64,000 bases of DNA. It comes from a virus. Taxonomy: Duplodnaviria > Heunggongvirae > Uroviricota > Caudoviricetes. The first letter of the stretch is position 1. Each line of letters begins with the position of its first letter. Shown one piece after another: positions 1-64,000 of this stretch. The translations under genes were made by a program, and so were the position numbers. The notes below the pieces were generated by a model. The model was not told where the DNA came from. It searched no databases and was given only the letters and a program-made list of their open reading frames with translations. Location of the stretch: IMG/VR virus record IMGVR_UViG_3300033463_000003, one strand, 5' to 3'.

Positions 1-2
1 TT

Positions 3-530
3 CCACTTTATGCACTATATAAAGGTGCTGGACTACTAGATTCAATTGCTGGTGGTATTAACTTACCAGATATTAAAGTTATGGGTTCAGGCGTCAACTT
101 ACAAACAACTGTTGCTGACTTAATGAGGGTTACTGCTTTATCTGGTAGTATCTTATCTGGTATTGGCCAAATGATTGCTAATGCAGGTGCTGGAGGCGGC
201 TTTAATCCTGTTGGCATGCTAAAAGCTATGGGTATTACTACTGTATCACGTGGCGGACGCACAACTGTTAGAGGCGCAAGTACATCTGAATCAGGTACTG
301 TTGGTAATGCTTCTGGTGATGATGCATATAACCAAACAATGGCTGGCGCTGAAGATACTCAAAAGAGCAAGATGGCTGAAGCAAAAGAAGATGAAGAACA
401 AGATGTTGCAAATAAAGTAATTAATTCTAATGTTATCTTAATTCTTGAAGAGCTTAGAAAGATTACCGGACAAACTGTAACACTTAGAGTTTCAACTGGT
501 ACAGATAGAAGAAACGGCTTTATTGATTAA
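3..530 (+). CDS. C-terminal part of a tail protein, probably tape measure (5' truncated)
   Basis: Frame open from position 3; Gly/Ala-rich; lies directly upstream of the baseplate cluster. Confidence 0.5.
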   Translation, partial: PLYALYKGAGLLDSIAGGINLPDIKVMGSGVNLQTTVADLMRVTALSGSILSGIGQMIANAGAGGGFNPVGMLKAMGITTVSRGGRTTVRGASTSESGTVGNASGDDAYNQTMAGAEDTQKSKMAEAKEDEEQDVANKVINSNVILILEELRKITGQTVTLRVSTGTDRRNGFID

Positions 531-543
531 GGAGGATATAGTA

Positions 544-2058
544 ATGATACAATTTAACTCAGACCATATTATTGTTGGACAAATAAAGCAATTACTACAT
601 TCTTTTAACTTACCAACCTATCGTGTTTATACAAAAGAACAAAGGCAATATTATGAAAAAACTGGCCAAGAATTAAATGTAATTTCTTCTGTCCCAATTA
701 TAACAGGTTCTACAAATATTCCTGATCATGTAAGATATATTGATTATATTAAAGATAATAAAATTCAACGTTATTATGCTGAAACAACAATCGTAAATGG
801 CACTGCAGTAGTTAAAGCACCAAGCTGGCATGAAACAGGTAAAACATATTATTATAATAAAAAAGAATTAAATAGAACTAAAAATTTAAAAATTACTAAT
901 AATATTTATGATACTTATACTCATGAATATTTAGGAAATTACTTAAGATTTCAACGTGATTATAATGGTATCAATTTAATGCCATTCTACAACTGCTTTA
1001 GTAATAATATTGTTTCATCATCTTTAAAATATGAAATACAAACAAGTGGCATTGCTGCTGATGAAGCTGGATATAGCACAAAAATAATTAGTACATTTGA
1101 TACAAGTAATGATAAGTATAAAATTTATATGGTACCTGTAAAGGCATTCCAAACATATACTATCGCTGTTGATAGTGCTGATGGACTTGAGCTTTGTTGT
1201 GGTATCTATGATAAATACAGTGATACTCGTGAAAAATTAGCACATATTCCATCACTTACATACCTTAATGTAAAATCTGCTTCATTTAATCACCCATTTT
1301 TATATGACAAATTATTAGACATTACAAATAGTATGTCTGAGGAAAGTAATGCGGAGTTAGCCACTATTGAAAAAAATCTAAAGCTTTTTATCAAATTACC
1401 TGCTGAAAATAAGTCAACAATTGTAATTTTGGAAGGAAATTATTGTAGTTGAAATGATAAATCTGTGTATGAAGAAATTTCAAGTAGTGGCCAAACAAAA
1501 ATGCAATATACTAATTTTGCTCAAACAAATATTTATAATAATCATATTGTAAATAACTATGAAAAAAATACTAGCTCAATATTTGATACCTATCCAGATT
1601 TTAATGAAAGAAATATGCAATTTATTACTGCACTACAATTACTGTTATTAAACACTGGCCAACAATATCCATTTTCTGATAAGCTAATTGAATTTTTAAC
1701 TGATAATGTAATTAATCCATTAGATACTATTTCTGATAATATTAAACGTGCTCAAACAGTTATAAAAGAAAATAATAATGAAATAGATGTTGATGGTATT
1801 TGGTCTGGAGAAATGCAAGCAATTTTATATGACTTTGTAAATTCAAAAACAAGCTTAAATAATATTACTTCTAGTGATAGAGTAGATTGTATAGGCTATG
1901 GCGACAAAGTTGTTGAAAAAGCTTATAAGAGTACCAAAATTACTACCACACGAGTTGGTGATAAAACAAAAAGAACCAGGGAAGTTATTAATACTCTTAA
2001 TGATATTAATCTTTATGAAAGTACATATAAAAATAATTATAAAGGAGGAAGTAAATAA
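544..2058 (+). CDS. Virion/tail-associated protein, 504 aa (code 4)
   Basis: SD AAGGAGGA then ATG 544; track ORFs 523-1452 and 1465-2058 share a frame and join through TGA 1450. Confidence 0.7.
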
Positions 2059-2060
2059 CT

Positions 2061-2696
2061 ATGCCAACAAATATAATTGATGAGCCATATCCAACCGATA
2101 CTTACCCTTTTCCTGATAACTATATTTATATTTCACACTTAGATGAAGGATTAAAATTCTGGCGTATTCCATGCTGGCCAGATGCAATTTCTGATACTAT
2201 GCAATCTAACTTTGCAACAACAACTGCTTTAGGTCGTTCTGCGCCTGTTTACACATTTAGTAATGCCGGCCCAAGAACTGTCCAAATAACTATTGCTTTG
2301 CATAGGGATATTATGGACGATGTTAATACTGGTGTTAGTAATTCTGAACTTGCTATGGGTGAAGATTATATTGATAATTTAGTAAATGCTTTAAGAGCTA
2401 TTGCTGTTCCAAGATACAATCTTTCAAATAAAGCTGTTGAACCACCCCTTGTTGCACTTAGACTTGGGCGTGAAGTTTTTATTAAAGGTGTTGTTACAAG
2501 TGGCATAGGTATTGATTTTACTAAACCAATTCTAAAAAATGATAGATATGCACAAGTTAATTTATCATTAGCAATTTCTGAAGTTGACCCATATGACGCA
2601 ACATCTGTTTATCAAAATGGTGGATTTAGAGGTGTCGTTCAAACATTTAAAGGAAGTCACCCAACTCAAAATGGTATTGATGGTATGGGCTTATAG
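2061..2696 (+). CDS. Tail tube initiator / baseplate protein
   Basis: Motif LGRSAPVYTFSNAGPRTVQI and position between tape measure and LysM-like gene. Confidence 0.6.
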   Translation: MPTNIIDEPYPTDTYPFPDNYIYISHLDEGLKFWRIPCWPDAISDTMQSNFATTTALGRSAPVYTFSNAGPRTVQITIALHRDIMDDVNTGVSNSELAMGEDYIDNLVNALRAIAVPRYNLSNKAVEPPLVALRLGREVFIKGVVTSGIGIDFTKPILKNDRYAQVNLSLAISEVDPYDATSVYQNGGFRGVVQTFKGSHPTQNGIDGMGL

Positions 2697-2708
2697 GAGG
2701 TATAATTT

Positions 2709-3038
2709 ATGGATACACTAAAAGATAAAAAATATAATAGCTTTGATTATACTTGTCGCTATACAGACGTCCCATATTATTATAATATAAAAGATAAAAA
2801 ATATATTTATGGAATTGGCAGTAACTTAAATAAACAAACTGCTTATATTGCCCATAAAGTAAAAGAAACTGATACTCTTGATTATCTTGCTTTAAAATAC
2901 TATAATAACCCAACTTTCTGGTGGATTATTGCTTATTTTAATGATATTCAAGATGCATTTATTAAATTAAGTGATAAATATAGTGTACTTAATATTCCTA
3001 GTATATCTAGTATTCAATTTGGAGCTGAAAGAGAATAA
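2709..3038 (+). CDS. Baseplate LysM-like protein (P2 gpX / T4 gp53-like)
   Basis: HKVKETDTLDYLALKYYNNPTFWWIIAYFN motif. Confidence 0.75.
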   Translation: MDTLKDKKYNSFDYTCRYTDVPYYYNIKDKKYIYGIGSNLNKQTAYIAHKVKETDTLDYLALKYYNNPTFWWIIAYFNDIQDAFIKLSDKYSVLNIPSISSIQFGAERE

Positions 3039-4360
3039 TGGCAACATTAAAATTTTCTGAACAACGTAGATCATTACTATCAAGCCAGGCAAGAGTACAA
3101 GCACCATGAGTTAAAGTAACTATTGGTACTTTTACTTTTGGTGTTTTTTCAAAGGCAGAAGCTAATAGTAAAAATTCGCAGGGATTTTATACAGCCGGTG
3201 CTTACAGCATTCAGTATCCAAATTATATTCAATCATTAACTATTACAAAAATTAATGGCCAAGTAAACCAATATACATTAAATATTACTTACCCTGTAAA
3301 ACAAACAGATGACCCTAACTTTTTTGAAAAGGTATTTAGCAGTGTAAGCAAAACCCGTGAAATTATATTTAGCTATGGTGATGCAACAATGCCATCATAT
3401 ATCTATAAAGATGAAAAAGCTATTATTACAAGTATTCAACAATCTTTTAATCTACAAAGCTCAAGTATTTCATATGTAGTTAATGCTGTTTCTGGTGCCG
3501 CTCTTGGGACATCAAGTTGCTTTACTTTTATGGCAACAACTAAAAAACCAAGTGATGAAATTAAAAGAATTATAATGGCAAAACAATATGGTTTAAGAGA
3601 CCTTTTTACTGGCATTACAGACAATAATATTAATACATTAATTGCAGGTGATGACCAAGTTGTTTCATTAGCATCTAAAACAAATATTTCAGCTTTAGAT
3701 TATATTAATTATTTAGTTAGTTGCATGATTCCTATCGGCTCAAGTAAAGATAACAGAAGCAAAGATATTTATGTTTTAACTTTACATGATGACACTTCTT
3801 ATGATAGAATTTATGCTGATCGTGAAACTATTGAAGGTCGTGAAATTGTTGGACCATACTGCAAAGTAACTAAAATGTCATATACAACAAAACAAAGTGA
3901 TGCATTTGAGCTTGATATTGGTTATAATACTTCAACTATTGTTACAAATTTCCAAATAAGCCAAAATGAAAACTATGCTTTATACTATGACTACAATAAA
4001 AAATTACTACCAGAAGAATATGTTAGAAGAATTAATGATAATGGTAAATGGGAAGATGTTTTTGCTCCAACAAGTACATCAAGAAATAGCACACATGCAA
4101 CTTGGCCAGATGATATTACTTGATGGACAAAAATTACAAAATATCCAATTAGTGCAACAGTAACAATTCAAGGCTTACTCAGACCAGCCACACTTATGAC
4201 TTATCTTAGACTAAATGTTATTTTTCCTGGTGGCCATAGACATATTAGTTCTGGCTTATACCTAATTACAAAACAAGTTGATACTATTGATGGTAATGGC
4301 TATAGAACACAATTATCACTAACAAAACTTTCAGGTGATGAATCAGACTTAGGAGTATAA
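3038..4360 (+). CDS. Baseplate hub protein (gpD/gp27-like), 440 aa (code 4)
   Basis: ATG overlaps previous stop; read-through of TGA 3107 and 4121; C-terminal GLYLITKQVDTIDGNGYRTQLSL hub-type motif. Confidence 0.7.
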
Positions 4361-4364
4361 TTTA

Positions 4365-5207
4365 ATGCTAACAAAAGGTGAAATTCAAAGTATAGATTTT
4401 ACAGGCAATTCTTGTAGAATAAGAATACCTCTTTTTGAAGTAGCTGGTATTGAAGATAAGGTATATGCTACCGCTTATTTTGCTGTTGAGCCTGGAAAAT
4501 ATAATAGCTATAAACCTGGTGATGTTGTCATTATTGGTTTTGAATCAGACCTCATTGATAAGCCAATTATCTTAGGAAAGCTTTATACAAGTATTAATGA
4601 AGACCAGCTTGATGATAATGGCTACCGTGGAAGTATTGATTGTACTAGCTTAAAAGTTAAAGAAAATGCTTCAATTCCAATTAGTACAAAAATAATTAAA
4701 AATGCATTAAGTGTTAAAGATGATGCTGCAACTACAACTATTAATGATATTATTAATACTATAAATACCAATAAAACGGATATTGAAAACATTAAGAAAA
4801 ATCTTGATATAACTAATGATAATTTAAATTATAATGAACAATTACTTTGGGAAAATCCTGCACCAAATAGTGCTTTTGCTGCACAAGATATTGCACTAAA
4901 TATGGATTATACTAAATTTAAATATATAGTTATTTTTTATAGATTTTACTTTGGCAATTGTGTTGAGCAAAGCCTGAAAATTATTCCACCAAATATTGTA
5001 GATAATATTATGGACAGTCATAATCAAACATTTATAACTGGTGGAAACTATGCAAATGACTGAGCCAGCCGCCAAATTGACTTTATTGACAGAACACATC
5101 TTAAAGTATATACTGGTAAAAGAGTGGATGCAAATAACCCAACTAGTGGTACAAATAGAACTGAATTCTGTATTCCAACTAAAATATATGGTGTAAATAA
5201 CCTATAA
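4365..5207 (+). CDS. Baseplate spike (gpV/gp5 OB-fold-like) with C-terminal extension, 280 aa (code 4)
   Basis: CRIRIP...GDVVIIGF...PIILG pattern; TGA 5061 read through to TAA 5205. Confidence 0.65.
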
Positions 5208-5246
5208 ATTTAATAAATTTTTAATAGATAAAAAGTATATAAAAAT

Positions 5247-5257
5247 TGCTAAATTAT
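5247..5257 (+). promoter_or_regulatory. Putative late promoter TGCTAAATTAT
   Basis: Intergenic motif recurring upstream of structural genes. Confidence 0.7.
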
Positions 5258-5273
5258 ACTGAGGAGCCAATGT

Positions 5274-5663
5274 ATGACATCAATAAAATTCCCAAATATG
5301 TTTAATACAAATAGCACAAATGTATGAAAAAGTAGTGAACATAATGAAGCCACTACTCAGAATACAATTATTTTATTACACTGTGAGCGTGGTGAACTTT
5401 TTGATGACCCATACTTCGGGTTAATGTTAAGGCACTATATGTTTGACCAAAATAACTATGTGCTTCGTGATGCAATTGCTGATATGGTTTATACTCAACT
5501 TGCATTATTTATTCCTCAAGTACATGTTAAACGTGAAGATATTAGAATTATTCAAAATAAACAAAAAGGAAAATTATATTGTGTATTTAAAGGTATAAAT
5601 CAAATTGACTATAAAACTAATACATTTAATTTGACTTTATTTGAAAATACAGAAGCATTATAA
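5274..5663 (+). CDS. Baseplate wedge / sheath initiator (gp25-like), 129 aa (code 4)
   Basis: SD GAGGAG; TGA 5325 read through; ERGELFDDPYFGLML gp25-type motif. Confidence 0.8.
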
Positions 5664-5678
5664 TAAGGAGACAGAAAA

Positions 5679-8600
5679 ATGATTACAGAAAAAGATTTAG
5701 AAGCTCTTGAGCTATCTCCAACTAAAAAAGATTTTTATCAAATTTGAAATGAGCTTTTAGAAACCGCTAAAAAAATATCTGCCAGATGGGATCCAACAAG
5801 TACAAATGAATCAGACCCTGGTATTGTTTTACTTAAAGTTTTAACTGGTATCGCTGATAAATTAAATTATAATATTGATAAAAATATTCTTGAAGCTTTT
5901 ATGCCAAGTGCAACTCAACAAGATTCAATGCGTAAGCTTTGTGAACTTGCTGGTTATAATATTAAATATTATCAATCAGCTGAAATAAAAGTTAGAGTTG
6001 GTTGGGCAGGTTATACAAATAATGGTACTTTTACTATTGAAAAAAATGAATCTGCAGGTATTAAAAGTATTTTTATTCCTCAATTTTCTGTAATCAAAAA
6101 TAATGATGAAGATATTGTCTACACTACTACTGAAGGTGGCACTATTCAATCTAATATACCTGTTATCGAAATTAACTGTATTGAAGGTCAAGTTATTCAA
6201 TGCTCACCTGATACTGATTATGTTATTTCATTAGATAACTTAGATGATAATTTTAGATATTACTTACCAGAAGCTCAAATTGCTGAAAATGGTTTCTTTG
6301 TTTATAATATTAATAATGGAGCATACCAAAAAAATGAGTGGTCAAAAGTTGATAACTTAAATACACAACCAACAAAAGCAAAAGTATATAAATTTGGCTT
6401 TGATTCACATTTAGGACTTCCATATTTACAATTCCCAGAAGATGTTGGAAATATTATTGAAGATGGTTTATATATTTATTATACAAGAACTTTAGGTGTT
6501 AATGGTAATATTGCAGCAAGAACCCTTAGTAAAATTGAACTTGCTGATGGTGCAGATGAATATAATACTGATGCAAATAATTACACAGATTCAACTAATG
6601 ATGTTTCTGCATATTACGAACTATTAAGCATTTCAAATGAAAATGCTGCTATGAATGGTGCCAATATTGAAACCATTACACAAGCATACAATAACTTTAA
6701 GAAAACTGTTGGTACATTTGACACATTAGTTACTTGCCGTGATTATATGAACAAAATTTATCAATTATATGATGATTTAAATGTTCCACTAGTTTCTAAT
6801 GTTATTGTTAGTGATATTCGTGATGACCTTAATAGAGCATTTACACTTTGTACTTTTGACCAATATGGAATTAAATACACTGATACAAAGATGATTGATT
6901 CTACTACTAATAAAGAAAGAATTACAAACTTTGATATTATTTTATACCCATTTAAAACAATATATGGTTTAAATAATGAACAAGAGTTTATTGATTCATT
7001 TAAATTTTCTGCTGCTAACTCTATACTAATTGAAAGTGAATTAGACAGCTTAAAAACTATTTCACATAATATTATTATACCAAATGGAACAAGCACGGAT
7101 ATTTTATGTATTAAAAATTACTTTAAAATTAATGCAAAAATCACAACTACAACAAAAGTTAATGCCATTGAAGAAGCATATATTTTAGATAATATCTATA
7201 AAAATATTTATAAAACATTTAATGCTAGACAACTTGACTTTGGTGAAACTATCCCATTTGACTCTATCTTAGAATGTATTGAAACAGCTGATACAAGAAT
7301 TAAAAACGTTTCTATGGAAGAGCCTATAATTATTACAAAAGTTGCACTTATTGATGGTACTGAAATTGATATATCTGATATTACAAGTCAAGATAGTGGT
7401 AGCAGTGGTGCTGGTATTTATGCTGGCTTAGTTACTAAAAATATTTTAGCTGGAAGAGCACCATTATTTGATTATGATGAAACATTTAAACCAGAGCTTA
7501 GTGAATCAACTTATACAGGATTAGGTCAATATAATAAAATTACAAAAATTGAACCAATATGTGATTATAATCCACAAGCTGGCTCTTTAACTGCTAATGG
7601 TATACTAAAGAAAAATGAAATTATACAATTTAGAGCACCTAGCTTAAAAACAACATTAACATATCCAGCATATGTTAACTATTTTGCAAAACTTAATACG
7701 GGTACTGCTGAAGATGCCCACCCAGCAACTATGAAAACAGTACTTAATTTTATGGATGAAACAGTTAGCGGTACTAATAACTGGGATGATTTATTAACGC
7801 ATACATCAGATGATGTTTATACAAATTTAATTGCTAAAAAGGTTCCTATTACATTTACAACTAGTGATGCTTTTACAGCTAACTTAGCAAATTATGGCTG
7901 TATTTTTAAACTTAATGATAGCAATGTATTAGTTAAAGCAACAGTAGCAGATTGGCATGATGCATCTAGTCAATTCTATGTATTTCCAATTACATCTGAT
8001 ACATTTGTTGGCTGGACAATTTACATTAAAACTACAGGCATTATGGAAAGCGGTGCCTTAAAAGCACGTACTGGTTTATATACAAGCTTAGGAGTTAACT
8101 TAAATAATCCGGCTGGAAAATTAGTTGATAGTGGACATAAAAAATATAGAATATGTAATATCCCAGATTCATTTACACAAGAAAGCTCACTTAAATACTA
8201 TTTTGTACAAGATATGAGTGGCCCAAACCCAAGTGCAAATGATTATGGTATTGGTATAGATGCTACAGTTAGGGGCATACCAAAAAACTGTGAATATACA
8301 CTTGGTGAAGGTGAATATATCTTAATAAACTATACAAAAGCAGGTAGTAGCCAAGAAGATGGCTCTACAAGTGCTGATACAATTATTAATGAGGTACTTA
8401 GTAGTAGTGATGGTACTATTATTAAAACAAACTTTGATCTATATGACTCAAGTGTCTATAATAGTAGTTTATCACATAGTTTTTCAAAAACTACAGGCTT
8501 TGGTCCTTGGAATGGTTATTCAACACCAGCTGGAATGTTTACACTCGGTCCAAATGAACAAATTGAAGTTAGAAAACCGGTTGCTATTACATTAGATTCT

Positions 8601-10340
8601 GGTAATAATAGCAGTAAAAATATTAATATTTATTGGTTATTAAATAATAAAACTCAAAATGAAAGCTTCCCAATTTCTAATGATGGTTATACACTGCAAG
8701 AAAATGAATACTTCTTCTATACTGATGAAAATAAACTTGAAATGTCATATTTTGGAAGTGGAACAAAAATAAAAATACAAGGCTTAATTCCTACTAAAAA
8801 CATAAATACAAGTGATGTTTCAGCAGATGATATTATTGAAAAGGGAATTCTAGCAATACCTTGGGTACAAGTTTCTGTTAATAATACTGGAACGAGAAAA
8901 ATTGATATTATAGAATACCAATATATTACATTAGCTGAAGGTGATGCACTTAGCTCAATTAGCTTAATAGATAATAATACAGATGACCCTATAACAACTA
9001 TTGGAGATCACTGATATGGATGTTCAGCTGCTACATATATTATTGATGGTGAATCAGGTGAATTACCAGCATTTAATAGTGATAGTTTAAGTTGGGAAGT
9101 ACATAGTAAATTATTATTAAACGTTGGACCTGCTTTGACTCAAACATTAGCTGACTCAAGAGATTCTATTAAAATTAGATACACTCCAGATGGACAAACC
9201 ACACCTACTACTAAAACTATTGCATATGAAGCTGGTGATGATGCAATTTCATTCAAAACTAACTATCTTTGCCAAAGTGGTAATGATATAATTTTAATTA
9301 ATAATGATATAGATGATTTCAAACTTAAAGCATTTAAATCAAATACTTTAGAAACAACTTATATTAAAGCTGATACAGAAGAGTCTGTTACTGAAGCATT
9401 AACTACAAATAATTTTGGTAATTATTGGACAAAACTTTCATTTGAAAAATGTGCCATAAATAATGATTCAACTACACAATTATATTGTAATATTAATAGT
9501 AGTGATCAATTTGGCATGCTTATGATTTACCTTGTTAAAAAAGAAATTGACTATGCTAATGATGACTGGCCATATTTAACAATTGATAATGGTAGTTTAG
9601 CTATTTATAACTATCCAAATAGCTCTTCTGAAACATGGTGGACAAATGCTGCAGCCATTTATTCTGCAAGTATTACAGAGGATAGCCCACTTGATTGAGC
9701 AAATAAAACATATTATACACGCAGTGAATCTGCAAATAATATGCCAACTGCTAGTAGTTATGTTGATATTTATGGTTATAAATATACAGAGGCAGCTGAA
9801 GTTGACTATGATTCTAGTACTGTCTATTATGAATTAAGTACAGTTACAACCACTCCTTATTATTTAAGAGCTGGAATTAACTGTATAAAAATACCAGCTA
9901 CTTGTACATCTATAACAATTCATAAAAATATTGGCAATAATACTAACCATAATGTTATTATTTTTGGACAACTTGACGTCATCAATAAAACACAAAATAC
10001 ATCTGGTGTTAACGCTGCTTTACTAGGACTTAGTACAACAGACATTACTAAATTACTTACAAATCTTGTAAATTATGATAAGTATAATGATAATCCAGAT
10101 GGTACTGGCGCTGATTATAGAACTAGTGTTGGACACAGCTTCTATTATAACTGTCCAATTGAAAATGGTAGTGCTATTGATTTAAATACAACTAAAAAAG
10201 ATGGCAAATATATTAATACCCTTAGAGATGCTAATATTTGGTATGACTATAATAATATTAATAATAAATTTGTTATCAGTGAAATTGATGCTCCATACCT
10301 TAAAGATGGTATACAACTAACAAGAACATCAAAATTATAA
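5679..10340 (+). CDS. Large baseplate wedge protein (gp6/gpJ-like N-terminus), 1553 aa (code 4)
   Basis: SD AAGGAG; KDFYQI[W]NEL..WDPTSTNESDPGIVLL; joins track ORFs 5901, 9135 and 9741 via TGA 5745, 9012, 9696. Confidence 0.8.
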
Positions 10341-10358
10341 TTAAGAGGATAAAGCTAT

Positions 10359-11156
10359 ATGATTAAAATACAAGATTTGGTACCAGATATTTATTATAAT
10401 CATTCAAGAGACTTCCAATTTATTGGAAGGCTTTATGATGTAGTTTTAAACTCAATTAAAACCAATAGTGATTTAGTTTATAATGTACCATTAAGTGATA
10501 ATAGTGATTCACGATTAGTTGACTTAATGGCGCTCACTCTTGGCTTTAAATCAAAGCATAGATATAATATTAAGCAACTAACAGCTATGTGTAGTATCTT
10601 TATGTCAATTTTACGTCAAAAAGGTACATTAAATGCTATTGATACTGCTTGTAAAGCATTATTAACAGCTGAAGGCATTACTGAAGATGCTTTTATTGAA
10701 AAAGAAACTGGTGAAAATGGCGAGACAATTGTAACTATCTTTGTCCCACAAGAATTAACAGATTTAAACTTATTAAAAGATTTATTAACATATATTTTAC
10801 CAGCTGGCTGTAGTTGCAATATTATTCGTGAATTACGTGGTAAATTTGAAACAAAAACTGACTTTGCATTTAGTCAAAATGTTTTAGTTTATAGAAGAAA
10901 GAATGATACAACAAGTAATTGGACTACTGAGGAAAGTGGCGAATATACAAACCAAATAAAAGATACATATATATCTATTGTACCACAACCTTATAATAAT
11001 GATGACGCTGACCCAGCGCTAAAAAACCCAGGTGCTATTACAAATCAACGTCCAAAAGCAACACCAGGTATCTTTATTAATAGTACTATTATTCAGCCAG
11101 TAGATACAACAGATAATAGCCAAAATAATGATACTAATCAAGAAGAAAATGACTAA
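10359..11156 (+). CDS. Baseplate wedge / tail protein I-like
   Basis: Follows gpJ-like gene; LRQKGTLNAI and YILPAG motifs. Confidence 0.65.
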   Translation: MIKIQDLVPDIYYNHSRDFQFIGRLYDVVLNSIKTNSDLVYNVPLSDNSDSRLVDLMALTLGFKSKHRYNIKQLTAMCSIFMSILRQKGTLNAIDTACKALLTAEGITEDAFIEKETGENGETIVTIFVPQELTDLNLLKDLLTYILPAGCSCNIIRELRGKFETKTDFAFSQNVLVYRRKNDTTSNWTTEESGEYTNQIKDTYISIVPQPYNNDDADPALKNPGAITNQRPKATPGIFINSTIIQPVDTTDNSQNNDTNQEEND

Positions 11157-11175
11157 TTAATGGAGGCATATTTAT

Positions 11176-11832
11176 ATGAGCAACAATAATACAGGAAAAT
11201 TAGAAAACTCAACTGCTACTGTCCCAGAAAAAAGTAGCCAAAATTTATCATATACAGGAACAGTTAAAGTTTCTATTAAAGATAGTAATAATAAAACAAT
11301 TTCTACTAGGAAACATCACAACGAAGGCAGCATTGATTTATTTAAATTTTTTGCTCACTGTGTTGCTGCTGAATGAAATGCCGCTCAAGAATTACGCCCA
11401 AATAAAATATGCCTTATTTCAGCAGTTGGTGCAACTTTGGATGATATTAAAGAAACATTTAAAACAGGCTCACAAGTTGGTACTACCCCAATAAGTGTTA
11501 TGAGTGCATTAGTTGCAACATATGATAAAGCTACATTAGAAGTTGCTTCAGATGGTAATGAAAAATTAGAAAGCTATAAAGCAACATTACATTTTAGATT
11601 ACCATACTCATATATTCAACCAGGATGAATTTATGGTATTGTATTATTTTCAGCAAACACTTCAAGTGTAGATACTGATAAGGTCCTATCTGCATGGGAA
11701 GCATATTATCTATTTACTAAAGAAGAAGATAATACTATTGCTTGGGACCCGCTACCAATTTCTGCCCAACAAAGCTATAACTTAATTATTGACTGGGAAT
11801 TATCTGTCGGAAACCCTACAGCTGGAAACTAA
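11176..11832 (+). CDS. Tail fibre attachment/collar-type protein, 218 aa (code 4)
   Basis: Joins ORFs 11176 and 11437 via TGA 11374 and 11626; ends LIIDWELSV; precedes fibre genes. Confidence 0.55.
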
Positions 11833-11855
11833 GCACTTATTAGGAGGAAATAATT

Positions 11856-13286
11856 ATGGCAAACTCTAAATTTGAAAGAGCTAATATTATAAATAATTAT
11901 TATGCTATTCAAAGCTCTTATATTAAAATCTATCCAAGTGCTTATAGATCTAATGATTATGATGCCGGTGCTAGATTAAACTTAGAAGAAAACTTTGTAG
12001 CACAATCTAGACAAGGCAATAAAAATTATATTCAAAGCTGGGAAGATGGCCTTTTAATATGCTTTATTGGTGGTTATCTATTTAAGATTAGTGTTACAAC
12101 AGGTGAAATTGACTCAGATACAAGATGGTTAAATATTAGAACTAAAAACTTTCAATTAGTTGGCAGTGGCTCAGTGTCTGGCCAAGTTAATACAACTGTT
12201 CTTCGCAACTGGTATAACAATCCAGGCACATTAACTGACTATTATCTTGATGCAAAATTAGGCGATGGTGAAACAGCCCCATACTACTTTGTTGGTGCAT
12301 GTTTTTCTAGTGCTCCAGCTGTTGTTGAAAATGATAATACAATTATTTCATTAGATTTAAAGGCGCCATCAAGTAGAATGCCATATGATGCTGAAGAAGT
12401 TGCTAGTATATTAAGGAAAGATGCTGACACACGTTCTATCGCTACAAACTTAGTTAATGGTATTGCTGCAAGTAATAATTCTGATAAGAATTATTTTAAT
12501 GATACTTCTATTACAAATATATATTATAATAACAATGATAATAAAAATGCTGCAGCTGCTAATACACTTAATAAAACAAGATATTCATTCCTTTTTGGTA
12601 AAACAGTTTCTATTGAAGGAATAAATAGTAGTACAGCTGACTATGATTTTGTTTTAGGAAGAGAAAACCATATTACTAATGCTGGCAAATATGACACCCT
12701 CTTAGGGCAATATTTAAACTCACAATATAATAATCAATTTATTATTGGTAAATATAATAATAATACATCAGGTAATGTTTTTGAAATTGGCTGAGGAAGT
12801 GGCACTAGTGGTGCAGCAGATGAACGAAAAAATATCTTTGAAGTTAATAATAGTGGTAATGTATCTGCTAAAGGTACACTAGCTATTGGTGCAGATGTAA
12901 ATGAAAGCACATTATTAACGAATGTAGTATTAACTGTAAATAAAGGCTCTATTGATGTTTTTGGTGGTGGTGCTTTTGGTGGTGCTGGAACTTTTGGAGG
13001 TACCCTCGGTGTCACAGGGGCAACAACACTTGGCTCAACACTTGAAGTTACTAGTGTTACTACCCTTCATAATAATCTACTTATAACTAATGGTGATTTA
13101 GCGGTTCAAGATGGTAATGTTGGAATTATGGGAACATTAGCAGTTTCTAGTACTTCTAATTTACAAGGTGAAGTTTCTATTGACCATACAACTTTAAATT
13201 TACATAAAAATACTACTACTAATAACTATGATATAATTTTTAACTATAATATAAACGATAAATGCTTAGAAATTAAAGTAATATAA
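11856..13286 (+). CDS. Tail fibre proximal protein A, 476 aa (code 4)
   Basis: TGA 12792 read through (FEIG[W]GSG..ERKNIFEV); N-terminus paralogous to 17585 gene (IxxYPSAYR..RLNLEENF vs ISVFPCAYR..KLNTERNL). Confidence 0.75.
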
Positions 13287-13295
13287 GGTGCGATA

Positions 13296-16200
13296 ATGGG
13301 ACTATTACATTGGTGAACATTAAATAATACGTTAGAAGATAAAGTAGGTGATCTTACTTTAGTAAATTGGCATAATGCCACTTTTAGTAGTGGTAAAGTA
13401 ACAACATATTCTGGCCAAACAACTAGAGGAAGCTCTAATAACACTGAAAAGACTTTTTATCATGCAGTTGATTTTACTTCAGTTAGTACTAGTCTATCAG
13501 TAAGTTTTTGAATAAACATTAATAGCGACCTTACTTCTGGTTATTGTAGCCCATTTTTAATTGGCCCATGAAGCGCTTATGAATGGCCAACTGTTCGTTT
13601 TGGTTTAGTTTATTATTATGCGAGCAATAAATTAGTATTTGCTATTGCAGATGGTACTAACTATGCACTTGCTGATTCTTCTTCTACTAATATTACATTA
13701 AGTAGACATACATGATATCATATTACTGCAGTATATAATTATAGAAATAGCATTAGTTTATATGTTAACGGTCAAAAAGTTGCAGAAACTACTACTACTC
13801 TTGTACCTACTTTAACTGATTATTATTGTATTGGTGGTAATGCCACACAATGCTATGCTTTTAATGGATTAATTAATGATGTTCGTATTTATAATGAAGC
13901 TTTAAGTGAATTTGAAATTAAGGAACTTGCAAAAGGTCTTTGTTTACATTATACTTTTGACAGTGAAGAAAGCAATCTTTTAACCTCAGATATTACATTA
14001 GAAAATGGTGTAACTATCGACAATACAAGCCATCCATTTCCAGGGCATGGCCCAATTTATAAACTAACACAATCAGGTAATTTAAGTAATGTTTATAAAG
14101 GCATATATGAGACTGTTTCTAATGTTAAACCTGGTGATAAAATTACATTATCTTGTTGAATTTATACTGAAAATAAAGCGAGCTGTGATGCTGCACCAGA
14201 ACTAAGATGCTACCAAATTAAGTCTGGTGGGGGATCAACAAACTGGTATGGTCTTAACTGGCTAGACGATCAGATAGATGGCAAATGATGTTATTATTCT
14301 ATACAATATACCCTAGACTCAGATATGGCAACCACTATTTTTAGTGCTAATATTGTTAAAAATGGTACATATTGGATTACAGGAATTAAAGTTGAATATG
14401 GCACGACTGCTACACCATGAACTGGTTTTAAAAATATATCATCAATACCAACAAATCTTGTTTCATCGATTGAATCAAGCTTTAAACAGAATATAGTTAT
14501 AGATGGCATAAATGCTGTACATACTAATGGTAATAATACAGATACATATTTTAAAATAAATTTAAATAAACCATTGATACCAGGAAAAAAGTATTATATT
14601 AAATGTAATGTAAGTGGTTTTAATAATAATAAACAATTTTGAAGATTTGGTATTTGTGCACAAAGCTACTCAAACTTAAACAGTATTACTTTTCAAAATG
14701 GTGAATGTGAAGGTATTTTTGAGTATAAAGATTCACAATGAACTACACCAACACAAATATTATTAGATGATTATACTACATCATCTGGCCTATCAAGAGC
14801 AATATATATTTATATTACTAATATAGAAATATATGAATTACCTTATTTAATTGATGAAACAGGCTATAGAAATAATGCTTTAGTTATTGCTGAACCATTA
14901 AAAATTAAAGCAGACAATGACGTATGTTATTATGCTGCTAAATCAGATGGTGAATCAAAAGTTATAACACATAAACTACCTTTTACGAGTACTGGCTTTA
15001 CAGTTGCTATTTGAGTTAAAGATTCCTATGAAACTGCAAGTGATTGGTGGTGTGGACTTGAGTCAAGCGATAATAATATGTATGTAAACTTTGGCCCTAA
15101 TGGCACAAAAGAAGTTCAATTTGCAGTATTTAAACATACTAATGGCGACTTATATCAAACTATACAAACTCCAGACCAAGCTGACAAAAATAATTGGGTA
15201 CATTGAGTTGGCACTTTTGATGGTAGCAAAGCAAGGCTATATAAGAATGGTATAAAAGTTCAAGAAACAACAACTGTTGGAAGCTATAATGATCTTGCTG
15301 CTATAGATTGTTCATATCTCTTTGGAAGCCCAGGAAAAATGACAACAGAAGAAATTGCTGATTTTAGACTTTATACAACTAAATTTTCTGATGAAGATGT
15401 TAAAAAACTATATCAAAACTCAGCTATTATTGATAATAAATATAATTTGTATTCAAACTGTATTTGTGAAAAACCTGATAATACTTCTGAAATTAAAGTT
15501 AGAAAAAATAGTATTGAATTAAAAAATAATATTAGTGAAAACTTTTTTAGTCATGCTACTATTTTAGAATATATTGAATCAACTGGAACTCAATATATTG
15601 ACACTGGTATTACTGCAAGCTCAACCAATAAATACATATTAAAGATAAGTAAACAAACAGAGGCTGGCGGTATTTTAGGAAGTGATGACCACTGAGGTGG
15701 CTTCTTTATGTATAATCTAGCTCAAAATAGATTTTGTTTCCACCTACCAAATAAACAATTTAATATAACTGGTATAACAGATGAAATTCTTGATATCAAT
15801 TGCTCTCCTAATGGTCTAGTTATCAATGAACAAAGTGGAACAGAGGCCTCTGATAATAATTCATATGCAGGCACTTTAAAACTTTATCCAAAGTATCAAG
15901 GTGGCTATTTAAGAGGTAAGTTTAAACTATATTACTGCAAATTATATGATAATGATACTATAGTAAGAGACTTTGTTCCTTGTTATGACTTTGATTCTGA
16001 ACAAGCTGGCTTATATGATTTTATTAGTGGTGAATTTTATACTAACCAAGGAACTGGTGAATTTATTGCTGGAAATCCAAAAGTACCAGATGAATATCAA
16101 AATGTAGAATATATTGGAACTGGTGATAGCCAATATATAAATACTAATTCTTATGTTACACCAAATACAGCTTGGGAACTTACCTTTAGCTTAAATAATG

Positions 16201-16760
16201 ATGATTTTTATAAACAAATTGCTGGTATGGTAGGATCACCAACATCACAAATTACAATATATTCTACTACTGGTAGCCCTGACGCCCAAAGAGTAATTGC
16301 TGTTCAGCATCAAGATTATGATGGTCCTTTTGCATATATAAATATTGACCAAAATAAACATAGAGTGTATCTATCATCTGGCAAGCAAGCAGTTGATGAT
16401 ATTGTTGTAAATAACACAAATGTAACTGTAGCATCTACTACACCAATATTAATTGGCTGTAGATATCAGAGTGGCCCAAGCGGCGATTGTAATGCTAAAT
16501 TCTATGCCTGTAAAATTTGGGAAGATAATACTCTAATCAAATATCTTGTTCCATGTTATAGAAAGTCAGACACTAAACGTGGAATGTATGATATAATTGA
16601 AAATGTATTTTATACTAATAACAGAGGTGGTAGTAGTGTTCCTGACTTTACTTATGGTGAAGCTACTGACTATGGTGATATTCCAGAAAAAATAACAATA
16701 GATAAATTAAAGATATATAAAGATAAAACACTTAGAGTAAATAAGATAGGAGAATTCTAA
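13296..16760 (+). CDS. Multi-domain receptor-binding adhesin A (LamG/ConA-like and carbohydrate-binding-like domains), 1154 aa (code 4); largely missed by the ORF track
   Basis: One frame with 12 TGA and no TAA/TAG; SVSF[W]IN, T[W]YHITAVYN, FNGLINDVRIYNEALS, KVEYGTTATP[W]. Confidence 0.85.
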
Positions 16761-16762
16761 TT

Positions 16763-17446
16763 ATGGCACAACTTAATTCAACAACTGTTCATGGCAAACT
16801 TGTTATTACTGATGATACAAGAATAAGTGGTGATTTAACAGCAAGTGGTACACTAACAGCTAATGATAATTTACAAGTATCTGGTAATAGTACTATTACT
16901 GGCACATTAGCAGCTAATGGTGGAATGGTAGTAAAAGAAGGCACAAGTCTACTTTTACAAGATAGTAATACTCCTGGTAATGAAGCAAAACTCCTAGTTG
17001 GCAATGATGCTTATATTCATGACTGTGATATAGAATTTTGTATTGGTATTAATGGACAAGGCAATGATAATGGTAAAGGTGGTATTATTTTTGGTAATAA
17101 TACAAGCAAGGGGTATCTTAAATTTGATGGGAATTTCTTTAACTTTGGAGCATATATCCAAGCACCATCATTTACTGCCACCTCAGATGTTCGCTTAAAA
17201 GAAAATCTTATTGTGTTTAAACCAGAAAAATCAATCTTAGACTTGCCTATTTATAAATTCGATTTTATTGCTGGAACTAGAAATAATATTGGTTGCTTAG
17301 CACAAGACTTACAAGAAATCTGCCCTGAAATTGTGCATGGAGGAACTGATGGATATTTAAGTATTGAAGAAAGCAAGCTTGTATATTTACTCTTAGATGA
17401 AGTTAAAAAACTAAAGGCTGAAGTTGAAGAGCTAAAAAATAAATAA
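16763..17446 (+). CDS. Fibre protein with C-terminal intramolecular chaperone (peptidase S74-like)
   Basis: TSDVRLKENL...IGCLAQDLQEICPEIV plus coiled-coil tail. Confidence 0.8.
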   Translation: MAQLNSTTVHGKLVITDDTRISGDLTASGTLTANDNLQVSGNSTITGTLAANGGMVVKEGTSLLLQDSNTPGNEAKLLVGNDAYIHDCDIEFCIGINGQGNDNGKGGIIFGNNTSKGYLKFDGNFFNFGAYIQAPSFTATSDVRLKENLIVFKPEKSILDLPIYKFDFIAGTRNNIGCLAQDLQEICPEIVHGGTDGYLSIEESKLVYLLLDEVKKLKAEVEELKNK

Positions 17447-17456
17447 AGATACTATT

Positions 17457-17495
17457 AAAACCGTTTAAAAAATTAGCTAGACGGTTTTTATTTTA
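17457..17495 (+). terminator. Intrinsic terminator ending fibre cassette A
   Basis: aaaaccgt...acggtttt stem followed by T-tract. Confidence 0.6.
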
Positions 17496-17506
17496 CTCTA
17501 CTTATC

Positions 17507-17517
17507 TGCTAAATTAT
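17507..17517 (+). promoter_or_regulatory. Putative late promoter TGCTAAATTAT (cassette B)
   Basis: Exact motif between a terminator and the fibre B gene. Confidence 0.7.
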
Positions 17518-17584
17518 ATGAGTTTTGAAATTTATTTTTTCTTAACTGGCTACAAAAATATACTAAAAAAGGAGTTTATTATAT

Positions 17585-19762
17585 ATGGCTATTTCCTATG
17601 ATAATATAAAAACTGGCGTCTATGCAATTAATAGTAATAATATTTCTGTTTTTCCATGTGCTTACAGAGGCGCTAATATTAACAACAATAATCCATTTGA
17701 CCCAGAAGCAAAATTAAATACAGAAAGAAACTTAATTAATCTAGCTGCTCCAAAAACAAACTCCAAATATATTGAAAGCTGGAAAGATAATAAACTTCAA
17801 TTTGTTTTAGGTGGCTATCATTTTATTGTTGATTCAGAGGGTGGTTCTTTAGGCCCAAGTGGTACAACAATAAGATATGTTGCTATTAGATTAACTCCTG
17901 TTACTTTAATTGGCACTAAAACTACCCCTATCCTTGCAAATATTAAAAGTTTAGCTACATGTGAAAGTAATACTAATACTGCTTATACATATGTTCTTGA
18001 TGAAGTAAACAATGATATTTACTATTTCTACGGTTTATATTTCTTAACAAATGAGCCAACACAAGAAGATAGATATTATGACTATCTTGAATTACCAGCA
18101 AGTATGAGCTCTTGGGAAAGTCATGCAAGTAGATTTGGAATTAAATATAAAGATGTTCAAAGTAAAAAATCTGTTTGTTCTATTACTGGTGATTTAATCC
18201 AAGGCAGTGAGGCCCATTCTATTGTTAGTATTTATGGTGATACTGATTCAGATATTAACGTAAATACTGCTACTGGAAAAAATTCAGTAGCATTTGGTGT
18301 TAATACTACAGCTGGAGCAACTGGTGCATTTGCAGAGGGTAAAAATACAAATGCTAGTACTGACTATACACATGCTGAGGGTGGTTATACTTTAGTTGGT
18401 TCAGATTGAGGCCATGCTGAAGGTTTTAATACCTCAATTACAAAGCTTTCAACATCAGTTGATTATCCACATGCAGCACATACCGAAGGCCTTAATACTA
18501 AAGCACATGGTATTGGTGCACACGCTGAAGGCGGTACTGATGATGTTCCTGATAATTTACAGCCAGATGAAAATGCAGAGTTTACTATTGCTGAAGGTAA
18601 CTATTCACATGCAGAAGGCACTAAAACATATGCTAGTAATACTGCTGCACATAGTGAAGGTGATTCTACAACTGCTTCTGGCGAAGCTAGCCATGCTGAA
18701 GGTTATAGTACTAATGCTGAGGGCCCAGGATCACATGCAGAAGGCGGAAATACAATTGCCTCAAATTCATATACACATGCCGAAGGAAATAATACAGCTG
18801 CTTCTGGCTTATACTCACACGCTGAAGGTTTTTGTGATAATGCAGCTATTAAAATAGAAGGCCAAGCACAAGGACAAGCATCCCACACAGAAGGATATAA
18901 TAATAGAGCTTATGGTAACTATGCTCATGCTGAAGGTAGCTATAACAAAGCTTATACTTATGCTAGCCATGCTGAAGGTGAATCTACAATAGCCGGTGCA
19001 AGTGCAAATGATAGCAATAGCAGATATGCTCATGCAGAAGGCTTCCATACAAAAGCTATGGGACAAGCAGCTCATGCAGAGGGTGGTGATGCTACTGCTG
19101 GATCTGGACAAACACAAAATTATACAATAGCAGCTGGTGCTTACTCACATGCTGAAGGTAATAATACAAAAGCAGATGGTACTGGTACACATGCTGAAGG
19201 GCAAAATACATTAGCAGAAGGTAATGCAGCTCACAGTGAAGGTTACACAACAATTGCTGGCTATATTAATAATGGTACACATTATGGCAACTATTCACAT
19301 GCTGAAGGCTATTATACTAAGGCTCTTGGTGATGGGGCACATGCTGAAGGCGAAGGTAATGGCACTAATAAAGGAATTGCTTCTGGTAGAGCTTCTCATA
19401 GTGAAGGTTATCAAACTTTAGCATCAGGAGCTTACTCACATGCAGAAGGAAATCAAACTATAGCACAAGGTGTTTCAACCCATGTTTTTGGTGAATTTAA
19501 TATAGCTGATGAAACTGGCGGCCGTCCAAGGGGTAATAATTATAGTAGTTATGTTGAAGTTGTCGGTAATGGAACTGCTAGTAATGCTAAGAAAAATGCT
19601 AGAACTCTTGACTGGGATGGAAATGAAATATTAGCAAATAACTTAATGGTCAAAAATCAAGTAAAATTTCATAATAAAACATTTGATTCTTATAATATGA
19701 CTCCTGAAGCTACTATAGAATATGATGCAACACGACAAGTAATAAAATTTAAATTCAATTAA
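17585..19762 (+). CDS. Tail fibre proximal protein B with YadA/Hep_Hag-like (S/A)HAEG repeats, 725 aa (code 4)
   Basis: TGA 18407 in [W]GHAEG; many AxGxxSHAEG repeats; joins ORFs 17585 and 19058. Confidence 0.85.
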
Positions 19763-19791
19763 TTATATATAAAAAGGAAAGGTAATTTTTA

Positions 19792-22700
19792 ATGAGTCTA
19801 CAAATTTGGCTTCCATTAAATAATGATATAAAAAATTATGGCACAGACCATAATGTTGTTTTTAGCAATAGAGTTGAAGCAACATCTATTTCTGGTGGTA
19901 AAGTAACTAAAAACTGCTACTATTTTACTCCTGAGGGGCATGACCGTGGTACTGACTATGGCCTATATACTACAAACTCTGGTTCTTTAGCCACATATTT
20001 TAATGATCACTCATGGACAATGGCTTTTTGAATTAAAACAGGTGTTAGTATACAAAGTGATGTTTTTTGTATTAGTGGTCCAGACTCAGAAAAAAACTAT
20101 GAAACAAGATGCTATATTGCTGGCGAAGCTGATGTTGGTAGATTTGTTTTTGAAGTTAAAGATGGAAACACATATAGGTACCCTAGCACAGATGATATAG
20201 CAGTTAATGACAGTAATTGGCACCATATTACTATTGCATATGACTATAATAAAAATAAATTTTATTGCTACTGTGATGGAGTTTTAAAAACGGCTCCTCA
20301 ACTTACTAATGGTACATTTAATAAAAATATTACTGGCATAAGCATTGGTAGAAATTATGCTGGTAATATATGGTTTGATGGTTTCATTAATGATTTCAGA
20401 ATTTATGACCATGCTTTGTCATCAGAAGAAGTACTAGAATTATCACAAGGTTTGGTTGCTCATTATTCTTTTAACTGGGAAGAGTTTTATCAACCAATTG
20501 AATATATTGAAAGTACTGGTACTCAATATATTGATACTGATATTAAATTTAATACAGGAAATACTTATGAATTAAGATCAAAAATAGAGTTTGATAATGT
20601 CACTGAACCAAACCAAATTATTGGCTATGATGGTCACGCTGGAAATGGTATTGGAACATCCACTAACACTTGATGGTTAGATAATGCTGCTAGTGTTTCT
20701 TGTAGTACCAATACTATTTATGATATAATTTGGACTCGTAGTGATACTAGCTGAACAAGAACAATAAATGGAACAAGCTATTCTGGAAGTGCTCAAATTG
20801 GCTCACAAACATATAATATCCCAATTTATTTATTTGCAACACGTAAACCAGATGCAACACCAGCATATAGTATTGGCTATTGGTGCTATATGAAAATGTA
20901 TTATTGCAAACTTTATGAAAATAATACTATTGTTCGTGATTTTATTCCTGTAATAAGAAAAATAGACCACAAACCAGGACTTTTTGACTTAGTAGAAAAT
21001 AAATTCTATGGCAATGATGGTACTGGTGAATTTAAATACCCAAATTCTAATGCTGAATATGAATTTTTAGAATATATTGAATCAGGTGACCACCAATATA
21101 TAGATACTGGCTGGATACCTAATTTTGATGTTAGTTGAAAAGTTGAAGCAGTTGTAAGCATTCCAGATAATAGATATAGATATTGTATTGTATCAAATGC
21201 TAATGCACAGACTGCTACTGCTAATGAAAAAGAAGTCAGCCTAGAAATTAATGATGCTAATAATAGTTCTGAACCAAATGTAATTTGTGATGGCCGCCCA
21301 AGATTCTACATAAATGGTGGTGATACTCAAGGATATGGTATTGCTCTGGTTCCACCAGGTGGCTCGTCAACAATAACTAACAATAAAAAAGCTAATGTTG
21401 AGTACTCATATAACGCATCTACACATGATTGCTATGTAAGTTACCGTAATCTTGATGGAAGTGGTGAAAGTTCAAATAGTGTATCTAAAACATTTTCTGG
21501 GCAGTCACAATCTAGCACAATGCTTTTATTCATAGATAGAAAAAAACGTTATGATGTTTTTAATCATTCTCTTAGAATATATAGCTGTAAAATAACAGAA
21601 AACGGTAAAGTAGTTAGAGACTATGTTCCAGCAAGAAGAAAATCAGATGATAAAACTGGAATGTTTGATATGGTACATAGTGAATTTGCTAATTCAACTA
21701 GTGGTTTTACTACGCCTACTGATTACACTACACCGACTGACTATAAGTTTATTGACTATATTGAAACAAGTGGTACACAATATATTGATACCGGTTTTAA
21801 TCCATATAATAAAAACACTACTGTTGAATTAGATGCCCAAGTATTAAATGTTACTAGCTCACAAAATTTATATCAATTTTTTGGTTGTTTTGACCAAATT
21901 GTTCGTTTCCATATTGGCCTTTATAATAATGGAGCTGGTTTCCACCCAGGCATAGGAAGTGCATATGATACTAATGCTTATAACTATGATACTGACAGAC
22001 ATAAATTTAGTCTAATTAGTAACAGTGAAGAAAGAGCATTTTATGTAGATGGCATTTCAAAATGAACAACAACCAATACTGCTACACTACCAAATCTAAA
22101 TGTGTATATTGGCGCTGGTAATTGAAGCGGAACTGCAACAAGTGATACTCACTGAGGCTATACAGGCAGTTCTAGAATTTATGGCTGTAAAATTTGGAAT
22201 GATACTTCATTAGCTCATAATTTTATTCCAGCAATTAGGCTTAATGATAATAAACCTGGATTATATGATTTAGTTAGTAATAGCTTTAAACCAAACCTAG
22301 GTGATGGTGAATTTGATTCACCAGCTTTATATCACCCAGTAGATTATATTGCTTCAACTGGAACACAATATATTGATACTGGATATGCTTATAATAATAG
22401 TAATGATAATGCTAGAATTGTTGTTGATTGGTCTGCTATTGACCTATCAAATGGAAATTACTTTGAATATCGTGTTGGTGGAGCTCAAAGTGACAGTCGT
22501 TCAATGGTTTTATATGGTACACCATCAACATCAACAGAATTAAGATTAGGTGTTGGATCAGATGTTGGTAGTACTTCAGGTGATATTGCACTTAAAGATG
22601 CCAACAACAATGACATTAAAATACTTAAAGGCACAAGATATTTAATTGATGTTACAGCAAAAAATAAAAATATTGGTGGAACATTAAATGGAAGTACAAT

Positions 22701-24915
22701 TAGCGGCACATATCCTGGAACTGTTGGTAGCACAGCAAATTATTATATATTTGCTAATAATGAAAATGGCACTGTTGGATATAATGGTAGAGTAAAAATT
22801 TATAAATATCAATTATATGATAATGGCACTTTAGTAAGAGACTTTATTCCTGTAGTTAGAATATATGATAATAAGCCCGGCCTTTGGGAAAAAGTAGAAG
22901 GTAAATTTTATACTAACCAAGGAACAGGGGAATTTATTTGGAGTAGCTCTATTGATAGTCATGGTACAACTAGTAATGGTACATTATATGTAGATAGACA
23001 AAAGTTAACTGCTAGCTATCTTGGCTATGGAAACTGGCGCTCTGGGCTTGCTTGTAGAAATAAATATAGTAAATGCTCTACTGGTTTTACTGTCTATGAT
23101 ACTGTTAGTCATGTTATGGCCAACTTATGTACATCAAATAATTTTAGTGATAATAATAATGAGCTTTGAAAGTCTGGTTATGGAATTTATGCTGGTGGCA
23201 GCTCTCAGTGGATATATTATGCTGATTTTGGTGAGTGTCAGACAATAAATGATAGCAATAATAACCCAATTTCATATCAAGCTGGTGATAGACTTAAAAT
23301 TATACTAAATAATAACAAAGTCTATTACTACAAAAATGATCAAATAATACGTACAGTAAATAATACACATGGAGATCTTTATCCTGTGCTTTTATGCACC
23401 ACTGATGCTATAAATAATTACTTAGATATTGCTTTAACAACACTTCCAAGCCCAGTAGATGTAATAAAACCAATAAAAGATAATAGTGGCTATAATAATG
23501 ATATATCTGCATTTACCCCAGATTTAACAACAAGTAATGATACAGCTTTAGGAAATCAAAGCTTAGTATTTGATGAAACGAACTACCTTAAAAGTAGCTT
23601 AGATAGCTCATTTATTAAAGATAAGCTTACAACAAATATTTTAGTTTATAAAAATGATTGAAGCAATAATGTTAGTGAACAAATTATAGCTTGCTCAAAA
23701 GATAATACAATTGGAGCAACCTATAATGGTTGAAGCTTTGCTATTGGTTCCAATTCAGCAAGTGAAACAGGAACTGGCACATATTTAAAATTTGTAGTTG
23801 ATGCAGGAGCTGCTCATGCACAAGCAGCAAAACTAGACATATCTAGCTTAACATCAGGCTGGCATATGTTTACAGGAACATATGATTCTTTTATGGGCAC
23901 AGGCAACACAACAGGAAATTCATATGTTAAATTATATATTGATGGAAATCTTGCCGATACCGATATAATATCAAGTGCTCCAGCAATGCCAATTAACTAT
24001 GTTTCATCACATAATGTAACTATTGGTGCTAGATATAATAGAACTAATTATACAGTTACTGATTACTTTAATGGAAAAATTGCAGATGTTAAAATTTGGG
24101 CAACAACTTTATCAGCAGAAGATATTAAAGACCTATATGAAACAAAAGCAAAGATATATAATAACAATATTTTTGCTGCTAATAATATAAAAGCTATTGA
24201 CCAAGAGGCTATTAAAACATTTGTACCTGAACGTATAGCTGGTCATGGTAGTGGTGTAGTACTTAGTAAGCTTGGTGAAAACTGATATGAAGTGCTTAAA
24301 CCTGCTAACCTTAAATTTGGTGGCATTCAAATTCCTTGAAGATACCCTGATAGAGATGACGGAACACCTATTAACTTTACTGCTGGCCATTATTATAAGC
24401 TAAGTTTTGAAACATTACAAAGCTATAGCAGCGATTACTCAGAGATATGTAAATATATTCGTGGACACTCTAATGGTTTTACTACTATTGGAATTTATAT
24501 TGATGGACAAAAAGCTATAAATGATCTTTGGCATGTTACTAATAACTTAAACCCAACAGGTATTAATTTAAAACTTGAACGTTTATATGCAAGATGGAAA
24601 CACTATGATGTATACTTATTATATAATGCTAATTCGCCGGATGGTAATAATGGTCTATATATTCAACCAGAAAGAGGTAATACAGAAGCTCCTGCAAGTA
24701 ATACCCAGTATAGAAATATAGAACTTACTGACTATGGAACTACTGAGCCAATATTTAAAGAGTCAGAAGTAGCAACAATAACTTCTGAGCTTAAAGTAGA
24801 TAATGTTGCTTCACTACAATGAATTCAAACAACTACAGAAGGTTCACCAAATAAAAATTCAGTATATGTTGGTAAGAATAGAACATTAGTAGCCGCAGAT
24901 ATAAAAGAAATATAA
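19792..24915 (+). CDS. Multi-domain receptor-binding adhesin B (LamG domains plus four EYIxSxGxQYIDT repeats), 1707 aa (code 4)
   Basis: Track fragments 19792, 20416, 20890, 21520, 22504, 23386, 23866 are all in one frame and end at TGA; final TAA 24913; paralogous termini to adhesin A. Confidence 0.8.
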
Positions 24916-24927
24916 ACTAAGCTGACG

Positions 24928-25290
24928 ACTATATATAAAGAAAGCTGGGAACAAAAAAATTCCTGGCTTTTTATTTTATTCACTTTCCTCCCACTAACTA
25001 TATATAAAAAGAAGAGAAAAGTATTTGTTAGTTAATATATATAATGGAGCTATATAAAGGAAAGAGTATATATTAAAAAAAGAAAGAGTAATTAGATATA
25101 TAGTAATTATAAGTAAAGAAAGCATACTATATATAAGAGGGGAAGAGGTGAACTTATATATAGGAAACACAGGGGAAGCTATATATAAGAAGAATAAGGG
25201 AAAAATGACTTACAGAATAGAGCTTAAAATGCTATATAGGAAGAATAGGCAAAAGCAGGAAAAAAGGCCTACTTACTATATATAAGTAAG
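24928..25290. repeat. Degenerate CTATATATAAG repeat array in a purine-skewed tract
   Basis: About 11 TATATA-core units separated by A/G-rich linkers. Confidence 0.65.
24942..24975 (+). terminator. Intrinsic terminator after adhesin B
   Basis: aaagctgggaa...ttcctggcttt plus T-tract. Confidence 0.6.
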
Positions 25291-25764
25291 TAGAGGCTAG
25301 GGTGGCTTTTTTGGCGAAGTTACAGATTTTTTCGTTTTTGTTTTTTGGAATATTAGCTAAAATAAATGAAGGATGTAAAAAGTCAGTGGCGGAGCTATAC
25401 CCTCTTTAAGCCTTCAACACCTAGTATATGCTCGTTAAAGCTGCTGTTCACATATCACCATTACCTTGCTTTAGGGCTGGGTAATTTTTTTTATAAGCTG
25501 AATTTTTTTATAATAAGCCAGGAAGGAAAGCTAAACCCACTAAGCTTTTGTTCACTAGAGCCTGGGCCAGAAAAGTTTTTGTCCTTAGAGTCCCAAGAAA
25601 AATTCTACAAGCTTAGGACAATTAGCTGCTGGCCCACCACTCGCTTCTATATATATATGTATTCTATCTATATGCATTATCCTATATATACTTACTACTA
25701 CTAAAAATATATTCAACTTATTTTTTTATATAGTCTCGGGAAGAAAAACTATTTGACCTTCTTC

Positions 25765-25775
25765 TGCTAAATTAT
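25765..25775 (+). promoter_or_regulatory. Putative late promoter TGCTAAATTAT
   Basis: Exact motif upstream of the 25858 and 26271 genes. Confidence 0.6.
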
Positions 25776-25857
25776 ACGAGGCCCAGGGATAAAAAGCTAG
25801 ACACAACATCTTACGGCCAGGTCTAGGAGAGATAGCTTTTTTGTCCAGTGAGCTCCA

Positions 25858-26256
25858 GTGAAAATTTTTGGTATGAAGATGAATTTAACAGAAAAGATCG
25901 AAGGTACTTGTGATAACGGTATGACTTTAACACTAAGCGATTCGGACTTCCACACGGCCGATGCAGCTTTTGTGTATGACCATATGAACGATGCTAAGAC
26001 CATACTGAGTAATACAATGTCAGACCTATCACCGGAAAACATGGTAGAAAAATTTAAACTCATTATTATAACTACACTCTTCTTGGTTTGCTTTAAGGCG
26101 CCGGAAAATACGATCAAAGCTTTCAAGGGCCTTATTGAACTTTTTAGAGTACCAGAAAAAGAATTAAAAGAAATTATCCATGAAGTATTAGAGGACAGGG
26201 AAATTCTTACTAGCTTAAATAGATGTGTCCGCGAAGTACTCAACGTTAAAAAATAG
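25858..26256 (+). CDS. Hypothetical protein (start uncertain)
   Basis: 132-codon ORF abutting the RBS of the next gene; no clear SD. Confidence 0.5.
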   Translation: MKIFGMKMNLTEKIEGTCDNGMTLTLSDSDFHTADAAFVYDHMNDAKTILSNTMSDLSPENMVEKFKLIIITTLFLVCFKAPENTIKAFKGLIELFRVPEKELKEIIHEVLEDREILTSLNRCVREVLNVKK

Positions 26257-26270
26257 AAAGGGAGTAAACT

Positions 26271-26639
26271 ATGGCAGTATTAAATTCAACATTAGTAAAT
26301 GGTAATCTTAATGTAACAGGAACAGTATCAGCTTCAGGCTATACAACAACCTCTGATAAAAGATTAAAAGAAAACATCAAAGAGTTCAAACCAGAAGCAA
26401 CTATTTTAAACTTACCTATTTACATCTATGACTATAAAGAGGGACTAAAAGCTCAAGTAGGCTGCCTCGCCCAGGATTTACAAGAGTTATTCCCAGAGCT
26501 TGTAGTGGAAAATGAAAATGGATTCCTTAGTATTCAAGAGTCTAAGTTAGTATATCCACTATTATTAGAGCTTAAACGCCAACAAGAGGAAATCGAAGCC
26601 TTAAAAACTGAAATTTCGAGCCTAAAAAGCCAAATTTAG
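26271..26639 (+). CDS. Minimal fibre/chaperone protein (peptidase S74-like), paralog of 16763
   Basis: MAVLNSTLVNGNL vs MAQLNSTTVHGKL; TSDKRLKENI..VGCLAQDLQELFPELV. Confidence 0.8.
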   Translation: MAVLNSTLVNGNLNVTGTVSASGYTTTSDKRLKENIKEFKPEATILNLPIYIYDYKEGLKAQVGCLAQDLQELFPELVVENENGFLSIQESKLVYPLLLELKRQQEEIEALKTEISSLKSQI

Positions 26640-27660
26640 TGAAAAATAAGCTGAAAATGGCCAAATTAGGAAAATTAGTTTTTTTGCTAGGTCAAATTTG
26701 GAAAGTTTCATTTTCACCTTATGGCTAATTAGGGAAATTTGGAAATTTAGGTTTTTACATAATGTATATGTAGCTTAACACACTATATAGATCTGAAATT
26801 AGTGAAATTTGGAAAATTTAGAATTTCACTAATTTTTTTATTAAAGCTAATTTGGGAAATTTCATTATGCTACATTTACCTAAAAACTTATCAAATGTAG
26901 TTTAATAAAAAAGCAAACCTGGAATCAGCCAAATTTGCCTAATTTTCGGAATTTCGTAAATTTGCTTATTTTGGGGCTTTTTATTCCTGGTAAGATAAAA
27001 TACCTACTATGTGGCTAAAATGCGATGTGGCTTGTTTTTGGAGCTTTATTTCACGTTTTAACAACATATGTATAATTGCATTTTTACCTTGACCACGAAA
27101 CTGTCCAAATTTGCCCAATTTCGTTTCCATCTTACTTACATTATACTATACAATTTTTTATCTGTAAACTTTTAATAATTTAATAATTTAATGATTTAAT
27201 AATTTATTAAAAAATAGCTAAAAAAACTATTTACAACTATTTACTTTTGTGGTATAATAAAGGTATAATGGGGAGTGTTTTTTTATAAAAAAAACGACTT
27301 TAATAAATTAATAATTTAATGTTTTAATAATTTAATAAACTAATAAATTAATAATTCATTAAAACTACTAAATACTATATTACCTACCAGAACTAAATAA
27401 TTCAATTTTTTTTAGTAATTATAGTTGAACGGAGTTCAACATGCCGTTAGGCATTATTTAGTTATACTTTTCTTTTTATATAATTTTTCTTTTACAAGAA
27501 AAATAAATGATAAAAGCTTTATATATAAAAGCATAGTAATAATAAAGAAGCTTTATATGTGCGCGCGCGTATATATTTTAATGTTTTTAATGTTTTATTA
27601 GAAAAATAATTCAATAAATCATTAAATTATTAAAAAATTAACAATTTTTTAATAATAAAG
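26640..27660. other. Candidate replication origin region
   Basis: Non-coding; phased AAATTT tracts, iterated TTTAATAA units, tandem mini-hairpins at 27424-27454; next to helicase. Confidence 0.5.
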
Positions 27661-27711
27661 GCTGTATAATATTATAGATGAAGTGTTTTAGTTATATTAG
27701 GAGATTTAGAT

Positions 27712-28023
27712 ATGGCGAAAGAATCACAAACAAATCAATGAGTTGCAATTAAATGCCCACATTGCGGTTATGAGTATATTCCAGCAGAGATCTTCTTTCC
27801 AGATCAATTGCTAGGTAATGCAAAAACAGTAATTAAAGATGCATTAGGTAAAATTCTTTATGTGGAATGAAAACCTGATGAAGAACCAGCATTAACAGAA
27901 AAATGGGTTTGCGATAATTGTGGGGAAACATTTAAAGTAACAGCTAGCTTTTCATTTAAAACAGAAAAGGAAGTTGCAGAGTTAGATTTTAAGAACCAAT
28001 CAGTAAGCTTGTTAGATGATTAA
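27712..28023 (+). CDS. Zn-ribbon protein, 103 aa (code 4), absent from track
   Basis: SD AGGAG; CPHCG and CDNCG; TGA at 27739 and 27868. Confidence 0.75.
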
Positions 28024-28059
28024 CACTTACTTTTTTCTTTTTTAGCGAGGTATTAGCAT

Positions 28060-29766
28060 ATGATTAGGGTTCAGGAAACAATACCATTAAAAGTGTCTGG
28101 GTTATCCAGCTTTTTAGTATACTCCCAATACAATCAAGAGCTAATTAATCTGATTAAGTCATTAGATACTGCATACTTCCACAAGAAACTTACTGCTTGG
28201 GAGATTCCAGTAACATCTTTATGCAAATTCCTCGATGCAGCTACATTCCTGGATAATATTGAACTCACTTTACTAGAAGATAGTGAAGTAGCCCCTGGTG
28301 CGCAGCCAAATTTGGTAAATTCCGAAATTTCAAATTTTAGAGTTAAGCCTTTTGAACACCAGATCGATGGAATTAACTTTTTACTACAACATCCTAAAGC
28401 ACTATTACTTGATAGCATGGGTGTTGGAAAGAGTAATCAGATTATTTGAACTGCTGAAACATTACATAGAAGAGGTCTGATCGATCACTGTTTAATTATT
28501 TGTGGTGTTAATAGTGTAAAGCAGAACTGGAAAAAAGAAATTCAGAAATTTAGTACCGAGTCATGTATTGTGATCGGTGAAAAGATGAAGAAGAATGGGG
28601 AGGTATCTGCTACACCACTTTCTATTAGTGAAAGAGTGGAACAATTATCTAGACCTATAGATGAATTCTTCGTGATCATAAATGTTGAGTCACTCCGCGA
28701 TGATCGGATCATAAATGCACTAACTAAGAGCTCAGTGAATAAATTTGGATTGATAGCTGTAGATGAAATACATAGGGTTGCAACAAAGAGTTCCCAACAA
28801 GGAGCCAACTTACTTAAGCTAACATCTGAATTTAAGATCGCTGCTACTGGAACTTTACTAACAAACTCACCGATCTCATGTTATGTTCCATTAGCCTGGA
28901 CTGAAAATGATCATGCAATACTTACTAACTTCAAATCACAATACTGTACATTTGGTGGATTTAACAACTCTCAAGTGATCGGATACAAGAATTTAGATCT
29001 GTTAAAAGAAGAATTAGATAGTTGTAGTATTAGAAGAACTCTTGCCGATGTACGTGATGATATGCCAAAGAAAACTGTTTACACTGAATTAGTAGAACTT
29101 TCTGAGGAACATAGGAAATTTTACGATGCTATTAAAGAAGGTGTAAAAGAAGAGGCTGATAAGATCCAATTAAATTCTTCTAACTTACTTGCACTAACCA
29201 CTAGACTAAGACAAGCAACAGCCTGCCCAGGGATCCTAACTACACAAGATATTATGTCCAGTAAAATAGAAAGATGTGTGGAACTTGTAGAGGATTTAGT
29301 AGAGCAAGGTGAAAAGGTAGTAGTCATGTCCAATTTCAAAGAGCCTCTCTATAAGTTAGCTACATTATTGGAAAAATATAAACCTTTAGTGAATACAGGT
29401 GACTTCCCTGATGAGACGATCAGCCGTAATGTAGACCAGTTCCAGAATGACACTAACACTAAAGTATTCTTAGGAACTCATGCTAGAGTGGGAACCGGAT
29501 TAACATTAAATGCAGCTGCTTACTTAATCTGCTTAGATACACCTTTCACTTACAGTAGTTTTGCACAAAGCTGTGATCGAATTTACAGGGTCAACAATAC
29601 TAGACCAGCATTTATTACTGTACTTGTCGGCAAAGATACGATTGATGAGCGTGTAGCCGAGATCATTGAAACTAAAAAAGACCTTAGTGATTATGTTGTG
29701 GATAACATCGATAATAGCTTAAGTTCACTTAAAGATGAACTTCTACAAATTATTAAAAATCTTTAA
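28060..29766 (+). CDS. SNF2-family helicase/translocase, 568 aa (code 4)
   Basis: PFEHQ, LLDSMGVGKS, DEIH, ATGT, GLTL, QSCDRIYR motifs; TGA 28447 joins two track ORFs. Confidence 0.9.
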
Positions 29767-29824
29767 ATAGTTGTGTACAAAAAATAAAAACTATGGTATA
29801 ATTATAATGTAGGAGGAATAATAC

Positions 29825-30286
29825 ATGAAAAGATTGTATAAAGTAAAAGGCCAAATGATTATTGATGTCGAATGGGAAACATATGCTGAGTCAAAAGATG
29901 ATGCATTATCTAAGTTCTTTGCAGCAGATGCAAGAGATGTTATTGATGATGCACATATTACTGATGTCAATACAGATGAAGAAAGTGCAGAATTAGTTGA
30001 ACCTATCTTCGTTGTCAAAGCATACAATATTGACTATGATGTTACATATGGTGATGTATTTGACCAAGTTGCAGCTAAATATCCAGAAGTCCCAGAAGAT
30101 ACAGATGAATTTGATGATTTAGTTGATGAAGAAATTGCAAAGATTAAAGCATCATTACCACAAGAGCTCACTTTAGAAATTGAATGTGAACGTGATGATT
30201 TAGATGATTATGTTGCTGATACAATTTCTAATGAGACAGACTGGTTAATTAATGGCTGCGATTATGATATCATAGAGGAAAAATAA
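29825..30286 (+). CDS. Acidic hypothetical protein, paralog of 42242
   Basis: Shared LPQELxLExEC...ISxETxWL; own promoter at 29774. Confidence 0.75.
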   Translation: MKRLYKVKGQMIIDVEWETYAESKDDALSKFFAADARDVIDDAHITDVNTDEESAELVEPIFVVKAYNIDYDVTYGDVFDQVAAKYPEVPEDTDEFDDLVDEEIAKIKASLPQELTLEIECERDDLDDYVADTISNETDWLINGCDYDIIEEK

Positions 30287-30861
30287 TGGGAAGAGATACA
30301 TTGAAAGTAATGGGAGCTTCCAACCATTGTGATGAAGAGCGAGCTGCTAACGACTACTATGGCACAAACCCTGAATCAACTAAAGCATTACTTAGGGTAG
30401 AAACATTTGATCATAATATTTGGGAACCAGCTGCCGGGCACCATTTAATTGCTAATGTTCTAAAAGATGCCGGCTATAATGTCAAAACAACAGATTTAGT
30501 TAATTATGGCTTTGGTGATGAACAACTAAACTTCCTTGAATGCCAAGATGTGTTTGATGGTGATATAGTTACAAACCCACCGTACGGAATTTCTACCGAA
30601 TTTGCCATTAAAGCACTAGAGCTAGTAAAACCTAGGCATAAAGTTGCGATGTTCCTTAGAACCCTATTCTTAGAGGGAACAAAACGATATGAAACATTAT
30701 TTAAATTAAACCCGCCTAAAGTTGTTTATGTATTCAGCAATAGACAGGTATCAGATAAGAATGATGACTTCAATAAAGGTTCTGCAGTATCATATAGTTG
30801 GGTAGTCTGGGAAAAAGGATATCAAGGCGACCCAATAATTAAGTGGATAAGTTCCAAATAA
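30286..30861 (+). CDS. DNA amino (N6-adenine-type) methyltransferase
   Basis: IWEPAAG SAM-binding motif and DIVTNPPY catalytic motif. Confidence 0.85.
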   Translation: MGRDTLKVMGASNHCDEERAANDYYGTNPESTKALLRVETFDHNIWEPAAGHHLIANVLKDAGYNVKTTDLVNYGFGDEQLNFLECQDVFDGDIVTNPPYGISTEFAIKALELVKPRHKVAMFLRTLFLEGTKRYETLFKLNPPKVVYVFSNRQVSDKNDDFNKGSAVSYSWVVWEKGYQGDPIIKWISSK

Positions 30862-31001
30862 GGCTAATTTAAAAAGTTAGCTTTTTTTATTTTTTTAATT
30901 TTCCTATTTACATTTACAGTTGTTTGTGTTATAATTATAATGGGGAGTGGTGTGTGTGAAAAAAAAACACACCTTTTATTTTTATTGCTTTGTTTTATTT
31001 T

Positions 31002-31012
31002 TGCTAAATTAT
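31002..31012 (+). promoter_or_regulatory. Putative late promoter TGCTAAATTAT
   Basis: Exact motif 45 bp upstream of ATG 31047. Confidence 0.65.
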
Positions 31013-31046
31013 TTGATAGTCAGTTCTAAAAAGGAGATTAGAATAA

Positions 31047-32714
31047 ATGGCACAAATTGATAAAAAGAAAATTATTGTAGAAAGTGTCGATCCATTTGAT
31101 GCTTTCGATGAAATTCCTGCAGTTGAATCTGAATCACTAGAAGAAGATTTAGAACCAATCGTAGAGGAATTCGAACAAGATACACTTTGGGAAGATGTTG
31201 ATGATGATGTAGTTGTCGATGTTGAAAACCCATTTGTAGTAGAATTTGAACCAGAATTTTTAGAAGTATCTGCTAGTGATTATGATGATGAATATGGTGA
31301 AGAACCACAAGCATCAGAAATTTCAGCAGAAGAACAAGAACAATCTGAAGAACCAATCGCTATTTCAGTAGAAGAAGTTAAAGAGGTTGCTGAAGCTGTT
31401 GCTGAAGAAGTAGTTGCCGAAATCGCACCTGAAGTTCCTGCTGAAGAAGCTGCTGAAGTTATTGAAGATAAAGTAGAAGAAGTTGTCGAAGATAAACTTG
31501 GTGAAGAAAAGGTTCCTGAAGATGAACAACCAGAAGATGTAGCTGATGCAGCTGCAGAATCTGAAGAATCCACTGAAGATAGTGAAGAAAGTTCTGATCA
31601 TGAAGAAGATGATGAATCTGATGATGAAGAATTGGATGAAGCTTTACTTCTTGAAACAACAAAGGGTGTTATAAATAAAAACTTTGACAAATTTATTGTT
31701 TGCCGCTGGAAAGCTAGTGGTTCATTAGATGGTCAAATGGAATTTAAAACAATTCAAGATGCTATGAAGTATGCCCAACAATGGTCAAAGAAATCTGATG
31801 CTGGTGATAAAGGCGCTTCAATATTTGGTGGTGAAATTGATCCAGAAAATAGATTAGTTAAATTTGTTAAGGGTCATAAAGTTGATAATGATTTAAAAGC
31901 TACTGCAAAACAAATGAAAAAAGATGCTAAGGCTGATGCTGGAATGGAAAAAGCTGCTGCTAAAGCTATTGGCGCACAATCCACTGCAGAAGAAGAAGCT
32001 GCTGCTGCGAAAGCATCTGGTGCTACACCAGAACCAGAAGCTAAAGCAGAAGAACCAAAAGTAGAAGAGCCAAAGGCTGATGAACCTGCAACTGAAGAAC
32101 CAAAAGCTGAAGAACCTGCAGCAGAAGAACCAGCTGCTAGTGAAGAAGCCCCAGCAGAAGAAGCACAACCAGAAGCACCTGCAAAGCGTGATATGTCTAA
32201 ACAAAATGCTGCTAAAGAAAATAACAAAAAGATTGTTAATGCATTTAAAGATGCTGGTCTAGATGCTTCAGAATTAATTACTACTGCCACTAATAAGAAT
32301 GGTAAGGAATATAAGAAAGCATCTGATACTCTTCTTAAGCTTAGAAAAGCATTATTTGGTGAAAGCCTTATTCCAGAAGCATTTGAAGATGATGATGTTC
32401 TTGATGAAAGAGCAATGACTGATGTCCCATTCGATTCAGAGGCAAAAATTGGTGATAAAATTAGAATCGTTCACTTAGAAGGCGAAGGTTCTGAATATGA
32501 TGGTAAAGAAGGTACTATTGAAAACATCGATGGTATTGGACAACTTCATGGAACTTGGGGTGGCCTTGCTGTTATCCCAGGTGTTGATGAATTCGAAATT
32601 ATTAATGAAGATTACACTGGCACTCCAGAAGAACGTACTACACACCTAGAATATGTTGATGAAGATCCATGTGATGGTGAAGCAGTATTACCAAAAAATA
32701 TTTCAAAAGAATAA
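31047..32714 (+). CDS. Very acidic low-complexity protein with C-terminal DUF4314-like domain; possible internal head protein
   Basis: E/D/A/P-rich, EEPKA repeats; GTIENIDGIGQLHGTWGGLAVIPGVDEF. Confidence 0.65.
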   Translation: MAQIDKKKIIVESVDPFDAFDEIPAVESESLEEDLEPIVEEFEQDTLWEDVDDDVVVDVENPFVVEFEPEFLEVSASDYDDEYGEEPQASEISAEEQEQSEEPIAISVEEVKEVAEAVAEEVVAEIAPEVPAEEAAEVIEDKVEEVVEDKLGEEKVPEDEQPEDVADAAAESEESTEDSEESSDHEEDDESDDEELDEALLLETTKGVINKNFDKFIVCRWKASGSLDGQMEFKTIQDAMKYAQQWSKKSDAGDKGASIFGGEIDPENRLVKFVKGHKVDNDLKATAKQMKKDAKADAGMEKAAAKAIGAQSTAEEEAAAAKASGATPEPEAKAEEPKVEEPKADEPATEEPKAEEPAAEEPAASEEAPAEEAQPEAPAKRDMSKQNAAKENNKKIVNAFKDAGLDASELITTATNKNGKEYKKASDTLLKLRKALFGESLIPEAFEDDDVLDERAMTDVPFDSEAKIGDKIRIVHLEGEGSEYDGKEGTIENIDGIGQLHGTWGGLAVIPGVDEFEIINEDYTGTPEERTTHLEYVDEDPCDGEAVLPKNISKE

Positions 32715-32718
32715 AAAA

Positions 32719-32808
32719 TTAAAAAATTAGTTGTATAATATAATGTGCTGCGGTTAATGAAACCCCAGCCGTTCATGAAAATAGAACTGTTAATACGATG
32801 ATTAACAA
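32719..32808 (-). CDS. Candidate 29-aa hydrophobic peptide MLIIVLTVLFS[W]TAGVSLTAAHYIIQLIF
   Basis: SD AGAAAGGAGG 8 nt before TTG; one internal TGA; no minus-strand promoter identified. Confidence 0.3.
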
Positions 32809-32897
32809 GTTCGCTTCCTCCTTTCTGTTCCGGTAGATTATTGGTCACCCACCTCCTTATAATTTTCATAAGGTGGCCGCTATCGGAACTTTTTTAT
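32745..32897 (+). ncRNA. Candidate small RNA with two anti-Shine-Dalgarno motifs
   Basis: TGTATAAT at 32732; no + ORF; long 3' hairpin gttccggtag/ctatcggaac plus T-tract. Confidence 0.5.
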
Positions 32898-32959
32898 TTT
32901 TTCTATTTACAAAGAAAAAAATTTATGGTATAATTATTATGAAGGGAGTATTATGAAGT

Positions 32960-33151
32960 ATGAAAAAGAAAAAAATGCATACGGTTCAACCTAAAAAATC
33001 TGAAAAGATTCATATTGTGATTAAACCATCTGATTTGAATGTTCCAAATAAGATGCATTTTAACGTACAATTAAATACTCGTGCTTCAATTCAAGAAGAT
33101 AAAAGATTTAAAAAACCAAAACATAAAAAGAAAGTTTTTGAGGAGGACTAG
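32960..33151 (+). CDS. Small basic protein
   Basis: Promoter at 32906, SD; C-terminal RASIQEDKRFKKPKHK. Confidence 0.65.
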   Translation: MKKKKMHTVQPKKSEKIHIVIKPSDLNVPNKMHFNVQLNTRASIQEDKRFKKPKHKKKVFEED

Positions 33152-33154
33152 AAG

Positions 33155-33571
33155 ATGGTAGAAGATTATAAAGATTTAACATCTGATAACTTAATGGAAA
33201 ATTTAATTGAACGTGTTGCAAAGAAAGAGCATACAAAAGCAGAACTAATTAGAACTCGTGATGGATTAGCAGCTGCTAAAGTATTATCTACTGCACTATT
33301 TAAAATTTCTAAGATGTTCGATAAGCTTGCAAAACAATCATTAGAAAAATACATTGAAGAAATAGATGATACAAGAATGCAACTCAATGCAGTTCAACAA
33401 TTATGCACATATCGTGATTTTCTTGCATGTAAACGATTTTATTTAGTAGAAAAAGGAATAATTGACCGTATAATATATGAGTACAACGTTTATGTAAATT
33501 CTGGACACCTAATCGATTCTATGTTGGGAAACGAAAGGCCAGAAGAAGACTTGTATGATTATACCAAATAA
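33155..33571 (+). CDS. Hypothetical protein
   Basis: SD GAGGAGG; operon spacing. Confidence 0.7.
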   Translation: MVEDYKDLTSDNLMENLIERVAKKEHTKAELIRTRDGLAAAKVLSTALFKISKMFDKLAKQSLEKYIEEIDDTRMQLNAVQQLCTYRDFLACKRFYLVEKGIIDRIIYEYNVYVNSGHLIDSMLGNERPEEDLYDYTK

Positions 33572-33587
33572 TGTAGGAGGTAAATTT

Positions 33588-33800
33588 ATGAAACATTTTG
33601 GTAAAGTATATCCTTATATGGGAAACAAAGCATACACAGAAAGTGGAGCTTATCTTGGTATTGTATCTTATGTTGATACACAAGCAGTATATATTACAAC
33701 ATATGATCAAAAAGAGCTAAAAGCACACTATGCTCCTGCAAAAGAAAGCTGGCAAGTTAAAGAAAAATCAAAGGCTATAAAAGTATTCTTTAGGGGCTAA
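33588..33800 (+). CDS. Hypothetical protein
   Basis: SD AGGAGG before ATG 33588. Confidence 0.65.
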   Translation: MKHFGKVYPYMGNKAYTESGAYLGIVSYVDTQAVYITTYDQKELKAHYAPAKESWQVKEKSKAIKVFFRG

Positions 33801-33913
33801 AAATAATACGCTAAATTAAGTACATCGACCCCATGATGACCTAAAATCACATGGGGTTTTATTTATGTTAAGAGCTAAATTTAATGAGCACAATTGAAAG
33901 GGGTTTATCAAAT

Positions 33914-34096
33914 ATGGAATCAAATAATCGTGAAATTGGCCACGTTTCTTTTTATACCCAATCTGAGGATAAAAAGGATATGAAAAGAGCAGCGGACAGT
34001 AGTTTTTTAGCCGACAATGATGGAATGACTGTAGAGGAGCTTGATGCTATCTTATCGGCACTATACGATACCCAAGATTATGATTTAGATGCTTAA
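33914..34096 (+). CDS. Small acidic hypothetical protein
   Basis: SD GAAAGGGG; upstream of nrdD. Confidence 0.55.
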   Translation: MESNNREIGHVSFYTQSEDKKDMKRAADSSFLADNDGMTVEELDAILSALYDTQDYDLDA

Positions 34097-34119
34097 AAAG
34101 ATAAAAATGAGGAAATTTT

Positions 34120-36279
34120 ATGATAGTAATTAAAAGAGATGGCAAAAAAGTAAATTTTGATGCCTATAAGATTAGAAAAGCGATAGTTGGTGCTAATTCA
34201 AGATCAAATGAAATGTCCGAGGGCGAAATTGATCGAATTACAGAAATCGTAGTGAATAAATGTTTAAAGAATTCAGGTGATCTTAAAGTTGAAGAGATCC
34301 AGGATATTGTAGAAGATACGCTACTAAAAAGTAAATTTAATAAAACAGCTAAAACTTTCATCTTGTATAGGGATAAACGTACTAGAATTCGTCAAAGCAA
34401 GTCAAAGCTTTTAAAAGAAGTTGGTGATAAGCTTCTTGGTGTACATATTGTTAATCAGAATGCTAATGTTGATGAGAGGTCATTTGGAGGCCGTAAAGGT
34501 GAGGCTGATAGTGTTTTAACTAAACAGTATGCTTTGGACTACTGTATGTCCGAAATGGCTCGAAATAACCATTTAAATAACGAAATCTATATTCATGATT
34601 TAGATTCTTATGCTGTTGGTATGCACAACTGTTTATCAATTCCATTTGATAAGCTTTTGGCTGAAGGTTTTAAAACAAGGCAGACTGATGTTAGACCTGC
34701 AGGGTCAATTAATACTGCATTTCAGTTAGTAGCAGTAATATTCCAGCTACAATCGTTACAACAGTTCGGTGGTGTCTCTGCTACACACTTAGATTGGACA
34801 ATGGTACCATATGTACGTAAATCTTTCTATAAACACTATTTAGAAGGTGCTGAGTGATTAGGTGATTCTGAAACTTCCCAAATTTCGAAATCCACACCTA
34901 TTGATGAGTATCCTAGTGGGAAAGTGTATGATTATGCATTAGCTATGACCAAGAAAGAATTGGACCAAGCAGTTGAAGGTATGTATCATAATTTAAATAC
35001 ATTACAATCTAGATCAGGAAACCAATTACCTTTCACTAGTATAAACTATGGAACTTGTACATCTACCGAGGGCCGGATGGTTACCAGATCATTACTTGAA
35101 GGTTCACTAAAAGGTGTTGGTAAACTACATCGTACACCGATCTTCCCATGTGGCATATTCCAGTATATGAAAGGTGTTAATGACAAACCAGGAACACCAA
35201 ACTATGATTTGTATCAATTAGCACTTAAATCTACTGCAAAACGTTTATATCCAAATTATGCTAATGTTGATTGGTCAAACAATGCAGGCTACGATGTTAA
35301 TGATCCGAAAACTTACTTTTCCACTATGGGATGTCGTACTGCTAATGGTGCAGATATCAATGCTGAACCTGGTACAAATCCACAAACCAAAGATGGTAGA
35401 GGAAATATCTGTCCAGTAACTATTATCTTACCTACACTAGTGATGGAAGCTGGAAGAGATATAGAAAAATTCATGGAACTCTTAGATGTTAAGATTCATG
35501 AAGCAAAAGATATGTTGATCGAAAGATATGAGTATATTTGTAGTCAGTGTGCTGATTCTGCTAAATTTATGTATGAAAACGGTACGATGTTGGGCTACAA
35601 ACCAGAAGAAGGAATTCGTAGTGCAATGAAGCACGGAACTCTTGTAATTGGTCAGATCGCTTTAGCAGAAACACTAGAACTCTTAATTGGCAAGAATCAA
35701 TGTACAGCTGAGGGTATGGAACTTGCTAAAAGAATAGAACAATTATTTAAGGATAGATGTGCAGAATTTAAAAAAGAATATCACTTAAACTTTGGTGTTT
35801 ATTATACTCCAGCTGAAAACTTATGCTACACCGCAATGCAAAAGTTTAAGAAACAATATGGGGTCATCCCACATGTATCAGATCGAGAATATTTCACTAA
35901 TAGTATTCATGTACCTGTGTGGGAGGATGTTACAGCCTTTGAAAAGATTGACATCGAATCGCAACTTACTGGATATTCTAATGCTGGCTGTATTACATAC
36001 GTTGAGTTATCTGCAGCTGCAACAGGGAATTTAGAAGCTTTAGAAAGTTTAGTGAATTATGCTATGGATCACGACATTCCGTACTTTGCAGTCAACATTC
36101 CAAATGATACATGTTTAGATTGTGGCTATACCGGTGAATTTAACGACCACTGTCCAGAGTGTGGTAGTGGGCATATTCAGCAGCTACGTAGGGTTACAGG
36201 CTATTTAACTGGAAACTATAAAACTGCATTTAATTATGGAAAGCAAAAAGAAGTAGAAGATAGGGTGAAACATATTTAA
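34120..36279 (+). CDS. nrdD: Anaerobic (class III) ribonucleoside-triphosphate reductase, 719 aa (code 4)
   Basis: ATP cone VIKRDG, IYIHDLD, STMGCRT, TPAENL, CxxC..CxxC, RRVTGYL; TGA 34855 read through. Confidence 0.95.
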
Positions 36280-36938
36280 TGAATAAATTAACATTTACAT
36301 GAAGAGCACAACATATATTTAAATCATTACTTGCCGGTGTGTTAATTGCCTTAGCCGGAGGAACATACCTTTCATGCAGTAGTGTAGTTAGTGATCCAAA
36401 CTTATATAGGATTGTTGGATCATTCCTATTTTCTATTGGTCTGATAGCTGTGCTTGCATTAGATGCTAACTTATTCACTGGAAAAGTTGGTTATATTGAT
36501 TCCTGGCATAAATTCGGATTAGCCTGCGCATGTTTGGTATATAATTTACTAGTGGCATTCTTTATTGGGATGTTATATAGAGGAATTCATAATAGTGCAG
36601 CGATAGGTCCTTTTGCTCCAGAAAGTGCTAGGATGATGAAAACTTGGTATCAGATGTTTGCAGATAGCTTCGGTTGTGGTGCATTAATTTACTTGGCAGT
36701 AGAATTATATAAGAAAACAAAAAGCTTTATTCCTGTCATCATCTGTGTCATGGCATTTATACTTAGCGGCACCGAACACTGTATTGCTGACGCTTTTTAC
36801 CTAGGAGCATCACATTTATCCTGGAAAGCTGTTGGATACTTGGGGTTAGCAATTCTTGGAAATTCGCTTGGTGCTTGTGGTGTACATTGGCTACAAAGAG
36901 GGGCTGAATTCTTAAATGAATTACCTACTAATAGATAA
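36279..36938 (+). CDS. Formate/nitrite transporter (FNT) family channel, 219 aa (code 4)
   Basis: SLLAGVLIA, LFTG, FILSGTEHCIAD, LGNSLGA motifs; multiple TM segments; TGA 36300. Confidence 0.85.
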
Positions 36939-37455
36939 AACATGTATATCGGATGGCCCTGGCGTACGCGTTTCCTTATATATTAGTGGGTGCAGAAACC
37001 ATTGTGAAGGCTGTCATAACCCTGAGTCGTGGAATTTCTGTGTGGGTAAAAAATTCACTGAAGAAGTAGAAGATGTTGTGATCGGAGAATGCATGCGCAC
37101 GTATGTAAAAGGACTTACCCTATGTGGGGGAGACCCATGCGAACCGGAAAATCAGAAAGCTTTAGTGAATTTACTGAAGAAATTCCGATCAAAATGTACA
37201 GGAAAGGACATATGGTTGTATACTGGTTATGAGTTAGATGACCTGCTACCTAGTGGAAAAAAGCATACCGATTGTACAGATGAATTCCTTTCCTACATCG
37301 ATGTAGCTGTAGTTGGACCATTCATTCTTAGTGAAAGAGACATATCTGATGACAATCGTTGGCGTGGATCTAGGAATCAAAGAGTGTTGGATTTACCAAA
37401 ATCACTAGAAGCTGGTAAACCTATCATGCTTCCTGGAATTCCGAACAATAATTAA
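36916..37455 (+). CDS. nrdG: Anaerobic RNR activase (radical SAM)
   Basis: DGPGVRVSLYISGCRNHCEGCHNPESW, GGDP, WRGSRNQR. Confidence 0.95.
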   Translation: MNYLLIDKTCISDGPGVRVSLYISGCRNHCEGCHNPESWNFCVGKKFTEEVEDVVIGECMRTYVKGLTLCGGDPCEPENQKALVNLLKKFRSKCTGKDIWLYTGYELDDLLPSGKKHTDCTDEFLSYIDVAVVGPFILSERDISDDNRWRGSRNQRVLDLPKSLEAGKPIMLPGIPNNN

Positions 37456-37525
37456 AAAAATGAAAAAGGCTATTTACAAAATAGTCTTTTTTTGTTATAA
37501 TATTAATATAAGAGAGGAATATATT

Positions 37526-37900
37526 ATGGAAAGATTTGAATTTCACGCCGCATTTCAATTAACAAGAAAGATTATTTTTGAAGTGAGCTATTATACATTA
37601 GGAAGTAATGACTCAGCTTATTTTACAACTTCAGCTGAAGAGTTTAATCAACCTAAGACAGACTATAGTAGAGCTGGCCAAGCACAAGATGATTTGTGCA
37701 CCGGTGCAGCGAGAGCTTTCTATAAAAAGTGGGATCGCTTCCATCTTCATGAACTTAAAGATGAAGAGTTTGAAGAAATGGTTTCTGACTTAGAAGTGTT
37801 AAAACAAAACTATAACTACATTGAACATAAAACAGCAATTAGACCGGCTGATTTAAGTTTTAATGAAATTAAAAAATTATCTATGCAAAAGGTTAAATAA
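37526..37900 (+). CDS. Early hypothetical protein
   Basis: Promoter plus SD GAGAGG. Confidence 0.7.
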   Translation: MERFEFHAAFQLTRKIIFEVSYYTLGSNDSAYFTTSAEEFNQPKTDYSRAGQAQDDLCTGAARAFYKKWDRFHLHELKDEEFEEMVSDLEVLKQNYNYIEHKTAIRPADLSFNEIKKLSMQKVK

Positions 37901-37952
37901 ACTATTTACAAAAGTATTTAATCATGTTATAATATTAATAGAGGTGGAAAAT

Positions 37953-38192
37953 ATGAATAGTAAAATTAAAGAAAACGCACAAGCCGATTGGACAGATATG
38001 ATTATTAAATCTTGGACTTGGGCAAAACTAACTGATGAAGAAAAGAATAGATTTGGTGATGAAATAAATAAATCTATTACACAAAAAGAAGTTATTAAAG
38101 GAACTTATAGACAACGTTGGGAAATACTCAATGCTCTTTATTCAATGTTTTTAGAAGGACTTGGATATAAACCTATTGGCTGGAGGGAATAG
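37953..38192 (+). CDS. Early hypothetical protein
   Basis: Promoter plus SD GAGGTG. Confidence 0.7.
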   Translation: MNSKIKENAQADWTDMIIKSWTWAKLTDEEKNRFGDEINKSITQKEVIKGTYRQRWEILNALYSMFLEGLGYKPIGWRE

Positions 38193-38194
38193 CT

Positions 38195-38356
38195 GTGAAA
38201 ATTGAATTAACAAAAGAAGAAGCCGAAGTTTTAGAATCTTATTTATTTAGAAAGATTTGTGGATTAGAAGAAGCAGGATTAACAGATAGTCGCTGCTATC
38301 CTTTACTTTACTCAATTCGTCAAAAAATAAATAAAAAAATGTTTACAAATAAATAA
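38195..38356 (+). CDS. Early hypothetical protein, 53 aa (not in track)
   Basis: GTG after GGAGG. Confidence 0.5.
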   Translation: MKIELTKEEAEVLESYLFRKICGLEEAGLTDSRCYPLLYSIRQKINKKMFTNK

Positions 38357-38398
38357 TTATGCGATATAATATAAGTAGATAAGTAAGGAGGAATACTT

Positions 38399-38848
38399 GT
38401 GAATAAAAAGAATATAGTTACAAAAGCAAATATTGAAAAAGTTGCCGACTTCTTGGAAAAAGCATGTAGCTACTTTAAGAAAGATGGTAATGGATGCTTT
38501 CACTTCAACCTATCCGATGACTTAGCACTCTATATTGGTTGGTCTGATGGATATGATATGGCAGATACTGATATTATTAAGTCAACTGAAGGCCAAAGAA
38601 AAAATGGCTCTTGGACTTGTGGTTATGCTATCAATGCTGCGGTAAAAGTTAGAAATGACTTTGACTGTGCTGACTTCGATTTCTTAAATTATCCTTATTA
38701 CCCAGAAGATGGTGAAGCTTGGGATAATGGAATTTCTATGAGGCCAAATCAAACTCGTAGGGAATACAGACACGATGCAAGATGGTTTTTAGAAACATTT
38801 GTATCAATGACTAATGCTCACAAGAAAGGGGAAATTGTTTATGAGTAA
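38399..38848 (+). CDS. Early hypothetical protein
   Basis: Promoter plus SD AAGGAGG. Confidence 0.75.
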   Translation: MNKKNIVTKANIEKVADFLEKACSYFKKDGNGCFHFNLSDDLALYIGWSDGYDMADTDIIKSTEGQRKNGSWTCGYAINAAVKVRNDFDCADFDFLNYPYYPEDGEAWDNGISMRPNQTRREYRHDARWFLETFVSMTNAHKKGEIVYE

Positions 38849-39167
38849 TATTAAAGTAGTCGAAACAAAAGAAGAATTAAAAGATTTATACGACAAATGG
38901 GCAATGACTTGGGAAGGTTTAAGAGAACAAGATTTTGAAGAAGCCCTTGAATACTGTGGTGGTGAAGGTGCACAAGGTTATCTAATCAAAGGTAAAGTGA
39001 TGAACGACATTTGCCATTTAACTGATAGTAATGCTTATCCAGATGATCTCAACATCTTTGCAATCTATCCATTCAAAGGATTAGCAATGCAGTATGGTGC
39101 AAGATGGATGACTGACATCATTGATAACAATGCTTATCGTGAAGATTATCACCCATTTGCTGAATAA
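38841..39167 (+). CDS. Early hypothetical protein, paralog of 43802
   Basis: Shared ELKxLY..GGxGAxGY..CxL pattern. Confidence 0.7.
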   Translation: MSNIKVVETKEELKDLYDKWAMTWEGLREQDFEEALEYCGGEGAQGYLIKGKVMNDICHLTDSNAYPDDLNIFAIYPFKGLAMQYGARWMTDIIDNNAYREDYHPFAE

Positions 39168-39250
39168 AAAATTAAAAAAAATTAAAAAAGCCGTTTACAA
39201 ATGCGGCTTTTTATGTTATAATTATAATATAAGAAAAGAGGAAATAAATT

Positions 39251-39511
39251 ATGAAAGTTTACATTATATTTGATGCTTGTAGCGGTGAAGATTACAGCAC
39301 AGATGATCCAACAATTCTTTATGTTTCAACAAGCAAAGAAAAAGCAAAAGAATTCTTTGATGATGAAGTCAGCAATTGGGAAGATGGAATGGAAGAATAC
39401 GATTCTAACATTGATGAATATGCTGATGGCACACTCGTCTATGAATGCACTGACTTTGAAGGTGATTCGCATAGAATTATGAAATTAGTTGAAAGCGAGG
39501 TTGAGGAATAA
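39251..39511 (+). CDS. Early acidic protein
   Basis: Promoter plus SD. Confidence 0.7.
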   Translation: MKVYIIFDACSGEDYSTDDPTILYVSTSKEKAKEFFDDEVSNWEDGMEEYDSNIDEYADGTLVYECTDFEGDSHRIMKLVESEVEE

Positions 39512-39810
39512 TGGCAAAGAAAACTCAAGAACAAAAACTTATTGAACAAATGCTTCAATGCTTGTGGGACGTAAGTGATATTCAAATGGAACACATTGAT
39601 GATACTAATTATCGTGAGTTCTATGAAGAAGCCGCCGATGCACTTGATATGTATGATGGTGCCGAAGCTGATGCAGACAGACTCACCTATGAAAACTTAG
39701 ATGAGTATGTTACTTTAAGAAACGAATTAGTTGAACTTCTTAAAGCAAAAGGTATGTCTAAAGAAGAAAGATTAAACTTTATTAGACAAGAAACTTGCTG
39801 GGAGGACTAA
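39511..39810 (+). CDS. Early acidic protein
   Basis: TAATG coupling. Confidence 0.7.
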   Translation: MAKKTQEQKLIEQMLQCLWDVSDIQMEHIDDTNYREFYEEAADALDMYDGAEADADRLTYENLDEYVTLRNELVELLKAKGMSKEERLNFIRQETCWED

Positions 39811-39812
39811 GT

Positions 39813-40115
39813 ATGGGAACAGTTGACAGATTAAAAGAAAGACTTGAACACAAAGACTATATTGGTAAAGCTTGTCCAATTTGTGGTGCAGCTCCTACTC
39901 TAAAATCAAGAGGCTTCGACCCTTGGGGTGATATGGGTTATGATTGTTGCACAGAATTTTGGCTAGAATGCAGCGGTTGTGGTATTATTAAGGCAGGTGC
40001 TTATAACAATATTAATACTAAAGATGCAGAAGCTAAAAATGAAGCAATCAAAGATTGGAATGAGGTAGTTGATTATGTTGATGATCTCATTACTAAAACT
40101 CATAAAGAAAAATAA
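39813..40115 (+). CDS. Lar-like (restriction alleviation family) Zn-finger protein
   Basis: CPICG...CSGCG...EAIKDWN. Confidence 0.65.
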   Translation: MGTVDRLKERLEHKDYIGKACPICGAAPTLKSRGFDPWGDMGYDCCTEFWLECSGCGIIKAGAYNNINTKDAEAKNEAIKDWNEVVDYVDDLITKTHKEK

Positions 40116-40188
40116 TTAAAAAAGATTAAAAAGGGTTTACAAATAACCCTTTTTATGTTATAATATAAGTATAAGAGGTAAAAAATAT

Positions 40189-40437
40189 ATGACAAATTAC
40201 ACACACATTAATGATTGTTGGAAAGCAATTAGAGAAGCAAAGACAATTGAAGAAGTTGAAATGCTTTTTGATACTTTTCCAAGATGGTCTGGAAACTGGT
40301 TTGTCCAAATTGAAAATGATTCTTTCTATGGAAAAGTTTATGTTGTCTATAATACTTATTGGGACAACAACTTAGATCAAGAGGAAACTGAATGTGAAAC
40401 TCTTGAAATTGAAGTGCCAGATTTTGAAGAAGAATAA
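40189..40437 (+). CDS. Early acidic protein, paralog of 40846
   Basis: HIxxxW..TxEExE..NxYWDxNL shared. Confidence 0.7.
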   Translation: MTNYTHINDCWKAIREAKTIEEVEMLFDTFPRWSGNWFVQIENDSFYGKVYVVYNTYWDNNLDQEETECETLEIEVPDFEEE

Positions 40438-40513
40438 AAGAAACTATTTACAAATATCATAAAATATGATATAATTATAATAGAGAAAAGATAATAGGAG
40501 GAAAACAAAACCT

Positions 40514-40846
40514 ATGAAAAAATATGTAATTCATTTTATGAGCTTAGACGCACCATCTATTGAAGATGATGGTCTTGAAAGTGGAACTGGTTGTGGTGTC
40601 TATGAAAAAGCATTTGATACCAAAGAAGAAGCCGAAAAGTTTTTAGTTGAAGAACTCATCCCTCAAGATAAAGCAGAACTTGAAGAATGTTACGGCTTCA
40701 ATGAAAAAGAAGAAGGTTGGGAACCTACAGTTTATATTACTGTTGAAAAAGGTATGTGGGGAAGAAACACTTTAGTTGTTACCGACAAGTTTGATGCCAC
40801 AGAAATCAATATCACAATTTATGATATTGCGGAGGTAGAGTTCTAA
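40514..40846 (+). CDS. Early acidic protein
   Basis: Promoter plus SD AGGAGG. Confidence 0.7.
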   Translation: MKKYVIHFMSLDAPSIEDDGLESGTGCGVYEKAFDTKEEAEKFLVEELIPQDKAELEECYGFNEKEEGWEPTVYITVEKGMWGRNTLVVTDKFDATEINITIYDIAEVEF

Positions 40847-41064
40847 TGAAACATATCAGTGAGGTTTGGGAATTCTTAGATCAATTTAAGACTAAGGAAG
40901 AATTAGAAAAAGCATTTGGAGAAATTCAAAATAAGTTCGGTAGTTTTGAAATTACTAACTTGTCTACAGCAAAAGAAGACGGATACTTCGAAATCTGTAA
41001 TTCTTATTGGGATGAAAATCTTGGTGACTACGACTACGACTACCATTGTGTAGAAATTTGTTAA
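40846..41064 (+). CDS. Early acidic protein, paralog of 40189
   Basis: TAATG coupling; shared motif. Confidence 0.7.
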   Translation: MKHISEVWEFLDQFKTKEELEKAFGEIQNKFGSFEITNLSTAKEDGYFEICNSYWDENLGDYDYDYHCVEIC

Positions 41065-41136
41065 AAAACTATTTACAAAAGCAACATTTTGTGATATAAT
41101 TATAATATAAGATATAGAGTATAAGGAGGAAAAAAT

Positions 41137-41376
41137 ATGTACTTTAATGTCGAAATTGAACTAATTAGAGATGATGGCTGTAATGTGCTATACATCGCTC
41201 ACGATGGTTCTTCTGGTTGCGAATATGTGTTTGAGACCAAAGAAGAATTAGCCGACTACATCAAGGATTATGTTGATGACATCGTTGAAGAAGAAGTTGA
41301 CTTAGACGAACTCAAAGAAGAATATCCTGATGAAGACGAAGACGACGAAGACAGTGAAGATGAGGATGACGACTAA
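41137..41376 (+). CDS. Extremely acidic early protein
   Basis: Promoter plus SD; poly-D/E tail. Confidence 0.7.
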   Translation: MYFNVEIELIRDDGCNVLYIAHDGSSGCEYVFETKEELADYIKDYVDDIVEEEVDLDELKEEYPDEDEDDEDSEDEDDD

Positions 41377-41612
41377 TGAAAACTTATTATGTAATGTATT
41401 GGAATGATCGTGAAGATTATCCCGTTGCAGTATTTGAAGTTAAAGCTGACTGTGAGGAAAATGCAGAACAAATTGCATTTCTTGAAGGCGGTAGAGACTA
41501 CGAAGATGACTGGCCTCTTCTAATTGAAACTAACATAAATGAAAGTCGTTTAGCCAGATACAAAAATTCAGTTTGGACTAAATATAAAGTTTGTAAAGGA
41601 GAACTGATATGA
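41376..41612 (+). CDS. Early hypothetical protein (under code 4 the track's TGA end would read through a short distance)
   Basis: TAATG coupling at start; ATGA overlap with next gene. Confidence 0.6.
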   Translation: MKTYYVMYWNDREDYPVAVFEVKADCEENAEQIAFLEGGRDYEDDWPLLIETNINESRLARYKNSVWTKYKVCKGELI

Positions 41613-41803
41613 GACGAGGTGGAGACAGTTATTACGTCTTAGTTAATAAAGACGGTGAAGAGTACACAATTGAAGATTATTGTGATACCTACGTTATGGA
41701 CTATGACAGTTGGGAACTCGCAGAGCAAGAACTAAAAGAAATGCTTGAAGAGGAAGAACTGTTTGAAGAAGACGGTTGGCACGTTGAAAGACGTCGTTGG
41801 TAA
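41609..41803 (+). CDS. Early acidic protein
   Basis: SD AAGGAG; terminator at about 41815-41845. Confidence 0.65.
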   Translation: MRRGGDSYYVLVNKDGEEYTIEDYCDTYVMDYDSWELAEQELKEMLEEEELFEEDGWHVERRRW

Positions 41804-42030
41804 AATAAAAAATAAAAACCCGATAAATAAGTCGGGTTTTTATTTTTCAAAAAACTATCGGAACTAAATTTTTATCAGACATCCCGACCCTGTACGGGTA
41901 ACTTTTTACTAAATTAGTGGTTTTTAGCTTTCCGCCAGATTCATCAGATTCGGCGGAAGTTAATTTTGGAAAAAAAGAGTTTACAAATTGGTTAATATGT
42001 GGTATAATATAATAAGAGCGAGGTATAATT

Positions 42031-42228
42031 ATGAAAACAGTGGAGAGCTTATTAAGAGAAATTGGCATCAAAGCTAATTTAGGAACTTGGACTGACGAAC
42101 AAGGTCATCACGCTATTTGTTATACAAGAAAACAAGGAAACTCGTGGGTTAGAATATTAAAAGATGCCGGTTATAAAGCAAAACTCGTTTATGATAATTA
42201 CGCTTACATTGTGATATTTAATAAATAG
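42031..42228 (+). CDS. Early hypothetical protein
   Basis: Promoter plus SD GAGG. Confidence 0.65.
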   Translation: MKTVESLLREIGIKANLGTWTDEQGHHAICYTRKQGNSWVRILKDAGYKAKLVYDNYAYIVIFNK

Positions 42229-42241
42229 GAGGAAATAATTT

Positions 42242-42541
42242 ATGTATTACAAAGTTAAAATTACTTCGGTTGATTATTGTGTTGAAGAACAAGATGTGTG
42301 TGAATATGTTGACAATGATCCAGAAATTGAAGAAGATAGTGAAGAATACTATGACGCAATTCACGCAAAGATTGAAGAAGTTAAAAGTAGATTGCCACAA
42401 GAGCTTATTTTGGAAGTTGAATGCGATCGTAAAAGCTTAGAAGATGTTTTAGTCGATGCTATCAGTGAAGAGACGGGTTGGTTGGTAAATAACTTCACAT
42501 ATAAAATCTTAGAAAGAAAATTTTCCAAACATTATTTATAA
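42242..42541 (+). CDS. Early acidic protein, paralog of 29825
   Basis: SD AGGAGG; shared LPQEL..ISEETGWL. Confidence 0.75.
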   Translation: MYYKVKITSVDYCVEEQDVCEYVDNDPEIEEDSEEYYDAIHAKIEEVKSRLPQELILEVECDRKSLEDVLVDAISEETGWLVNNFTYKILERKFSKHYL

Positions 42542-42608
42542 AAAAATGAAAATAGGGCATTTACAAAAATGCTCTTTTATGTTATAATATATATGTGAGG
42601 CGAAAAAG

Positions 42609-42977
42609 ATGACAGAAAAAGAAATTAAAGCAGCAAAAGATTTGTTGCATATGAGATACTATGGCGATGGTTGCATTAGACCAGGAGTCAAGTGGCTAAA
42701 AGAAGACGAGATTTTTGAAGAAGAATTATCTTGTAGAGAGATGATTAACTCTATTCTTATCTATGGCGGGAGTTGTGAGAAAGGCAGTTATCAATACGAT
42801 AAGTACTTAAAACCATATACTGAAAAAGAAACTTGGCACGATGGCTTAATTACATTAACCAGACTTGATGAACTAATCAAAGAACAAAAAGCTGATATTG
42901 CAAAAGCAGAAATTGGCTTTGCAGGTTATGACTCTGAAGGAGTCAGTTATAATTATTGTAAATGGGCGGATGAATAA
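42609..42977 (+). CDS. Early hypothetical protein
   Basis: Promoter plus SD. Confidence 0.7.
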   Translation: MTEKEIKAAKDLLHMRYYGDGCIRPGVKWLKEDEIFEEELSCREMINSILIYGGSCEKGSYQYDKYLKPYTEKETWHDGLITLTRLDELIKEQKADIAKAEIGFAGYDSEGVSYNYCKWADE

Positions 42978-42978
42978 T

Positions 42979-43182
42979 ATGGAACTCGTTAAAGTTAATA
43001 GCTCCAACATTAAAGCAGTTGGTTGGGAAAATAATACATTGTTTGTTGCTTATAATTCTGGCATTTATATGTATGAAAATGTAAAGAGAGAATTATACGA
43101 ACAATTATTAAATGCTGAATCAAAAGGTAAGTTTGTTTGTGAGAACATAAAACCTAATTTCAGTTATAAAAAAGTTGAATAA
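42979..43182 (+). CDS. KTSC domain protein
   Basis: VNSSNIKAVGW..LFVAY..YMYENV..LLNAESKGKF. Confidence 0.85.
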   Translation: MELVKVNSSNIKAVGWENNTLFVAYNSGIYMYENVKRELYEQLLNAESKGKFVCENIKPNFSYKKVE

Positions 43183-43401
43183 TTCTTTATTCATATATAC
43201 TTCCTTTCGGTAAAAGGTCAGGCTGTGGTCTGGCTTTTTATTTTGCAAAACTATCGGAACTAAAAATTTACGTTCTGTGATCCCGATGTTGAAGCTAAAA
43301 CCACTAAAAGTGGTGAGTCACGGTCGAGGGCCGCGGTCTGCGCAGATTCATCTAGATATGTGGATCGAAAAACTGTATAATATAATAGAGAGGTTTTTAT
43401 T

Positions 43402-43731
43402 ATGAAAGTTAAACTTTACAAGAGGCTAAGAGGTCACGATGCAGCGCAGCTATTGGAATCGATCACAGAAAATACTGATTTAGTGAAAGTCCAAGCATCA
43501 GACTACGATGTGGAACCGTATGTGGTTGATTTAGATTTCGAAGATCGAATCATTTTTGGTAAAGATGAAATTTTATCTAATCCTAAAAAAGTGATTGGCA
43601 TTATAGATATGGAGATGTTCATGAAGAACCACATGTGGCAGGAATTCGAATATGGGGATATAGTGGAATTTGAAGACCACCGATTCATCAAAGCTCCGAA
43701 AGCTTATGTGGCCGTCGAAATAAAAAATTAA
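43402..43731 (+). CDS. Hypothetical protein
   Basis: TGTATAAT promoter at about 43374 plus SD. Confidence 0.65.
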   Translation: MKVKLYKRLRGHDAAQLLESITENTDLVKVQASDYDVEPYVVDLDFEDRIIFGKDEILSNPKKVIGIIDMEMFMKNHMWQEFEYGDIVEFEDHRFIKAPKAYVAVEIKN

Positions 43732-43801
43732 AAAAATTTAAAAAAACTATTTACAAATACTTTAAAGTACGTTATGATGTAATATGAAGGAGGAGAGAGT
43801 T

Positions 43802-44158
43802 ATGACAAACATTACTACAATTACGACTCTTATGGAACTAAAGAAGCTCTATCTCGATGGTGCTTATGTTTTAGAGAATCCATCTGATGAGTATAGCTTA
43901 GAAGCACAAGTAGAGCGTTTTGGTGGAACTGGTGCAGTAGGTTATACATTTACTGGTGAATTTATTTATACAGTATGTGGTTTACCAGAAAGCTCAATAT
44001 TACCTAAAGATAAACTTTATTTGGTAATTGTTCCAGCAAATGAAAGTTATAAAAACTCGATCTTAATTTCACTCAAAGATTTAATTTTTAGATTTAGTGC
44101 TAGAACCGGATTTAATTTATTTGCGGCTCGTAGAATTGTTCAAGAAGAAAAAGAATAA
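43802..44158 (+). CDS. Early hypothetical protein, paralog of 38841
   Basis: SD AGGAGG. Confidence 0.7.
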   Translation: MTNITTITTLMELKKLYLDGAYVLENPSDEYSLEAQVERFGGTGAVGYTFTGEFIYTVCGLPESSILPKDKLYLVIVPANESYKNSILISLKDLIFRFSARTGFNLFAARRIVQEEKE

Positions 44159-44234
44159 AAAATAATTCAACTGACTATTTACATTTATCTCGAAATATGT
44201 TATAATATTATTAAGAAAAGAGGTAAAGTAAATT

Positions 44235-44684
44235 ATGAAAAATAGACCATACGAAGAATATAATGCAATTCCAGTCCTTGAAAGACTTGAAAGAATGATT
44301 GAGGCAGGCCATCCACGATGGATTAGAGATGTTTATGATGATTTAAGCATCTTCGACTGGTGGCCAGAGAGATTAACTATCACTCACATGAAACAAATGA
44401 GAACCTTCTTAAAAGAAGCTATTAAGTTAGGTTATACTGGTTATGTTTGCTTTAAGGTTGGAGCTTCTGGTTGTGCTAATGGTATGTGGGCTTGTAAAGT
44501 CCCTACAACAACAGGATATAGTCCCGATGGTGAAACTATTTATAGAAGTTTTACTCCTGATTATACATATTATGCTGTTCAAGACAAGAAGGGCCGCTGG
44601 CTTCCATCAGAAGAAGTAGATGGCAACAGATTTGACTCTTGCAAAACTATTAAACAACTTGAGACATTAGTTGCAAGTTTATAA
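44235..44684 (+). CDS. Early hypothetical protein
   Basis: Promoter plus SD. Confidence 0.75.
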   Translation: MKNRPYEEYNAIPVLERLERMIEAGHPRWIRDVYDDLSIFDWWPERLTITHMKQMRTFLKEAIKLGYTGYVCFKVGASGCANGMWACKVPTTTGYSPDGETIYRSFTPDYTYYAVQDKKGRWLPSEEVDGNRFDSCKTIKQLETLVASL

Positions 44685-44761
44685 AAAACAAAAAAATGAA
44701 AAAAACCTATTTACAAAGTAGGTTTTTTATGTTATAATATAATAATAAGGAAGGTAAGGTT

Positions 44762-45277
44762 ATGAAAAAGATTAACAAGAAGACAAGCTTCGCATTTAGA
44801 AAGAACATTTATTTATTGGGCAGAGACGAGGACGGTATTAACTACTGGCTCGAAGAACCTACGTTCGATTGTGGTTGGTATTGGGGTTTAGGTTATATCG
44901 AAACTTATACTAATAATCGTAGTCCTCAAAATTCTAAAGACATTCAGTCTCACGAACACTTTATCTCAAAGTTTTTAGATAAGGGTTATGATACTTATAG
45001 AAACTTTTTCAAGGAATCGACATTAGACGAAAAAGAAATTTGGAGACTCTTAGAACTTATGAGTACTTCTTATACATTAGAGAAAGCAGCAAGACTTTTT
45101 GAGAAGGGGTCAGCGTGGGTTGCTAAGAATGATTGCTACGATGTAATTAAGGATCAAGACTTATACGAAGAAATAGTAAAAGTAAAACTTCCAGCAGTCA
45201 ATTCAGCTATTTGTAATTTGCTTGGAGGCAATACAACTCCAGACTACTTTACAAAGATGGTAAAGATTGAAGATTAA
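44762..45277 (+). CDS. Early hypothetical protein
   Basis: Promoter plus SD; FDCGWYWGLGY motif. Confidence 0.75.
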   Translation: MKKINKKTSFAFRKNIYLLGRDEDGINYWLEEPTFDCGWYWGLGYIETYTNNRSPQNSKDIQSHEHFISKFLDKGYDTYRNFFKESTLDEKEIWRLLELMSTSYTLEKAARLFEKGSAWVAKNDCYDVIKDQDLYEEIVKVKLPAVNSAICNLLGGNTTPDYFTKMVKIED

Positions 45278-45328
45278 CTATTTACAAGTTAATCTTTTTG
45301 TGTTATAATATTATAAGAGGTGAAGAAT

Positions 45329-45916
45329 ATGAAAAAAAGATTATTTCAAAAATCAGGAGTTGACATTTGCTCCGCAAAATCAATGTTTAATTTTATCAAT
45401 GAACATTTTACTTATTGGACAATGAATAGTTGGAACAGGTTAGAGTCAATTGCTAACAATGTTAAACTTTATAATTTACATTTAGACGGAGATTGGACAG
45501 TTGCTTTAAGTTATCTTTATGACGAAGAAGATATTGGTGGACTCCAGCAAGAAATTAGAGATTTAATTTGGATGTGGGAAAAAGATCATCAAGGATACTC
45601 ATTAGGATTTAATGGGCGCAGTGATGGTTATTTAGTTATATATAATCATGATAAACATTCTGGTCACGTTAACTTTAGAAACATTTTACCAGACGATTTA
45701 GTTGGCTTCGATACTTATGAAGACTTTAAGGAAAACTTAAAAGAATGGTATGGTTGGACAGTTAAAGATTATTTACCAGAACTAAGAGAATATACAGAAC
45801 TAATTAGAAGTTTTGATAAACTTTGCGATGACATTAGAGCATTGGTTAATGAATATTCTTTAATGGACTACGAAGCAGACAAGAAAGCTTTTGACTTCGA
45901 GAATGGAGTAGAATAA
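45329..45916 (+). CDS. Early hypothetical protein
   Basis: Promoter plus SD; GFNGRSDGYLV motif. Confidence 0.75.
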   Translation: MKKRLFQKSGVDICSAKSMFNFINEHFTYWTMNSWNRLESIANNVKLYNLHLDGDWTVALSYLYDEEDIGGLQQEIRDLIWMWEKDHQGYSLGFNGRSDGYLVIYNHDKHSGHVNFRNILPDDLVGFDTYEDFKENLKEWYGWTVKDYLPELREYTELIRSFDKLCDDIRALVNEYSLMDYEADKKAFDFENGVE

Positions 45917-45917
45917 A

Positions 45918-46259
45918 ATGGAAAAAGAAAAATTTGAAGAATTTGAAGAAGATGTAGAACTAAGTGAAAGACCTATCACTTATGAAGTCTGGATTTTAGG
46001 CTACGACGAAAATTATGAAGATAATGATTTTGAATTTTTATTGGACGATGGTTATACAGAACTCGTCGAAGCTAAAAAGTGTTTTGAATATTTCACTATT
46101 CCAGAAAATTTAAAAGCTTATCTCGATCTTAAGAATGTTAAAATTCCAGAAGACACAAAACATATCAATCTTTTCTTAGAAGAATGTGTGCAACTTCCAG
46201 ATTCAGACCTTGTAGAATGCGATGACATTTTAGAAGAAGTTGAAGTGGAAATTCTTTAA
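45918..46259 (+). CDS. Early acidic protein
   Basis: SD GGAG. Confidence 0.7.
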   Translation: MEKEKFEEFEEDVELSERPITYEVWILGYDENYEDNDFEFLLDDGYTELVEAKKCFEYFTIPENLKAYLDLKNVKIPEDTKHINLFLEECVQLPDSDLVECDDILEEVEVEIL

Positions 46260-46325
46260 AAAACTATTTACAAGCACAAATATATATTGTATAATATAAT
46301 ATAGAATTATAATGAGGTGAACTTT

Positions 46326-46610
46326 ATGAGAAGTAAATATTTAGGAAGAAAGTTCGGACGTTGGACCGTAACTCGTGCAGCAAAAACAGAAGATGGTAAT
46401 CATACCAGATTTTATCTAACAAGAACAACTCACGACGGAGCAATTAAAACAGTTGCACTTCGCGACAATGAATTAACCGCTTTAAGTCGTGGTGAAAAAA
46501 CAATGCAAAGTTTACTTAAGGGTAAACAATTTCAAAGAGACAGATTTCCAAGCAGAGAATATAGAAACTCAGTTTGGTATACTTATAAAACTAATGGTAG
46601 CTTAGAATAA
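46326..46610 (+). CDS. Basic hypothetical protein
   Basis: Promoter plus SD GAGGTG; YLGRKFGRWTV. Confidence 0.7.
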   Translation: MRSKYLGRKFGRWTVTRAAKTEDGNHTRFYLTRTTHDGAIKTVALRDNELTALSRGEKTMQSLLKGKQFQRDRFPSREYRNSVWYTYKTNGSLE

Positions 46611-46639
46611 TTTTAAGCTACAGAAGGAAGGTAAAGGGT

Positions 46640-47533
46640 ATGGCAAATGAACTTTTTGTGCAGTCAAGAACTTATGCACAGCTATTAAAACAGAATAAGG
46701 GCATTGACTATTCCACTTGTAATGTAGATACATTAGCAGATGGTTATTGTGATGCAACAGATGCTGGAGATGAATATGAAAGAACATTATTTATTTCCGG
46801 ACTTGTTTTACGTTTTTGGTTTGCAGTAAAGAAGATGCAAGAGAAGTCACCGAATTTAGGATATGATCAAGACGAATTCGCTGACTGGCTTTATGAAGCA
46901 CTAGAATATGCATGTAAATACAGAGCATGGCGCGATCCTGATAAAAAAGTAAATGCGCAACAGGCAATAAATCAATGTATTGAAACTATCAGGCTCCAGC
47001 ATTATTATCAGCTAAATTTACAAAAACATAAAACTAATTTTAGCACTATTTCACTTGATACTCCTGTCGCAGGAACAGATGAAGAATCATTAACTTTATT
47101 TGACCAAACAGAAGATGAACAAGCAGAACAAGATATGAAAGAAACTAAAGGTGCACTTACAGCTCGTGCGATCGTGCAAGCTTTTATCGATAAGAAAGAT
47201 TTAGTGGGTGCAGTTATATCGGACCTCATCGCGTTCAATGATTTCAATAAAGAAATTAAGACAACTAATAAATTTATTGATGATGAAACTGGTGAAGAAT
47301 GCAAAACTACTAACTACAGTTATGAGTTTTGGCCATTCAAAGCAGTTCAAGCAATGAAGGAACTTCCAAATGATTATGCAGAGTATTTTATTGAAAACTA
47401 CAATGTTAAACCAGAAGCTATTATTGCAGTAATAGAGGCCATTAGACGCGCGAATAGTGCTAAACTATATAAATACTTAAGAGACTTTTTAAGTAAGGCT
47501 AAAACTACGTTTAAATATCAGGAGGCTTGTTAA
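46640..47533 (+). CDS. Putative phage sigma-factor-like protein
   Basis: Region-2-like DQDEFADWLYEALEYACKY and region-3-like TISLDTPVAGTDEESLTLFDQ. Confidence 0.5.
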   Translation: MANELFVQSRTYAQLLKQNKGIDYSTCNVDTLADGYCDATDAGDEYERTLFISGLVLRFWFAVKKMQEKSPNLGYDQDEFADWLYEALEYACKYRAWRDPDKKVNAQQAINQCIETIRLQHYYQLNLQKHKTNFSTISLDTPVAGTDEESLTLFDQTEDEQAEQDMKETKGALTARAIVQAFIDKKDLVGAVISDLIAFNDFNKEIKTTNKFIDDETGEECKTTNYSYEFWPFKAVQAMKELPNDYAEYFIENYNVKPEAIIAVIEAIRRANSAKLYKYLRDFLSKAKTTFKYQEAC

Positions 47534-48246
47534 TGAACTTAGATATTTTATCAATTCGAAACTGTACGTTGAACATAAATGAGAAGCTTATTCAGATGAT
47601 CGGTTTGGATACCGCAGCTTACTTAACAGTGGTTTTAGACGCACTTCATCAGGCTGTAAAAAAGAACAAAGTTAATGATGAAGGCTTTTTCAAACTCGAC
47701 AGAAAGTATGCAACTGAAAGAACAGGCTTATCAACTACAGAACAGAAGCATTGTGATGAAAGACTCATGGCTCTCAACCTAATGAAGCGTGATCCAGAAG
47801 CACTAAATTCGTTATCTGTCGATGTTGGAGCTGTTGTACAGTTCATTCAACAGGATGATGCGAAATTCATTGATCAAGTTAAGTTAACTTTAGCAAAAAC
47901 TAAAAAAGTAGAAGCTGAAGAATATAAAAGAGAACAAATTATTAGAATTGCGAAGGCACAGGTGAAAACAACCGATTTTGAAATTCGTCAATCTATTTTC
48001 GATTGGATAGAAGCGATGGATGGAACTCTAAAGAAAGCACAAGTTGGTTTGGTTGAAGACGCAGTTGATAATTATTCTAAAGATAAACAAACAAGAATTA
48101 AAATTTTTCAAATCTTAGCAATTAACAACTGGCGCGACCCGCAGTGGGCAATTCAAAGATACGAAAGAGACTACAAACCTAAAGGTTTAGGGGAACAAAA
48201 GACAGCAACCTCTCTCGCAGACGTTAATATGAGAAAGGCATTCTAA
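47533..48246 (+). CDS. Putative replication initiator (N-terminal winged helix)
   Basis: LIQMIGLDTAAYL..GFF..ERTGLSTTEQ pattern of phage initiators. Confidence 0.55.
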   Translation: MNLDILSIRNCTLNINEKLIQMIGLDTAAYLTVVLDALHQAVKKNKVNDEGFFKLDRKYATERTGLSTTEQKHCDERLMALNLMKRDPEALNSLSVDVGAVVQFIQQDDAKFIDQVKLTLAKTKKVEAEEYKREQIIRIAKAQVKTTDFEIRQSIFDWIEAMDGTLKKAQVGLVEDAVDNYSKDKQTRIKIFQILAINNWRDPQWAIQRYERDYKPKGLGEQKTATSLADVNMRKAF

Positions 48247-48249
48247 ATT

Positions 48250-48528
48250 ATGATAAATAAAAATTATTTAGTTGATTATTTATCCAACTCGCGAGAATAT
48301 GATAATTTGGAAAAGAGAATTATTGAATTAGAAGATGCAATTCAAACATGCGATGATTGCATCGAGGCTCTCGAAAATTCCAGTAAAGATTTCACAAATA
48401 GTTTGGATAATCTTGCAAGACAAAGAAACTTACTTAACTTGGAAAGAATTGAACTTGCAATTAGAAAAAATAAGATCGAAAAAGATATGTTATTGTTCGA
48501 AATAGACCAGAGCACAACATCTGAATAA
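48250..48528 (+). CDS. Coiled-coil hypothetical protein
   Basis: Operon spacing; terminator at 48544-48575. Confidence 0.6.
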   Translation: MINKNYLVDYLSNSREYDNLEKRIIELEDAIQTCDDCIEALENSSKDFTNSLDNLARQRNLLNLERIELAIRKNKIEKDMLLFEIDQSTTSE

Positions 48529-48766
48529 ATTAGACCTTCCTTCAAGCTCAGCAGAATATCACTGTTGAGCTTTTTATTTTGCGTACAGTACGATGTACAG
48601 TACGTACAGTACAGCTACAGTACTTCCTGAAATTCCACTAATAAGTAGTTTATTGGGTCACCATAAATTCGATGTTGATGTGTGTGGTTTGTGGAAATAA
48701 AAATTAACAACTAACTATTTACATTTAGGGTCAGTTGTGTTATAATAATAATGTGAGGTAAATAAT

Positions 48767-48940
48767 ATGAGTTCAATTGTTAAAAAGTTAATTCAAGAGA
48801 CGTGGGTCGACTACTTCTCCGGAAACAAAGAAGAAATCTTAAAACAAGTTGATAAAGAAGCATTGGAAGAATATCAAAGTGCAATGTTGAGACTTGAAAC
48901 TGATTTTGATTTTCAAAGAGAGTTAGGAATTGGAAACTAA
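48767..48940 (+). CDS. Early hypothetical protein, 57 aa (not in track)
   Basis: Promoter 48718 plus SD GAGGT. Confidence 0.6.
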   Translation: MSSIVKKLIQETWVDYFSGNKEEILKQVDKEALEEYQSAMLRLETDFDFQRELGIGN

Positions 48941-48941
48941 T

Positions 48942-49319
48942 ATGCCTATTGATTATAATGATTGGAAAGAGTTTGTTCAAGGCAAATTAAATTGTAAGGT
49001 AAAACAAGAAGATAAAGTTCGAACTTGTATAAGGCTTGATACTCAAACTTTAATTAACTCATTAGACGGGGAGTCAAAACAGTACGTTTTGGACGTTGCA
49101 AAAGGGCAGGCAGAGAAGTATGGAAATCTAAATGTCTGGTCTGCGGTAATTTATGACTATCATGTTGAAATAAATATGGGTGAATGGTTTATTGCTGTTT
49201 ACTTTAGTCCAGAAACTCATAATGCAACTAACTGGGTTGGAAATGCAAGAGGTTCAAAGTTTGAACTACAACTTCTACAAATTGCAAAAGAACTTCATCA
49301 ACAACTTCAAGATTTATAA
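48942..49319 (+). CDS. Early hypothetical protein
   Basis: Coupled to previous gene; terminator follows. Confidence 0.65.
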   Translation: MPIDYNDWKEFVQGKLNCKVKQEDKVRTCIRLDTQTLINSLDGESKQYVLDVAKGQAEKYGNLNVWSAVIYDYHVEINMGEWFIAVYFSPETHNATNWVGNARGSKFELQLLQIAKELHQQLQDL

Positions 49320-49344
49320 GAACTGAAACTTCAGTTCTTTTTTT

Positions 49345-49715
49345 TATTCCAATAAAAATTCGATCCGCCGAAATTGATGAATCTGGCAGAAAGTCAAATC
49401 CAACTAAATTAGTGAAATTGTACTATCTTCGTTCCTGATCAGATTTTGAGGTGACAAGTCTGATGAAGAGTTCGGTAAGACTGATGATTGTACAGATGAA
49501 TTCCGATGTTGTACAGATGAAAAAGCTTTTTAGTGGTTTTTTAGCCTGATGCATGTACGATGCGCAGCGTACTGCAGAGCGAACTGCGCAGACGATTCCG
49601 ATCCTGTAACAGGATCTGCGCAGATGAATTAGAATCGTTTAGTAGTTAGTGGTTTTAACTTCACCTCCACATGAATTCGGAAATTTTTCGTGGCATATTG
49701 GTTTAGTCGAAAAAA
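49345..49715. repeat. Non-coding palindrome-rich island with three TTAGTG-core motifs
   Basis: Cores at 49409, 49530, 49646. Confidence 0.65.
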
Positions 49716-49781
49716 AGTTAATTTGGTTATTTACAAATTAAGACTAATATGGTATAATATAATAAAGAGAGGAAAAGAAAT

Positions 49782-50225
49782 ATGAAACCAAAAAGAACTG
49801 CAATTACAAATTATTATGATTGTTATGAAGTCGGTTATATTAAATTAGGTTGCGTTGGTAATGGTAATCCAGACCATCAAGATAGAACAGTTATTACCAG
49901 AACATTAAATCTTGGTGGTGTTCAAAGACTTGCTAATGTCTACGGAATTAAATTTGTAAACAATGATGATATTTACGCAACTGGTTATTATATAAAAGAA
50001 GTTGAAACAACCAAAGACCCTGATACTTTTGTAAATGAATTAGATAAACTAGATGAAGTATTTATGGAAGAAGCGGAATATAGACAAGCACTTAAACAAA
50101 TTCGTCAAATGTCAGACACACTAAATTATGGTGTATTATCTGAAGATGAGTGGAATAAGCTATCAAAAGAACTAGATGTTCTTGTTGAAAGGTCAAAAGA
50201 ATTAGACAGAAAACTTCATTATTAA
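49782..50225 (+). CDS. Early hypothetical protein
   Basis: Promoter plus SD. Confidence 0.7.
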   Translation: MKPKRTAITNYYDCYEVGYIKLGCVGNGNPDHQDRTVITRTLNLGGVQRLANVYGIKFVNNDDIYATGYYIKEVETTKDPDTFVNELDKLDEVFMEEAEYRQALKQIRQMSDTLNYGVLSEDEWNKLSKELDVLVERSKELDRKLHY

Positions 50226-50308
50226 GTTGGTAAATAAATACCAACTTTTTATTTACAAAGTCGACATTATGTGGTATAATATAAATATAAGAAAGAAGGA
50301 AACTAATT

Positions 50309-50524
50309 ATGACATTAAGAGATAGTTTGTTAAAAAAAGTTCCGGCAGATAATTATGTTAAAATTTATGACGAGGACTGGTTTGTCGCAATGTGTTATGT
50401 TGATGATGAAGATTTATTCATTAGATATATGGACGACGAATTATTAAGTCGTGAAGTTGACATTATTACAATGGTTGAAGATGGAGATTTTACAACTGAT
50501 ATTTATGATATTTATTTGAAGTAG
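50309..50524 (+). CDS. Early acidic protein
   Basis: Promoter plus SD. Confidence 0.65.
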   Translation: MTLRDSLLKKVPADNYVKIYDEDWFVAMCYVDDEDLFIRYMDDELLSREVDIITMVEDGDFTTDIYDIYLK

Positions 50525-50534
50525 GAAATAAATT

Positions 50535-50663
50535 ATGGAAATGTTAAGTAAGATTATAATTCAATTATTGGCATGCTTCATTGGTTGGCAAATTGGTAAA
50601 TTTATCGCAATTAAAATAATGATAAGAAAGGCAATGAAAGAAAACAATGAAGAAGAATTATAA
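50535..50663 (+). CDS. Small membrane protein, 42 aa (not in track)
   Basis: IIIQLLACFIGWQIGKFIAI hydrophobic segment. Confidence 0.5.
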   Translation: MEMLSKIIIQLLACFIGWQIGKFIAIKIMIRKAMKENNEEEL

Positions 50664-50787
50664 AGTTATTGTTTTGAATATGGGGGAGGAACTTGAAACT
50701 CTACATTATCATAAAACAATAAAGCAAATTAAAAAACAATATAATCTTGAGAAACTTGAGATTGTATCTATTGAAGAGATTAACTAA
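50647..50787 (+). CDS. Small hypothetical protein, 46 aa (not in track)
   Basis: Open frame ending in a terminator hairpin. Confidence 0.4.
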   Translation: MKKNYKVIVLNMGEELETLHYHKTIKQIKKQYNLEKLEIVSIEEIN

Positions 50788-51043
50788 ATTGGTTAATCTT
50801 TTTTATTTACAAAGTTGGTAAGTCGCGCTACGATGTACATGATGAATGTAGATGAAAGCTTTTAATTCCACTAAAAGAAAGTTAAGCTAATATATCTGAT
50901 GCAGCTGTACGAGATGCTCTTGAAATTGGACTGATTTGAACTTCACAAGAAATTCGAAGAGTTGAAAAAAAGTTAATTTGGCTATTTACAAGTTGGGGTA
51001 AATATGGTATAATATAATAAAGAGAAGAGAGGAAATAAAATTT

Positions 51044-51370
51044 ATGAAATTTAGAAACTATCATCAAGTCTTAAAAGCAAGAGGTTATAAGGTAAGGGAG
51101 TTGTCAAAGTATCAAGGTTTAAATGTATTCGAGAAAGAACATTTATATAATAAGATAGTTTGCACAATTATGAAAGATAGTCACGGCAAGGGGCAAACAA
51201 TAACTTTCAATATCTACAATACTCTTAGAACTCCAAAGAATATGATTGAGTTTGGAGACGCCGAATTTGATAGAAGTTATCTTGTTAAAGAGGCTAAAGT
51301 TATTGTTGAGGCTTTTGAGAAACTAAGAGAGATGAAAGCACCTGTAAAATATATTTATTGTTTCAATTAA
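51044..51370 (+). CDS. Early hypothetical protein
   Basis: Promoter plus SD. Confidence 0.7.
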   Translation: MKFRNYHQVLKARGYKVRELSKYQGLNVFEKEHLYNKIVCTIMKDSHGKGQTITFNIYNTLRTPKNMIEFGDAEFDRSYLVKEAKVIVEAFEKLREMKAPVKYIYCFN

Positions 51371-51399
51371 GGTTAGATGAAAATCTAATCTTTTTTTAT

Positions 51400-51855
51400 T
51401 TACATTTGTCTAAGAATATGCTATCATGTACATGATGAAGCTGGATCACAGCTTCTTTTTTCACTAAAGAGAAGTCATAGCTTCACAGACTGATCAGCTG
51501 AACAGACTGTAGAAGTCGAACTTGAGCAGTCGAACTGATCTGATGAATTCAGATGAAAGCTTTTGTGAAGCTAAATTAGTGGTTTTAACTTCAGATGCAT
51601 GTACGATTGTACGATGTTGTAGAACTGTAACTCACAGATTGTAACTGTTACAGTCACAGCTGTACAGATCAGATGCGTAGATGCAGAAGCTAATTAGTGG
51701 TTTTTATACAAGCTACATGTACGATGTAGATGTACATGAATACAGTTCGAGAGCATGACTACAGATACTGTTACAGCTACAGTGCGATGTAGATGTAGAT
51801 GAAGCTAATTAGTGAAACATTGGATAAGCAGATCAGATTCTTGAGATGCTCGTGA
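51400..51855. repeat. Non-coding palindrome-rich island with GAAGCTAA(A)TTAGTG repeats
   Basis: Cores at 51576, 51694, 51809; inverted half-site at 51462. Confidence 0.7.
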
Positions 51856-51942
51856 TAATAAAATAAAAAATATTTCAACTTGCTATTTACAAATAATTAA
51901 AAACATGTTATAATATATATAGAAAGTGAGGTAAGACAAATT

Positions 51943-52218
51943 ATGAATCTTACAAAAGTTAATGGTTGTTATTCTAAAGAACTAAGAGAAGCAACAACTG
52001 ATATTAAATTATTATTAAAAGAAAGAACAGTCGACGTTGAGACAATGAGAGAGTTTGTTAATACTATCATTGAGCCGGCATTTATAGAAGCAAAAGCCAA
52101 AGCAAGATTTAAAGAAAATCTAAATGCCTGTCAAACAAAAGAAGAGATTGATAATCTTTGTTATATGGCAGTCATTCATGGAATGTATTATACTCCACAT
52201 AAAAAAGTTAATTGTTAA
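51943..52218 (+). CDS. Early hypothetical protein
   Basis: Promoter plus SD. Confidence 0.7.
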   Translation: MNLTKVNGCYSKELREATTDIKLLLKERTVDVETMREFVNTIIEPAFIEAKAKARFKENLNACQTKEEIDNLCYMAVIHGMYYTPHKKVNC

Positions 52219-52812
52219 TGTTCCATATAGTTTCTCTTTTTGCGGGAAGTCGAAGAACTAAAAACTCTTCGGCTTTTTCTTTTGTCCAATTAGAAGTCGA
52301 GCTTCTCGTTTGTGATCAGCGCGTGAGAATCTAAGAAGCTAATTAGTGGTTTTAGTTTAAGCTGTACAATCTGATACTGTACGTGGATCGAAATTCTGCC
52401 TCGCGACTAATTAGTATGTAGAAGTAAAAGACAGATACTATATATGTAGCAGATCGAAGTTGGATAATATATAGATAAATTTAGTAATATATATGTTTAC
52501 ATGCATGTAAGTTATAGCATAAAAGTAGCTAAATGTAAAGAGTAATATTGGTATATAGATAGTATATATGGGTCTAGATATAGTATATATTAGGCTAGAT
52601 CATAGCTATTTTGGGCTATAAAAAAGGCACTAAAAAAGCCCATAATCTGGCGTAGGGGCGGGGCTAATTTTGGCACCCTTAGCGTTTGTCCTAGAGAGCA
52701 ATATTTTTTCGTACGTACGCGCGCACACGCCTATACGCATAAAAAGAAGAGCAGCAAAATGAGCTGCAAAAAATTATTGTCTTTACTGTATAATATATAA
52801 GAGGTTTAAAGT

Positions 52813-52968
52813 ATGAAAAAATTTGGTGTTAATTGTACTACTGGACTACATAAAGATGATATTTTTAAATATGATGACCAATGGTACCGTATTGTAAGAG
52901 TAAGTGCAAAAGAAAAATCAGTTACTTGTGTTAAAATTAAAGAGCCTACTGATATAGTAAAAGACTAA
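52813..52968 (+). CDS. Hypothetical protein, 51 aa (not in track)
   Basis: TGTATAAT promoter plus SD GAGG. Confidence 0.55.
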   Translation: MKKFGVNCTTGLHKDDIFKYDDQWYRIVRVSAKEKSVTCVKIKEPTDIVKD

Positions 52969-52983
52969 GGTGGAATAGCTATA

Positions 52984-53229
52984 ATGAAAAAGAAAAATAG
53001 TAAATTAAAATTAACTTTAAAAGACTTATCAAACAAAGAAAAAGTTATTGCCTACTTAGATGAACATTATACTAAAGGAGATATTTTTGAAATTCTTTGT
53101 GATGCAGAATTAGTTATTGACTGTGAAATTCCATGGAGAACTACAAAAATGGAATTAATTGAACCATACTGGGAAGAATTAGCAGATATACTTATTGTGA
53201 GTAATGGTGAGGTAAATTTAGATGAGTAA
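52984..53229 (+). CDS. Hypothetical protein
   Basis: Operon spacing, SD. Confidence 0.65.
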   Translation: MKKKNSKLKLTLKDLSNKEKVIAYLDEHYTKGDIFEILCDAELVIDCEIPWRTTKMELIEPYWEELADILIVSNGEVNLDE

Positions 53230-53548
53230 AGACAGAGAAGCTTTTTATAGAATATGCCAACGCTGTACTAGTAATCCTTTTGACGAAGAATACTATACTA
53301 TTACTGATGATATGCCAGAAGAAGTAGAGATAGTTGAACAAGCACTTATTAAAGCAGAAATAGAACATAAAGCCCTTGAAATAATTAATGACAAAGAAGT
53401 TAATATGTATATGCTTAAATGGTATTTTAAGTATTCTAGTTATGAACAATATGTTAAAGATTTTAATAACCCAGACTATGATGACCCTACTTTAGGTGAA
53501 GAGCTATTAACTGAAGAAGAATATAATTTATTAAAGGAGATTTTCTAA
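53222..53548 (+). CDS. Hypothetical protein; C-terminus resembles that of 54938
   Basis: YEQY..LTEEEYNLLKE vs YEEY..LTEFVFEALKN. Confidence 0.65.
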   Translation: MSKDREAFYRICQRCTSNPFDEEYYTITDDMPEEVEIVEQALIKAEIEHKALEIINDKEVNMYMLKWYFKYSSYEQYVKDFNNPDYDDPTLGEELLTEEEYNLLKEIF

Positions 53549-53550
53549 TT

Positions 53551-53862
53551 ATGCCACATTATTGCTTTAAACAACCAAATAACAAATATACAGTTTGGTC
53601 CACTATTGTAGATGCTCCTATCTTAGTTAATGCTTCTAAGAGTTATGTCTGGAAGTATGAAAATATTAGAGATGAACTTGAGTGGAGAAACTGGGTTAAA
53701 GAAAGTTTAGATATTGCTCTTGATGAAGGCGACATAGAATGTTGCTTATATAATGGTAATATGAGTAAAGAAGAACTACTTAAATATTTTAAAGAAATTA
53801 AATACTCAGGTCCTTTATATACATATGCTAAAGACTGGGTTAGAGAAGAAGAGGAAGAATAA
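53551..53862 (+). CDS. Hypothetical protein
   Basis: SD AAGGAG; KQPNNKYTVWSTIVDAP. Confidence 0.7.
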   Translation: MPHYCFKQPNNKYTVWSTIVDAPILVNASKSYVWKYENIRDELEWRNWVKESLDIALDEGDIECCLYNGNMSKEELLKYFKEIKYSGPLYTYAKDWVREEEEE

Positions 53863-53864
53863 TT

Positions 53865-54134
53865 ATGTCATTTGATCAATTTATTTTTACTTGCATACTA
53901 AGGTTAGTAAAACAATCAAGAAAACTTACAGAAGATAAACTTTATTTTCAATATACTTATTATCCGGATTTACCATTATCTGGGAGTAGCTATAAGTGTC
54001 AAGTAAAGGGAACTAAGATTAAAATATATATTACACCTAATGAAGAAGTTTGTCAATATTATAATAAAGATGACCGCTTTATAAATCTTGGGTCTCTTAG
54101 TGAATGTTTAAATAAGTTTGTTGAGGAGCTTTAA
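53865..54134 (+). CDS. Hypothetical protein
   Basis: Operon spacing. Confidence 0.6.
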   Translation: MSFDQFIFTCILRLVKQSRKLTEDKLYFQYTYYPDLPLSGSSYKCQVKGTKIKIYITPNEEVCQYYNKDDRFINLGSLSECLNKFVEEL

Positions 54135-54135
54135 T

Positions 54136-54387
54136 ATGATAGAATATACATTAGATTCATTAGTTCACTTATATGATAGTTTAAATAATCAAATTGAAAT
54201 ACTTAGAAATGATTTAAGTGAATTTAATAAAATTGGTACTAGCCAAAATCTTACTGATGAATATAGAGCTGAAATAGAAGAAGCTCGTAAAAGAATTGAG
54301 AAAAGATTTGAAAAGCTTACTGATATGAGAGATGCAACTGAAAGACTACTTCATACTCTCTTAAATGAGGAGCTTAAAGGACTTTAA
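54136..54387 (+). CDS. Coiled-coil hypothetical protein
   Basis: SD GAGGAG. Confidence 0.65.
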   Translation: MIEYTLDSLVHLYDSLNNQIEILRNDLSEFNKIGTSQNLTDEYRAEIEEARKRIEKRFEKLTDMRDATERLLHTLLNEELKGL

Positions 54388-54390
54388 TAT

Positions 54391-54906
54391 ATGCCAACTA
54401 AATTATTTACTAATGCCCTTGAGGCAGGCGCAGATCTAAGTTGTTTTCATGCTCCTGATAGAAAGTGGAAGAACTATTACTTTGAAGATAAAGAGCAAGA
54501 TTTATTATTCTTAGTTCCTACATTTCTTTTTTATGGAATTATAGTTGTTAATTTATCTTGGGCGAGACAAGCAACCTTCACAACTAAAGATGGGGCTATT
54601 CATAAATTTAAAGATTATGCTTGGAATATGTCTTCTAATATAAGAAAGTCTAGCTATCCTAAAGCTGCTGTTATAGATAGAACTGCAAAATGTGGTAGAA
54701 AAACTATCTTGCTTGACTTACTTGTCTTAAACCGTCTGTATCAAGAAACTAGCGATGGTGATAGATTTGCCGCTAATCATCTTAATGGCAATAAGCTTGA
54801 CTGTAGACTTTGTAATTTATCTTATGGCATATTAAAAGAAAATAATGATAGTAGATATTCTAAAAAAGTCCCAGAAGTTAAGTATCCTTGTAAAATCTGG
54901 TGGTAG
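54391..54906 (+). CDS. HNH-motif endonuclease-like protein
   Basis: ANHLNGNKLDCRLCNL. Confidence 0.6.
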   Translation: MPTKLFTNALEAGADLSCFHAPDRKWKNYYFEDKEQDLLFLVPTFLFYGIIVVNLSWARQATFTTKDGAIHKFKDYAWNMSSNIRKSSYPKAAVIDRTAKCGRKTILLDLLVLNRLYQETSDGDRFAANHLNGNKLDCRLCNLSYGILKENNDSRYSKKVPEVKYPCKIWW

Positions 54907-54937
54907 ATTTACTGTATAATATAATAAGGAGATTTAT

Positions 54938-55312
54938 ATGAGAGACGAAAATAGAATTGATATTGTTTTAAGTGAAATAGGAAAAATTTGGCACAAGTTT
55001 CCAGACTTAAGACTTGGCCAACTTATCGGAAATGTCCTTGAAGGACCTAATCTTTATTATGTTGAAGATGATGGACTTGTTAATGCTCTTAGAGATATGT
55101 ATAATGGTGAGCATGAGCCTATTAGTTTTGATGATGATATGTATATCTTAGATTTAATTAAAGAGAACCCTGAAGAATTAGGTTTCGTACTTAGCTCTAA
55201 GAATTATGAAGAATACTTAAAGACTTATGAAACAGTAGGTGGGACAGATAAACCTGCTCTTACTGAGTTTGTATTTGAAGCTCTTAAAAATTATTTTGGC
55301 GGTGAAGAATAA
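54938..55312 (+). CDS. Conserved-looking phage protein (MRDxxRI..WxxxPDLRLGQL)
   Basis: TGTATAAT promoter plus SD AAGGAG. Confidence 0.7.
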   Translation: MRDENRIDIVLSEIGKIWHKFPDLRLGQLIGNVLEGPNLYYVEDDGLVNALRDMYNGEHEPISFDDDMYILDLIKENPEELGFVLSSKNYEEYLKTYETVGGTDKPALTEFVFEALKNYFGGEE

Positions 55313-55313
55313 T

Positions 55314-55565
55314 ATGAAGGTTACAAAAGCTGAATTAGAAGGCGTTTTACTTACTGCTGATATAAATCTAAGAGCAACAAATACTCCTAAACCTTATAAA
55401 CTTCATCTTATTAAAGAGTTTTATGAGTCTGTAAGTAAAGATTATTGGATTGATTATAAGAAAAATCATCCAAATGTTTATATTTATTTCCAAGATGATA
55501 AAGCTATCTATCAGCTAGATAACACAGGTGAACTCATAAAAGAAACAGTTTTCTGGGAGGACTAA
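55314..55565 (+). CDS. Hypothetical protein
   Basis: Operon spacing. Confidence 0.6.
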   Translation: MKVTKAELEGVLLTADINLRATNTPKPYKLHLIKEFYESVSKDYWIDYKKNHPNVYIYFQDDKAIYQLDNTGELIKETVFWED

Positions 55566-55568
55566 TAT

Positions 55569-55949
55569 ATGACAGAACAAGAAATTAGAAAACAAGTTAA
55601 ACAAAGATTTAGAAAAATGCATTTCCAAAACTTTTTGGATGGATTAAAAAATGTAGGTCTATTTCTTTTATTTATGTTAATTGTAGGAGTTATCTGTGCA
55701 CCATTTATAATTCATACCATGGGCATACCTCTACCAGCAAGCTCTGCAAGACTTAATCTAAGTCACGGCTGGATGATTGCGACAGGCATTCTTGCTATTC
55801 CATTCTCTATAATGATGGTTGGTGGATTTATTGGATTTTTTATTGTCGTGCCTATTATGAGTATCAGAGATAAAATAAAAGAGCGTAAAGAAAGCTTTGA
55901 ATATGCAGTTGAGCGAGAAATAGAGTGACAAAAAAGAGAAAATAAATAA
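55569..55949 (+). CDS. Two-TM membrane protein (code 4 end at TAA 55947)
   Basis: Two hydrophobic helices; TGA 55926 read through by six codons to a TAA at the terminator. Confidence 0.65.
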
Positions 55950-55986
55950 GAAGCTTACGGGCTTCTTTTTTTGCTAAATTATTGTG

Positions 55987-57480
55987 ATGAATACATTTGA
56001 TAGGGCTTGACAAAATTTAAATGAAAAATTTGGCGATAATCCAATACCAGAAAAGATTTTTATTTCTTTATGGGAAGTTTTAAATAAACTTAATACTGGC
56101 TGGAAATGGCTGATTGATAGAGATAGTATTCGTAAAAATGGAACTAGTACATTAGATTATACTATTACTTTAGATAAGAAAACTTATGATGCAGATAAGC
56201 ATAGTTGGAAGTGCTATTTTATTTGTACTACAGATGATTTTGATTTTGAGTCCGATTTTTTTACTGATAACCCACAGCCAGTTCAAACTCCGGGGCTAAA
56301 TGCTACTGAAGAATATGAATTTGCTAGAGGAGGGTCGGCCATCTATAAAAAGCTTACAGATTTATTCTACGACAGACCAACCAGCAAAGAAATTACTAGT
56401 AAAACTCGACAATTTCTTGCGACTGACCCATCAATAGACCCGCTTCTTATTGCTTCATCTCATCTGGCGACTTTTCAATTTATGTTTTTAGATGTCCCAA
56501 AAGCTTATAAAGATAAAGATACTGGAGAATATAAAATAGTTCCTGGTACAAAATTAATAATTCGTGCCGATATTGAGTGGATTTATTTTGATAATTTTAG
56601 AACCTCTCATAAACAAAAATTTAATGAATTTACTTGTAGATTAGTTGATAAGCTTAATACTGGCGCCACTGGTCATTTAGTTCTTCAAGACCCAAGTAAC
56701 TACCTTATTGGCTTAAGAACTCGCATGCAAGATGCTTTAAATGGTTCTGGGTTAGCTAATAAGTATAGACCAGAAGATATTTATATTGATAGCCCAATTG
56801 AACTAGATATAGATAAAGTAAGAGATTGGGTGCGAGACCATCTGACTCTCGGGTATAGACCAGCAGCTAAAGATAGAGACTTATTATCATTATTTATTGA
56901 TAAAAGTATTCTTCAAAAAATGTATTATAAAAAAATTCCTGTTATTTATTTAGTATATTGGAAAGCTTATAGTAGAGTTGGTTATCCAGAGACTCAAGCT
57001 TGGGTAAGTTCTTCTCCAACAAGAGTTAAATATGAAATTCCTGAATGCTTAATTATAGGGTATACTAATATTTCAAACTTAGATGACATGTCTCTTGATA
57101 GAGCTCTTGGACTTGTGATGCTCAACCAAGTTACAACTAGTAAAGCTGACGAGGACGAAATACGAGATGAAATTATAAATTCTATAGAAAAAGTAGAGAT
57201 TTATATAATAAAAGATACTAAAGAAGAATTTTCTACTGATATTACAGTTGAATTTGCTTCATTTATAGAAAATTATAGAAATGAGAAAAATAGAGCTGTT
57301 CGTAGGCAGATGTATGAAAAGACGAAAAAGCAATTAGAAGGAGTTGCTTATGAGCTTCAAGTTAGAGATATAACTGGAGAGGGAACTTTTAAAGGAGTTG
57401 GCTTTGACGACCATCTACAGGCACTGCTAAATAATGATGTTAGAGTTATTAAATTTACTATAACTGATAATGATTTATAA
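55987..57480 (+). CDS. Late protein with shared N-terminal leader, 497 aa (code 4)
   Basis: TGCTAAATTAT at 55972; MNTFDRA[W]QNLNE; open into track ORF 56482. Confidence 0.75.
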
Positions 57481-57553
57481 AGTTTAAAAAAGATTATCTA
57501 TATAATAGATAGTCTTTTTCATTTTACTTAAAATAATTGCTAAATTATATGAT

Positions 57554-58138
57554 ATGAAAATTATTGAAACAGAGTTTGATAAAATATATGAAGAGCTTAG
57601 TAATTTAAATGAAGAAGTTTTTTCTGATGAAACTATTAAAAATTACTATCAAAATTGTAATAGGGCATTTAGTGAAAAAGTAATTAAAAACTTTATGTTA
57701 TTTAAACAAAAGATTATAAAAGATTGAAACACTGAGTTTTTTACAAATAAAGCTACTTGAGATATGGCAACTTCAATGTATATAAAATTAGCCACAGAGT
57801 GAAATAAATGATATAATACAGGTAAAATTACTGAATTAGAACTGGCAAAGACCAATATAAAAAGCTTATATGATCAATTAAGTAGCACTACTAATAAATT
57901 ACAAAATAGCTCAGAAATAAATAAGCAATCAAAACAAACATTATTAGAACTTTGTAATATATTATCTAATTTGTATAAAAAATTAAATACTACTAATTAT
58001 ATATTCTATACAAAGCCACAAAACTATTGTAAGATTACAACTGCTCAAGCTTTATTTGAAAATGAGCTTAAAACATTTTTAAAACCATTTATAGATAATT
58101 TAACTATTTTTAATGATATATGTAAGAAAAATAGTTAA
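57554..58138 (+). CDS. Late protein with shared leader, 194 aa (code 4), absent from track
   Basis: TGCTAAATTAT at 57538; MKIIETEFDKIYEELSNLNEE; 4 TGA, no TGG. Confidence 0.75.
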
Positions 58139-58166
58139 ATATATTATTTTGCTATATTATACAGAT

Positions 58167-59228
58167 ATGAAAAATTTAGTAGAGACAGAGTTTGATAGCT
58201 TTTATGATGCAGCTACTAAAGCTAATTCTTTTATTAAACAACAGATAGCTATCCCAGGTAAAGAAGGCAAATTTTTGGCTGTACGAGATTTTATTCCACT
58301 ACAAAAGCTTGATTTTACTGATCCAGTATTTACTAAAAATGGTATTTATATTTATCAAGGAAAAAAAGAAGATGGTACTTATGGTTACTATGTAGGTAAA
58401 GCAAAAAATTTAGGAAGACGCACAATAGAACACTTGCGTAGATATAATAGTTTAAAAGTTCCTGATTCACCAGCTCTTCATGCAGCTTTACGTAAGCATG
58501 GACTAAATAATTTTAGTATAGCAATTCTTGAAACTGATATAGATGATTTAGATGCAGCTGAACAAAATTGAATTAGAGACTTAAATACTTATCTTGATAA
58601 AGAAGATTATAATTTAACAGCTGGTGGTGAAGGTGGCTATACACAAGAACCAAAGTTAACAGAAGAACTATTTAGAGAAATAGTAGAGCGCCTTGTAAAT
58701 ACTGATGAAGCTATGTCAGATATTGCTGCTTCTTATAAACAGATTGAAGACGGTAAAGTAGTATGGTCTCTTGGGGTAACAACTATTAAAAATATATGCT
58801 ACGGTAATAATGATTTACCTGCATACCAACAGGAATTTAAGAAAACATTGTCTAGTGAATATACTTGGCCGCTTAGAACAAGAGAAGAAAGAGTCAATGC
58901 AGGCAAAAAAGCAACAAAAGAAAAATCTCTTAGCAAATTTGTTGGATTTTTACCTGAAGACGAAGATTTAACGACTCCAATAAAAGTTGTTTATGGAACA
59001 AATGATATTGCCAGGTTAGAAGAGCCAGATATATTTAATGCTTTATCTTCAGATAGGCAAGAAAAATATGGCTATAGAAAAATTGGTAAGTTTCTTAATG
59101 GCTATAATACGGGTAAAAGCATAGTTTCTCCAAAAAAATCTTATCAACCAGCAGGTTATAAGTATAGATGAGCTAAATTTGATACTTTAACAGATGAAGT
59201 TAAATCTAAAGTAGAACTACTAAAATAA
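58167..59228 (+). CDS. GIY-YIG endonuclease with shared leader, 353 aa (code 4)
   Basis: GIYIY..YYVGKAKNLGRR..H; AEQN[W]IRDLNT..YNLTAGG; TGA 58569 and 59169. Confidence 0.85.
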
Positions 59229-59259
59229 AAAATATAAAAATATAAGGAGAAAATAAATT

Positions 59260-59466
59260 ATGCCAAAAAATTGAAGAAGAGACCAAATTCAAGAAACATG
59301 AACTGAAGAGCAGTGAAATCAAATGTGTAAAGATGCCGAGTCAGGAAAGTCTACTGGTGAAATTGGTGATTGAAATGAGTTTTATAATACAGTAAAACAT
59401 GCTGATGACCCAGATATTATTGAATGAAATAAAATATATAATGGTGAGATAGTCCCTAATGACTAA
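59260..59466 (+). CDS. 68-aa protein with five TGA-Trp codons, absent from track
   Basis: SD TAAGGAG; frame open to TAA only under code 4. Confidence 0.65.
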
Positions 59467-59487
59467 CTTATTTAAGAGGTGACTAAA

Positions 59488-59577
59488 ATGGGGGAACCAC
59501 TTTCAACCTTACTTGGGGTATTAGTTTTATTTATAGGAATAATAATCTATTGCATTGTTAAAAGAAGTATAAAATAA
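59488..59577 (+). CDS. 29-aa single-TM peptide
   Basis: SD GAGGTG; MGEPLSTLLGVLVLFIGIIIYCIVKRSIK; terminator follows. Confidence 0.55.
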   Translation: MGEPLSTLLGVLVLFIGIIIYCIVKRSIK

Positions 59578-59624
59578 AGGCCTTGAAAAAGGTCTTTTTT
59601 CTTGCTTTTATTGTATAATATATT

Positions 59625-60080
59625 ATGAAGAAAACATGTTTTAATTGTAGTCATTTTCATGGCTGTTTAGCTGAAGAAGACCCTTCTCAATATCATATCC
59701 ATAACTATTGCGATGTTTTTGAAAAGATCTTACCTTTTGATATGGATAGTGAAGTTAATCATTTTTTAGAAAGTTATTGGACAACAATGTGTAAGGCATC
59801 GATTAACTGCGACTATGGAGTTAATGATGATTATGAAACAGGTGAAGCTTTTTGTTGGTTATTTAAAGAGGCAGATAAGCCATTTTGGCCCGACGAGAGG
59901 TTTAAAGAAAATAGAGAACATAATAAGGAATTAGCTATTAAAACTTTAGAATATATGTTTGAAAAAGACGAAGTCTGGGATGAATTTGATGAATATACTT
60001 GGCACAAATTAGATGACTATTTTGATGATGAAGAGTTAGACTATCTAAGAGATTTATTAAAGAGATTAAAAAATGAGTAG
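59625..60080 (+). CDS. Cys-rich hypothetical protein
   Basis: CFNCSHF; ATG a few nt after TGTATAAT (leaderless-like). Confidence 0.65.
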   Translation: MKKTCFNCSHFHGCLAEEDPSQYHIHNYCDVFEKILPFDMDSEVNHFLESYWTTMCKASINCDYGVNDDYETGEAFCWLFKEADKPFWPDERFKENREHNKELAIKTLEYMFEKDEVWDEFDEYTWHKLDDYFDDEELDYLRDLLKRLKNE

Positions 60081-61107
60081 TAAATTAAATTTAGATTTAG
60101 CAAAGTTAAAAGCTGATGATGAATTCTATACTTCTTTTGCAGATATAGTAGCAGAACTTTCTCATTGGACTGATAAATTAAGAGGCAAGAAAATTATTTG
60201 CCCCTGTGATTTTAAGCCAACAGTAAATGTTTCTTCTATTACAATAAAATTTAATCCTAATAGATTTTTTATAAATTCAGTCAAAAGAAAAACTGCAGAA
60301 TATTATAGTTTATTTGAAGACTTTGATAATTCAGCAGGTATTGAAATTTCTGAAAGCCAATTAAGAGAAATTTTAGCTAATCAAGAAGTTGTAAACTTTG
60401 TTAACTACTTGTGGGCCATTGGGAAAGAAGCAGGAATTAAATCTATTACTGCTTCTGGTTATGACATTTCTACTGGTCGAGGAGTTAGTTTTGATGAAGT
60501 AGACTTTAGTAAATATGATATTTGTATTACTAACCCACCATTTTCTCTTTATAGTTCATTTATGGAATGTATTGGTGATATTGATAAAATTATTATTGCC
60601 CCATTTATGAATAGAGTCGCTCCTTGTGTTGCAATTCCTTTGATGGAAAGAAAAGCTTGGTTAGGCTACGGTAGGCATTTAGCAATGAACTTCAATAATC
60701 CAACTGGTGGCAAGGGTAAGAAGGTTGCTATTGACTGGATTGTTTCTTGGCCTGATGCCCAAAATGAAATTGATAAACTGTCCCTTAAAACAGGTATTAA
60801 ATGGGACAAATCATCATATAAAGAAATGCCTTATATGACAATGAAGGACGGAACAAAGCCACTTAAAATAAAATCTGTTGCTGATATCCCAGATAATTAT
60901 GAGGGATATATGTTTACTTCAGTTGCAGTATTAGATAAATTAAGCTATAAAAAGTATGACTGGATTTGTACAGGTTGTAAGAGATACTTTAATAAAGAAC
61001 ATAAAGAGCTAAATCCATTTGCTCATCCAGTATCAAATGAGATGATTGGATATGGAACTGAGGACAGCTGTTTCCACGGAATATTATTTAAAAAGAGACC
61101 TAAATAA
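60073..61107 (+). CDS. Adenine-specific DNA methyltransferase, EcoRI-methylase-like family
   Basis: DDEFYT..DIVAEL..GKKIICPCD and DICITNPPFS. Confidence 0.8.
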   Translation: MSSKLNLDLAKLKADDEFYTSFADIVAELSHWTDKLRGKKIICPCDFKPTVNVSSITIKFNPNRFFINSVKRKTAEYYSLFEDFDNSAGIEISESQLREILANQEVVNFVNYLWAIGKEAGIKSITASGYDISTGRGVSFDEVDFSKYDICITNPPFSLYSSFMECIGDIDKIIIAPFMNRVAPCVAIPLMERKAWLGYGRHLAMNFNNPTGGKGKKVAIDWIVSWPDAQNEIDKLSLKTGIKWDKSSYKEMPYMTMKDGTKPLKIKSVADIPDNYEGYMFTSVAVLDKLSYKKYDWICTGCKRYFNKEHKELNPFAHPVSNEMIGYGTEDSCFHGILFKKRPK

Positions 61108-61251
61108 AGGCCTCTTTTATTTTAATAAAATAGACGAAAATTTTAGCTAAATTTTTTAATGCTAAATTATGTGAGGGGATATATCCTCACCGGGGGCAAT
61201 TAAAGAAAAATAATGTCATAAAAACTGTATAATATAGAAGGAGAAGCAATT

Positions 61252-61506
61252 ATGGAGCGAGACGTCATGTTAGCTGCGGCAAACAGTTCTATCCCAGGGT
61301 TAGAATTAGATGAAGCAGCCCAAAAAGAATTTATTAATGTAATTAGGAGCTCACAGAAGGGACATAGTTTGGATAGTAGACAGACTAATATGCTCTTTTT
61401 CTGGGTAAGACATCAAAATGCGCCAGAGTTTGCTTTTGTTCCTGAAAAATACAGAGCAGTTGCACCAGTGGGGGCTAAAAAGAAAACTGCCAAGAAAGGA
61501 AAATAA
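61252..61506 (+). CDS. Hypothetical protein
   Basis: TGTATAAT promoter plus SD AAGGAG. Confidence 0.65.
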   Translation: MERDVMLAAANSSIPGLELDEAAQKEFINVIRSSQKGHSLDSRQTNMLFFWVRHQNAPEFAFVPEKYRAVAPVGAKKKTAKKGK

Positions 61507-61508
61507 GG

Positions 61509-61751
61509 TTGGCAAGAAATTATGAAGAAGACCTTAGAGTTTCTATTGAGAAGCAAAATGAAATAATTAAAAGACAAGTTTTATTAGAAGTAATTAGACT
61601 TGCAGCTGAAAATGAAACTTATGAGGGATTTAGAAAAGCTTTATATGCTGAAGCTCTTGGCTGGATGAAAGAAGCTGAGGAGCAAGGCTGGGTAAAGCCA
61701 GAAACAACTGAACAAGCTGAATCTAAGTTAGATGATGGTATATTGTTCTAA
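61509..61751 (+). CDS. Hypothetical protein
   Basis: Operon spacing; terminator follows. Confidence 0.6.
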   Translation: MARNYEEDLRVSIEKQNEIIKRQVLLEVIRLAAENETYEGFRKALYAEALGWMKEAEEQGWVKPETTEQAESKLDDGILF

Positions 61752-61823
61752 AGAGTCAGAATAATCTGACTTTTTTTATTACCTAATTTTTTGCTAAATT
61801 ATAGTGATAATGAGGTAAAAATT

Positions 61824-62252
61824 ATGAAGATCAAGAAAGCATTAACATTCACAGAAGCTTGGGATAACCTTAATGGCGATGTTCTTAATGAAGATGTAGA
61901 AACTCGTCATTATAGTGATTTAACTGATGCATTAAGATATGATAAAGACTATGCTAATATTAGAGATAATTCAAGTCTTTCTTTTAAAGATGTTTTATTA
62001 AAATTACGCGATAATTATCTTAAAGCTGAAACTGAAGAAGACCAAGATGCCGCATTAGACCTCTTAACAAAGCGTTTAAAAAGTTTTTTAAATGGTAATC
62101 GTTGAAAAATTCTTCTTAAAAATATTGACAATTATGGTGGTTATACTATGGTATCTGGACAAGATTTTGCTTTAGATCTTTTAATTATGATTTTAGAGCC
62201 AGATGTTAAAATTGAGCTTGCCTCAGTATTAGCTGCTGCTGATGATTTTTAA
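61824..62252 (+). CDS. Late protein with shared leader, 142 aa (code 4)
   Basis: TGCTAAATTAT at 61792; FTEAWDNLN; TGA 62103. Confidence 0.7.
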
Positions 62253-62255
62253 TAT

Positions 62256-63110
62256 ATGAAATTTACTTTAAGCGAAGCCGTTTTAAAAGAAGATGATGCC
62301 GTTTTTGATATAGAAGAAGAGGCATCTTTTGGTAGAGGGCTTAGTGTCAGTAGTTCAGTTACTAAAACTTTAGAAAAAGAAATTGATAACTGAGAGATTA
62401 CTGATAAGACCGACGCTTTTAAGACTTGGATTAAACATATGGAGCAAGAAGTTATTAAAGAAAATTATCAAGTTACCTCTACTGATATTTTTGCTGTAGC
62501 AGATGACTTTATTATAGAAGTTTTAGGCCTTGATTTACGTGGCCCAGAAATGCAATATGGTTTAGTTGGTTATGGCGTAGAAATGATGTTTGACAAGCCA
62601 ATTGATAATACTTCAGGGGTTTTGCCTCCAATACCGTATTGAGATAATAGGGATAAGAAGTTAAAAAAACATATTGTTCATAAAACTATGGAACCAGCAA
62701 TTTTAGTTGCTTGACATAGCCAATATGTTAGACAAATGGGGGCATTCCCAGTAGCACAGCTTTTATTAGACGGTGTTCCAGCTGATACTATTATAGGAGC
62801 CCTTAAACATGTTTGGTTTCTAGAAGAAAAGAGATCAGAGTTAGACCTTACAAAATTTTTAAGAAAAACATATTTAGATTATTTATATGCAAAAAATCAT
62901 AAAGATTTTAATACAGTTAAAAAAATTAAAGAAAAACTAACAAAATTTTTAGATGATGTTAGTTGGGAGCTCATTTGTCGAGATGAGGGCAGTGATATAA
63001 AAAATATCATTAATGGTAAAGGATTCAATGAAAGCTCACCTCTATTTGACTGGTTAGATAAACCAGGGTTTAGAATAGATAGCTTTAAAGTTACGGATTT
63101 GGACCTTTAA
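62256..63110 (+). CDS. Late protein, 284 aa (code 4)
   Basis: MKFTLSEAVLKED; three TGA join track ORFs 62439 and 62736. Confidence 0.7.
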
Positions 63111-63112
63111 TT

Positions 63113-63340
63113 ATGATTAAATATACTTACGAAGACTATGATGAAGCTTATTGTAGCAACCAAGTAGAAAAATGTCAAGAAATTGGCAATATTTTATTAG
63201 AAAAGTTAAATACAAAAGAAGCAAAACAACTTATTAAAAGATTGAATTCAATAAATATAGAAGATAGTAGCGAGCAAGGAAGGAAAGACAGAGCTGAAAT
63301 ATTACTTGATGTAAAAGTTTGGTTAATGATTAATGAATAA
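63113..63340 (+). CDS. Hypothetical protein
   Basis: Operon spacing. Confidence 0.55.
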   Translation: MIKYTYEDYDEAYCSNQVEKCQEIGNILLEKLNTKEAKQLIKRLNSINIEDSSEQGRKDRAEILLDVKVWLMINE

Positions 63341-64000
63341 TTTTGATAGAGCTTATAATAAATTAAATTCACTTCATGAAGACTTTAAAACTCAGCGAGA
63401 GGTTAAAGACTTTTTTGGAATTGCTTTAATTGACCTTGTTGAACAATTAATGAAAGCTTTACCAAATACTTCTTGGGAGTTAGTTTCACCAGTTTATGAC
63501 CCAGAAATTATTAATGACCCTAAGACTGGCGAGCAAACTATTATAGCTTCAGCTGGAATTCAATGTCTTACAACTGATTTTGATATTCAAAAAGATTTTG
63601 ATTTTGATCATCCGATTATGCATCAGGGCTGAGAAGAATATAGGCTTAGAAAAATGAGTCAGACTCTTTTAGATTTAATTAACTATATGTGTGATTTTGA
63701 AAATCATGGAATTAGCTTAGGTAAATATATTCCAGGAAATTCTGAGCTTGTCATTAAGATCTCCAATATAGATTTTCTTAAAGAGCCATATGCATTTAAG
63801 TATCTAAATTCACCAAATAATCCAATAAAAGTATCAAAATTTGCGCAAGAATTACTAGTTAAATTTACCGTTACCTTGGCATATAATGAAGTTAATAAAG
63901 AGGCAGCTACTAAAATAACTCCAAAAGATAATATTGCGACATTCCTTACTAAGATGTCTGTTAAAGTTCAAGCTGAACACAATAGTAAACCAAGTCTTAA
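63333..64000 (+). CDS. Late protein with shared leader (3' truncated, code 4)
   Basis: MNNFDRAYNKLNSLHE; two TGA; open to window end. Confidence 0.7.

Follow-up and report, generated by a model that had tools for sequence, protein, structure and literature searches.

The stretch of phage DNA analysed here, hereafter the window (64,000 nucleotides), raises the question of how its genes are read, as many of its open reading frames (ORFs) are interrupted at TGA. A first-pass annotation, made without database searches, proposed that TGA is read as tryptophan under genetic code 4 and that this reading hides or fragments over 20 genes. At issue are whether the interruptions are genuine, which residue TGA specifies, and whether the phage or its host sets the code.

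In-frame TGA codons in the window

Curation of the window gave ∼59 credible in-frame TGA codons across ∼21 genes on the + strand, about the number of genes first proposed, including those for the baseplate, two LamG fibres, a SNF2 helicase, NrdD and a GIY-YIG endonuclease (Table 1). With TGA taken as sense, same-frame fragments join into long ORFs as the annotation had claimed, the longest growing from 1088 to 1709 aa, and the coverage of the window by ORFs of at least 300 aa rises from 29% to 47%, compared with 29% in a control where TAG was taken as sense. This clear gain in coding density makes whole a set of essential genes (NrdD, SNF2 helicase, baseplate and fibre genes), consistent with the read-through said to be needed for the baseplate, helicase and nrdD genes. 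Single Pfam matches run across the TGA in both NrdD (residues 114–718, TGA at aa 246) and the helicase (residues 100–389, TGA at aa 130).

The five motifs first quoted as examples were all located with TGA at the expected place: SVSF-TGA-IN at nt 13497, T-TGA-YHITAVY at nt 13710, KVEYGTTATP-TGA at nt 14388, EQN-TGA-IRDLNT at nt 58560 and FDRA-TGA-QNLN at nt 55996, the last having a paralog, FTEAWDNLN at nt 61848, with TGG at this position. TGA terminates none of the genes in the window, while ∼10% of stop codons are TGA in low-GC relatives that use the standard code. The genome has a GC content of 32%, and TGG is the more common tryptophan codon across the window.

Several code-4 ORFs with many TGA codons were rejected as artefacts. 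The ORF at 41217–41642 is an off-frame reading inside an acidic small gene, and the N-terminal parts of the ORFs at 40687–41064, 38799–39167 and 32873–33151 are extensions that do not represent real recoded sequence.

Stop codons within genes would also arise if the genome were decaying through inactivating mutations or had been wrongly assembled, and we give this explanation almost no credence. TGA is the sole in-frame stop codon in the window, with TAA and TAG never found in frame, the same proteins are present on several independent contigs from different samples, and the TGA codons are either kept or exchanged with TGG across relatives. Public gene calls for these phages have already been made under code 4.

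Table 1. Features of the window, with in-frame TGA sites and the residues or codons found at the same column in relatives.
Feature	Position	Strand	Details
Virion-module protein, 511 aa	523..2058	+	TGA at nt 1450; code-4 ORF merges two code-11 fragments; relatives have Y, F, TGA or W at the column
Conserved baseplate-module protein, 440 aa	3038..4360	+	TGA at nt 3107 and 4121; column occupied by TGG or TGA in 49/77 related loci at aa 24 and in 76/78 at aa 362
280-aa protein	4365..5207	+	TGA at nt 5061; code-4 ORF; homologs give no column for this site
Exact motif TGCTAAATTAT	5247		Immediately upstream of the baseplate wedge subunit gene 5274..5663
Baseplate wedge subunit	5274..5663	+	PHROG match phrog_261; TGA at nt 5325; relatives W 12, TGA 12, V 12
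Structural protein, 1553 aa	5679..10340	+	TGA at nt 5745, 9012 and 9696; relatives at aa 23: Y 26, TGA 13, W 9
Two tail-module genes, 218 and 476 aa	11176..13286	+	TGA at nt 11374, 11626 and 12792; code-4 ORFs; homolog columns sparse, chiefly aromatic
LamG-domain fibre, 1154 aa	13296..16760	+	Pfam Laminin_G_3, 2e-36; 12 TGA, 11 TGG
Fibre-like protein, 725 aa	17585..19762	+	phrog_25468; code-4 ORF; TGA at nt 18407
Second LamG-domain fibre, 1707 aa	19792..24915	+	Pfam Laminin_G_3, 1e-31; 13 TGA, 19 TGG
103-aa gene, weakly supported	27712..28023	+	TGA at nt 27739 and 27868; relatives S/T at aa 10; Y 29, G 6, F 4 at aa 53
SNF2-family helicase	28060..29766	+	TGA at nt 28447 (aa 130) inside Pfam SNF2-rel_dom match; relatives W 22, Y 11, G 4, TGA 2
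Anaerobic ribonucleotide reductase NrdD	34120..36279	+	One NRDD match (3e-149) across TGA at nt 34855 (aa 246)
Formate/nitrite-transporter-like protein	36279..36938	+	Pfam Form_Nir_trans, residues 3–201; TGA at nt 36300 (aa 8)
TGA-free block, ∼45 small genes	36916..55312	+	0 TGA, 74 TGG; 18 sigma-70-type promoters; presumed early genes
Motif TGCTAAATTAT	55972		Listed with the 498-aa gene 55984..57480
498-aa protein	55984..57480	+	TGA at nt 56008 in FDRA-W-QNLN; paralog motif with TGG at 61848
194-aa protein	57554..58138	+	4 TGA, 0 TGG; code-4 ORF; an independent public contig also calls a 194-aa gene
GIY-YIG homing endonuclease	58113..59228	+	TGA at nt 58569 and 59169; aa 153 lies inside the matches to Pfam GIY-YIG and phrog_7168/314
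68-aa ORF, 5 TGA	59260..59466	+	Independent public contigs call a 68-aa gene
Two genes, 153 and 284 aa	61791..63110	+	Code-4 ORFs; TGA at nt 62103, 62391, 62640 and 62712; public contigs call the 284-aa gene
Partial gene leaving the window	63333..63998	+	TGA at nt 63630; public call is a 283-aa product

TGA corresponds to tryptophan

To compare codons, 99 related phage loci were aligned to the genes of the window, giving some 500 aligned codons. Opposite the TGA codons of the window, TGG is the most common partner (153), followed by TAT/TAC (103), TGA itself (70) and TTT/TTC (46), with glycine codons found ∼12 times and cysteine rarer still. Conversely, in-frame TGA codons of the relatives lie opposite a tryptophan of the window 152 times and opposite a window TGA 70 times. 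The likelihood of the substitution profile, calculated from standard-code relatives only, is best for tryptophan (logL −275.6, compared with −420.4 for tyrosine), and glycine falls outside the top six. Related-locus searches returned no viral relatives for the 498-aa protein, the last partial gene or the 375-aa downstream protein.

Among individual proteins, homologs of the first LamG fibre have tryptophan at seven of its 12 TGA sites (aa 7, 72, 140, 288, 331, 375 and 573), and the T-W-YH site aligns to a pentraxin tryptophan. The evidence from LamG database homologs is partly circular, as some of these proteins were themselves called under code 4, and a public database holds an identical 1154-aa protein called in this way. 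In the second LamG fibre, aa 1290 and 1314 are TGA in the closest relative and tryptophan in a database homolog. Comparison of all paralogs within the window was too divergent to be informative beyond the LamG core.

The first-pass claim that TGA sits at conserved tryptophan positions holds for these LamG sites, but not for NrdD and several other columns, which are variable or aromatic in relatives. At aa 246 of NrdD, tryptophan is aligned in two of three solved NrdD structures, whereas 119 close homologs have F (64), Y (23), W (12) or I (12), the nearest homologs having tryptophan; judged by this alignment, the site is a variable aromatic position rather than a conserved tryptophan. For the transporter-like gene at 36279..36938 the start is ambiguous, and an alternative start at 36339 would exclude the TGA.

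Taken at the codon level, the alignments support tryptophan as the residue specified by TGA, as first claimed: TGG is the foremost partner codon and tryptophan heads the likelihood ranking; alignment of TGA with tryptophan in homologs is one mark of TGA-to-tryptophan recoding as defined by Borges et al. The contrary outcome, in which homologous residues would be mostly other than tryptophan (for example glycine), did not occur when these residues were tabulated. Glycine, expected under code 25 of Gracilibacteria, Absconditabacteria and their phages, is a small minority.

Decoding machinery in related phages

As the annotation had noted for suppressor tRNAs and release factors, the 64-kb window holds no tRNA and no release factor 1 (RF1), and it also holds no tryptophanyl-tRNA synthetase (TrpRS). 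All seven TGA-recoded relatives examined (G002, G005, G006, G007, G008, G009 and G003) encode a tRNA whose anticodon is UCA, tRNA(UCA), which in G003 is split by an intron; none was found in the tRNA region of the standard-code relative G004. The seven tRNAs share one anticodon loop, GUCUUCAAAAC, identical to that of tRNA-Trp except that C34 is replaced by U, and six of them have G73. ARAGORN labels these UCA tRNAs ‘SeC’ by default. The relatives also encode tRNA-Trp(CCA). Of five records searched, three (G002, G003 and G006) encode TrpRS (TIGR00233, 304–324 bits) and one (G003) encodes RF1 (prfA, 467 bits), and these genes are free of TGA and of internal stops. Neither TrpRS nor RF1 was found in the partial sequence of the closest relative, and relatives L196 and L200 have no tRNA at the place equivalent to ∼73.7 kb in window coordinates. 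By analogy with the seven relatives, we infer that the genome from which the window derives also encodes a tRNA(UCA). The public gene map of the 273,303-bp ENA contig that covers the rest of this genome (ENA analysis ERZ27257207 and related) has an uncalled gap of 398 nt some 9.75 kb past the end of the window.

These tRNAs also bear on whether TGA could specify another residue, namely glycine (code 25), cysteine or selenocysteine. The ‘SeC’ label would suit selenocysteine, and a 2026 survey of jumbo phages treated recoded TGA as glycine (PMC13037316). Nevertheless, we consider any of these residues extremely unlikely, given the rarity of glycine and cysteine among the aligned codons, the margin by which tryptophan leads the likelihood test, the tryptophan anticodon loop and G73 of the relatives' tRNAs, which lack selenocysteine architecture, and the TrpRS encoded alongside them.

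Alternatively, TGA might be a leaky stop, read inefficiently by a host or phage tRNA-Trp(CCA) with no dedicated suppressor, thereby attenuating low-abundance proteins. The tRNA-Trp(CCA) genes of the relatives would fit this reading, as would the avoidance of TGA by abundant virion genes of the closest relative and the lack of a tRNA(UCA) in this genome's DNA as far as it has been read (the 64-kb window). We regard a leaky stop as very unlikely, since each LamG fibre gene has 12–13 TGA codons, across which low read-through would compound to almost no full-length product, and every TGA-recoded relative examined has tRNA(UCA).

A TGA-free block coincides with sigma-70-type promoters

TGA codons are unevenly distributed, with a TGA:TGG ratio of 37:65 at 1–25 kb and of 0:74 at 36.9–55.4 kb (Fisher p = 9e-11). 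The promoter pattern TTTACA-N15-19-TATAAT, of sigma-70 type with an extended −10 element, matches 23 times in the window where 0.57 matches are expected. All 23 lie at 27.1–51.9 kb, and since 18 of them fall in the TGA-free block, this block appears to consist of early genes that remain readable under the standard code. Standard-code-readable early and replication genes are a mark of the recoded phages of Borges et al., and the block at 36.9–55.4 kb shares it. The partition between early and late genes is not clean, because sigma-70-type promoters precede some genes with a single TGA, namely those for the helicase and NrdD. The closest relative has no TGA in its genes for the major capsid protein and the prohead protease, although these are late genes, so codon efficiency or expression level also shapes the pattern.

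The first-pass assignment to code 4 is supported in its reading of TGA as tryptophan, but TGA is not used throughout, being absent from the presumed early block behind sigma-70-type promoters. If the host itself used code 4, as a Mycoplasma-like bacterium does, the phage would simply follow its host and no phage-driven switch would be needed; the lack of any gene ended by TGA agrees with this, and promoters with an extended −10 element would fit Mollicutes too. We judge such a host unlikely. With a code-4 host and a genome of 32% GC, no avoidance of TGA such as that in the ∼45 early genes would be expected, TGG outnumbers TGA overall, and relatives encode their own tRNA(UCA), TrpRS and RF1. 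In organisms of NCBI table 4, such as Mycoplasma and Spiroplasma, code 4 applies to the whole genome and TGA predominates over TGG. These organisms and their phages share with the window the use of UGA as tryptophan, read by their tRNA-Trp(UCA) with release factor 2 (RF2) unused at UGA; they differ in that the window has TGG as the commoner codon and a whole class of genes free of TGA. Sister phages point the same way: the clade mixes standard-code members, TGA-recoded members and one member (L064) that appears to be TAG-recoded, which argues for a code borne by the phage rather than the host.

A split suppressor tRNA in one relative

In relative G003, an intron splits tRNA(UCA) between anticodon positions 34 and 35, and introns are also present in tRNA-Asn and tRNA-Thr. 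Each of the three is preceded by U and has G as its last nucleotide. Pairings read by eye gave P3 as TCTCG/CGAGA in two introns and GTGGG/CCCAC in the third, and P7 as GACTTT/AAAGTC or GAACAT/ATGTTC. The U at the 5′ splice site, the terminal G and a covarying P3/P7 core, as read by eye, are those of a group I intron; the Rfam model Intron_gpI (RF00028) had no match in five relatives or on the G003 intron. The sister introns carry PDDEXK_5 and HNH ORFs.

Group I introns are known in the anticodon loops of bacterial tRNAs, as in cyanobacterial tRNA-Leu(UAA) and in a tRNA-fMet intron with the PD-(D/E)XK endonuclease I-Ssp6803I. The G003 intron resembles these in its position inside the anticodon, in following U and ending in G, and in the PDDEXK_5 and HNH ORFs of its sisters, and differs in the gene it occupies, a phage stop-codon suppressor tRNA. 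It is conceivable, though doubtful, that splicing of the split tRNA(UCA) gates the switch from the standard code to TGA as tryptophan. If a group I intron that splices itself acted as such a gate, the phage could make complete fibres, terminase and endonucleases only after its removal. A simpler account is the invasion of several tRNA genes by mobile introns, which G003 also has in tRNA-Asn and tRNA-Thr. A splicing gate, if true, would help to account for surveys in which just ∼1/3 of TGA-recoded phage genomes have a recognised suppressor tRNA, and intron-split suppressor tRNAs, if general, would account for the ‘missing’ suppressors.

Relation to known recoded phages

The window has no nucleotide match among GenBank phages, and the single protein match is 6.9 kb long and unannotated. 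That stop-codon recoding occurs in gut phages, as the annotation stated, agrees with published work on the Jade and Agate phages, in which TGA is recoded to tryptophan, TrpRS, RF1 and a suppressor tRNA form a ‘code change operon’, and early and replication genes keep the standard code (Borges et al., bioRxiv 10.1101/2021.08.26.457843). Compared feature by feature, the Jade and Agate phages share with the window the TGA-to-tryptophan change, recoding centred on structural genes and homing endonucleases, depletion of TGA as a stop, and different codes among close relatives. Their predicted hosts use the standard code, their tRNA(UCA), TrpRS and RF1 are written in the standard code as in relatives of the window, and Jade genomes are ∼200 kb. 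Unlike Jade and Agate, the window has a TGA-free block in which sigma-70-type promoters are densely clustered, its closest relative has TGA-free capsid and protease genes, and relative G003 has a suppressor tRNA split by an apparent group I intron. A split suppressor tRNA is not mentioned in bioRxiv 10.1101/2021.08.26.457843, where ‘intron’ is used three times, in the context of a homing endonuclease.

In crAss-like and Lak phages, TAG is recoded to glutamine (code 15), reportedly validated by metaproteomics (PMC9523058). The logic is shared (a phage-borne suppressor tRNA, recoded late genes and a matching release factor that is sometimes encoded), whereas the codon, amino acid and phage lineages all differ; yet L064, within the present clade, appears to be TAG-recoded. 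The window phage is a well-supported new example of the phage genetic-code switch already known from Borges et al.

Proposed model and implications

We consider it highly probable that the source of the window is a T4-like jumbo phage, ∼270 kb in size and recovered from gut or rumen metagenomes, that decodes UGA as tryptophan with its own tRNA(UCA) in a host using the standard code, and that it changes code at a set time during infection. In the most likely mechanism, host RF2 would be out-competed at UGA by a phage tRNA whose anticodon loop is that of tRNA-Trp but for C34 to U; phage TrpRS and RF1 would assist it in some relatives. We infer the timing of the switch and, from the TGA partition and the mixed codes of the clade, a host most likely on the standard code. 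Early genes behind sigma-70-type promoters, having TGA neither as sense nor as stop, would be read correctly before and after the switch, while middle and late genes with TGA (tail fibres, baseplate, helicase, NrdD and homing endonucleases) would be made at full length only once the suppressor tRNA is present.

The tight match of TGA-free genes with sigma-70-type promoters yields a model of a timed switch of code that can be tested directly. Under table 11, ∼20 genes of this phage are broken, including those for the host-recognition fibres, and correct annotation of the phage and its many gut or rumen relatives needs TGA to be read as tryptophan. With standard-code, TGA-recoded and TAG-recoded members, the clade is a good natural system in which to study genetic-code change.

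TGA is a sense codon in a T4-like jumbo phage

The window has a G+C content of 32% and carries ∼85 closely spaced genes, nearly all on the + strand. Recognisable products include a baseplate wedge subunit, two very large LamG-domain fibre proteins (the first followed by an S74 chaperone-type protein), an SNF2 helicase, the anaerobic ribonucleotide reductase NrdD with a radical-SAM activase-like gene, a formate/nitrite-transporter-like protein, an EcoRI-type methylase and a GIY-YIG homing endonuclease. We found 69 related loci in IMG/VR, several on 220–237 kb contigs that CheckV rates 100% complete. The closest relative, G001 (79% protein identity in the query gene), encodes a gp23-type major capsid protein, prohead protease, tail sheath and large terminase upstream of the syntenic region, and from these genes and the relatives' complete contigs we conclude that the window belongs to a T4-like jumbo phage. 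A public protein collection contains an identical copy of the window's 1154-aa fibre protein, from a contig of 273,303 bp. Other genes and RNAs noted beyond the window, in the same phage and in the jumbo-phage relative G003, are included in the table.

The first-pass annotation held that TGA is read as tryptophan, hiding or fragmenting over 20 genes. Every motif it quoted is present, with TGA at the place given. Treating TGA as sense joins the same-frame fragments, extends the longest ORF from 1088 to 1709 aa and raises the coverage from ORFs ≥300 aa long from 29% to 47%, while a TAG-sense control on the window gave no comparable gain. NrdD and the helicase each have a single Pfam match running across the TGA. 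With artefacts removed, ∼59 credible TGAs remain in ∼21 genes; the exclusions are a TGA-rich ORF at 41.2–41.6 kb, which reads a small acidic gene in the wrong frame, and TGA-containing N-terminal extensions of three ORFs, judged not to be real. No gene in the window ends in TGA; in low-GC standard-code relatives TGA is the stop of about 10% of ORFs. In the absence of a dedicated tRNA, low-level read-through is not a plausible way to make the two fibres, which contain 12–13 TGAs each.

TGA encodes tryptophan

To read the codon opposite each TGA, the window's proteins, with X at these positions, were aligned to the DNA of 99 related loci. TGG was the commonest (153), then TAT/TAC (103), TGA (70) and TTT/TTC (46); glycine, which the first-pass annotation had named as an alternative, accounted for about 12 and was not the majority. 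In the reverse direction, the relatives' in-frame TGAs lie opposite tryptophan in the window 152 times and opposite TGA 70 times. That the TGAs are errors or mark pseudogenes is excluded, as no other stop occurs in frame, TGA and TGG replace one another among relatives, and the proteins concerned are found again on independent contigs.

We then restricted a likelihood test to relatives without sign of recoding, comparing the residues opposite TGA with each amino acid's substitution profile in the same alignments. Tryptophan was best (log-likelihood −275.6) and tyrosine second (−420.4), a margin overstated by the ∼13 informative columns and related sequences, with the ranking still clear. Glycine, cysteine and selenocysteine were rejected on the alignment counts and this ranking, and the tryptophan assignment is supported at the codon level. 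In the first fibre, database homologs have tryptophan at seven of the 12 TGA sites in near-identical contexts, evidence that is partly circular in that some of these proteins may themselves be code-4 calls. The LamG site T-W-YH aligns with a pentraxin tryptophan. In NrdD the position is aromatic and variable, and tryptophan is confined to the nearest homologs and to two of the three structures solved.

Relatives carry the decoding machinery

As initially noted, the window contains no suppressor tRNA or release factor: tRNAs, Rfam matches, and RF1-like and TrpRS-like genes are all absent. By a coverage test, the clade comprises members that recode TGA, members with the standard code and one that appears to recode TAG (L064, IMGVR_UViG_3300001598_000233), in which the coverage by long ORFs rises from 0.20 under table 11 to 0.90 when TAG is read as sense. 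All seven TGA-recoded relatives examined have a tRNA with anticodon UCA, intact in G002, G005, G006, G007, G008 and G009 and split in G003. The anticodon stem-loop GUCUUCAAAAC is common to all seven and differs from that of the phages' own tRNA-Trp(CCA) only in having U in place of C34; six have discriminator G73 and four have A1-U72. In two of them, each 96 nt in length, a long extra arm lies between the anticodon arm and the T arm, an unusual feature in a tRNA of Trp type. G004, a relative with the standard code, has tRNA-Trp(CCA) and no UCA tRNA in its tRNA region. TrpRS genes are present in G002, G003 and G006, directly adjoined by RF1 in G003, and all of these genes are free of internal TGAs. 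The G003 pair matches the ‘code change operon’ of Jade phages, in which TGA is likewise recoded (bioRxiv 10.1101/2021.08.26.457843). For the window's own genome, the public gene map has an uncalled 398-nt gap 9.7 kb past the window end, a few kb downstream of a CCA-adding-enzyme gene.

The tRNA(UCA) of G003, 2 kb upstream of TrpRS, is broken by 290 nt. ARAGORN boundaries give an irregular loop; those following the group I rule (5′ exon ending in U, intron ending in G) close a perfect 5-bp stem around the loop CUUCAAAA, as in intact suppressors, and put the intron between positions 34 and 35 of the anticodon. Related introns interrupt the anticodon loops of the Asn and Thr tRNA genes of G003 and carry endonuclease ORFs, PD-(D/E)XK (PDDEXK_5) and HNH. 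The three share a core in the canonical order P7-P3′-P8-P7′ with compensatory changes, P3 being TCTCG/CGAGA in two and GTGGG/CCCAC in the third, and P7 GACTTT/AAAGTC versus GAACAT/ATGTTC, pairings that were read by eye. The Rfam group I model did not score on these introns, which appear group I-like from their core. There is a general published report of tRNA introns in recoded jumbo phages (PMC13037316). Anticodon-loop insertions in three G004 tRNAs, at 63–123 nt, are too short to be introns of the G003 type.

TGA is absent from a block of small genes with sigma-70-type promoters

TGA and TGG are partitioned sharply between the structural genes and a block of small genes (Fisher p = 9e-11; see table). 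The motif TTTACA(A)-N15-19-TATAAT, mostly with an extended −10 (TGnTATAAT), has 23 matches against 0.57 expected, all within 27140–51914, 22 on the + strand, nearly all ahead of small genes and 18 within the TGA-free block. They resemble promoters that the unmodified host RNA polymerase would use, and would therefore be early; the extended −10 may point to a Firmicutes-like host in preference to one from the Bacteroidota. A second motif, TGCTAAATTAT, has nine exact + strand copies, nearly all directly upstream of genes, and 20 copies with at most one mismatch against 7.9 expected, making it a candidate middle or late promoter class.

The partition is not purely early versus late, because the helicase and NrdD carry one TGA each and some G001 genes are TGA-free. 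TGA also seems to be avoided where very high output is needed, given the G001 capsid and protease counts. The most heavily recoded genes in that region of G001 are two lying between the capsid and tail genes, an FrhB-like/polysaccharide-pyruvyltransferase fusion and a glycosyltransferase.

It is unlikely that code 4 is the host's own code: TGA is missing entirely from the presumed early genes and remains outnumbered by TGG overall, relatives encode decoding machinery of their own, and other codes occur in sister phages. A phage-borne switch, which would take translation from the standard code to UGA = Trp, is the account with the best support.

Features of the window and related phages
Feature	Source	Position	TGA	TGG
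Structural genes	window	1–25 kb	37	65
About 45 small genes	window	36.9–55.4 kb	0	74
TGCTAAATTAT, exact copies (+)	window	5247, 17507, 25765, 31002, 55972, 57538, 61160, 61792		
TGA-bearing genes preceded by TGCTAAATTAT	window	5274, 17585, 55984, 57554, 61791		
Major capsid protein	G001		0	4
Prohead protease	G001		0	4
Large terminase	G001		7	5
FrhB-like/polysaccharide-pyruvyltransferase fusion	G001, L188	6182–9009	11	1
Family-8 glycosyltransferase	G001, L188	6182–9009	6	1
tRNA(UCA), long extra arm	G005, L103	201–296		
tRNA(UCA), long extra arm	G007, L141	8158–8253		
tRNA(UCA), split	G003, L154	14676–15039		
tRNA-Asn with intron	G003, L152	9413–10086		
tRNA-Thr with intron	G003, L156	5621–6273		
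Leu-UAA, Glu-UUC, Gln-UUG tRNAs with insertions	G004 (L095, L098, L087)	188768–194745		
Peptide deformylase, ATP-dependent DNA ligase, CCA-adding-enzyme/poly(A)-polymerase-family protein with HD domain	same phage, just past window end, L192	7174–12703		
c-di-GMP-I riboswitch match (49.5 bits; gathering score 35)	G003, L102	504–578		
tmRNA (ARAGORN), adjoining tRNA-Pro	G003, L084	1091–1496		

TGA recoding in phages, its machinery and its late-gene bias have already been published (bioRxiv 10.1101/2021.08.26.457843), and public gene calls on contigs with the window's proteins already use code 4. The added interest lies in how cleanly TGA-free genes coincide with sigma-70-type promoters, in the occurrence of three codes inside one clade, and in the group I-like intron within the suppressor anticodon of the relative G003.

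Follow-up and report, generated by a model that had tools for sequence, protein, structure and literature searches.

In-frame TGA codons are absent from early-type genes and frequent in late-type genes of a large phage that reads TGA as tryptophan

Borges et al. (bioRxiv 10.1101/2021.08.26.457843) described gut and rumen phages of the Agate and Jade clades that use TGA for tryptophan on hosts with the standard code, and the interpretation of this pattern as a switch of code is already published there. The phage studied here resembles Agate and Jade in its use of TGA for Trp, most of it within late and structural genes, in the standard code of its other modules, in the near loss of TGA as a stop and in a large genome from the cattle or sheep gut, the suppressor tRNA of its clade being seen in relatives. 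It differs from them in that the split is legible against three sequence-defined promoter types and in that a few TGA codons occur in its replication genes. The work on Agate and Jade is said to have appeared in Nat Microbiol in 2022. Recoding of TAG to Gln in crAss-like and Lak phages has reportedly been described by Yutin et al. and Peters et al.; these phages share with the present one the confinement of a reassigned stop to late genes, suppressor tRNAs and a standard-code host, and are unlike it in the codon and amino acid concerned (TAG/Gln instead of TGA/Trp), in their Bacteroidota hosts and in the lack of sigma70 and Shine-Dalgarno type signals.

In phage T4, early genes are transcribed from sigma70 promoters and the late motif TATAAATA is recognised by a phage sigma factor. 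T4 and the phage described here have in common strong host-type early promoters ahead of small take-over genes and homologues of baseplate wedge proteins; in both, virion genes are immediately preceded by a late motif that is short, AT-rich and similar to a -10 box. Unlike T4, which uses the standard code, the latter has TGCTAAATTAT as its late motif and reads TGA as Trp; no late sigma factor was identified in the window, i.e. the whole stretch of 64,000 nucleotides that was analysed.

Since both the pattern and the meaning proposed for it are in print, the present case contributes no more than a further example, of value because it is so clean: sequence alone suffices to tell early, -10-only and late genes apart, and at least four divergent phages of the clade show a codon split that tracks these promoter classes, therefore the hypothesis of a code switch during infection becomes directly testable given a host. 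For annotation of this clade it follows that genes should be called under code 4, and that early genes will then appear standard.

Longest-ORF calls under code 4 were replaced with curated or scored gene calls; TGA-rich ORFs, such as 41217-41642 and 40687-41064, were discarded as false, being artefacts of the former approach. A blastn search of INPHARED returned no matches, and no relatives emerged from scans of IMG/VR proteins with a tail protein, the 375-aa protein and the CCA-adding enzyme as queries. With PHROGs and Pfam, most structural proteins and every early protein tested remained nameless. The clade is made up of widespread, large phages (genome sizes up to 200-234 kb) that are missing from the reference phage collections searched.

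Alignments with paralogues, orthologues and PDB entries show that TGA is read as Trp in this phage. TGA stands opposite TGG at three paralogue sites and seven orthologue sites, and aligns with the W of the LamG/pentraxin motif. At NrdD position 246, which is TGA in the window, 80 homologues have Y in 37 cases, W in 26 and F in five. The helicase, nrdD, baseplate/fibre and LamG proteins are intact only with TGA read through, and all of them end at TAA or TAG. The homologue alignments point to Trp as the meaning of TGA, not to Gly as in code 25.

Three classes of promoter were defined as sequence motifs (host-type E, -10-only and late), and the timing of expression is predicted from them. TTTACA-N16-18-TATAAT occurs 23 times against 0.45 expected, with 22 of 23 matches on the plus strand; TGCTAAATTAT occurs eight times against 0.24 expected, always on the plus strand and directly upstream of genes, and the late units that it heads encode baseplate and tail-fibre proteins. 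Coordinates of these and other features are collected in Table 1.

Table 1. Promoters and transcription units of the 64,000-nt window, with in-frame TGA/TGG counts where available
Feature	Position	Strand	TGA/TGG and remarks
Late-type motif TGCTAAATTAT, 11-mer	5247..5257	+	motif and its context shared by relative C113
Further TGCTAAATTAT starts	17507, 25765, 31002, 55972, 57538, 61160, 61792	+	
Baseplate and tail-fibre operon, motif at 5247	5274..17446	+	19/33
LamG protein in this operon	13296-16760		12/11
Late unit, motif at 17507	17585..24915	+	14/22
LamG protein in this unit	19792-24915		13 TGA
Zinc-ribbon protein and SNF2-type helicase	27712..29766	+	3/4; -10-only element (TGTATAAT near 27680)
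Four host-type promoters outside the array	27230, 30907, 30913, 32906	+	30907 and 30913 overlap
nrdD, FNT-like channel, nrdG	34120..37455	+	2/10
Array of 18 host-type promoters, CTATTTACAA-N14-TGnTATAAT	37473..51914	+	strong Shine-Dalgarno sites downstream
-35 box starts, promoters 1-9	37473, 37905, 38342, 39194, 40136, 40447, 41072, 41980, 42560	+	
-35 box starts, promoters 10-18	44178, 44710, 45281, 46267, 48718, 49730, 50252, 50985, 51886	+	
Early block, about 43 small genes, most of them assigned to no known family	37526..55565	+	0 sense TGA among 92 Trp codons; TAA/TAG stops
Early gene meeting TGA at 41610-41612, in ATGA overlap with next start	41376..41642	+	back-up TAG at 41640-41642, 10 codons on
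Last gene of the block	55569..55949	+	in-frame TGA at 55926-55928, seven codons upstream of TAA
Late unit, motif at 57538	57554..59466	+	11/2
First gene of this unit	57554-58138		4/0
GIY-YIG protein of this unit			2/2
Further gene of this unit	59260-59466		5/0
151-aa protein and EcoRI-like methyltransferase	59625..61107	+	0/12; behind terminator and TTATTGTATAAT

The initial annotation had counted by hand about 68 Trp codons, all TGG, in genes between 37.5 and 48.5 kb, and had them end in TAA or TAG with the exception of the ORF at 41376. Both statements hold: the 29 plus-strand genes of 37460-48528 (3332 codons) have 69 TGG and no in-frame TGA, and only 41376-41612 stops at TGA. The TGA-free block is longer than first noted and extends over 37460-55565, with 43 genes and 92 TGG; in the window's other 42 genes there are 60 TGA and 124 TGG, i.e. 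TGA makes up 33% of their Trp codons. By Fisher test against the rest of the window, p was 2.6e-10 for 37460-48528 and 1.1e-12 for the full block, and the split is highly significant. The bias is specific to TGA: for 12 other NNA/NNG pairs, A-ending codons account for 66-95% in both gene sets, and out-of-frame TGA is frequent within the early block (83 and 346 in its two other frames). The early block has a high GC skew, but G/A composition was ruled out as the cause of its TGG preference, because the other NNA/NNG pairs are unchanged. Having no sense TGA, the block genes are readable in either code, in agreement with the earlier proposal that they could be translated before any switch.

Outside the block, that proposal had assigned one or two TGA to each replication or metabolism gene and up to 12 or more to structural and TGCTAAATTAT-driven ones. 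The former stands for the zinc-ribbon protein (2), the helicase (1), nrdD (1) and the FNT-like channel (1) and fails for nrdG (0); the latter is true of the two LamG proteins (12 and 13), but TGA is missing altogether from two of the eight TGCTAAATTAT units. The region at 64.2-71.5 kb is without TGA. -10-only promoters head TGA-free genes (methylase, deformylase, ligase, CCA enzyme) as well as TGA-bearing ones. Hence the partition by promoter class, as first put forward, is highly significant and kept in relatives, but its classes are imperfect: it does not run purely by promoter, the helicase behind a host-type -10 element having TGA and two late units none.

Rumen and gut metagenomes supplied three distant relatives in which the same split was found, protein identity across the four phages being 30-75%. 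Pooled over all four, TGA/TGG counts were 8/265 for E-promoter, 15/244 for -10-only and 86/110 for late-motif genes; the difference between E and late, the comparison by promoter class that the initial annotation had called for, was clear both by codon (p = 2e-29) and by gene (p = 3e-13). Even in late genes, TGA makes up only 33-44% of Trp codons. Between the window and its relative C113, conserved Trp sites of early-block orthologues are TGG in both phages (16 of 16), and at eight of 12 such sites in the helicase, nrdD, nrdG and zinc-ribbon genes at least one phage has TGA.

No tRNA genes were found within the 64,000-nt window. A Trp-like tRNA(UCA) is present at a syntenic site in two relatives (one of the three above and one further contig), with its own host-type, weak-looking -10-only element and a terminator. 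At the corresponding place of the window phage, approximately 9.7 kb past the window, the ENA gene table lists no gene over about 400 bp. It should be added that many phage tRNA(UCA) genes have an extra arm presenting the normal Trp anticodon CCA. Neither further contigs of the relative nor a group I intron were found in MAG G001.

The best explanation as a whole, which we regard as probable, is that early genes of this large, T4-like phage of rumen or gut anaerobes avoid TGA because they are expressed before the phage tRNA-Trp(UCA) on a standard-code host, most likely one of the Bacillota. The phage would encode a tRNA-Trp with anticodon UCA, presumably in the genome of the window phage as well. 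Strong TTTACA-N17-TGnTATAAT promoters would let the host RNA polymerase transcribe the early genes at once, and since these would need to be translated ahead of the availability of tRNA(UCA), selection would keep them free of sense TGA and nearly free of TGA stops. Middle genes for replication and nucleotide metabolism could then tolerate one to five TGA and late, TGCTAAATTAT-driven virion genes many, because AT pressure would convert TGG to TGA wherever the suppressor is present at the time of reading. Completion of TGA-bearing proteins would be impossible until the code changes.

Like Borges et al., the initial annotation had envisaged a switch of code midway through infection, and it had further seen in it a phage-induced translational timer that gates replication and morphogenesis. 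In an evolved timer of this kind, the number of TGA codons would set a graded delay beyond the promoters, gating replication first and virion assembly next. The series of 0 (early), 1-5 (middle) and up to 13 TGA (late) is consistent with such an evolved role, as are short late genes spelling every Trp as TGA (57554-58138 and 59260-59466), the weak-looking element before the relatives' suppressor gene and the fact that the hypothesis is in print for other clades. However, late genes already have a promoter motif of their own as a gate. Along late genes, TGA codons are spread uniformly and do not differ in position from TGG, with no enrichment at 5' ends of these genes and nothing to mark them as designed gates, TGA and TGG interchange freely between relatives, and nrdD has one, zero and one TGA in three of them; unconserved, uniform sites and varying counts therefore fit drift where TGA is tolerated, and the timer is doubtful. 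We also deem it unlikely that the change of code is a programmed multi-step clock, in which a weak -10-only promoter, maturation and charging of the suppressor via unusual parts (the CCA extra arm of relatives) and TGA number would together add a graded delay atop three promoter classes.

Alternatively, the split may track expression level and not time: UGA suppression would be inefficient against host RF2, strongly expressed genes (early take-over and major virion proteins) would purge TGA and low-copy ones (fibres, baseplate, enzymes) tolerate it. The share of TGA in late genes, low beside the 80-95% of other A-ending codons, points this way, as does a late-motif gene without TGA (31047-32714, 0/4), but expression level alone would hardly yield 0 of 92 over 43 very different early genes, and -10-only promoters, presumably weaker, also head TGA-free genes. 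While it is quite improbable that expression level accounts for the pattern in place of timing, the two explanations can be compatible.

As for the code of the host, the MAG that includes C113 holds prfB (RF2, 494 bits) and tRNA-Trp(CCA), binning being weak evidence of infection. Of the 80 nearest cellular NrdD genes, 79 are free of in-frame TGA, and this holds even at 30-36% GC. RF2 in this MAG, the TGG-only NrdD homologues and the low use of TGA indirectly favour a standard-code host. TGA is the dominant Trp codon in AT-rich code-4 organisms, and Mollicutes phages known so far are small. A host itself using code 4, such as a Mycoplasmatales-like rumen bacterium, with early genes TGA-free for another reason, e.g. 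recent acquisition from standard-code phages, would agree with the absence of TGA stops from all late and middle genes of the window, with closest NrdD relatives in Bacilli and Erysipelotrichales, the neighbourhood of Mollicutes, and with TGA in nrdD of one Tenericutes-labelled contig, but is highly improbable given that RF2, the size of the clade's genomes, a phage tRNA-Trp(UCA) that would be needless, TGA-free early genes persisting across phages of 30-70% identity and a TGA share of 0% in the 43 early genes and 33% elsewhere, where a code-4 host would make TGA the main Trp codon throughout.

Returning to avoidance of TGA ahead of the suppressor tRNA, a few genes at the boundaries of the pattern deserve comment. 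The gene called from 37460 probably starts at 37526 instead, because the first promoter of the array (37473-37501) falls inside that ORF. A second ATGA, at 43277-43405, was rejected as a gene with a TGA stop, the stretch being a promoter region. At the overlap within the 41376 gene, AAAGGAGAA lies 6 nt upstream of the ATG at 41609. Finally, in-frame TGAs of E and -10-only genes are enriched at 3' ends, with 9 of 32 in the final 12 codons against 9% expected (p = 0.0016), which fits residual use of TGA as a stop followed by a back-up stop.

Trp codons were counted over a curated list of 85 plus-strand genes, and the absence of TGA that the initial annotation had claimed for the early genes of about 37.5-48.5 kb was confirmed and found to continue further downstream. 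Comparison of TGA with TGG gave Fisher p = 2.6e-10 for the block as first reported and 1.1e-12 for the full block. The bias is confined to in-frame TGA: the A-ending share of twelve other NNA/NNG pairs was 66-95% in both gene sets, and off-frame TGA was frequent in the early block, with 83 and 346 occurrences in the other two frames. The strong G-over-C skew of the early region as a cause of the TGG preference is therefore ruled out.

Trp codons in the curated genes of the window
Segment	Coordinates	Strand	Genes	Codons	TGA	TGG
Reported block	37460-48528	+	29	3332	0	69
Full TGA-free block	37460-55565	+	43	4794	0	92
Remainder of window		+	42	13,974	60	124

Genes end in TAA or TAG throughout with one real exception, the frame at 41376, which had indeed been singled out as the only one apparently stopping at TGA. 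It reaches this codon at 41610-41612, within the ATGA where the next gene starts behind a good Shine-Dalgarno site, and a TAG lies 10 codons further on in the 41376 frame. A second ATGA, at 43402, was rejected as a gene overlap, as it belongs to a promoter region. In the block's last gene, 55569-55949, a TGA precedes the TAA by seven codons.

Real genes of the window are all on the plus strand, at 28-37% G+C, and TGA is the sole interruption in many long reading frames. Recognisable products include baseplate wedge and tail-fibre proteins, two LamG-domain giants, an SNF2-type helicase, the anaerobic ribonucleotide reductase NrdD/NrdG, a GIY-YIG protein, an FNT-family channel and an EcoRI-like methyltransferase. 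A JGI metagenome contig represents the same phage (99.99% identical) and extends 7.6 kb beyond the window, encoding there peptide deformylase, DNA ligase and the CCA-adding enzyme. The reference phage collection gave no match to the window phage, nor did IMG/VR with the proteins tried; related contigs bear the label sheep-rumen metagenome.

TGA at residue 140 of the LamG protein 13296-16760 aligns with a conserved W of pentraxin PTX3 and is also opposite TGG in the paralogue 19792-24915, and two further sites pair TGA with TGG or TGA between these paralogues. NrdD has a single TGA, at residue 246, opposite which 80 homologues show Y (37), W (26) or F (5), and at seven conserved sites TGA is opposite TGG between the window and a distant relative. 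These alignments indicate that TGA means Trp in this phage.

The host-type early promoter TTTACA-N16-18-TATAAT occurs 23 times in the window (0.45 expected), on the plus strand in 22 cases; 18 lie in 37.4-51.9 kb, nearly all with an extended -10 TG, and the Shine-Dalgarno sites downstream are strong, signals which we take to indicate a Bacillota-type host rather than Bacteroidota. The late motif TGCTAAATTAT was found 8 times (0.24 expected), always on the plus strand and immediately upstream of genes, and precedes the baseplate and fibre operons. A third, weaker promoter type, consisting of a terminator hairpin and then TTATTGTATAAT without a -35 box (-10-only), precedes the helicase and the methylase as well as the deformylase-ligase and CCA-enzyme groups; as a bare motif, TTATTGTATAAT showed no excess above chance. 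From the first to the last early promoter no gene contains sense TGA, and six of the eight late-motif units are listed as TGA-containing, with TGA/TGG counts of 19/33, 14/22, 1/8, 11/2 and 6/7 and one unit without any Trp codon. The proposed division of Trp codons by promoter class thus stands as a very good first approximation; it fails as a strict rule, since the late unit 31047-32714 has 0 TGA/4 TGG and, among -10-only units otherwise free of TGA, the zinc-ribbon/helicase pair has 3 TGA/4 TGG.

The same split was present in relatives. A NrdD scan of species genomes returned C113, a contig of 44 kb that had been binned into a MAG named 'Bacilli bacterium'; it shares with the window the helicase (64% identity), NrdD (75%), NrdG, the FNT-like gene and at least eight early-block genes (29-70%). 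For the early protein 46640-47533, over 400 homologues were found in metagenomes, some on contigs of 200-234 kb; through them, 49 kb of sequence was obtained from a sheep-rumen scaffold (R720) and 21 kb from a JGI contig. This protein, 297 aa long and of unknown function, matches no Pfam family and can conveniently serve to mark a widespread clade of large phages that has no members in the reference phage collection or, as far as the tested proteins show, in IMG/VR. Genes were called with a codon-model and Shine-Dalgarno caller to which TGA and TGG were neutral, each gene was assigned to the class of its nearest upstream motif, and the last 12 codons of each gene were left out of the pooled TGA count. 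In the four phages, TGA/TGG was 8/265 behind full early promoters, 15/244 behind -10-only ones and 86/110 behind the late motif (early vs late, p = 2e-29 by codon and 3e-13 by gene). The 'early' exceptions with TGA are mostly tiny doubtful ORFs or the nrdD operon, which carries its own weaker CTAAATTA motif. Between the window and C113, conserved Trp sites of early-block orthologues were TGG/TGG at 16 of 16, whereas 8 of 12 such sites in the helicase, nrdD, nrdG and zinc-ribbon orthologues had TGA in one phage or both; early genes thus actively maintain TGG, which can change freely elsewhere.

No tRNA genes were found in the window. In the ENA gene table, a gene-free gap of about 400 bp, some 9.7 kb past the window end, directly precedes a gene for a 49-aa RHH protein and a Stealth-family gene, and at the matching neighbourhood two relatives have a tRNA with anticodon UCA (L102:13722-13818 and L126:5528-5624). 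Both align lengthwise with the tRNA-Trp(CCA) of the Bacilli MAG and differ from it only in C34 to U and a 23-nt insert. Each gene forms a unit of its own: a -10-like TTATTGTATATTATAAT and a hairpin terminator flank it and its CCA end is encoded, so host polymerase could make the suppressor without phage factors; the TGCTAAATTAAT motif of the next gene comes after this unit.

The extra arm of these tRNAs sits between the anticodon and T arms; the fold of the insert (23-24 nt) is a 4-bp stem capped by a 7-nt loop, which shows the usual Trp anticodon, CCA, at the anticodon position. Scanning IMG/VR by pattern for tRNAs of this kind gave 99 loci (L130-L228), 77 of which ARAGORN calls tRNA(tca) with a long arm; its label tRNA-SeC on extra-arm genes is wrong. 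In 36 of the 80 distinct inserts, which have 26 different stems among them, a 7-nt loop NNCCANN is closed by 4 bp or more; the next commonest loop trinucleotide occurs in 4. The arm may be a second (decoy) anticodon arm that presents the usual identity element to TrpRS, leaving the true anticodon to read UGA. A full-text literature search found no published account of a CCA-loop extra arm.

As regards the host, the MAG binning C113 encodes RF2 (above the curated cut-off) and tRNA-Trp(CCA), with no UCA tRNA among the 23 tRNAs detected, the binning itself being no proof of infection. In-frame TGA is missing from 79 of the 80 nearest NrdD genes, even at 30-36% G+C, and TGA makes up a third to under half of late-gene Trp codons vs 80-95% for comparable A-ending codons. 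The few in-frame TGAs of early and -10-only genes are concentrated at gene ends: 9 of 32 lie in the final 12 codons, where 9% would be expected (p = 0.0016), which fits residual stop use with a nearby back-up. Together with the phage UGA reader, these observations favour a host on the standard code, though indirectly, and the host's code is where the argument is weakest.

The data show a constraint, namely that TGA is unusable in early genes. The suggestion that late TGAs act as gates of an adaptive translational timer is overstated: their positions are uniform, do not differ in distribution from those of TGG and are not conserved from one relative to another, nrdD has 1, 0 and 1 TGA in three phages, and late genes already have a promoter of their own. 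Late TGAs fit AT-driven drift wherever the suppressor is present; the translational lock would then be a by-product of drift, possibly used, possibly not. The initial annotation was largely correct apart from the strict promoter partition and this timer.

Its code-switch inference is the proposal of Borges et al. (bioRxiv 10.1101/2021.08.26.457843) and thus already known: they described phages recoded at TGA or TAG from the guts of humans and animals, cattle among them, with predicted standard-code hosts, phage-encoded suppressor tRNAs, recoded late and lysis genes beside other modules in standard code, and scarce use of the reassigned codon as stop, and explicitly proposed a switch part-way through infection. 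Our additions are a new widespread clade and a sequence-level tie to three promoter types, conserved in this clade.

Several further observations should be added. L128 (6923-7597) is a more distant T4-like phage (Gp23, T4-type portal) sharing the Stealth-family gene; eight genes checked have no sense TGA and one ends in TGA overlapping the next start, therefore standard-code relatives exist. Among MAG-binned NrdD matches (L067, L075, L076, L078), several nrdD have in-frame TAG and the match is split near residues 404/405 or 564/565; these are probably TAG-recoded phages with nrdD inserts (introns or inteins), binned into bacterial MAGs. The FNT family membrane protein (36279-36938, Pfam E = 6.5e-22) lies between nrdD and nrdG and is kept in C113 at 40% identity; a phage formate channel there is suggestive because formate can serve class III ribonucleotide reductase as reductant. 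Promoter-led cassettes of the early region (48529-52983) are separated by long gene-poor gaps of 238-765 nt, and the early genes are accompanied by CTAAATTAGTG-like motifs at 41909, 49404 and 51571, with similar CTAAATT(T)AGT(G/A)TG sites in C113 at 28002, 32101, 34046 and 34154. In 57554-59466, a short gene on either side of a GIY-YIG endonuclease-like gene (2 TGA/2 TGG) has TGA for every Trp (4/0 and 5/0); in Agate phages, an intron endonuclease is preferentially recoded (Borges et al., bioRxiv 10.1101/2021.08.26.457843).

Follow-up and report, generated by a model that had tools for sequence, protein, structure and literature searches.

Conserved non-coding islands in the early module of TGA-recoded rumen myophages as candidate protein-bound DNA elements

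We found that the early (host-takeover) module of a clade of uncultured, TGA-recoded rumen myophages contains a real, conserved, non-coding system of islands that carry a short sequence box. The tests applied to the sequence favour the islands acting as protein-bound double-stranded DNA, and our tentative reading, to which we give a probability of roughly 0.4, is that they are modular cis-acting DNA elements in which protein-bound double-stranded boxes insulate or regulate the early cassettes. The window, by which we mean the whole 64-kb stretch that was analysed, resembles a virulent phage in its gene content. Within its 15-kb early module, ~1.5 kb (roughly 10%) consists of non-coding DNA that is conserved and has a defined box, vocabulary and geometry. 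The usual view of phage early modules is of small host-takeover genes packed tightly into arrays. Whether they serve as a DNA scaffold, an insulator or RNA, the islands provide a testable handle on the control or protection of the first-expressed phage DNA.

The box and the architecture of the islands

The motif TTAGTGRWWTT occurs 14 times in the 64-kb window compared with 1.05 ± 0.94 expected, and 10 of the 14 matches lie inside the seven islands. The 11-mer TTAGTGGTTTT has seven exact copies, every one of them within islands; at one mismatch or fewer there are 14 matches, a number reached by none of 100 shuffles. Across the window phage and its relatives, the core is an asymmetric ~12-bp box, TTAGTG(G/A)AATTT, which in the window phage mostly takes the form TTAGTGGTTTT with GCTAA(A) directly before it. 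The first-pass annotation had described a near-palindromic (A/G)CTAA(A)TTAGTG motif and had proposed a palindromic site for a dimeric protein. The motif is indeed present, but its CTAA(A)TTAG form is restricted to the window phage, and the proposed site fits neither the asymmetry of the family-wide core nor the 8–9 bp tandem box doublets that are common among the relatives. The box occupies an AT-rich dip flanked by ~100–120 bp of GC-richer DNA, and 39 boxes lie on the + strand compared with 13 on the − strand (75% +). Exact inverted box pairs are found at 5644/5651 in the relative L011 and at 26799/26822 in the window, where the pair (26799–26832, no strand assigned) consists of two full family-type boxes, the 12-bp TTAGTGAAATT followed by its complement, in a gene-free region outside the early module.

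The seven islands, all listed on the + strand, differ in the number and orientation of their boxes. Island 1 (41850–41970) has one + box at 41914–41924, with the T-run of a terminator 72 bp before it and a −35 element (41980) 66 bp after it, and island 2 (43246–43370) has one − strand box at 43297–43307, 62 bp past the terminator T-run; both start with the same ATCGGAACTAAA-type word. The single − box of island 3 (48580–48700), at 48631–48641, is of the family type (TTAGTGGAATT) and lies 60 bp past the terminator (48544–48572) and 82 bp ahead of the −35 at 48718. Three + boxes at 49409, 49530 and 49646 (gaps of 121 and 116 bp) make up island 4 (49345–49715), the first being 63 bp past the terminator (49318–49339) and the last 84 bp ahead of the −35 at 49730. 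Island 5 (50806–50965) opens with a promoter-like TTTACA-17-TACGAT (50806–50834), followed by the conserved start word GTACATGATGAA and a single − box (50864–50874) at about +28 from the predicted transcription start. Island 6 (51399–51855) likewise begins with a promoter, TTTACA-17-TGnTATCAT (51399–51427), after which come a hairpin with a T6 run (51437–51461), a − core at 51462 and + boxes at 51576, 51694 and 51809 (gaps of 118 and 115 bp). Finally, island 7 (52290–52430) has a + box at 52343–52353 and an additional CTAATTAG at 52407, and it adjoins a conserved non-coding element at 52430–52800. The + strand TTAGTG cores listed earlier for islands 4, 6 and 7 were recovered exactly as quoted. 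Inverted CACTAA half-sites were found at 48636, 50869 and 51462, and the half-site placed near 43292 is actually at 43302. The impression that islands lengthen toward 52.4 kb is only loosely borne out: islands 1–7 measure 121, 125, 121, 371, 156, 456 and 141 bp.

The general architecture is a terminator, then an island, then the next strong sigma-A-type early promoter. In about 21 of 30 islands, the first box, whichever strand it is on, lies 55–72 bp past the terminator T-run, and the last box is commonly 66–85 bp ahead of the next −35. Within arrays, boxes recur about every 100–120 bp. The unit length is 115–121 bp in the window phage, a period particular to it, mostly 97–98 bp in L011 and 77–126 bp overall, and is not quantised in helical turns; the fixed spacer of 11 helical turns suggested at first is not supported. 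Each island opens with a standard terminator/−35 junction in which the −10 is often decayed, and some units are bounded by inverted boxes 100–140 bp apart. Most islands have an intrinsic terminator before them, a promoter after them and none of their own. Five islands carry their own sigma-A-type promoters (TTTAC[AT]-16/17-TGnTATCAT or TACGAT), namely window islands 5 and 6, L010 5774, L011 17898 and L028 16355, and in these five the first box is at +28 to +35. The start words GTACATGATGAAGCT and GGTTGATGATTGT are kept between phages whose anchor protein is just 50–80% identical.

Conservation, non-coding status and vocabulary

At least 10 related phage contigs from metagenomes, whose anchor proteins are as little as ~50% identical, have islands of the same architecture, which bears out the expectation that relatives would share them. 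Box-bearing islands were found in L010, L011, L012, L013, L015, L018, L021, L025, L028 and L030; L029 and L031, which are more distant, lack them. At ~50% protein identity, the box, vocabulary and geometry are kept, but the linkers are not alignable; furthermore, the gene order of the early module is mosaic between relatives. Searches for near-identical phage records found none, a motif scan of viral contigs gave nine single chance matches and no array, and a protein-anchored scan of viral contigs found nothing.

As first described, the islands are free of ORFs: no + strand ORF of at least 60 aa is present under code 11, and a search for hidden genes under code 4 (TGA = Trp) returned just short ORFs that do not relate to the boxes in any consistent way. 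Nor are they decayed ORFs, as a blastx comparison with every ORF in the relatives produced self-hits only. Several known identities were rejected. Rfam yielded nothing credible at gathering or relaxed thresholds, and no tRNA or decayed tRNA array exists in the window or in L010–L012. A CRISPR array would combine cas genes with near-identical 23–55 nt repeats and unique spacers about as long as these; here, the core is ~12 nt, the "spacers" are 65–110 nt of shared low-complexity words, and no cas-like match was found among the proteins scanned. Decoys for restriction sites would require a contrast that is missing, as 4- and 6-bp palindromes are only slightly under-represented in the rest of the window (observed/expected 0.7–1.0). 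The late promoter class GCTAAATTA, which is defined by a T-run, the exact 9-mer behind it and a downstream gene, was also rejected: the 9-mer is intact only in the island copy at 51570, in island 6, and no island copy is preceded by the T-run or followed directly by a gene. Recent tandem duplication is excluded in that neighbouring units are no more similar than distant ones, and the box therefore persists while the linkers turn over.

The linkers do have the distinctive words noted in the first pass, with 23 copies of GTAC in islands compared with 3.1 at the rest-of-window rate and 8 of TGTACA compared with 0.33. The conserved vocabulary comprises GATG words, TGTAC(A/G), GATC and CAGCTG. Some words are strand-biased (GATG 31 vs. 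CATC 3; TACGAT 12:1; GTAGAT 11:1), and this bias, together with the excess of + strand boxes, is compatible with RNA or with a directional DNA process. The islands are GC-richer than the genome. Perfect loop-less palindromes of at least 8 bp number 21 compared with 6.9 ± 2.4 in shuffles, an approximately threefold enrichment that was seen in two phages, and inverted repeats number 51 compared with 20 ± 4.4. The stems show no G-U bias (7 G-T and 8 A-C mismatches), and folding against the islands' own shuffles gave z = −5.4 for the minus strand and z = −3.8 for the plus strand. Distances between GATG words show ~10.5-bp phasing (z = 3.6; 77 sites, five phages), which is only moderately significant after multiple testing, and GC periodicity of the gyrase-motif type around the box is not significant. 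Hairpins bracketing the box are not consistently enriched (23% vs. 14% at control positions). A few striking box-in-loop hairpins with covarying stems occur in L011 (14562, 16481 and 12205), with no enrichment overall.

Protein-bound DNA as the proposed role, and the alternatives

Action as double-stranded DNA is favoured because the box is accepted in either orientation at the same position, the palindromes are loop-less, the stems are without G-U bias and GATG is phased at ~10.5 bp. The fixed position of the first box on either strand is something that an RNA motif could not tolerate. Further points in favour of our reading are the exact inverted pairs and tandem doublets of the box, the minus strand, whose folding departs from its shuffles no less than that of the plus strand, the siting of most islands between a terminator and the next promoter, and the persistence of the box while linkers turn over. 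We propose that the box would be bound as double-stranded DNA by a conserved phage or host protein and that each bound box may organise roughly 100–120 bp by oligomerisation or wrapping. Nucleoprotein blocks between very strong co-directional early promoters would then insulate or regulate early transcription, with shut-off, a roadblock to read-through or the handling of transcription-driven supercoiling as possible roles. A candidate partner, by association only, is a 108-aa early protein (51044–51370, + strand). Its gene is at most one gene upstream of an island in every relative, and it is the only sampled early gene that shares the presence/absence pattern of the box system. The model of this protein is confident, with a pLDDT of 90; Foldseek gave no match for it at E ≤ 0.001, and VIA-align gave a best Z of 7.1, within the range of common arrangements, and no informative structural match. 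Counting against protein-bound boxes are the good sigma-A-type promoters of five islands, with their conserved initial transcribed sequence, the strand-biased words, the 75% of boxes on the + strand, the lack of significant GC periodicity around the box, the modest significance of the GATG phasing and the unit length that is not helically quantised, as well as the uninformative structural comparison of the 108-aa model and the domain searches: Pfam and PHROG scans of 20 early and 20 larger proteins detected no DNA-binding, RNA-binding or partition domain.

We consider it unlikely that the boxes go as far as nucleating a phage-specified, chromatin-like array, each positioning a protein complex that wraps or covers ~100–120 bp, and that this array forms transcriptional or topological barriers or gyrase sinks or stages a stepwise entry of the genome. 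Such barriers would keep a dozen early promoters, all very strong and co-directional, from interfering with one another as they fire. With either function, if true, the host-takeover module of a virulent phage would be organised in a manner not described before.

Could the islands instead be non-coding RNA genes or leaders, transcribed early by the host RNA polymerase, either from weakened promoters that they carry or through terminator read-through? In this reading, the main rival, which we find rather doubtful, each 100–120-nt module would show UUAGUG(G/A)AAUUU to an RNA-binding factor, whether as a sponge, a decoy or a processing unit. The five promoters with a first box at +28 to +35 would suit such transcripts, as would start words conserved at 50–80% anchor identity, the strand bias of words and boxes (39 + vs. 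13 −) and tandem doublets of 8–9 nt, which an RNA-binding protein could use. On the other hand, a quarter of the boxes are inverted with their position unchanged, the palindromes, being mostly loop-less, cannot form RNA hairpins, and the absence of G-U bias, of enriched box-bracketing hairpins and of any Rfam or tRNA match all point away from RNA. So do the terminator hairpin directly after the island 6 promoter and the fact that most islands are promoterless. The one-strand bias of words and boxes would also fit a directional translocation or nuclease process, and the islands occur solely in the early module, most densely at its distal end, next to the element at 52430–52800. These features would suit a role of the DNA in genome entry or at a genome end, as an analogue of the T5 injection stop or as oriented, Chi-like protection of the entering end, with the early module being, or adjoining, a terminal repeat. 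We hold this to be improbable, given that the boxes are in both orientations, that the island sequence is not conserved in the manner of the T5 regions and that the DnaA-box pairs typical of T5 are absent (8 DnaA boxes, TTWTNCACA, in the window compared with 12.9 expected, and none inside islands).

There is a similarly small chance that the islands amount to selfish DNA or to filler that evolves fast, left as scars of cassette shuffling at terminator/promoter junctions or made of small mobile repeats, with the box as a recombination or transposition end. The mosaic gene order, the standard terminator/−35 junction with its often decayed −10 at each island start and the inverted boxes 100–140 bp apart that flank some units are what such an origin would leave behind, but it sits poorly with a box, vocabulary and geometry that survive at ~50% protein identity while the linkers are unalignable, with the higher GC content and the non-random palindromes and phasing, and with the lack of an accompanying transposase or homing-nuclease gene in the early modules examined. 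It is very improbable that in this phage the boxes copy the phage-specific promoter GCTAAATTA, or serve as decoys for it, so that the late transcription machinery would bind them, either for late read-through into early genes or for its own titration. Nine gene-upstream + strand sites share T-rich DNA and then GCTAAATTAT, two late promoters run on into TAGTGA (61793; L012 20113), and, besides the exact 9-mer at 51570, three other island copies are one A short. However, the boxes of the relatives are wholly without GCTAA, though the same promoter is used there, and the island copies have no upstream T-run and, for the most part, no following gene. Least credible of all is a partition centromere, one of the roles suggested in the first-pass annotation. 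The regularly spaced arrays resemble sopC-type centromeres, but the box is asymmetric and the units are not alignable outside it, whereas centromeres are one or a few compact arrays of near-identical repeats. The sites are moreover dispersed over at least seven islands of a lytic-type early module, and no ParA-, ParB-, ParM- or TubZ-like domain was found in the proteins scanned, which come from the 64-kb window of a ~145-kb genome.

Comparison with known systems

Two phage systems share the setting of the islands. In T4-type phages, PeSL (promoter-early stem-loop) cassettes are promoter/terminator junctions that border small, shuffled early genes, and the islands likewise lie at such junctions beside small shuffled early genes in modules of mosaic gene order. 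PeSLs, however, are the junctions themselves, whereas the islands are extra box-bearing DNA of 120–460 bp at a subset of them. The stoperators of cluster A mycobacteriophages are short asymmetric intergenic sites at which a bound protein is thought to block the elongating polymerase. Like the boxes, they are scattered through the intergenic DNA of one transcriptional module. Stoperators occur one at a time, all oriented alike relative to transcription, in temperate phages whose repressor is known; here, inverted boxes make up 25% of the total, arrays have 100–120 bp periods and no repressor is known.

REP/BIME elements are enterobacterial extragenic palindromic arrays, including the BIME-2 type, which are strong gyrase sites; gyrase is attracted to the DNA downstream of highly transcribed units and has a 130-bp footprint (PMC6379681). 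The islands are similarly extragenic mosaic arrays that follow transcription units, with units in either orientation, and their unit length is close to the gyrase footprint. The REP unit, however, is a ~35-nt imperfect palindrome that forms a stem-loop, whereas the box is asymmetric and its bracketing hairpins are not enriched. With regard to gyrase-type flanks, GATG is phased (z = 3.6), yet GC around the box has no significant periodicity.

In the left terminal repeat of T5, Untranslated Repeat Regions 1–3 are a candidate injection stop signal; the T5 regions range from 188 bp to 1.2 kb, contain paired DnaA boxes and show high conservation of both sequence and order (Davison, bioRxiv 10.1101/866236). 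Both phages have several gene-free stretches, rich in repeats or palindromes, among their earliest-expressed small genes, and in both the function is inferred. They differ in that just the 12-bp box and the word vocabulary are conserved here and that a terminal-repeat location is hypothetical for the islands. The islands also offer something with which to compare the T5 repeat regions, which have long lacked an explanation.

Islands and boxes of the early module

The window is low in GC (~31%) and resembles no deposited phage closely. Nearly all of its genes lie on the + strand, and it encodes the phage-type functions NrdD, an SNF2 helicase, and an EcoRI-type adenine methylase. The early module of small genes spans ~37.5–52.4 kb, contains 12 sites that fit TTTACA-17-TATAAT at 11 or more of 12 positions (11 of the 12 with an extended TG), and has intrinsic terminators closing most of its cassettes. 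Between these genes lie seven gene-free islands (41850–41970, 43246–43370, 48580–48700, 49345–49715, 50806–50965, 51399–51855, and 52290–52430), and all coordinates reported in the first-pass annotation were recovered.

G+C content is higher in the islands (38.6%) than elsewhere in the window (31.7%), and GTAC, TGTACA, GATC, TCGA, and words containing CG are strongly overrepresented in them. GAATTC is among the palindromes enriched in islands (three phages), and ORF 60073–61107 gives a hit to PF13651, the family of EcoRI-type adenine methyltransferases (E 5e-21). The islands are marked by a recurring box of about 12 bp. All seven exact copies of its 11-mer TTAGTGGTTTT fall inside islands; with one mismatch allowed the count rises to 14, a number that none of 100 shuffles attained. 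Similarly, the degenerate family box TTAGTGRWWTT was found 14 times against 1.05 ± 0.94 expected, with 10 of the 14 in the seven islands. An AT dip with GC shoulders surrounds the box; periodicity of GC content around it was not significant.

We observed that the placement of the first box is constrained: in ~21 of 30 islands it lies 55–72 bp past the upstream terminator T-run (in the window, 72 and 63 bp for + copies and 62, 60, 64, and 64 bp for − copies). The T-run fuses with a TTTAC(A/T) −35 word, and five islands keep a good promoter at this junction (window 50806 and 51399, and 5774, 17898, and 16355 in the related contigs L010, L011, and L028), which places the first box at ~+28 to +35. 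Initial transcribed words are shared by distant phages. By our reading of the sequence, the last box commonly stands 66–85 bp from the next −35 downstream. In some islands (window 41854–41874 and 43250–43270; L011 13258; L028 5990 and 14165), a conserved ATCGGAACTAAA-type word comes immediately after the terminator, which suggests several island "leader" types.

Two further non-coding regions were noted. The gene-free stretch at 26640–27700 (~1 kb) has G(G/A)AATTT words at a density of eight per kb, together with several GC(T/C)AAATT(A/T)RG words, TTTAATAA repeats, a strong promoter near 27228, and two full boxes that form an inverted pair (26799/26822); it looks like an origin. Adjoining the last island, a conserved element at 52430–52800 comprises, in order, TATATA-type iteron-like words, a GC-rich block (GGCACTAAAAAAGCCCATAATCTGGCG, then GGGGCGGGG, then CGTACG/CGCGCG), and a promoter. 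The GC-rich block can be aligned with L010, L018, L025, and L028, where the flanking genes differ; the element may serve as an origin or a pac site, or may mark the boundary of a repeat.

Conservation in related phages and a candidate partner protein

Contigs of related phages were fetched via two early proteins, one of 297 aa (46640–47533; ~400 metagenomic relatives) and one of 108 aa (51044–51370; 16 metagenomic relatives). Several of these loci come from JGI metagenomes, which, from their contig names, we take to be rumen samples. Early-module gene order is mosaic among the relatives: compared with L010, L011, and L012, the cassettes at 40–52 kb are shuffled, with the same small genes in another order and with other neighbors. 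The relatives keep the succession of terminator, gene-free island, and next strong early promoter, which bears out the earlier view of the islands as a real non-coding system. Box-bearing islands occur in L010, L011, L012, L013, L015, L018, L021, L025, L028, and L030, down to ~50% anchor identity, and are missing from two more distant loci, L029 (GC 41%) and L031. The relatives' short contigs often end within the island zone.

Island alignment between phages fails except for short words. The vocabulary common to five phages comprises TTAGTG, CTGATCAG, CAGCTG, and TGTACA, and the strand-biased words CGATGT, TACGAT, ACAGAT, and GTAGAT. The box conserved across relatives is the asymmetric A(T/A)TTAGTG(G/A)AATTT, and the inverted boxes at 48631 and 50864 are of this family type. 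The near-palindromic CTAA(A)TTAG form first described proved peculiar to the phage of the window. Likewise, the 115–121 bp spacing is found in the window but does not generalize, as L011 has mostly 97–98 bp and the overall range is 77–126 bp.

The islands contain no tRNA, match no Rfam family even at a relaxed threshold, hold no consistent ORFs under TGA=Trp, resemble no ORF of the window or the relatives when translated, and have no DnaA boxes. Box-to-box units that adjoin each other are no more alike than units lying far apart, and the arrays therefore did not arise by recent duplication. The islands are a real, conserved, and unexplained non-coding system.

A family of 105–108 aa, to which the 108-aa protein belongs, is the only L011 gene present in 4/4 box-positive and 0/2 box-negative loci (~20 kb sampled per locus), and its gene lies at most one gene upstream of an island in every locus. 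Co-occurrence and adjacency make this protein a candidate partner of the box system by association. A confident AlphaFold model (pLDDT 90) predicts a short helix, a four-stranded sheet, and a long helix; structural matches to this alpha/beta fold were uninformative, including in the PDB.

DNA array or RNA

Do the islands act as DNA or as RNA? The most likely reading, to which we give a probability of about 0.4, is that they form a DNA array to which protein would bind, insulating the early cassettes or regulating them. In favor of duplex DNA, the first box is fixed in position but free in orientation; boxes form exact inverted pairs (L011 5644/5651 and window 26799/26822, the latter outside the islands) and tandem doublets with an 8–9 bp period; and GATG words are phased at 10.5 bp (z = 3.6; estimated p ~0.01 corrected for 66 tests). 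Furthermore, perfect palindromes of at least 8 bp are enriched in islands (21 vs. 6.9 ± 2.4 in shuffles), and, because they have no loop and cannot fold as RNA hairpins, this enrichment counts for DNA. Imperfect stems carry G–T and A–C mismatches equally (7 vs. 8), and the minus strand folds beyond its own shuffles at least as much as the plus strand does. A non-coding RNA, which ranks second and which we consider rather doubtful, would draw on the five island promoters with their conserved start words, the 3:1 surplus of + boxes, and strand-specific words (GATG 31 vs. CATC 3; CGATG 9 vs. 0). No hairpin consistently brackets the box.

Could the boxes be promoter decoys? A T-run followed by GCTAAATTAT occurs at nine + strand sites upstream of genes outside the early module (5248, 17508, 25766, 31003, 33810, 55973, 57539, 61161, and 61793); the word is also used in L011 and L012, and the combination is probably a phage-specific middle or late promoter. 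The island copy at 51570 holds the exact 9-mer, and three other island copies are one A short. However, GCTAA is missing from the relatives' boxes, so this likeness is confined to one lineage and does not account for the system, and decoys are very improbable. A role in genome entry or at the terminus is unlikely, as is an origin as filler or selfish DNA.

Comparison with known systems

A partition centromere, offered as an example in the first-pass annotation, appears the least probable function of the islands. The nearest described situation is that of the T5 terminal repeat, with untranslated repeat regions among pre-early genes, from which the islands differ in having no DnaA boxes and no comparable conservation of sequence (10.1101/866236). 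REP/BIME arrays and the biology of gyrase, which has a 130-bp footprint and is drawn to the DNA that follows strongly transcribed units, offer an analogy of mechanism for the islands (PMC6379681). The islands do not have the palindromic unit that defines REP/BIME arrays.
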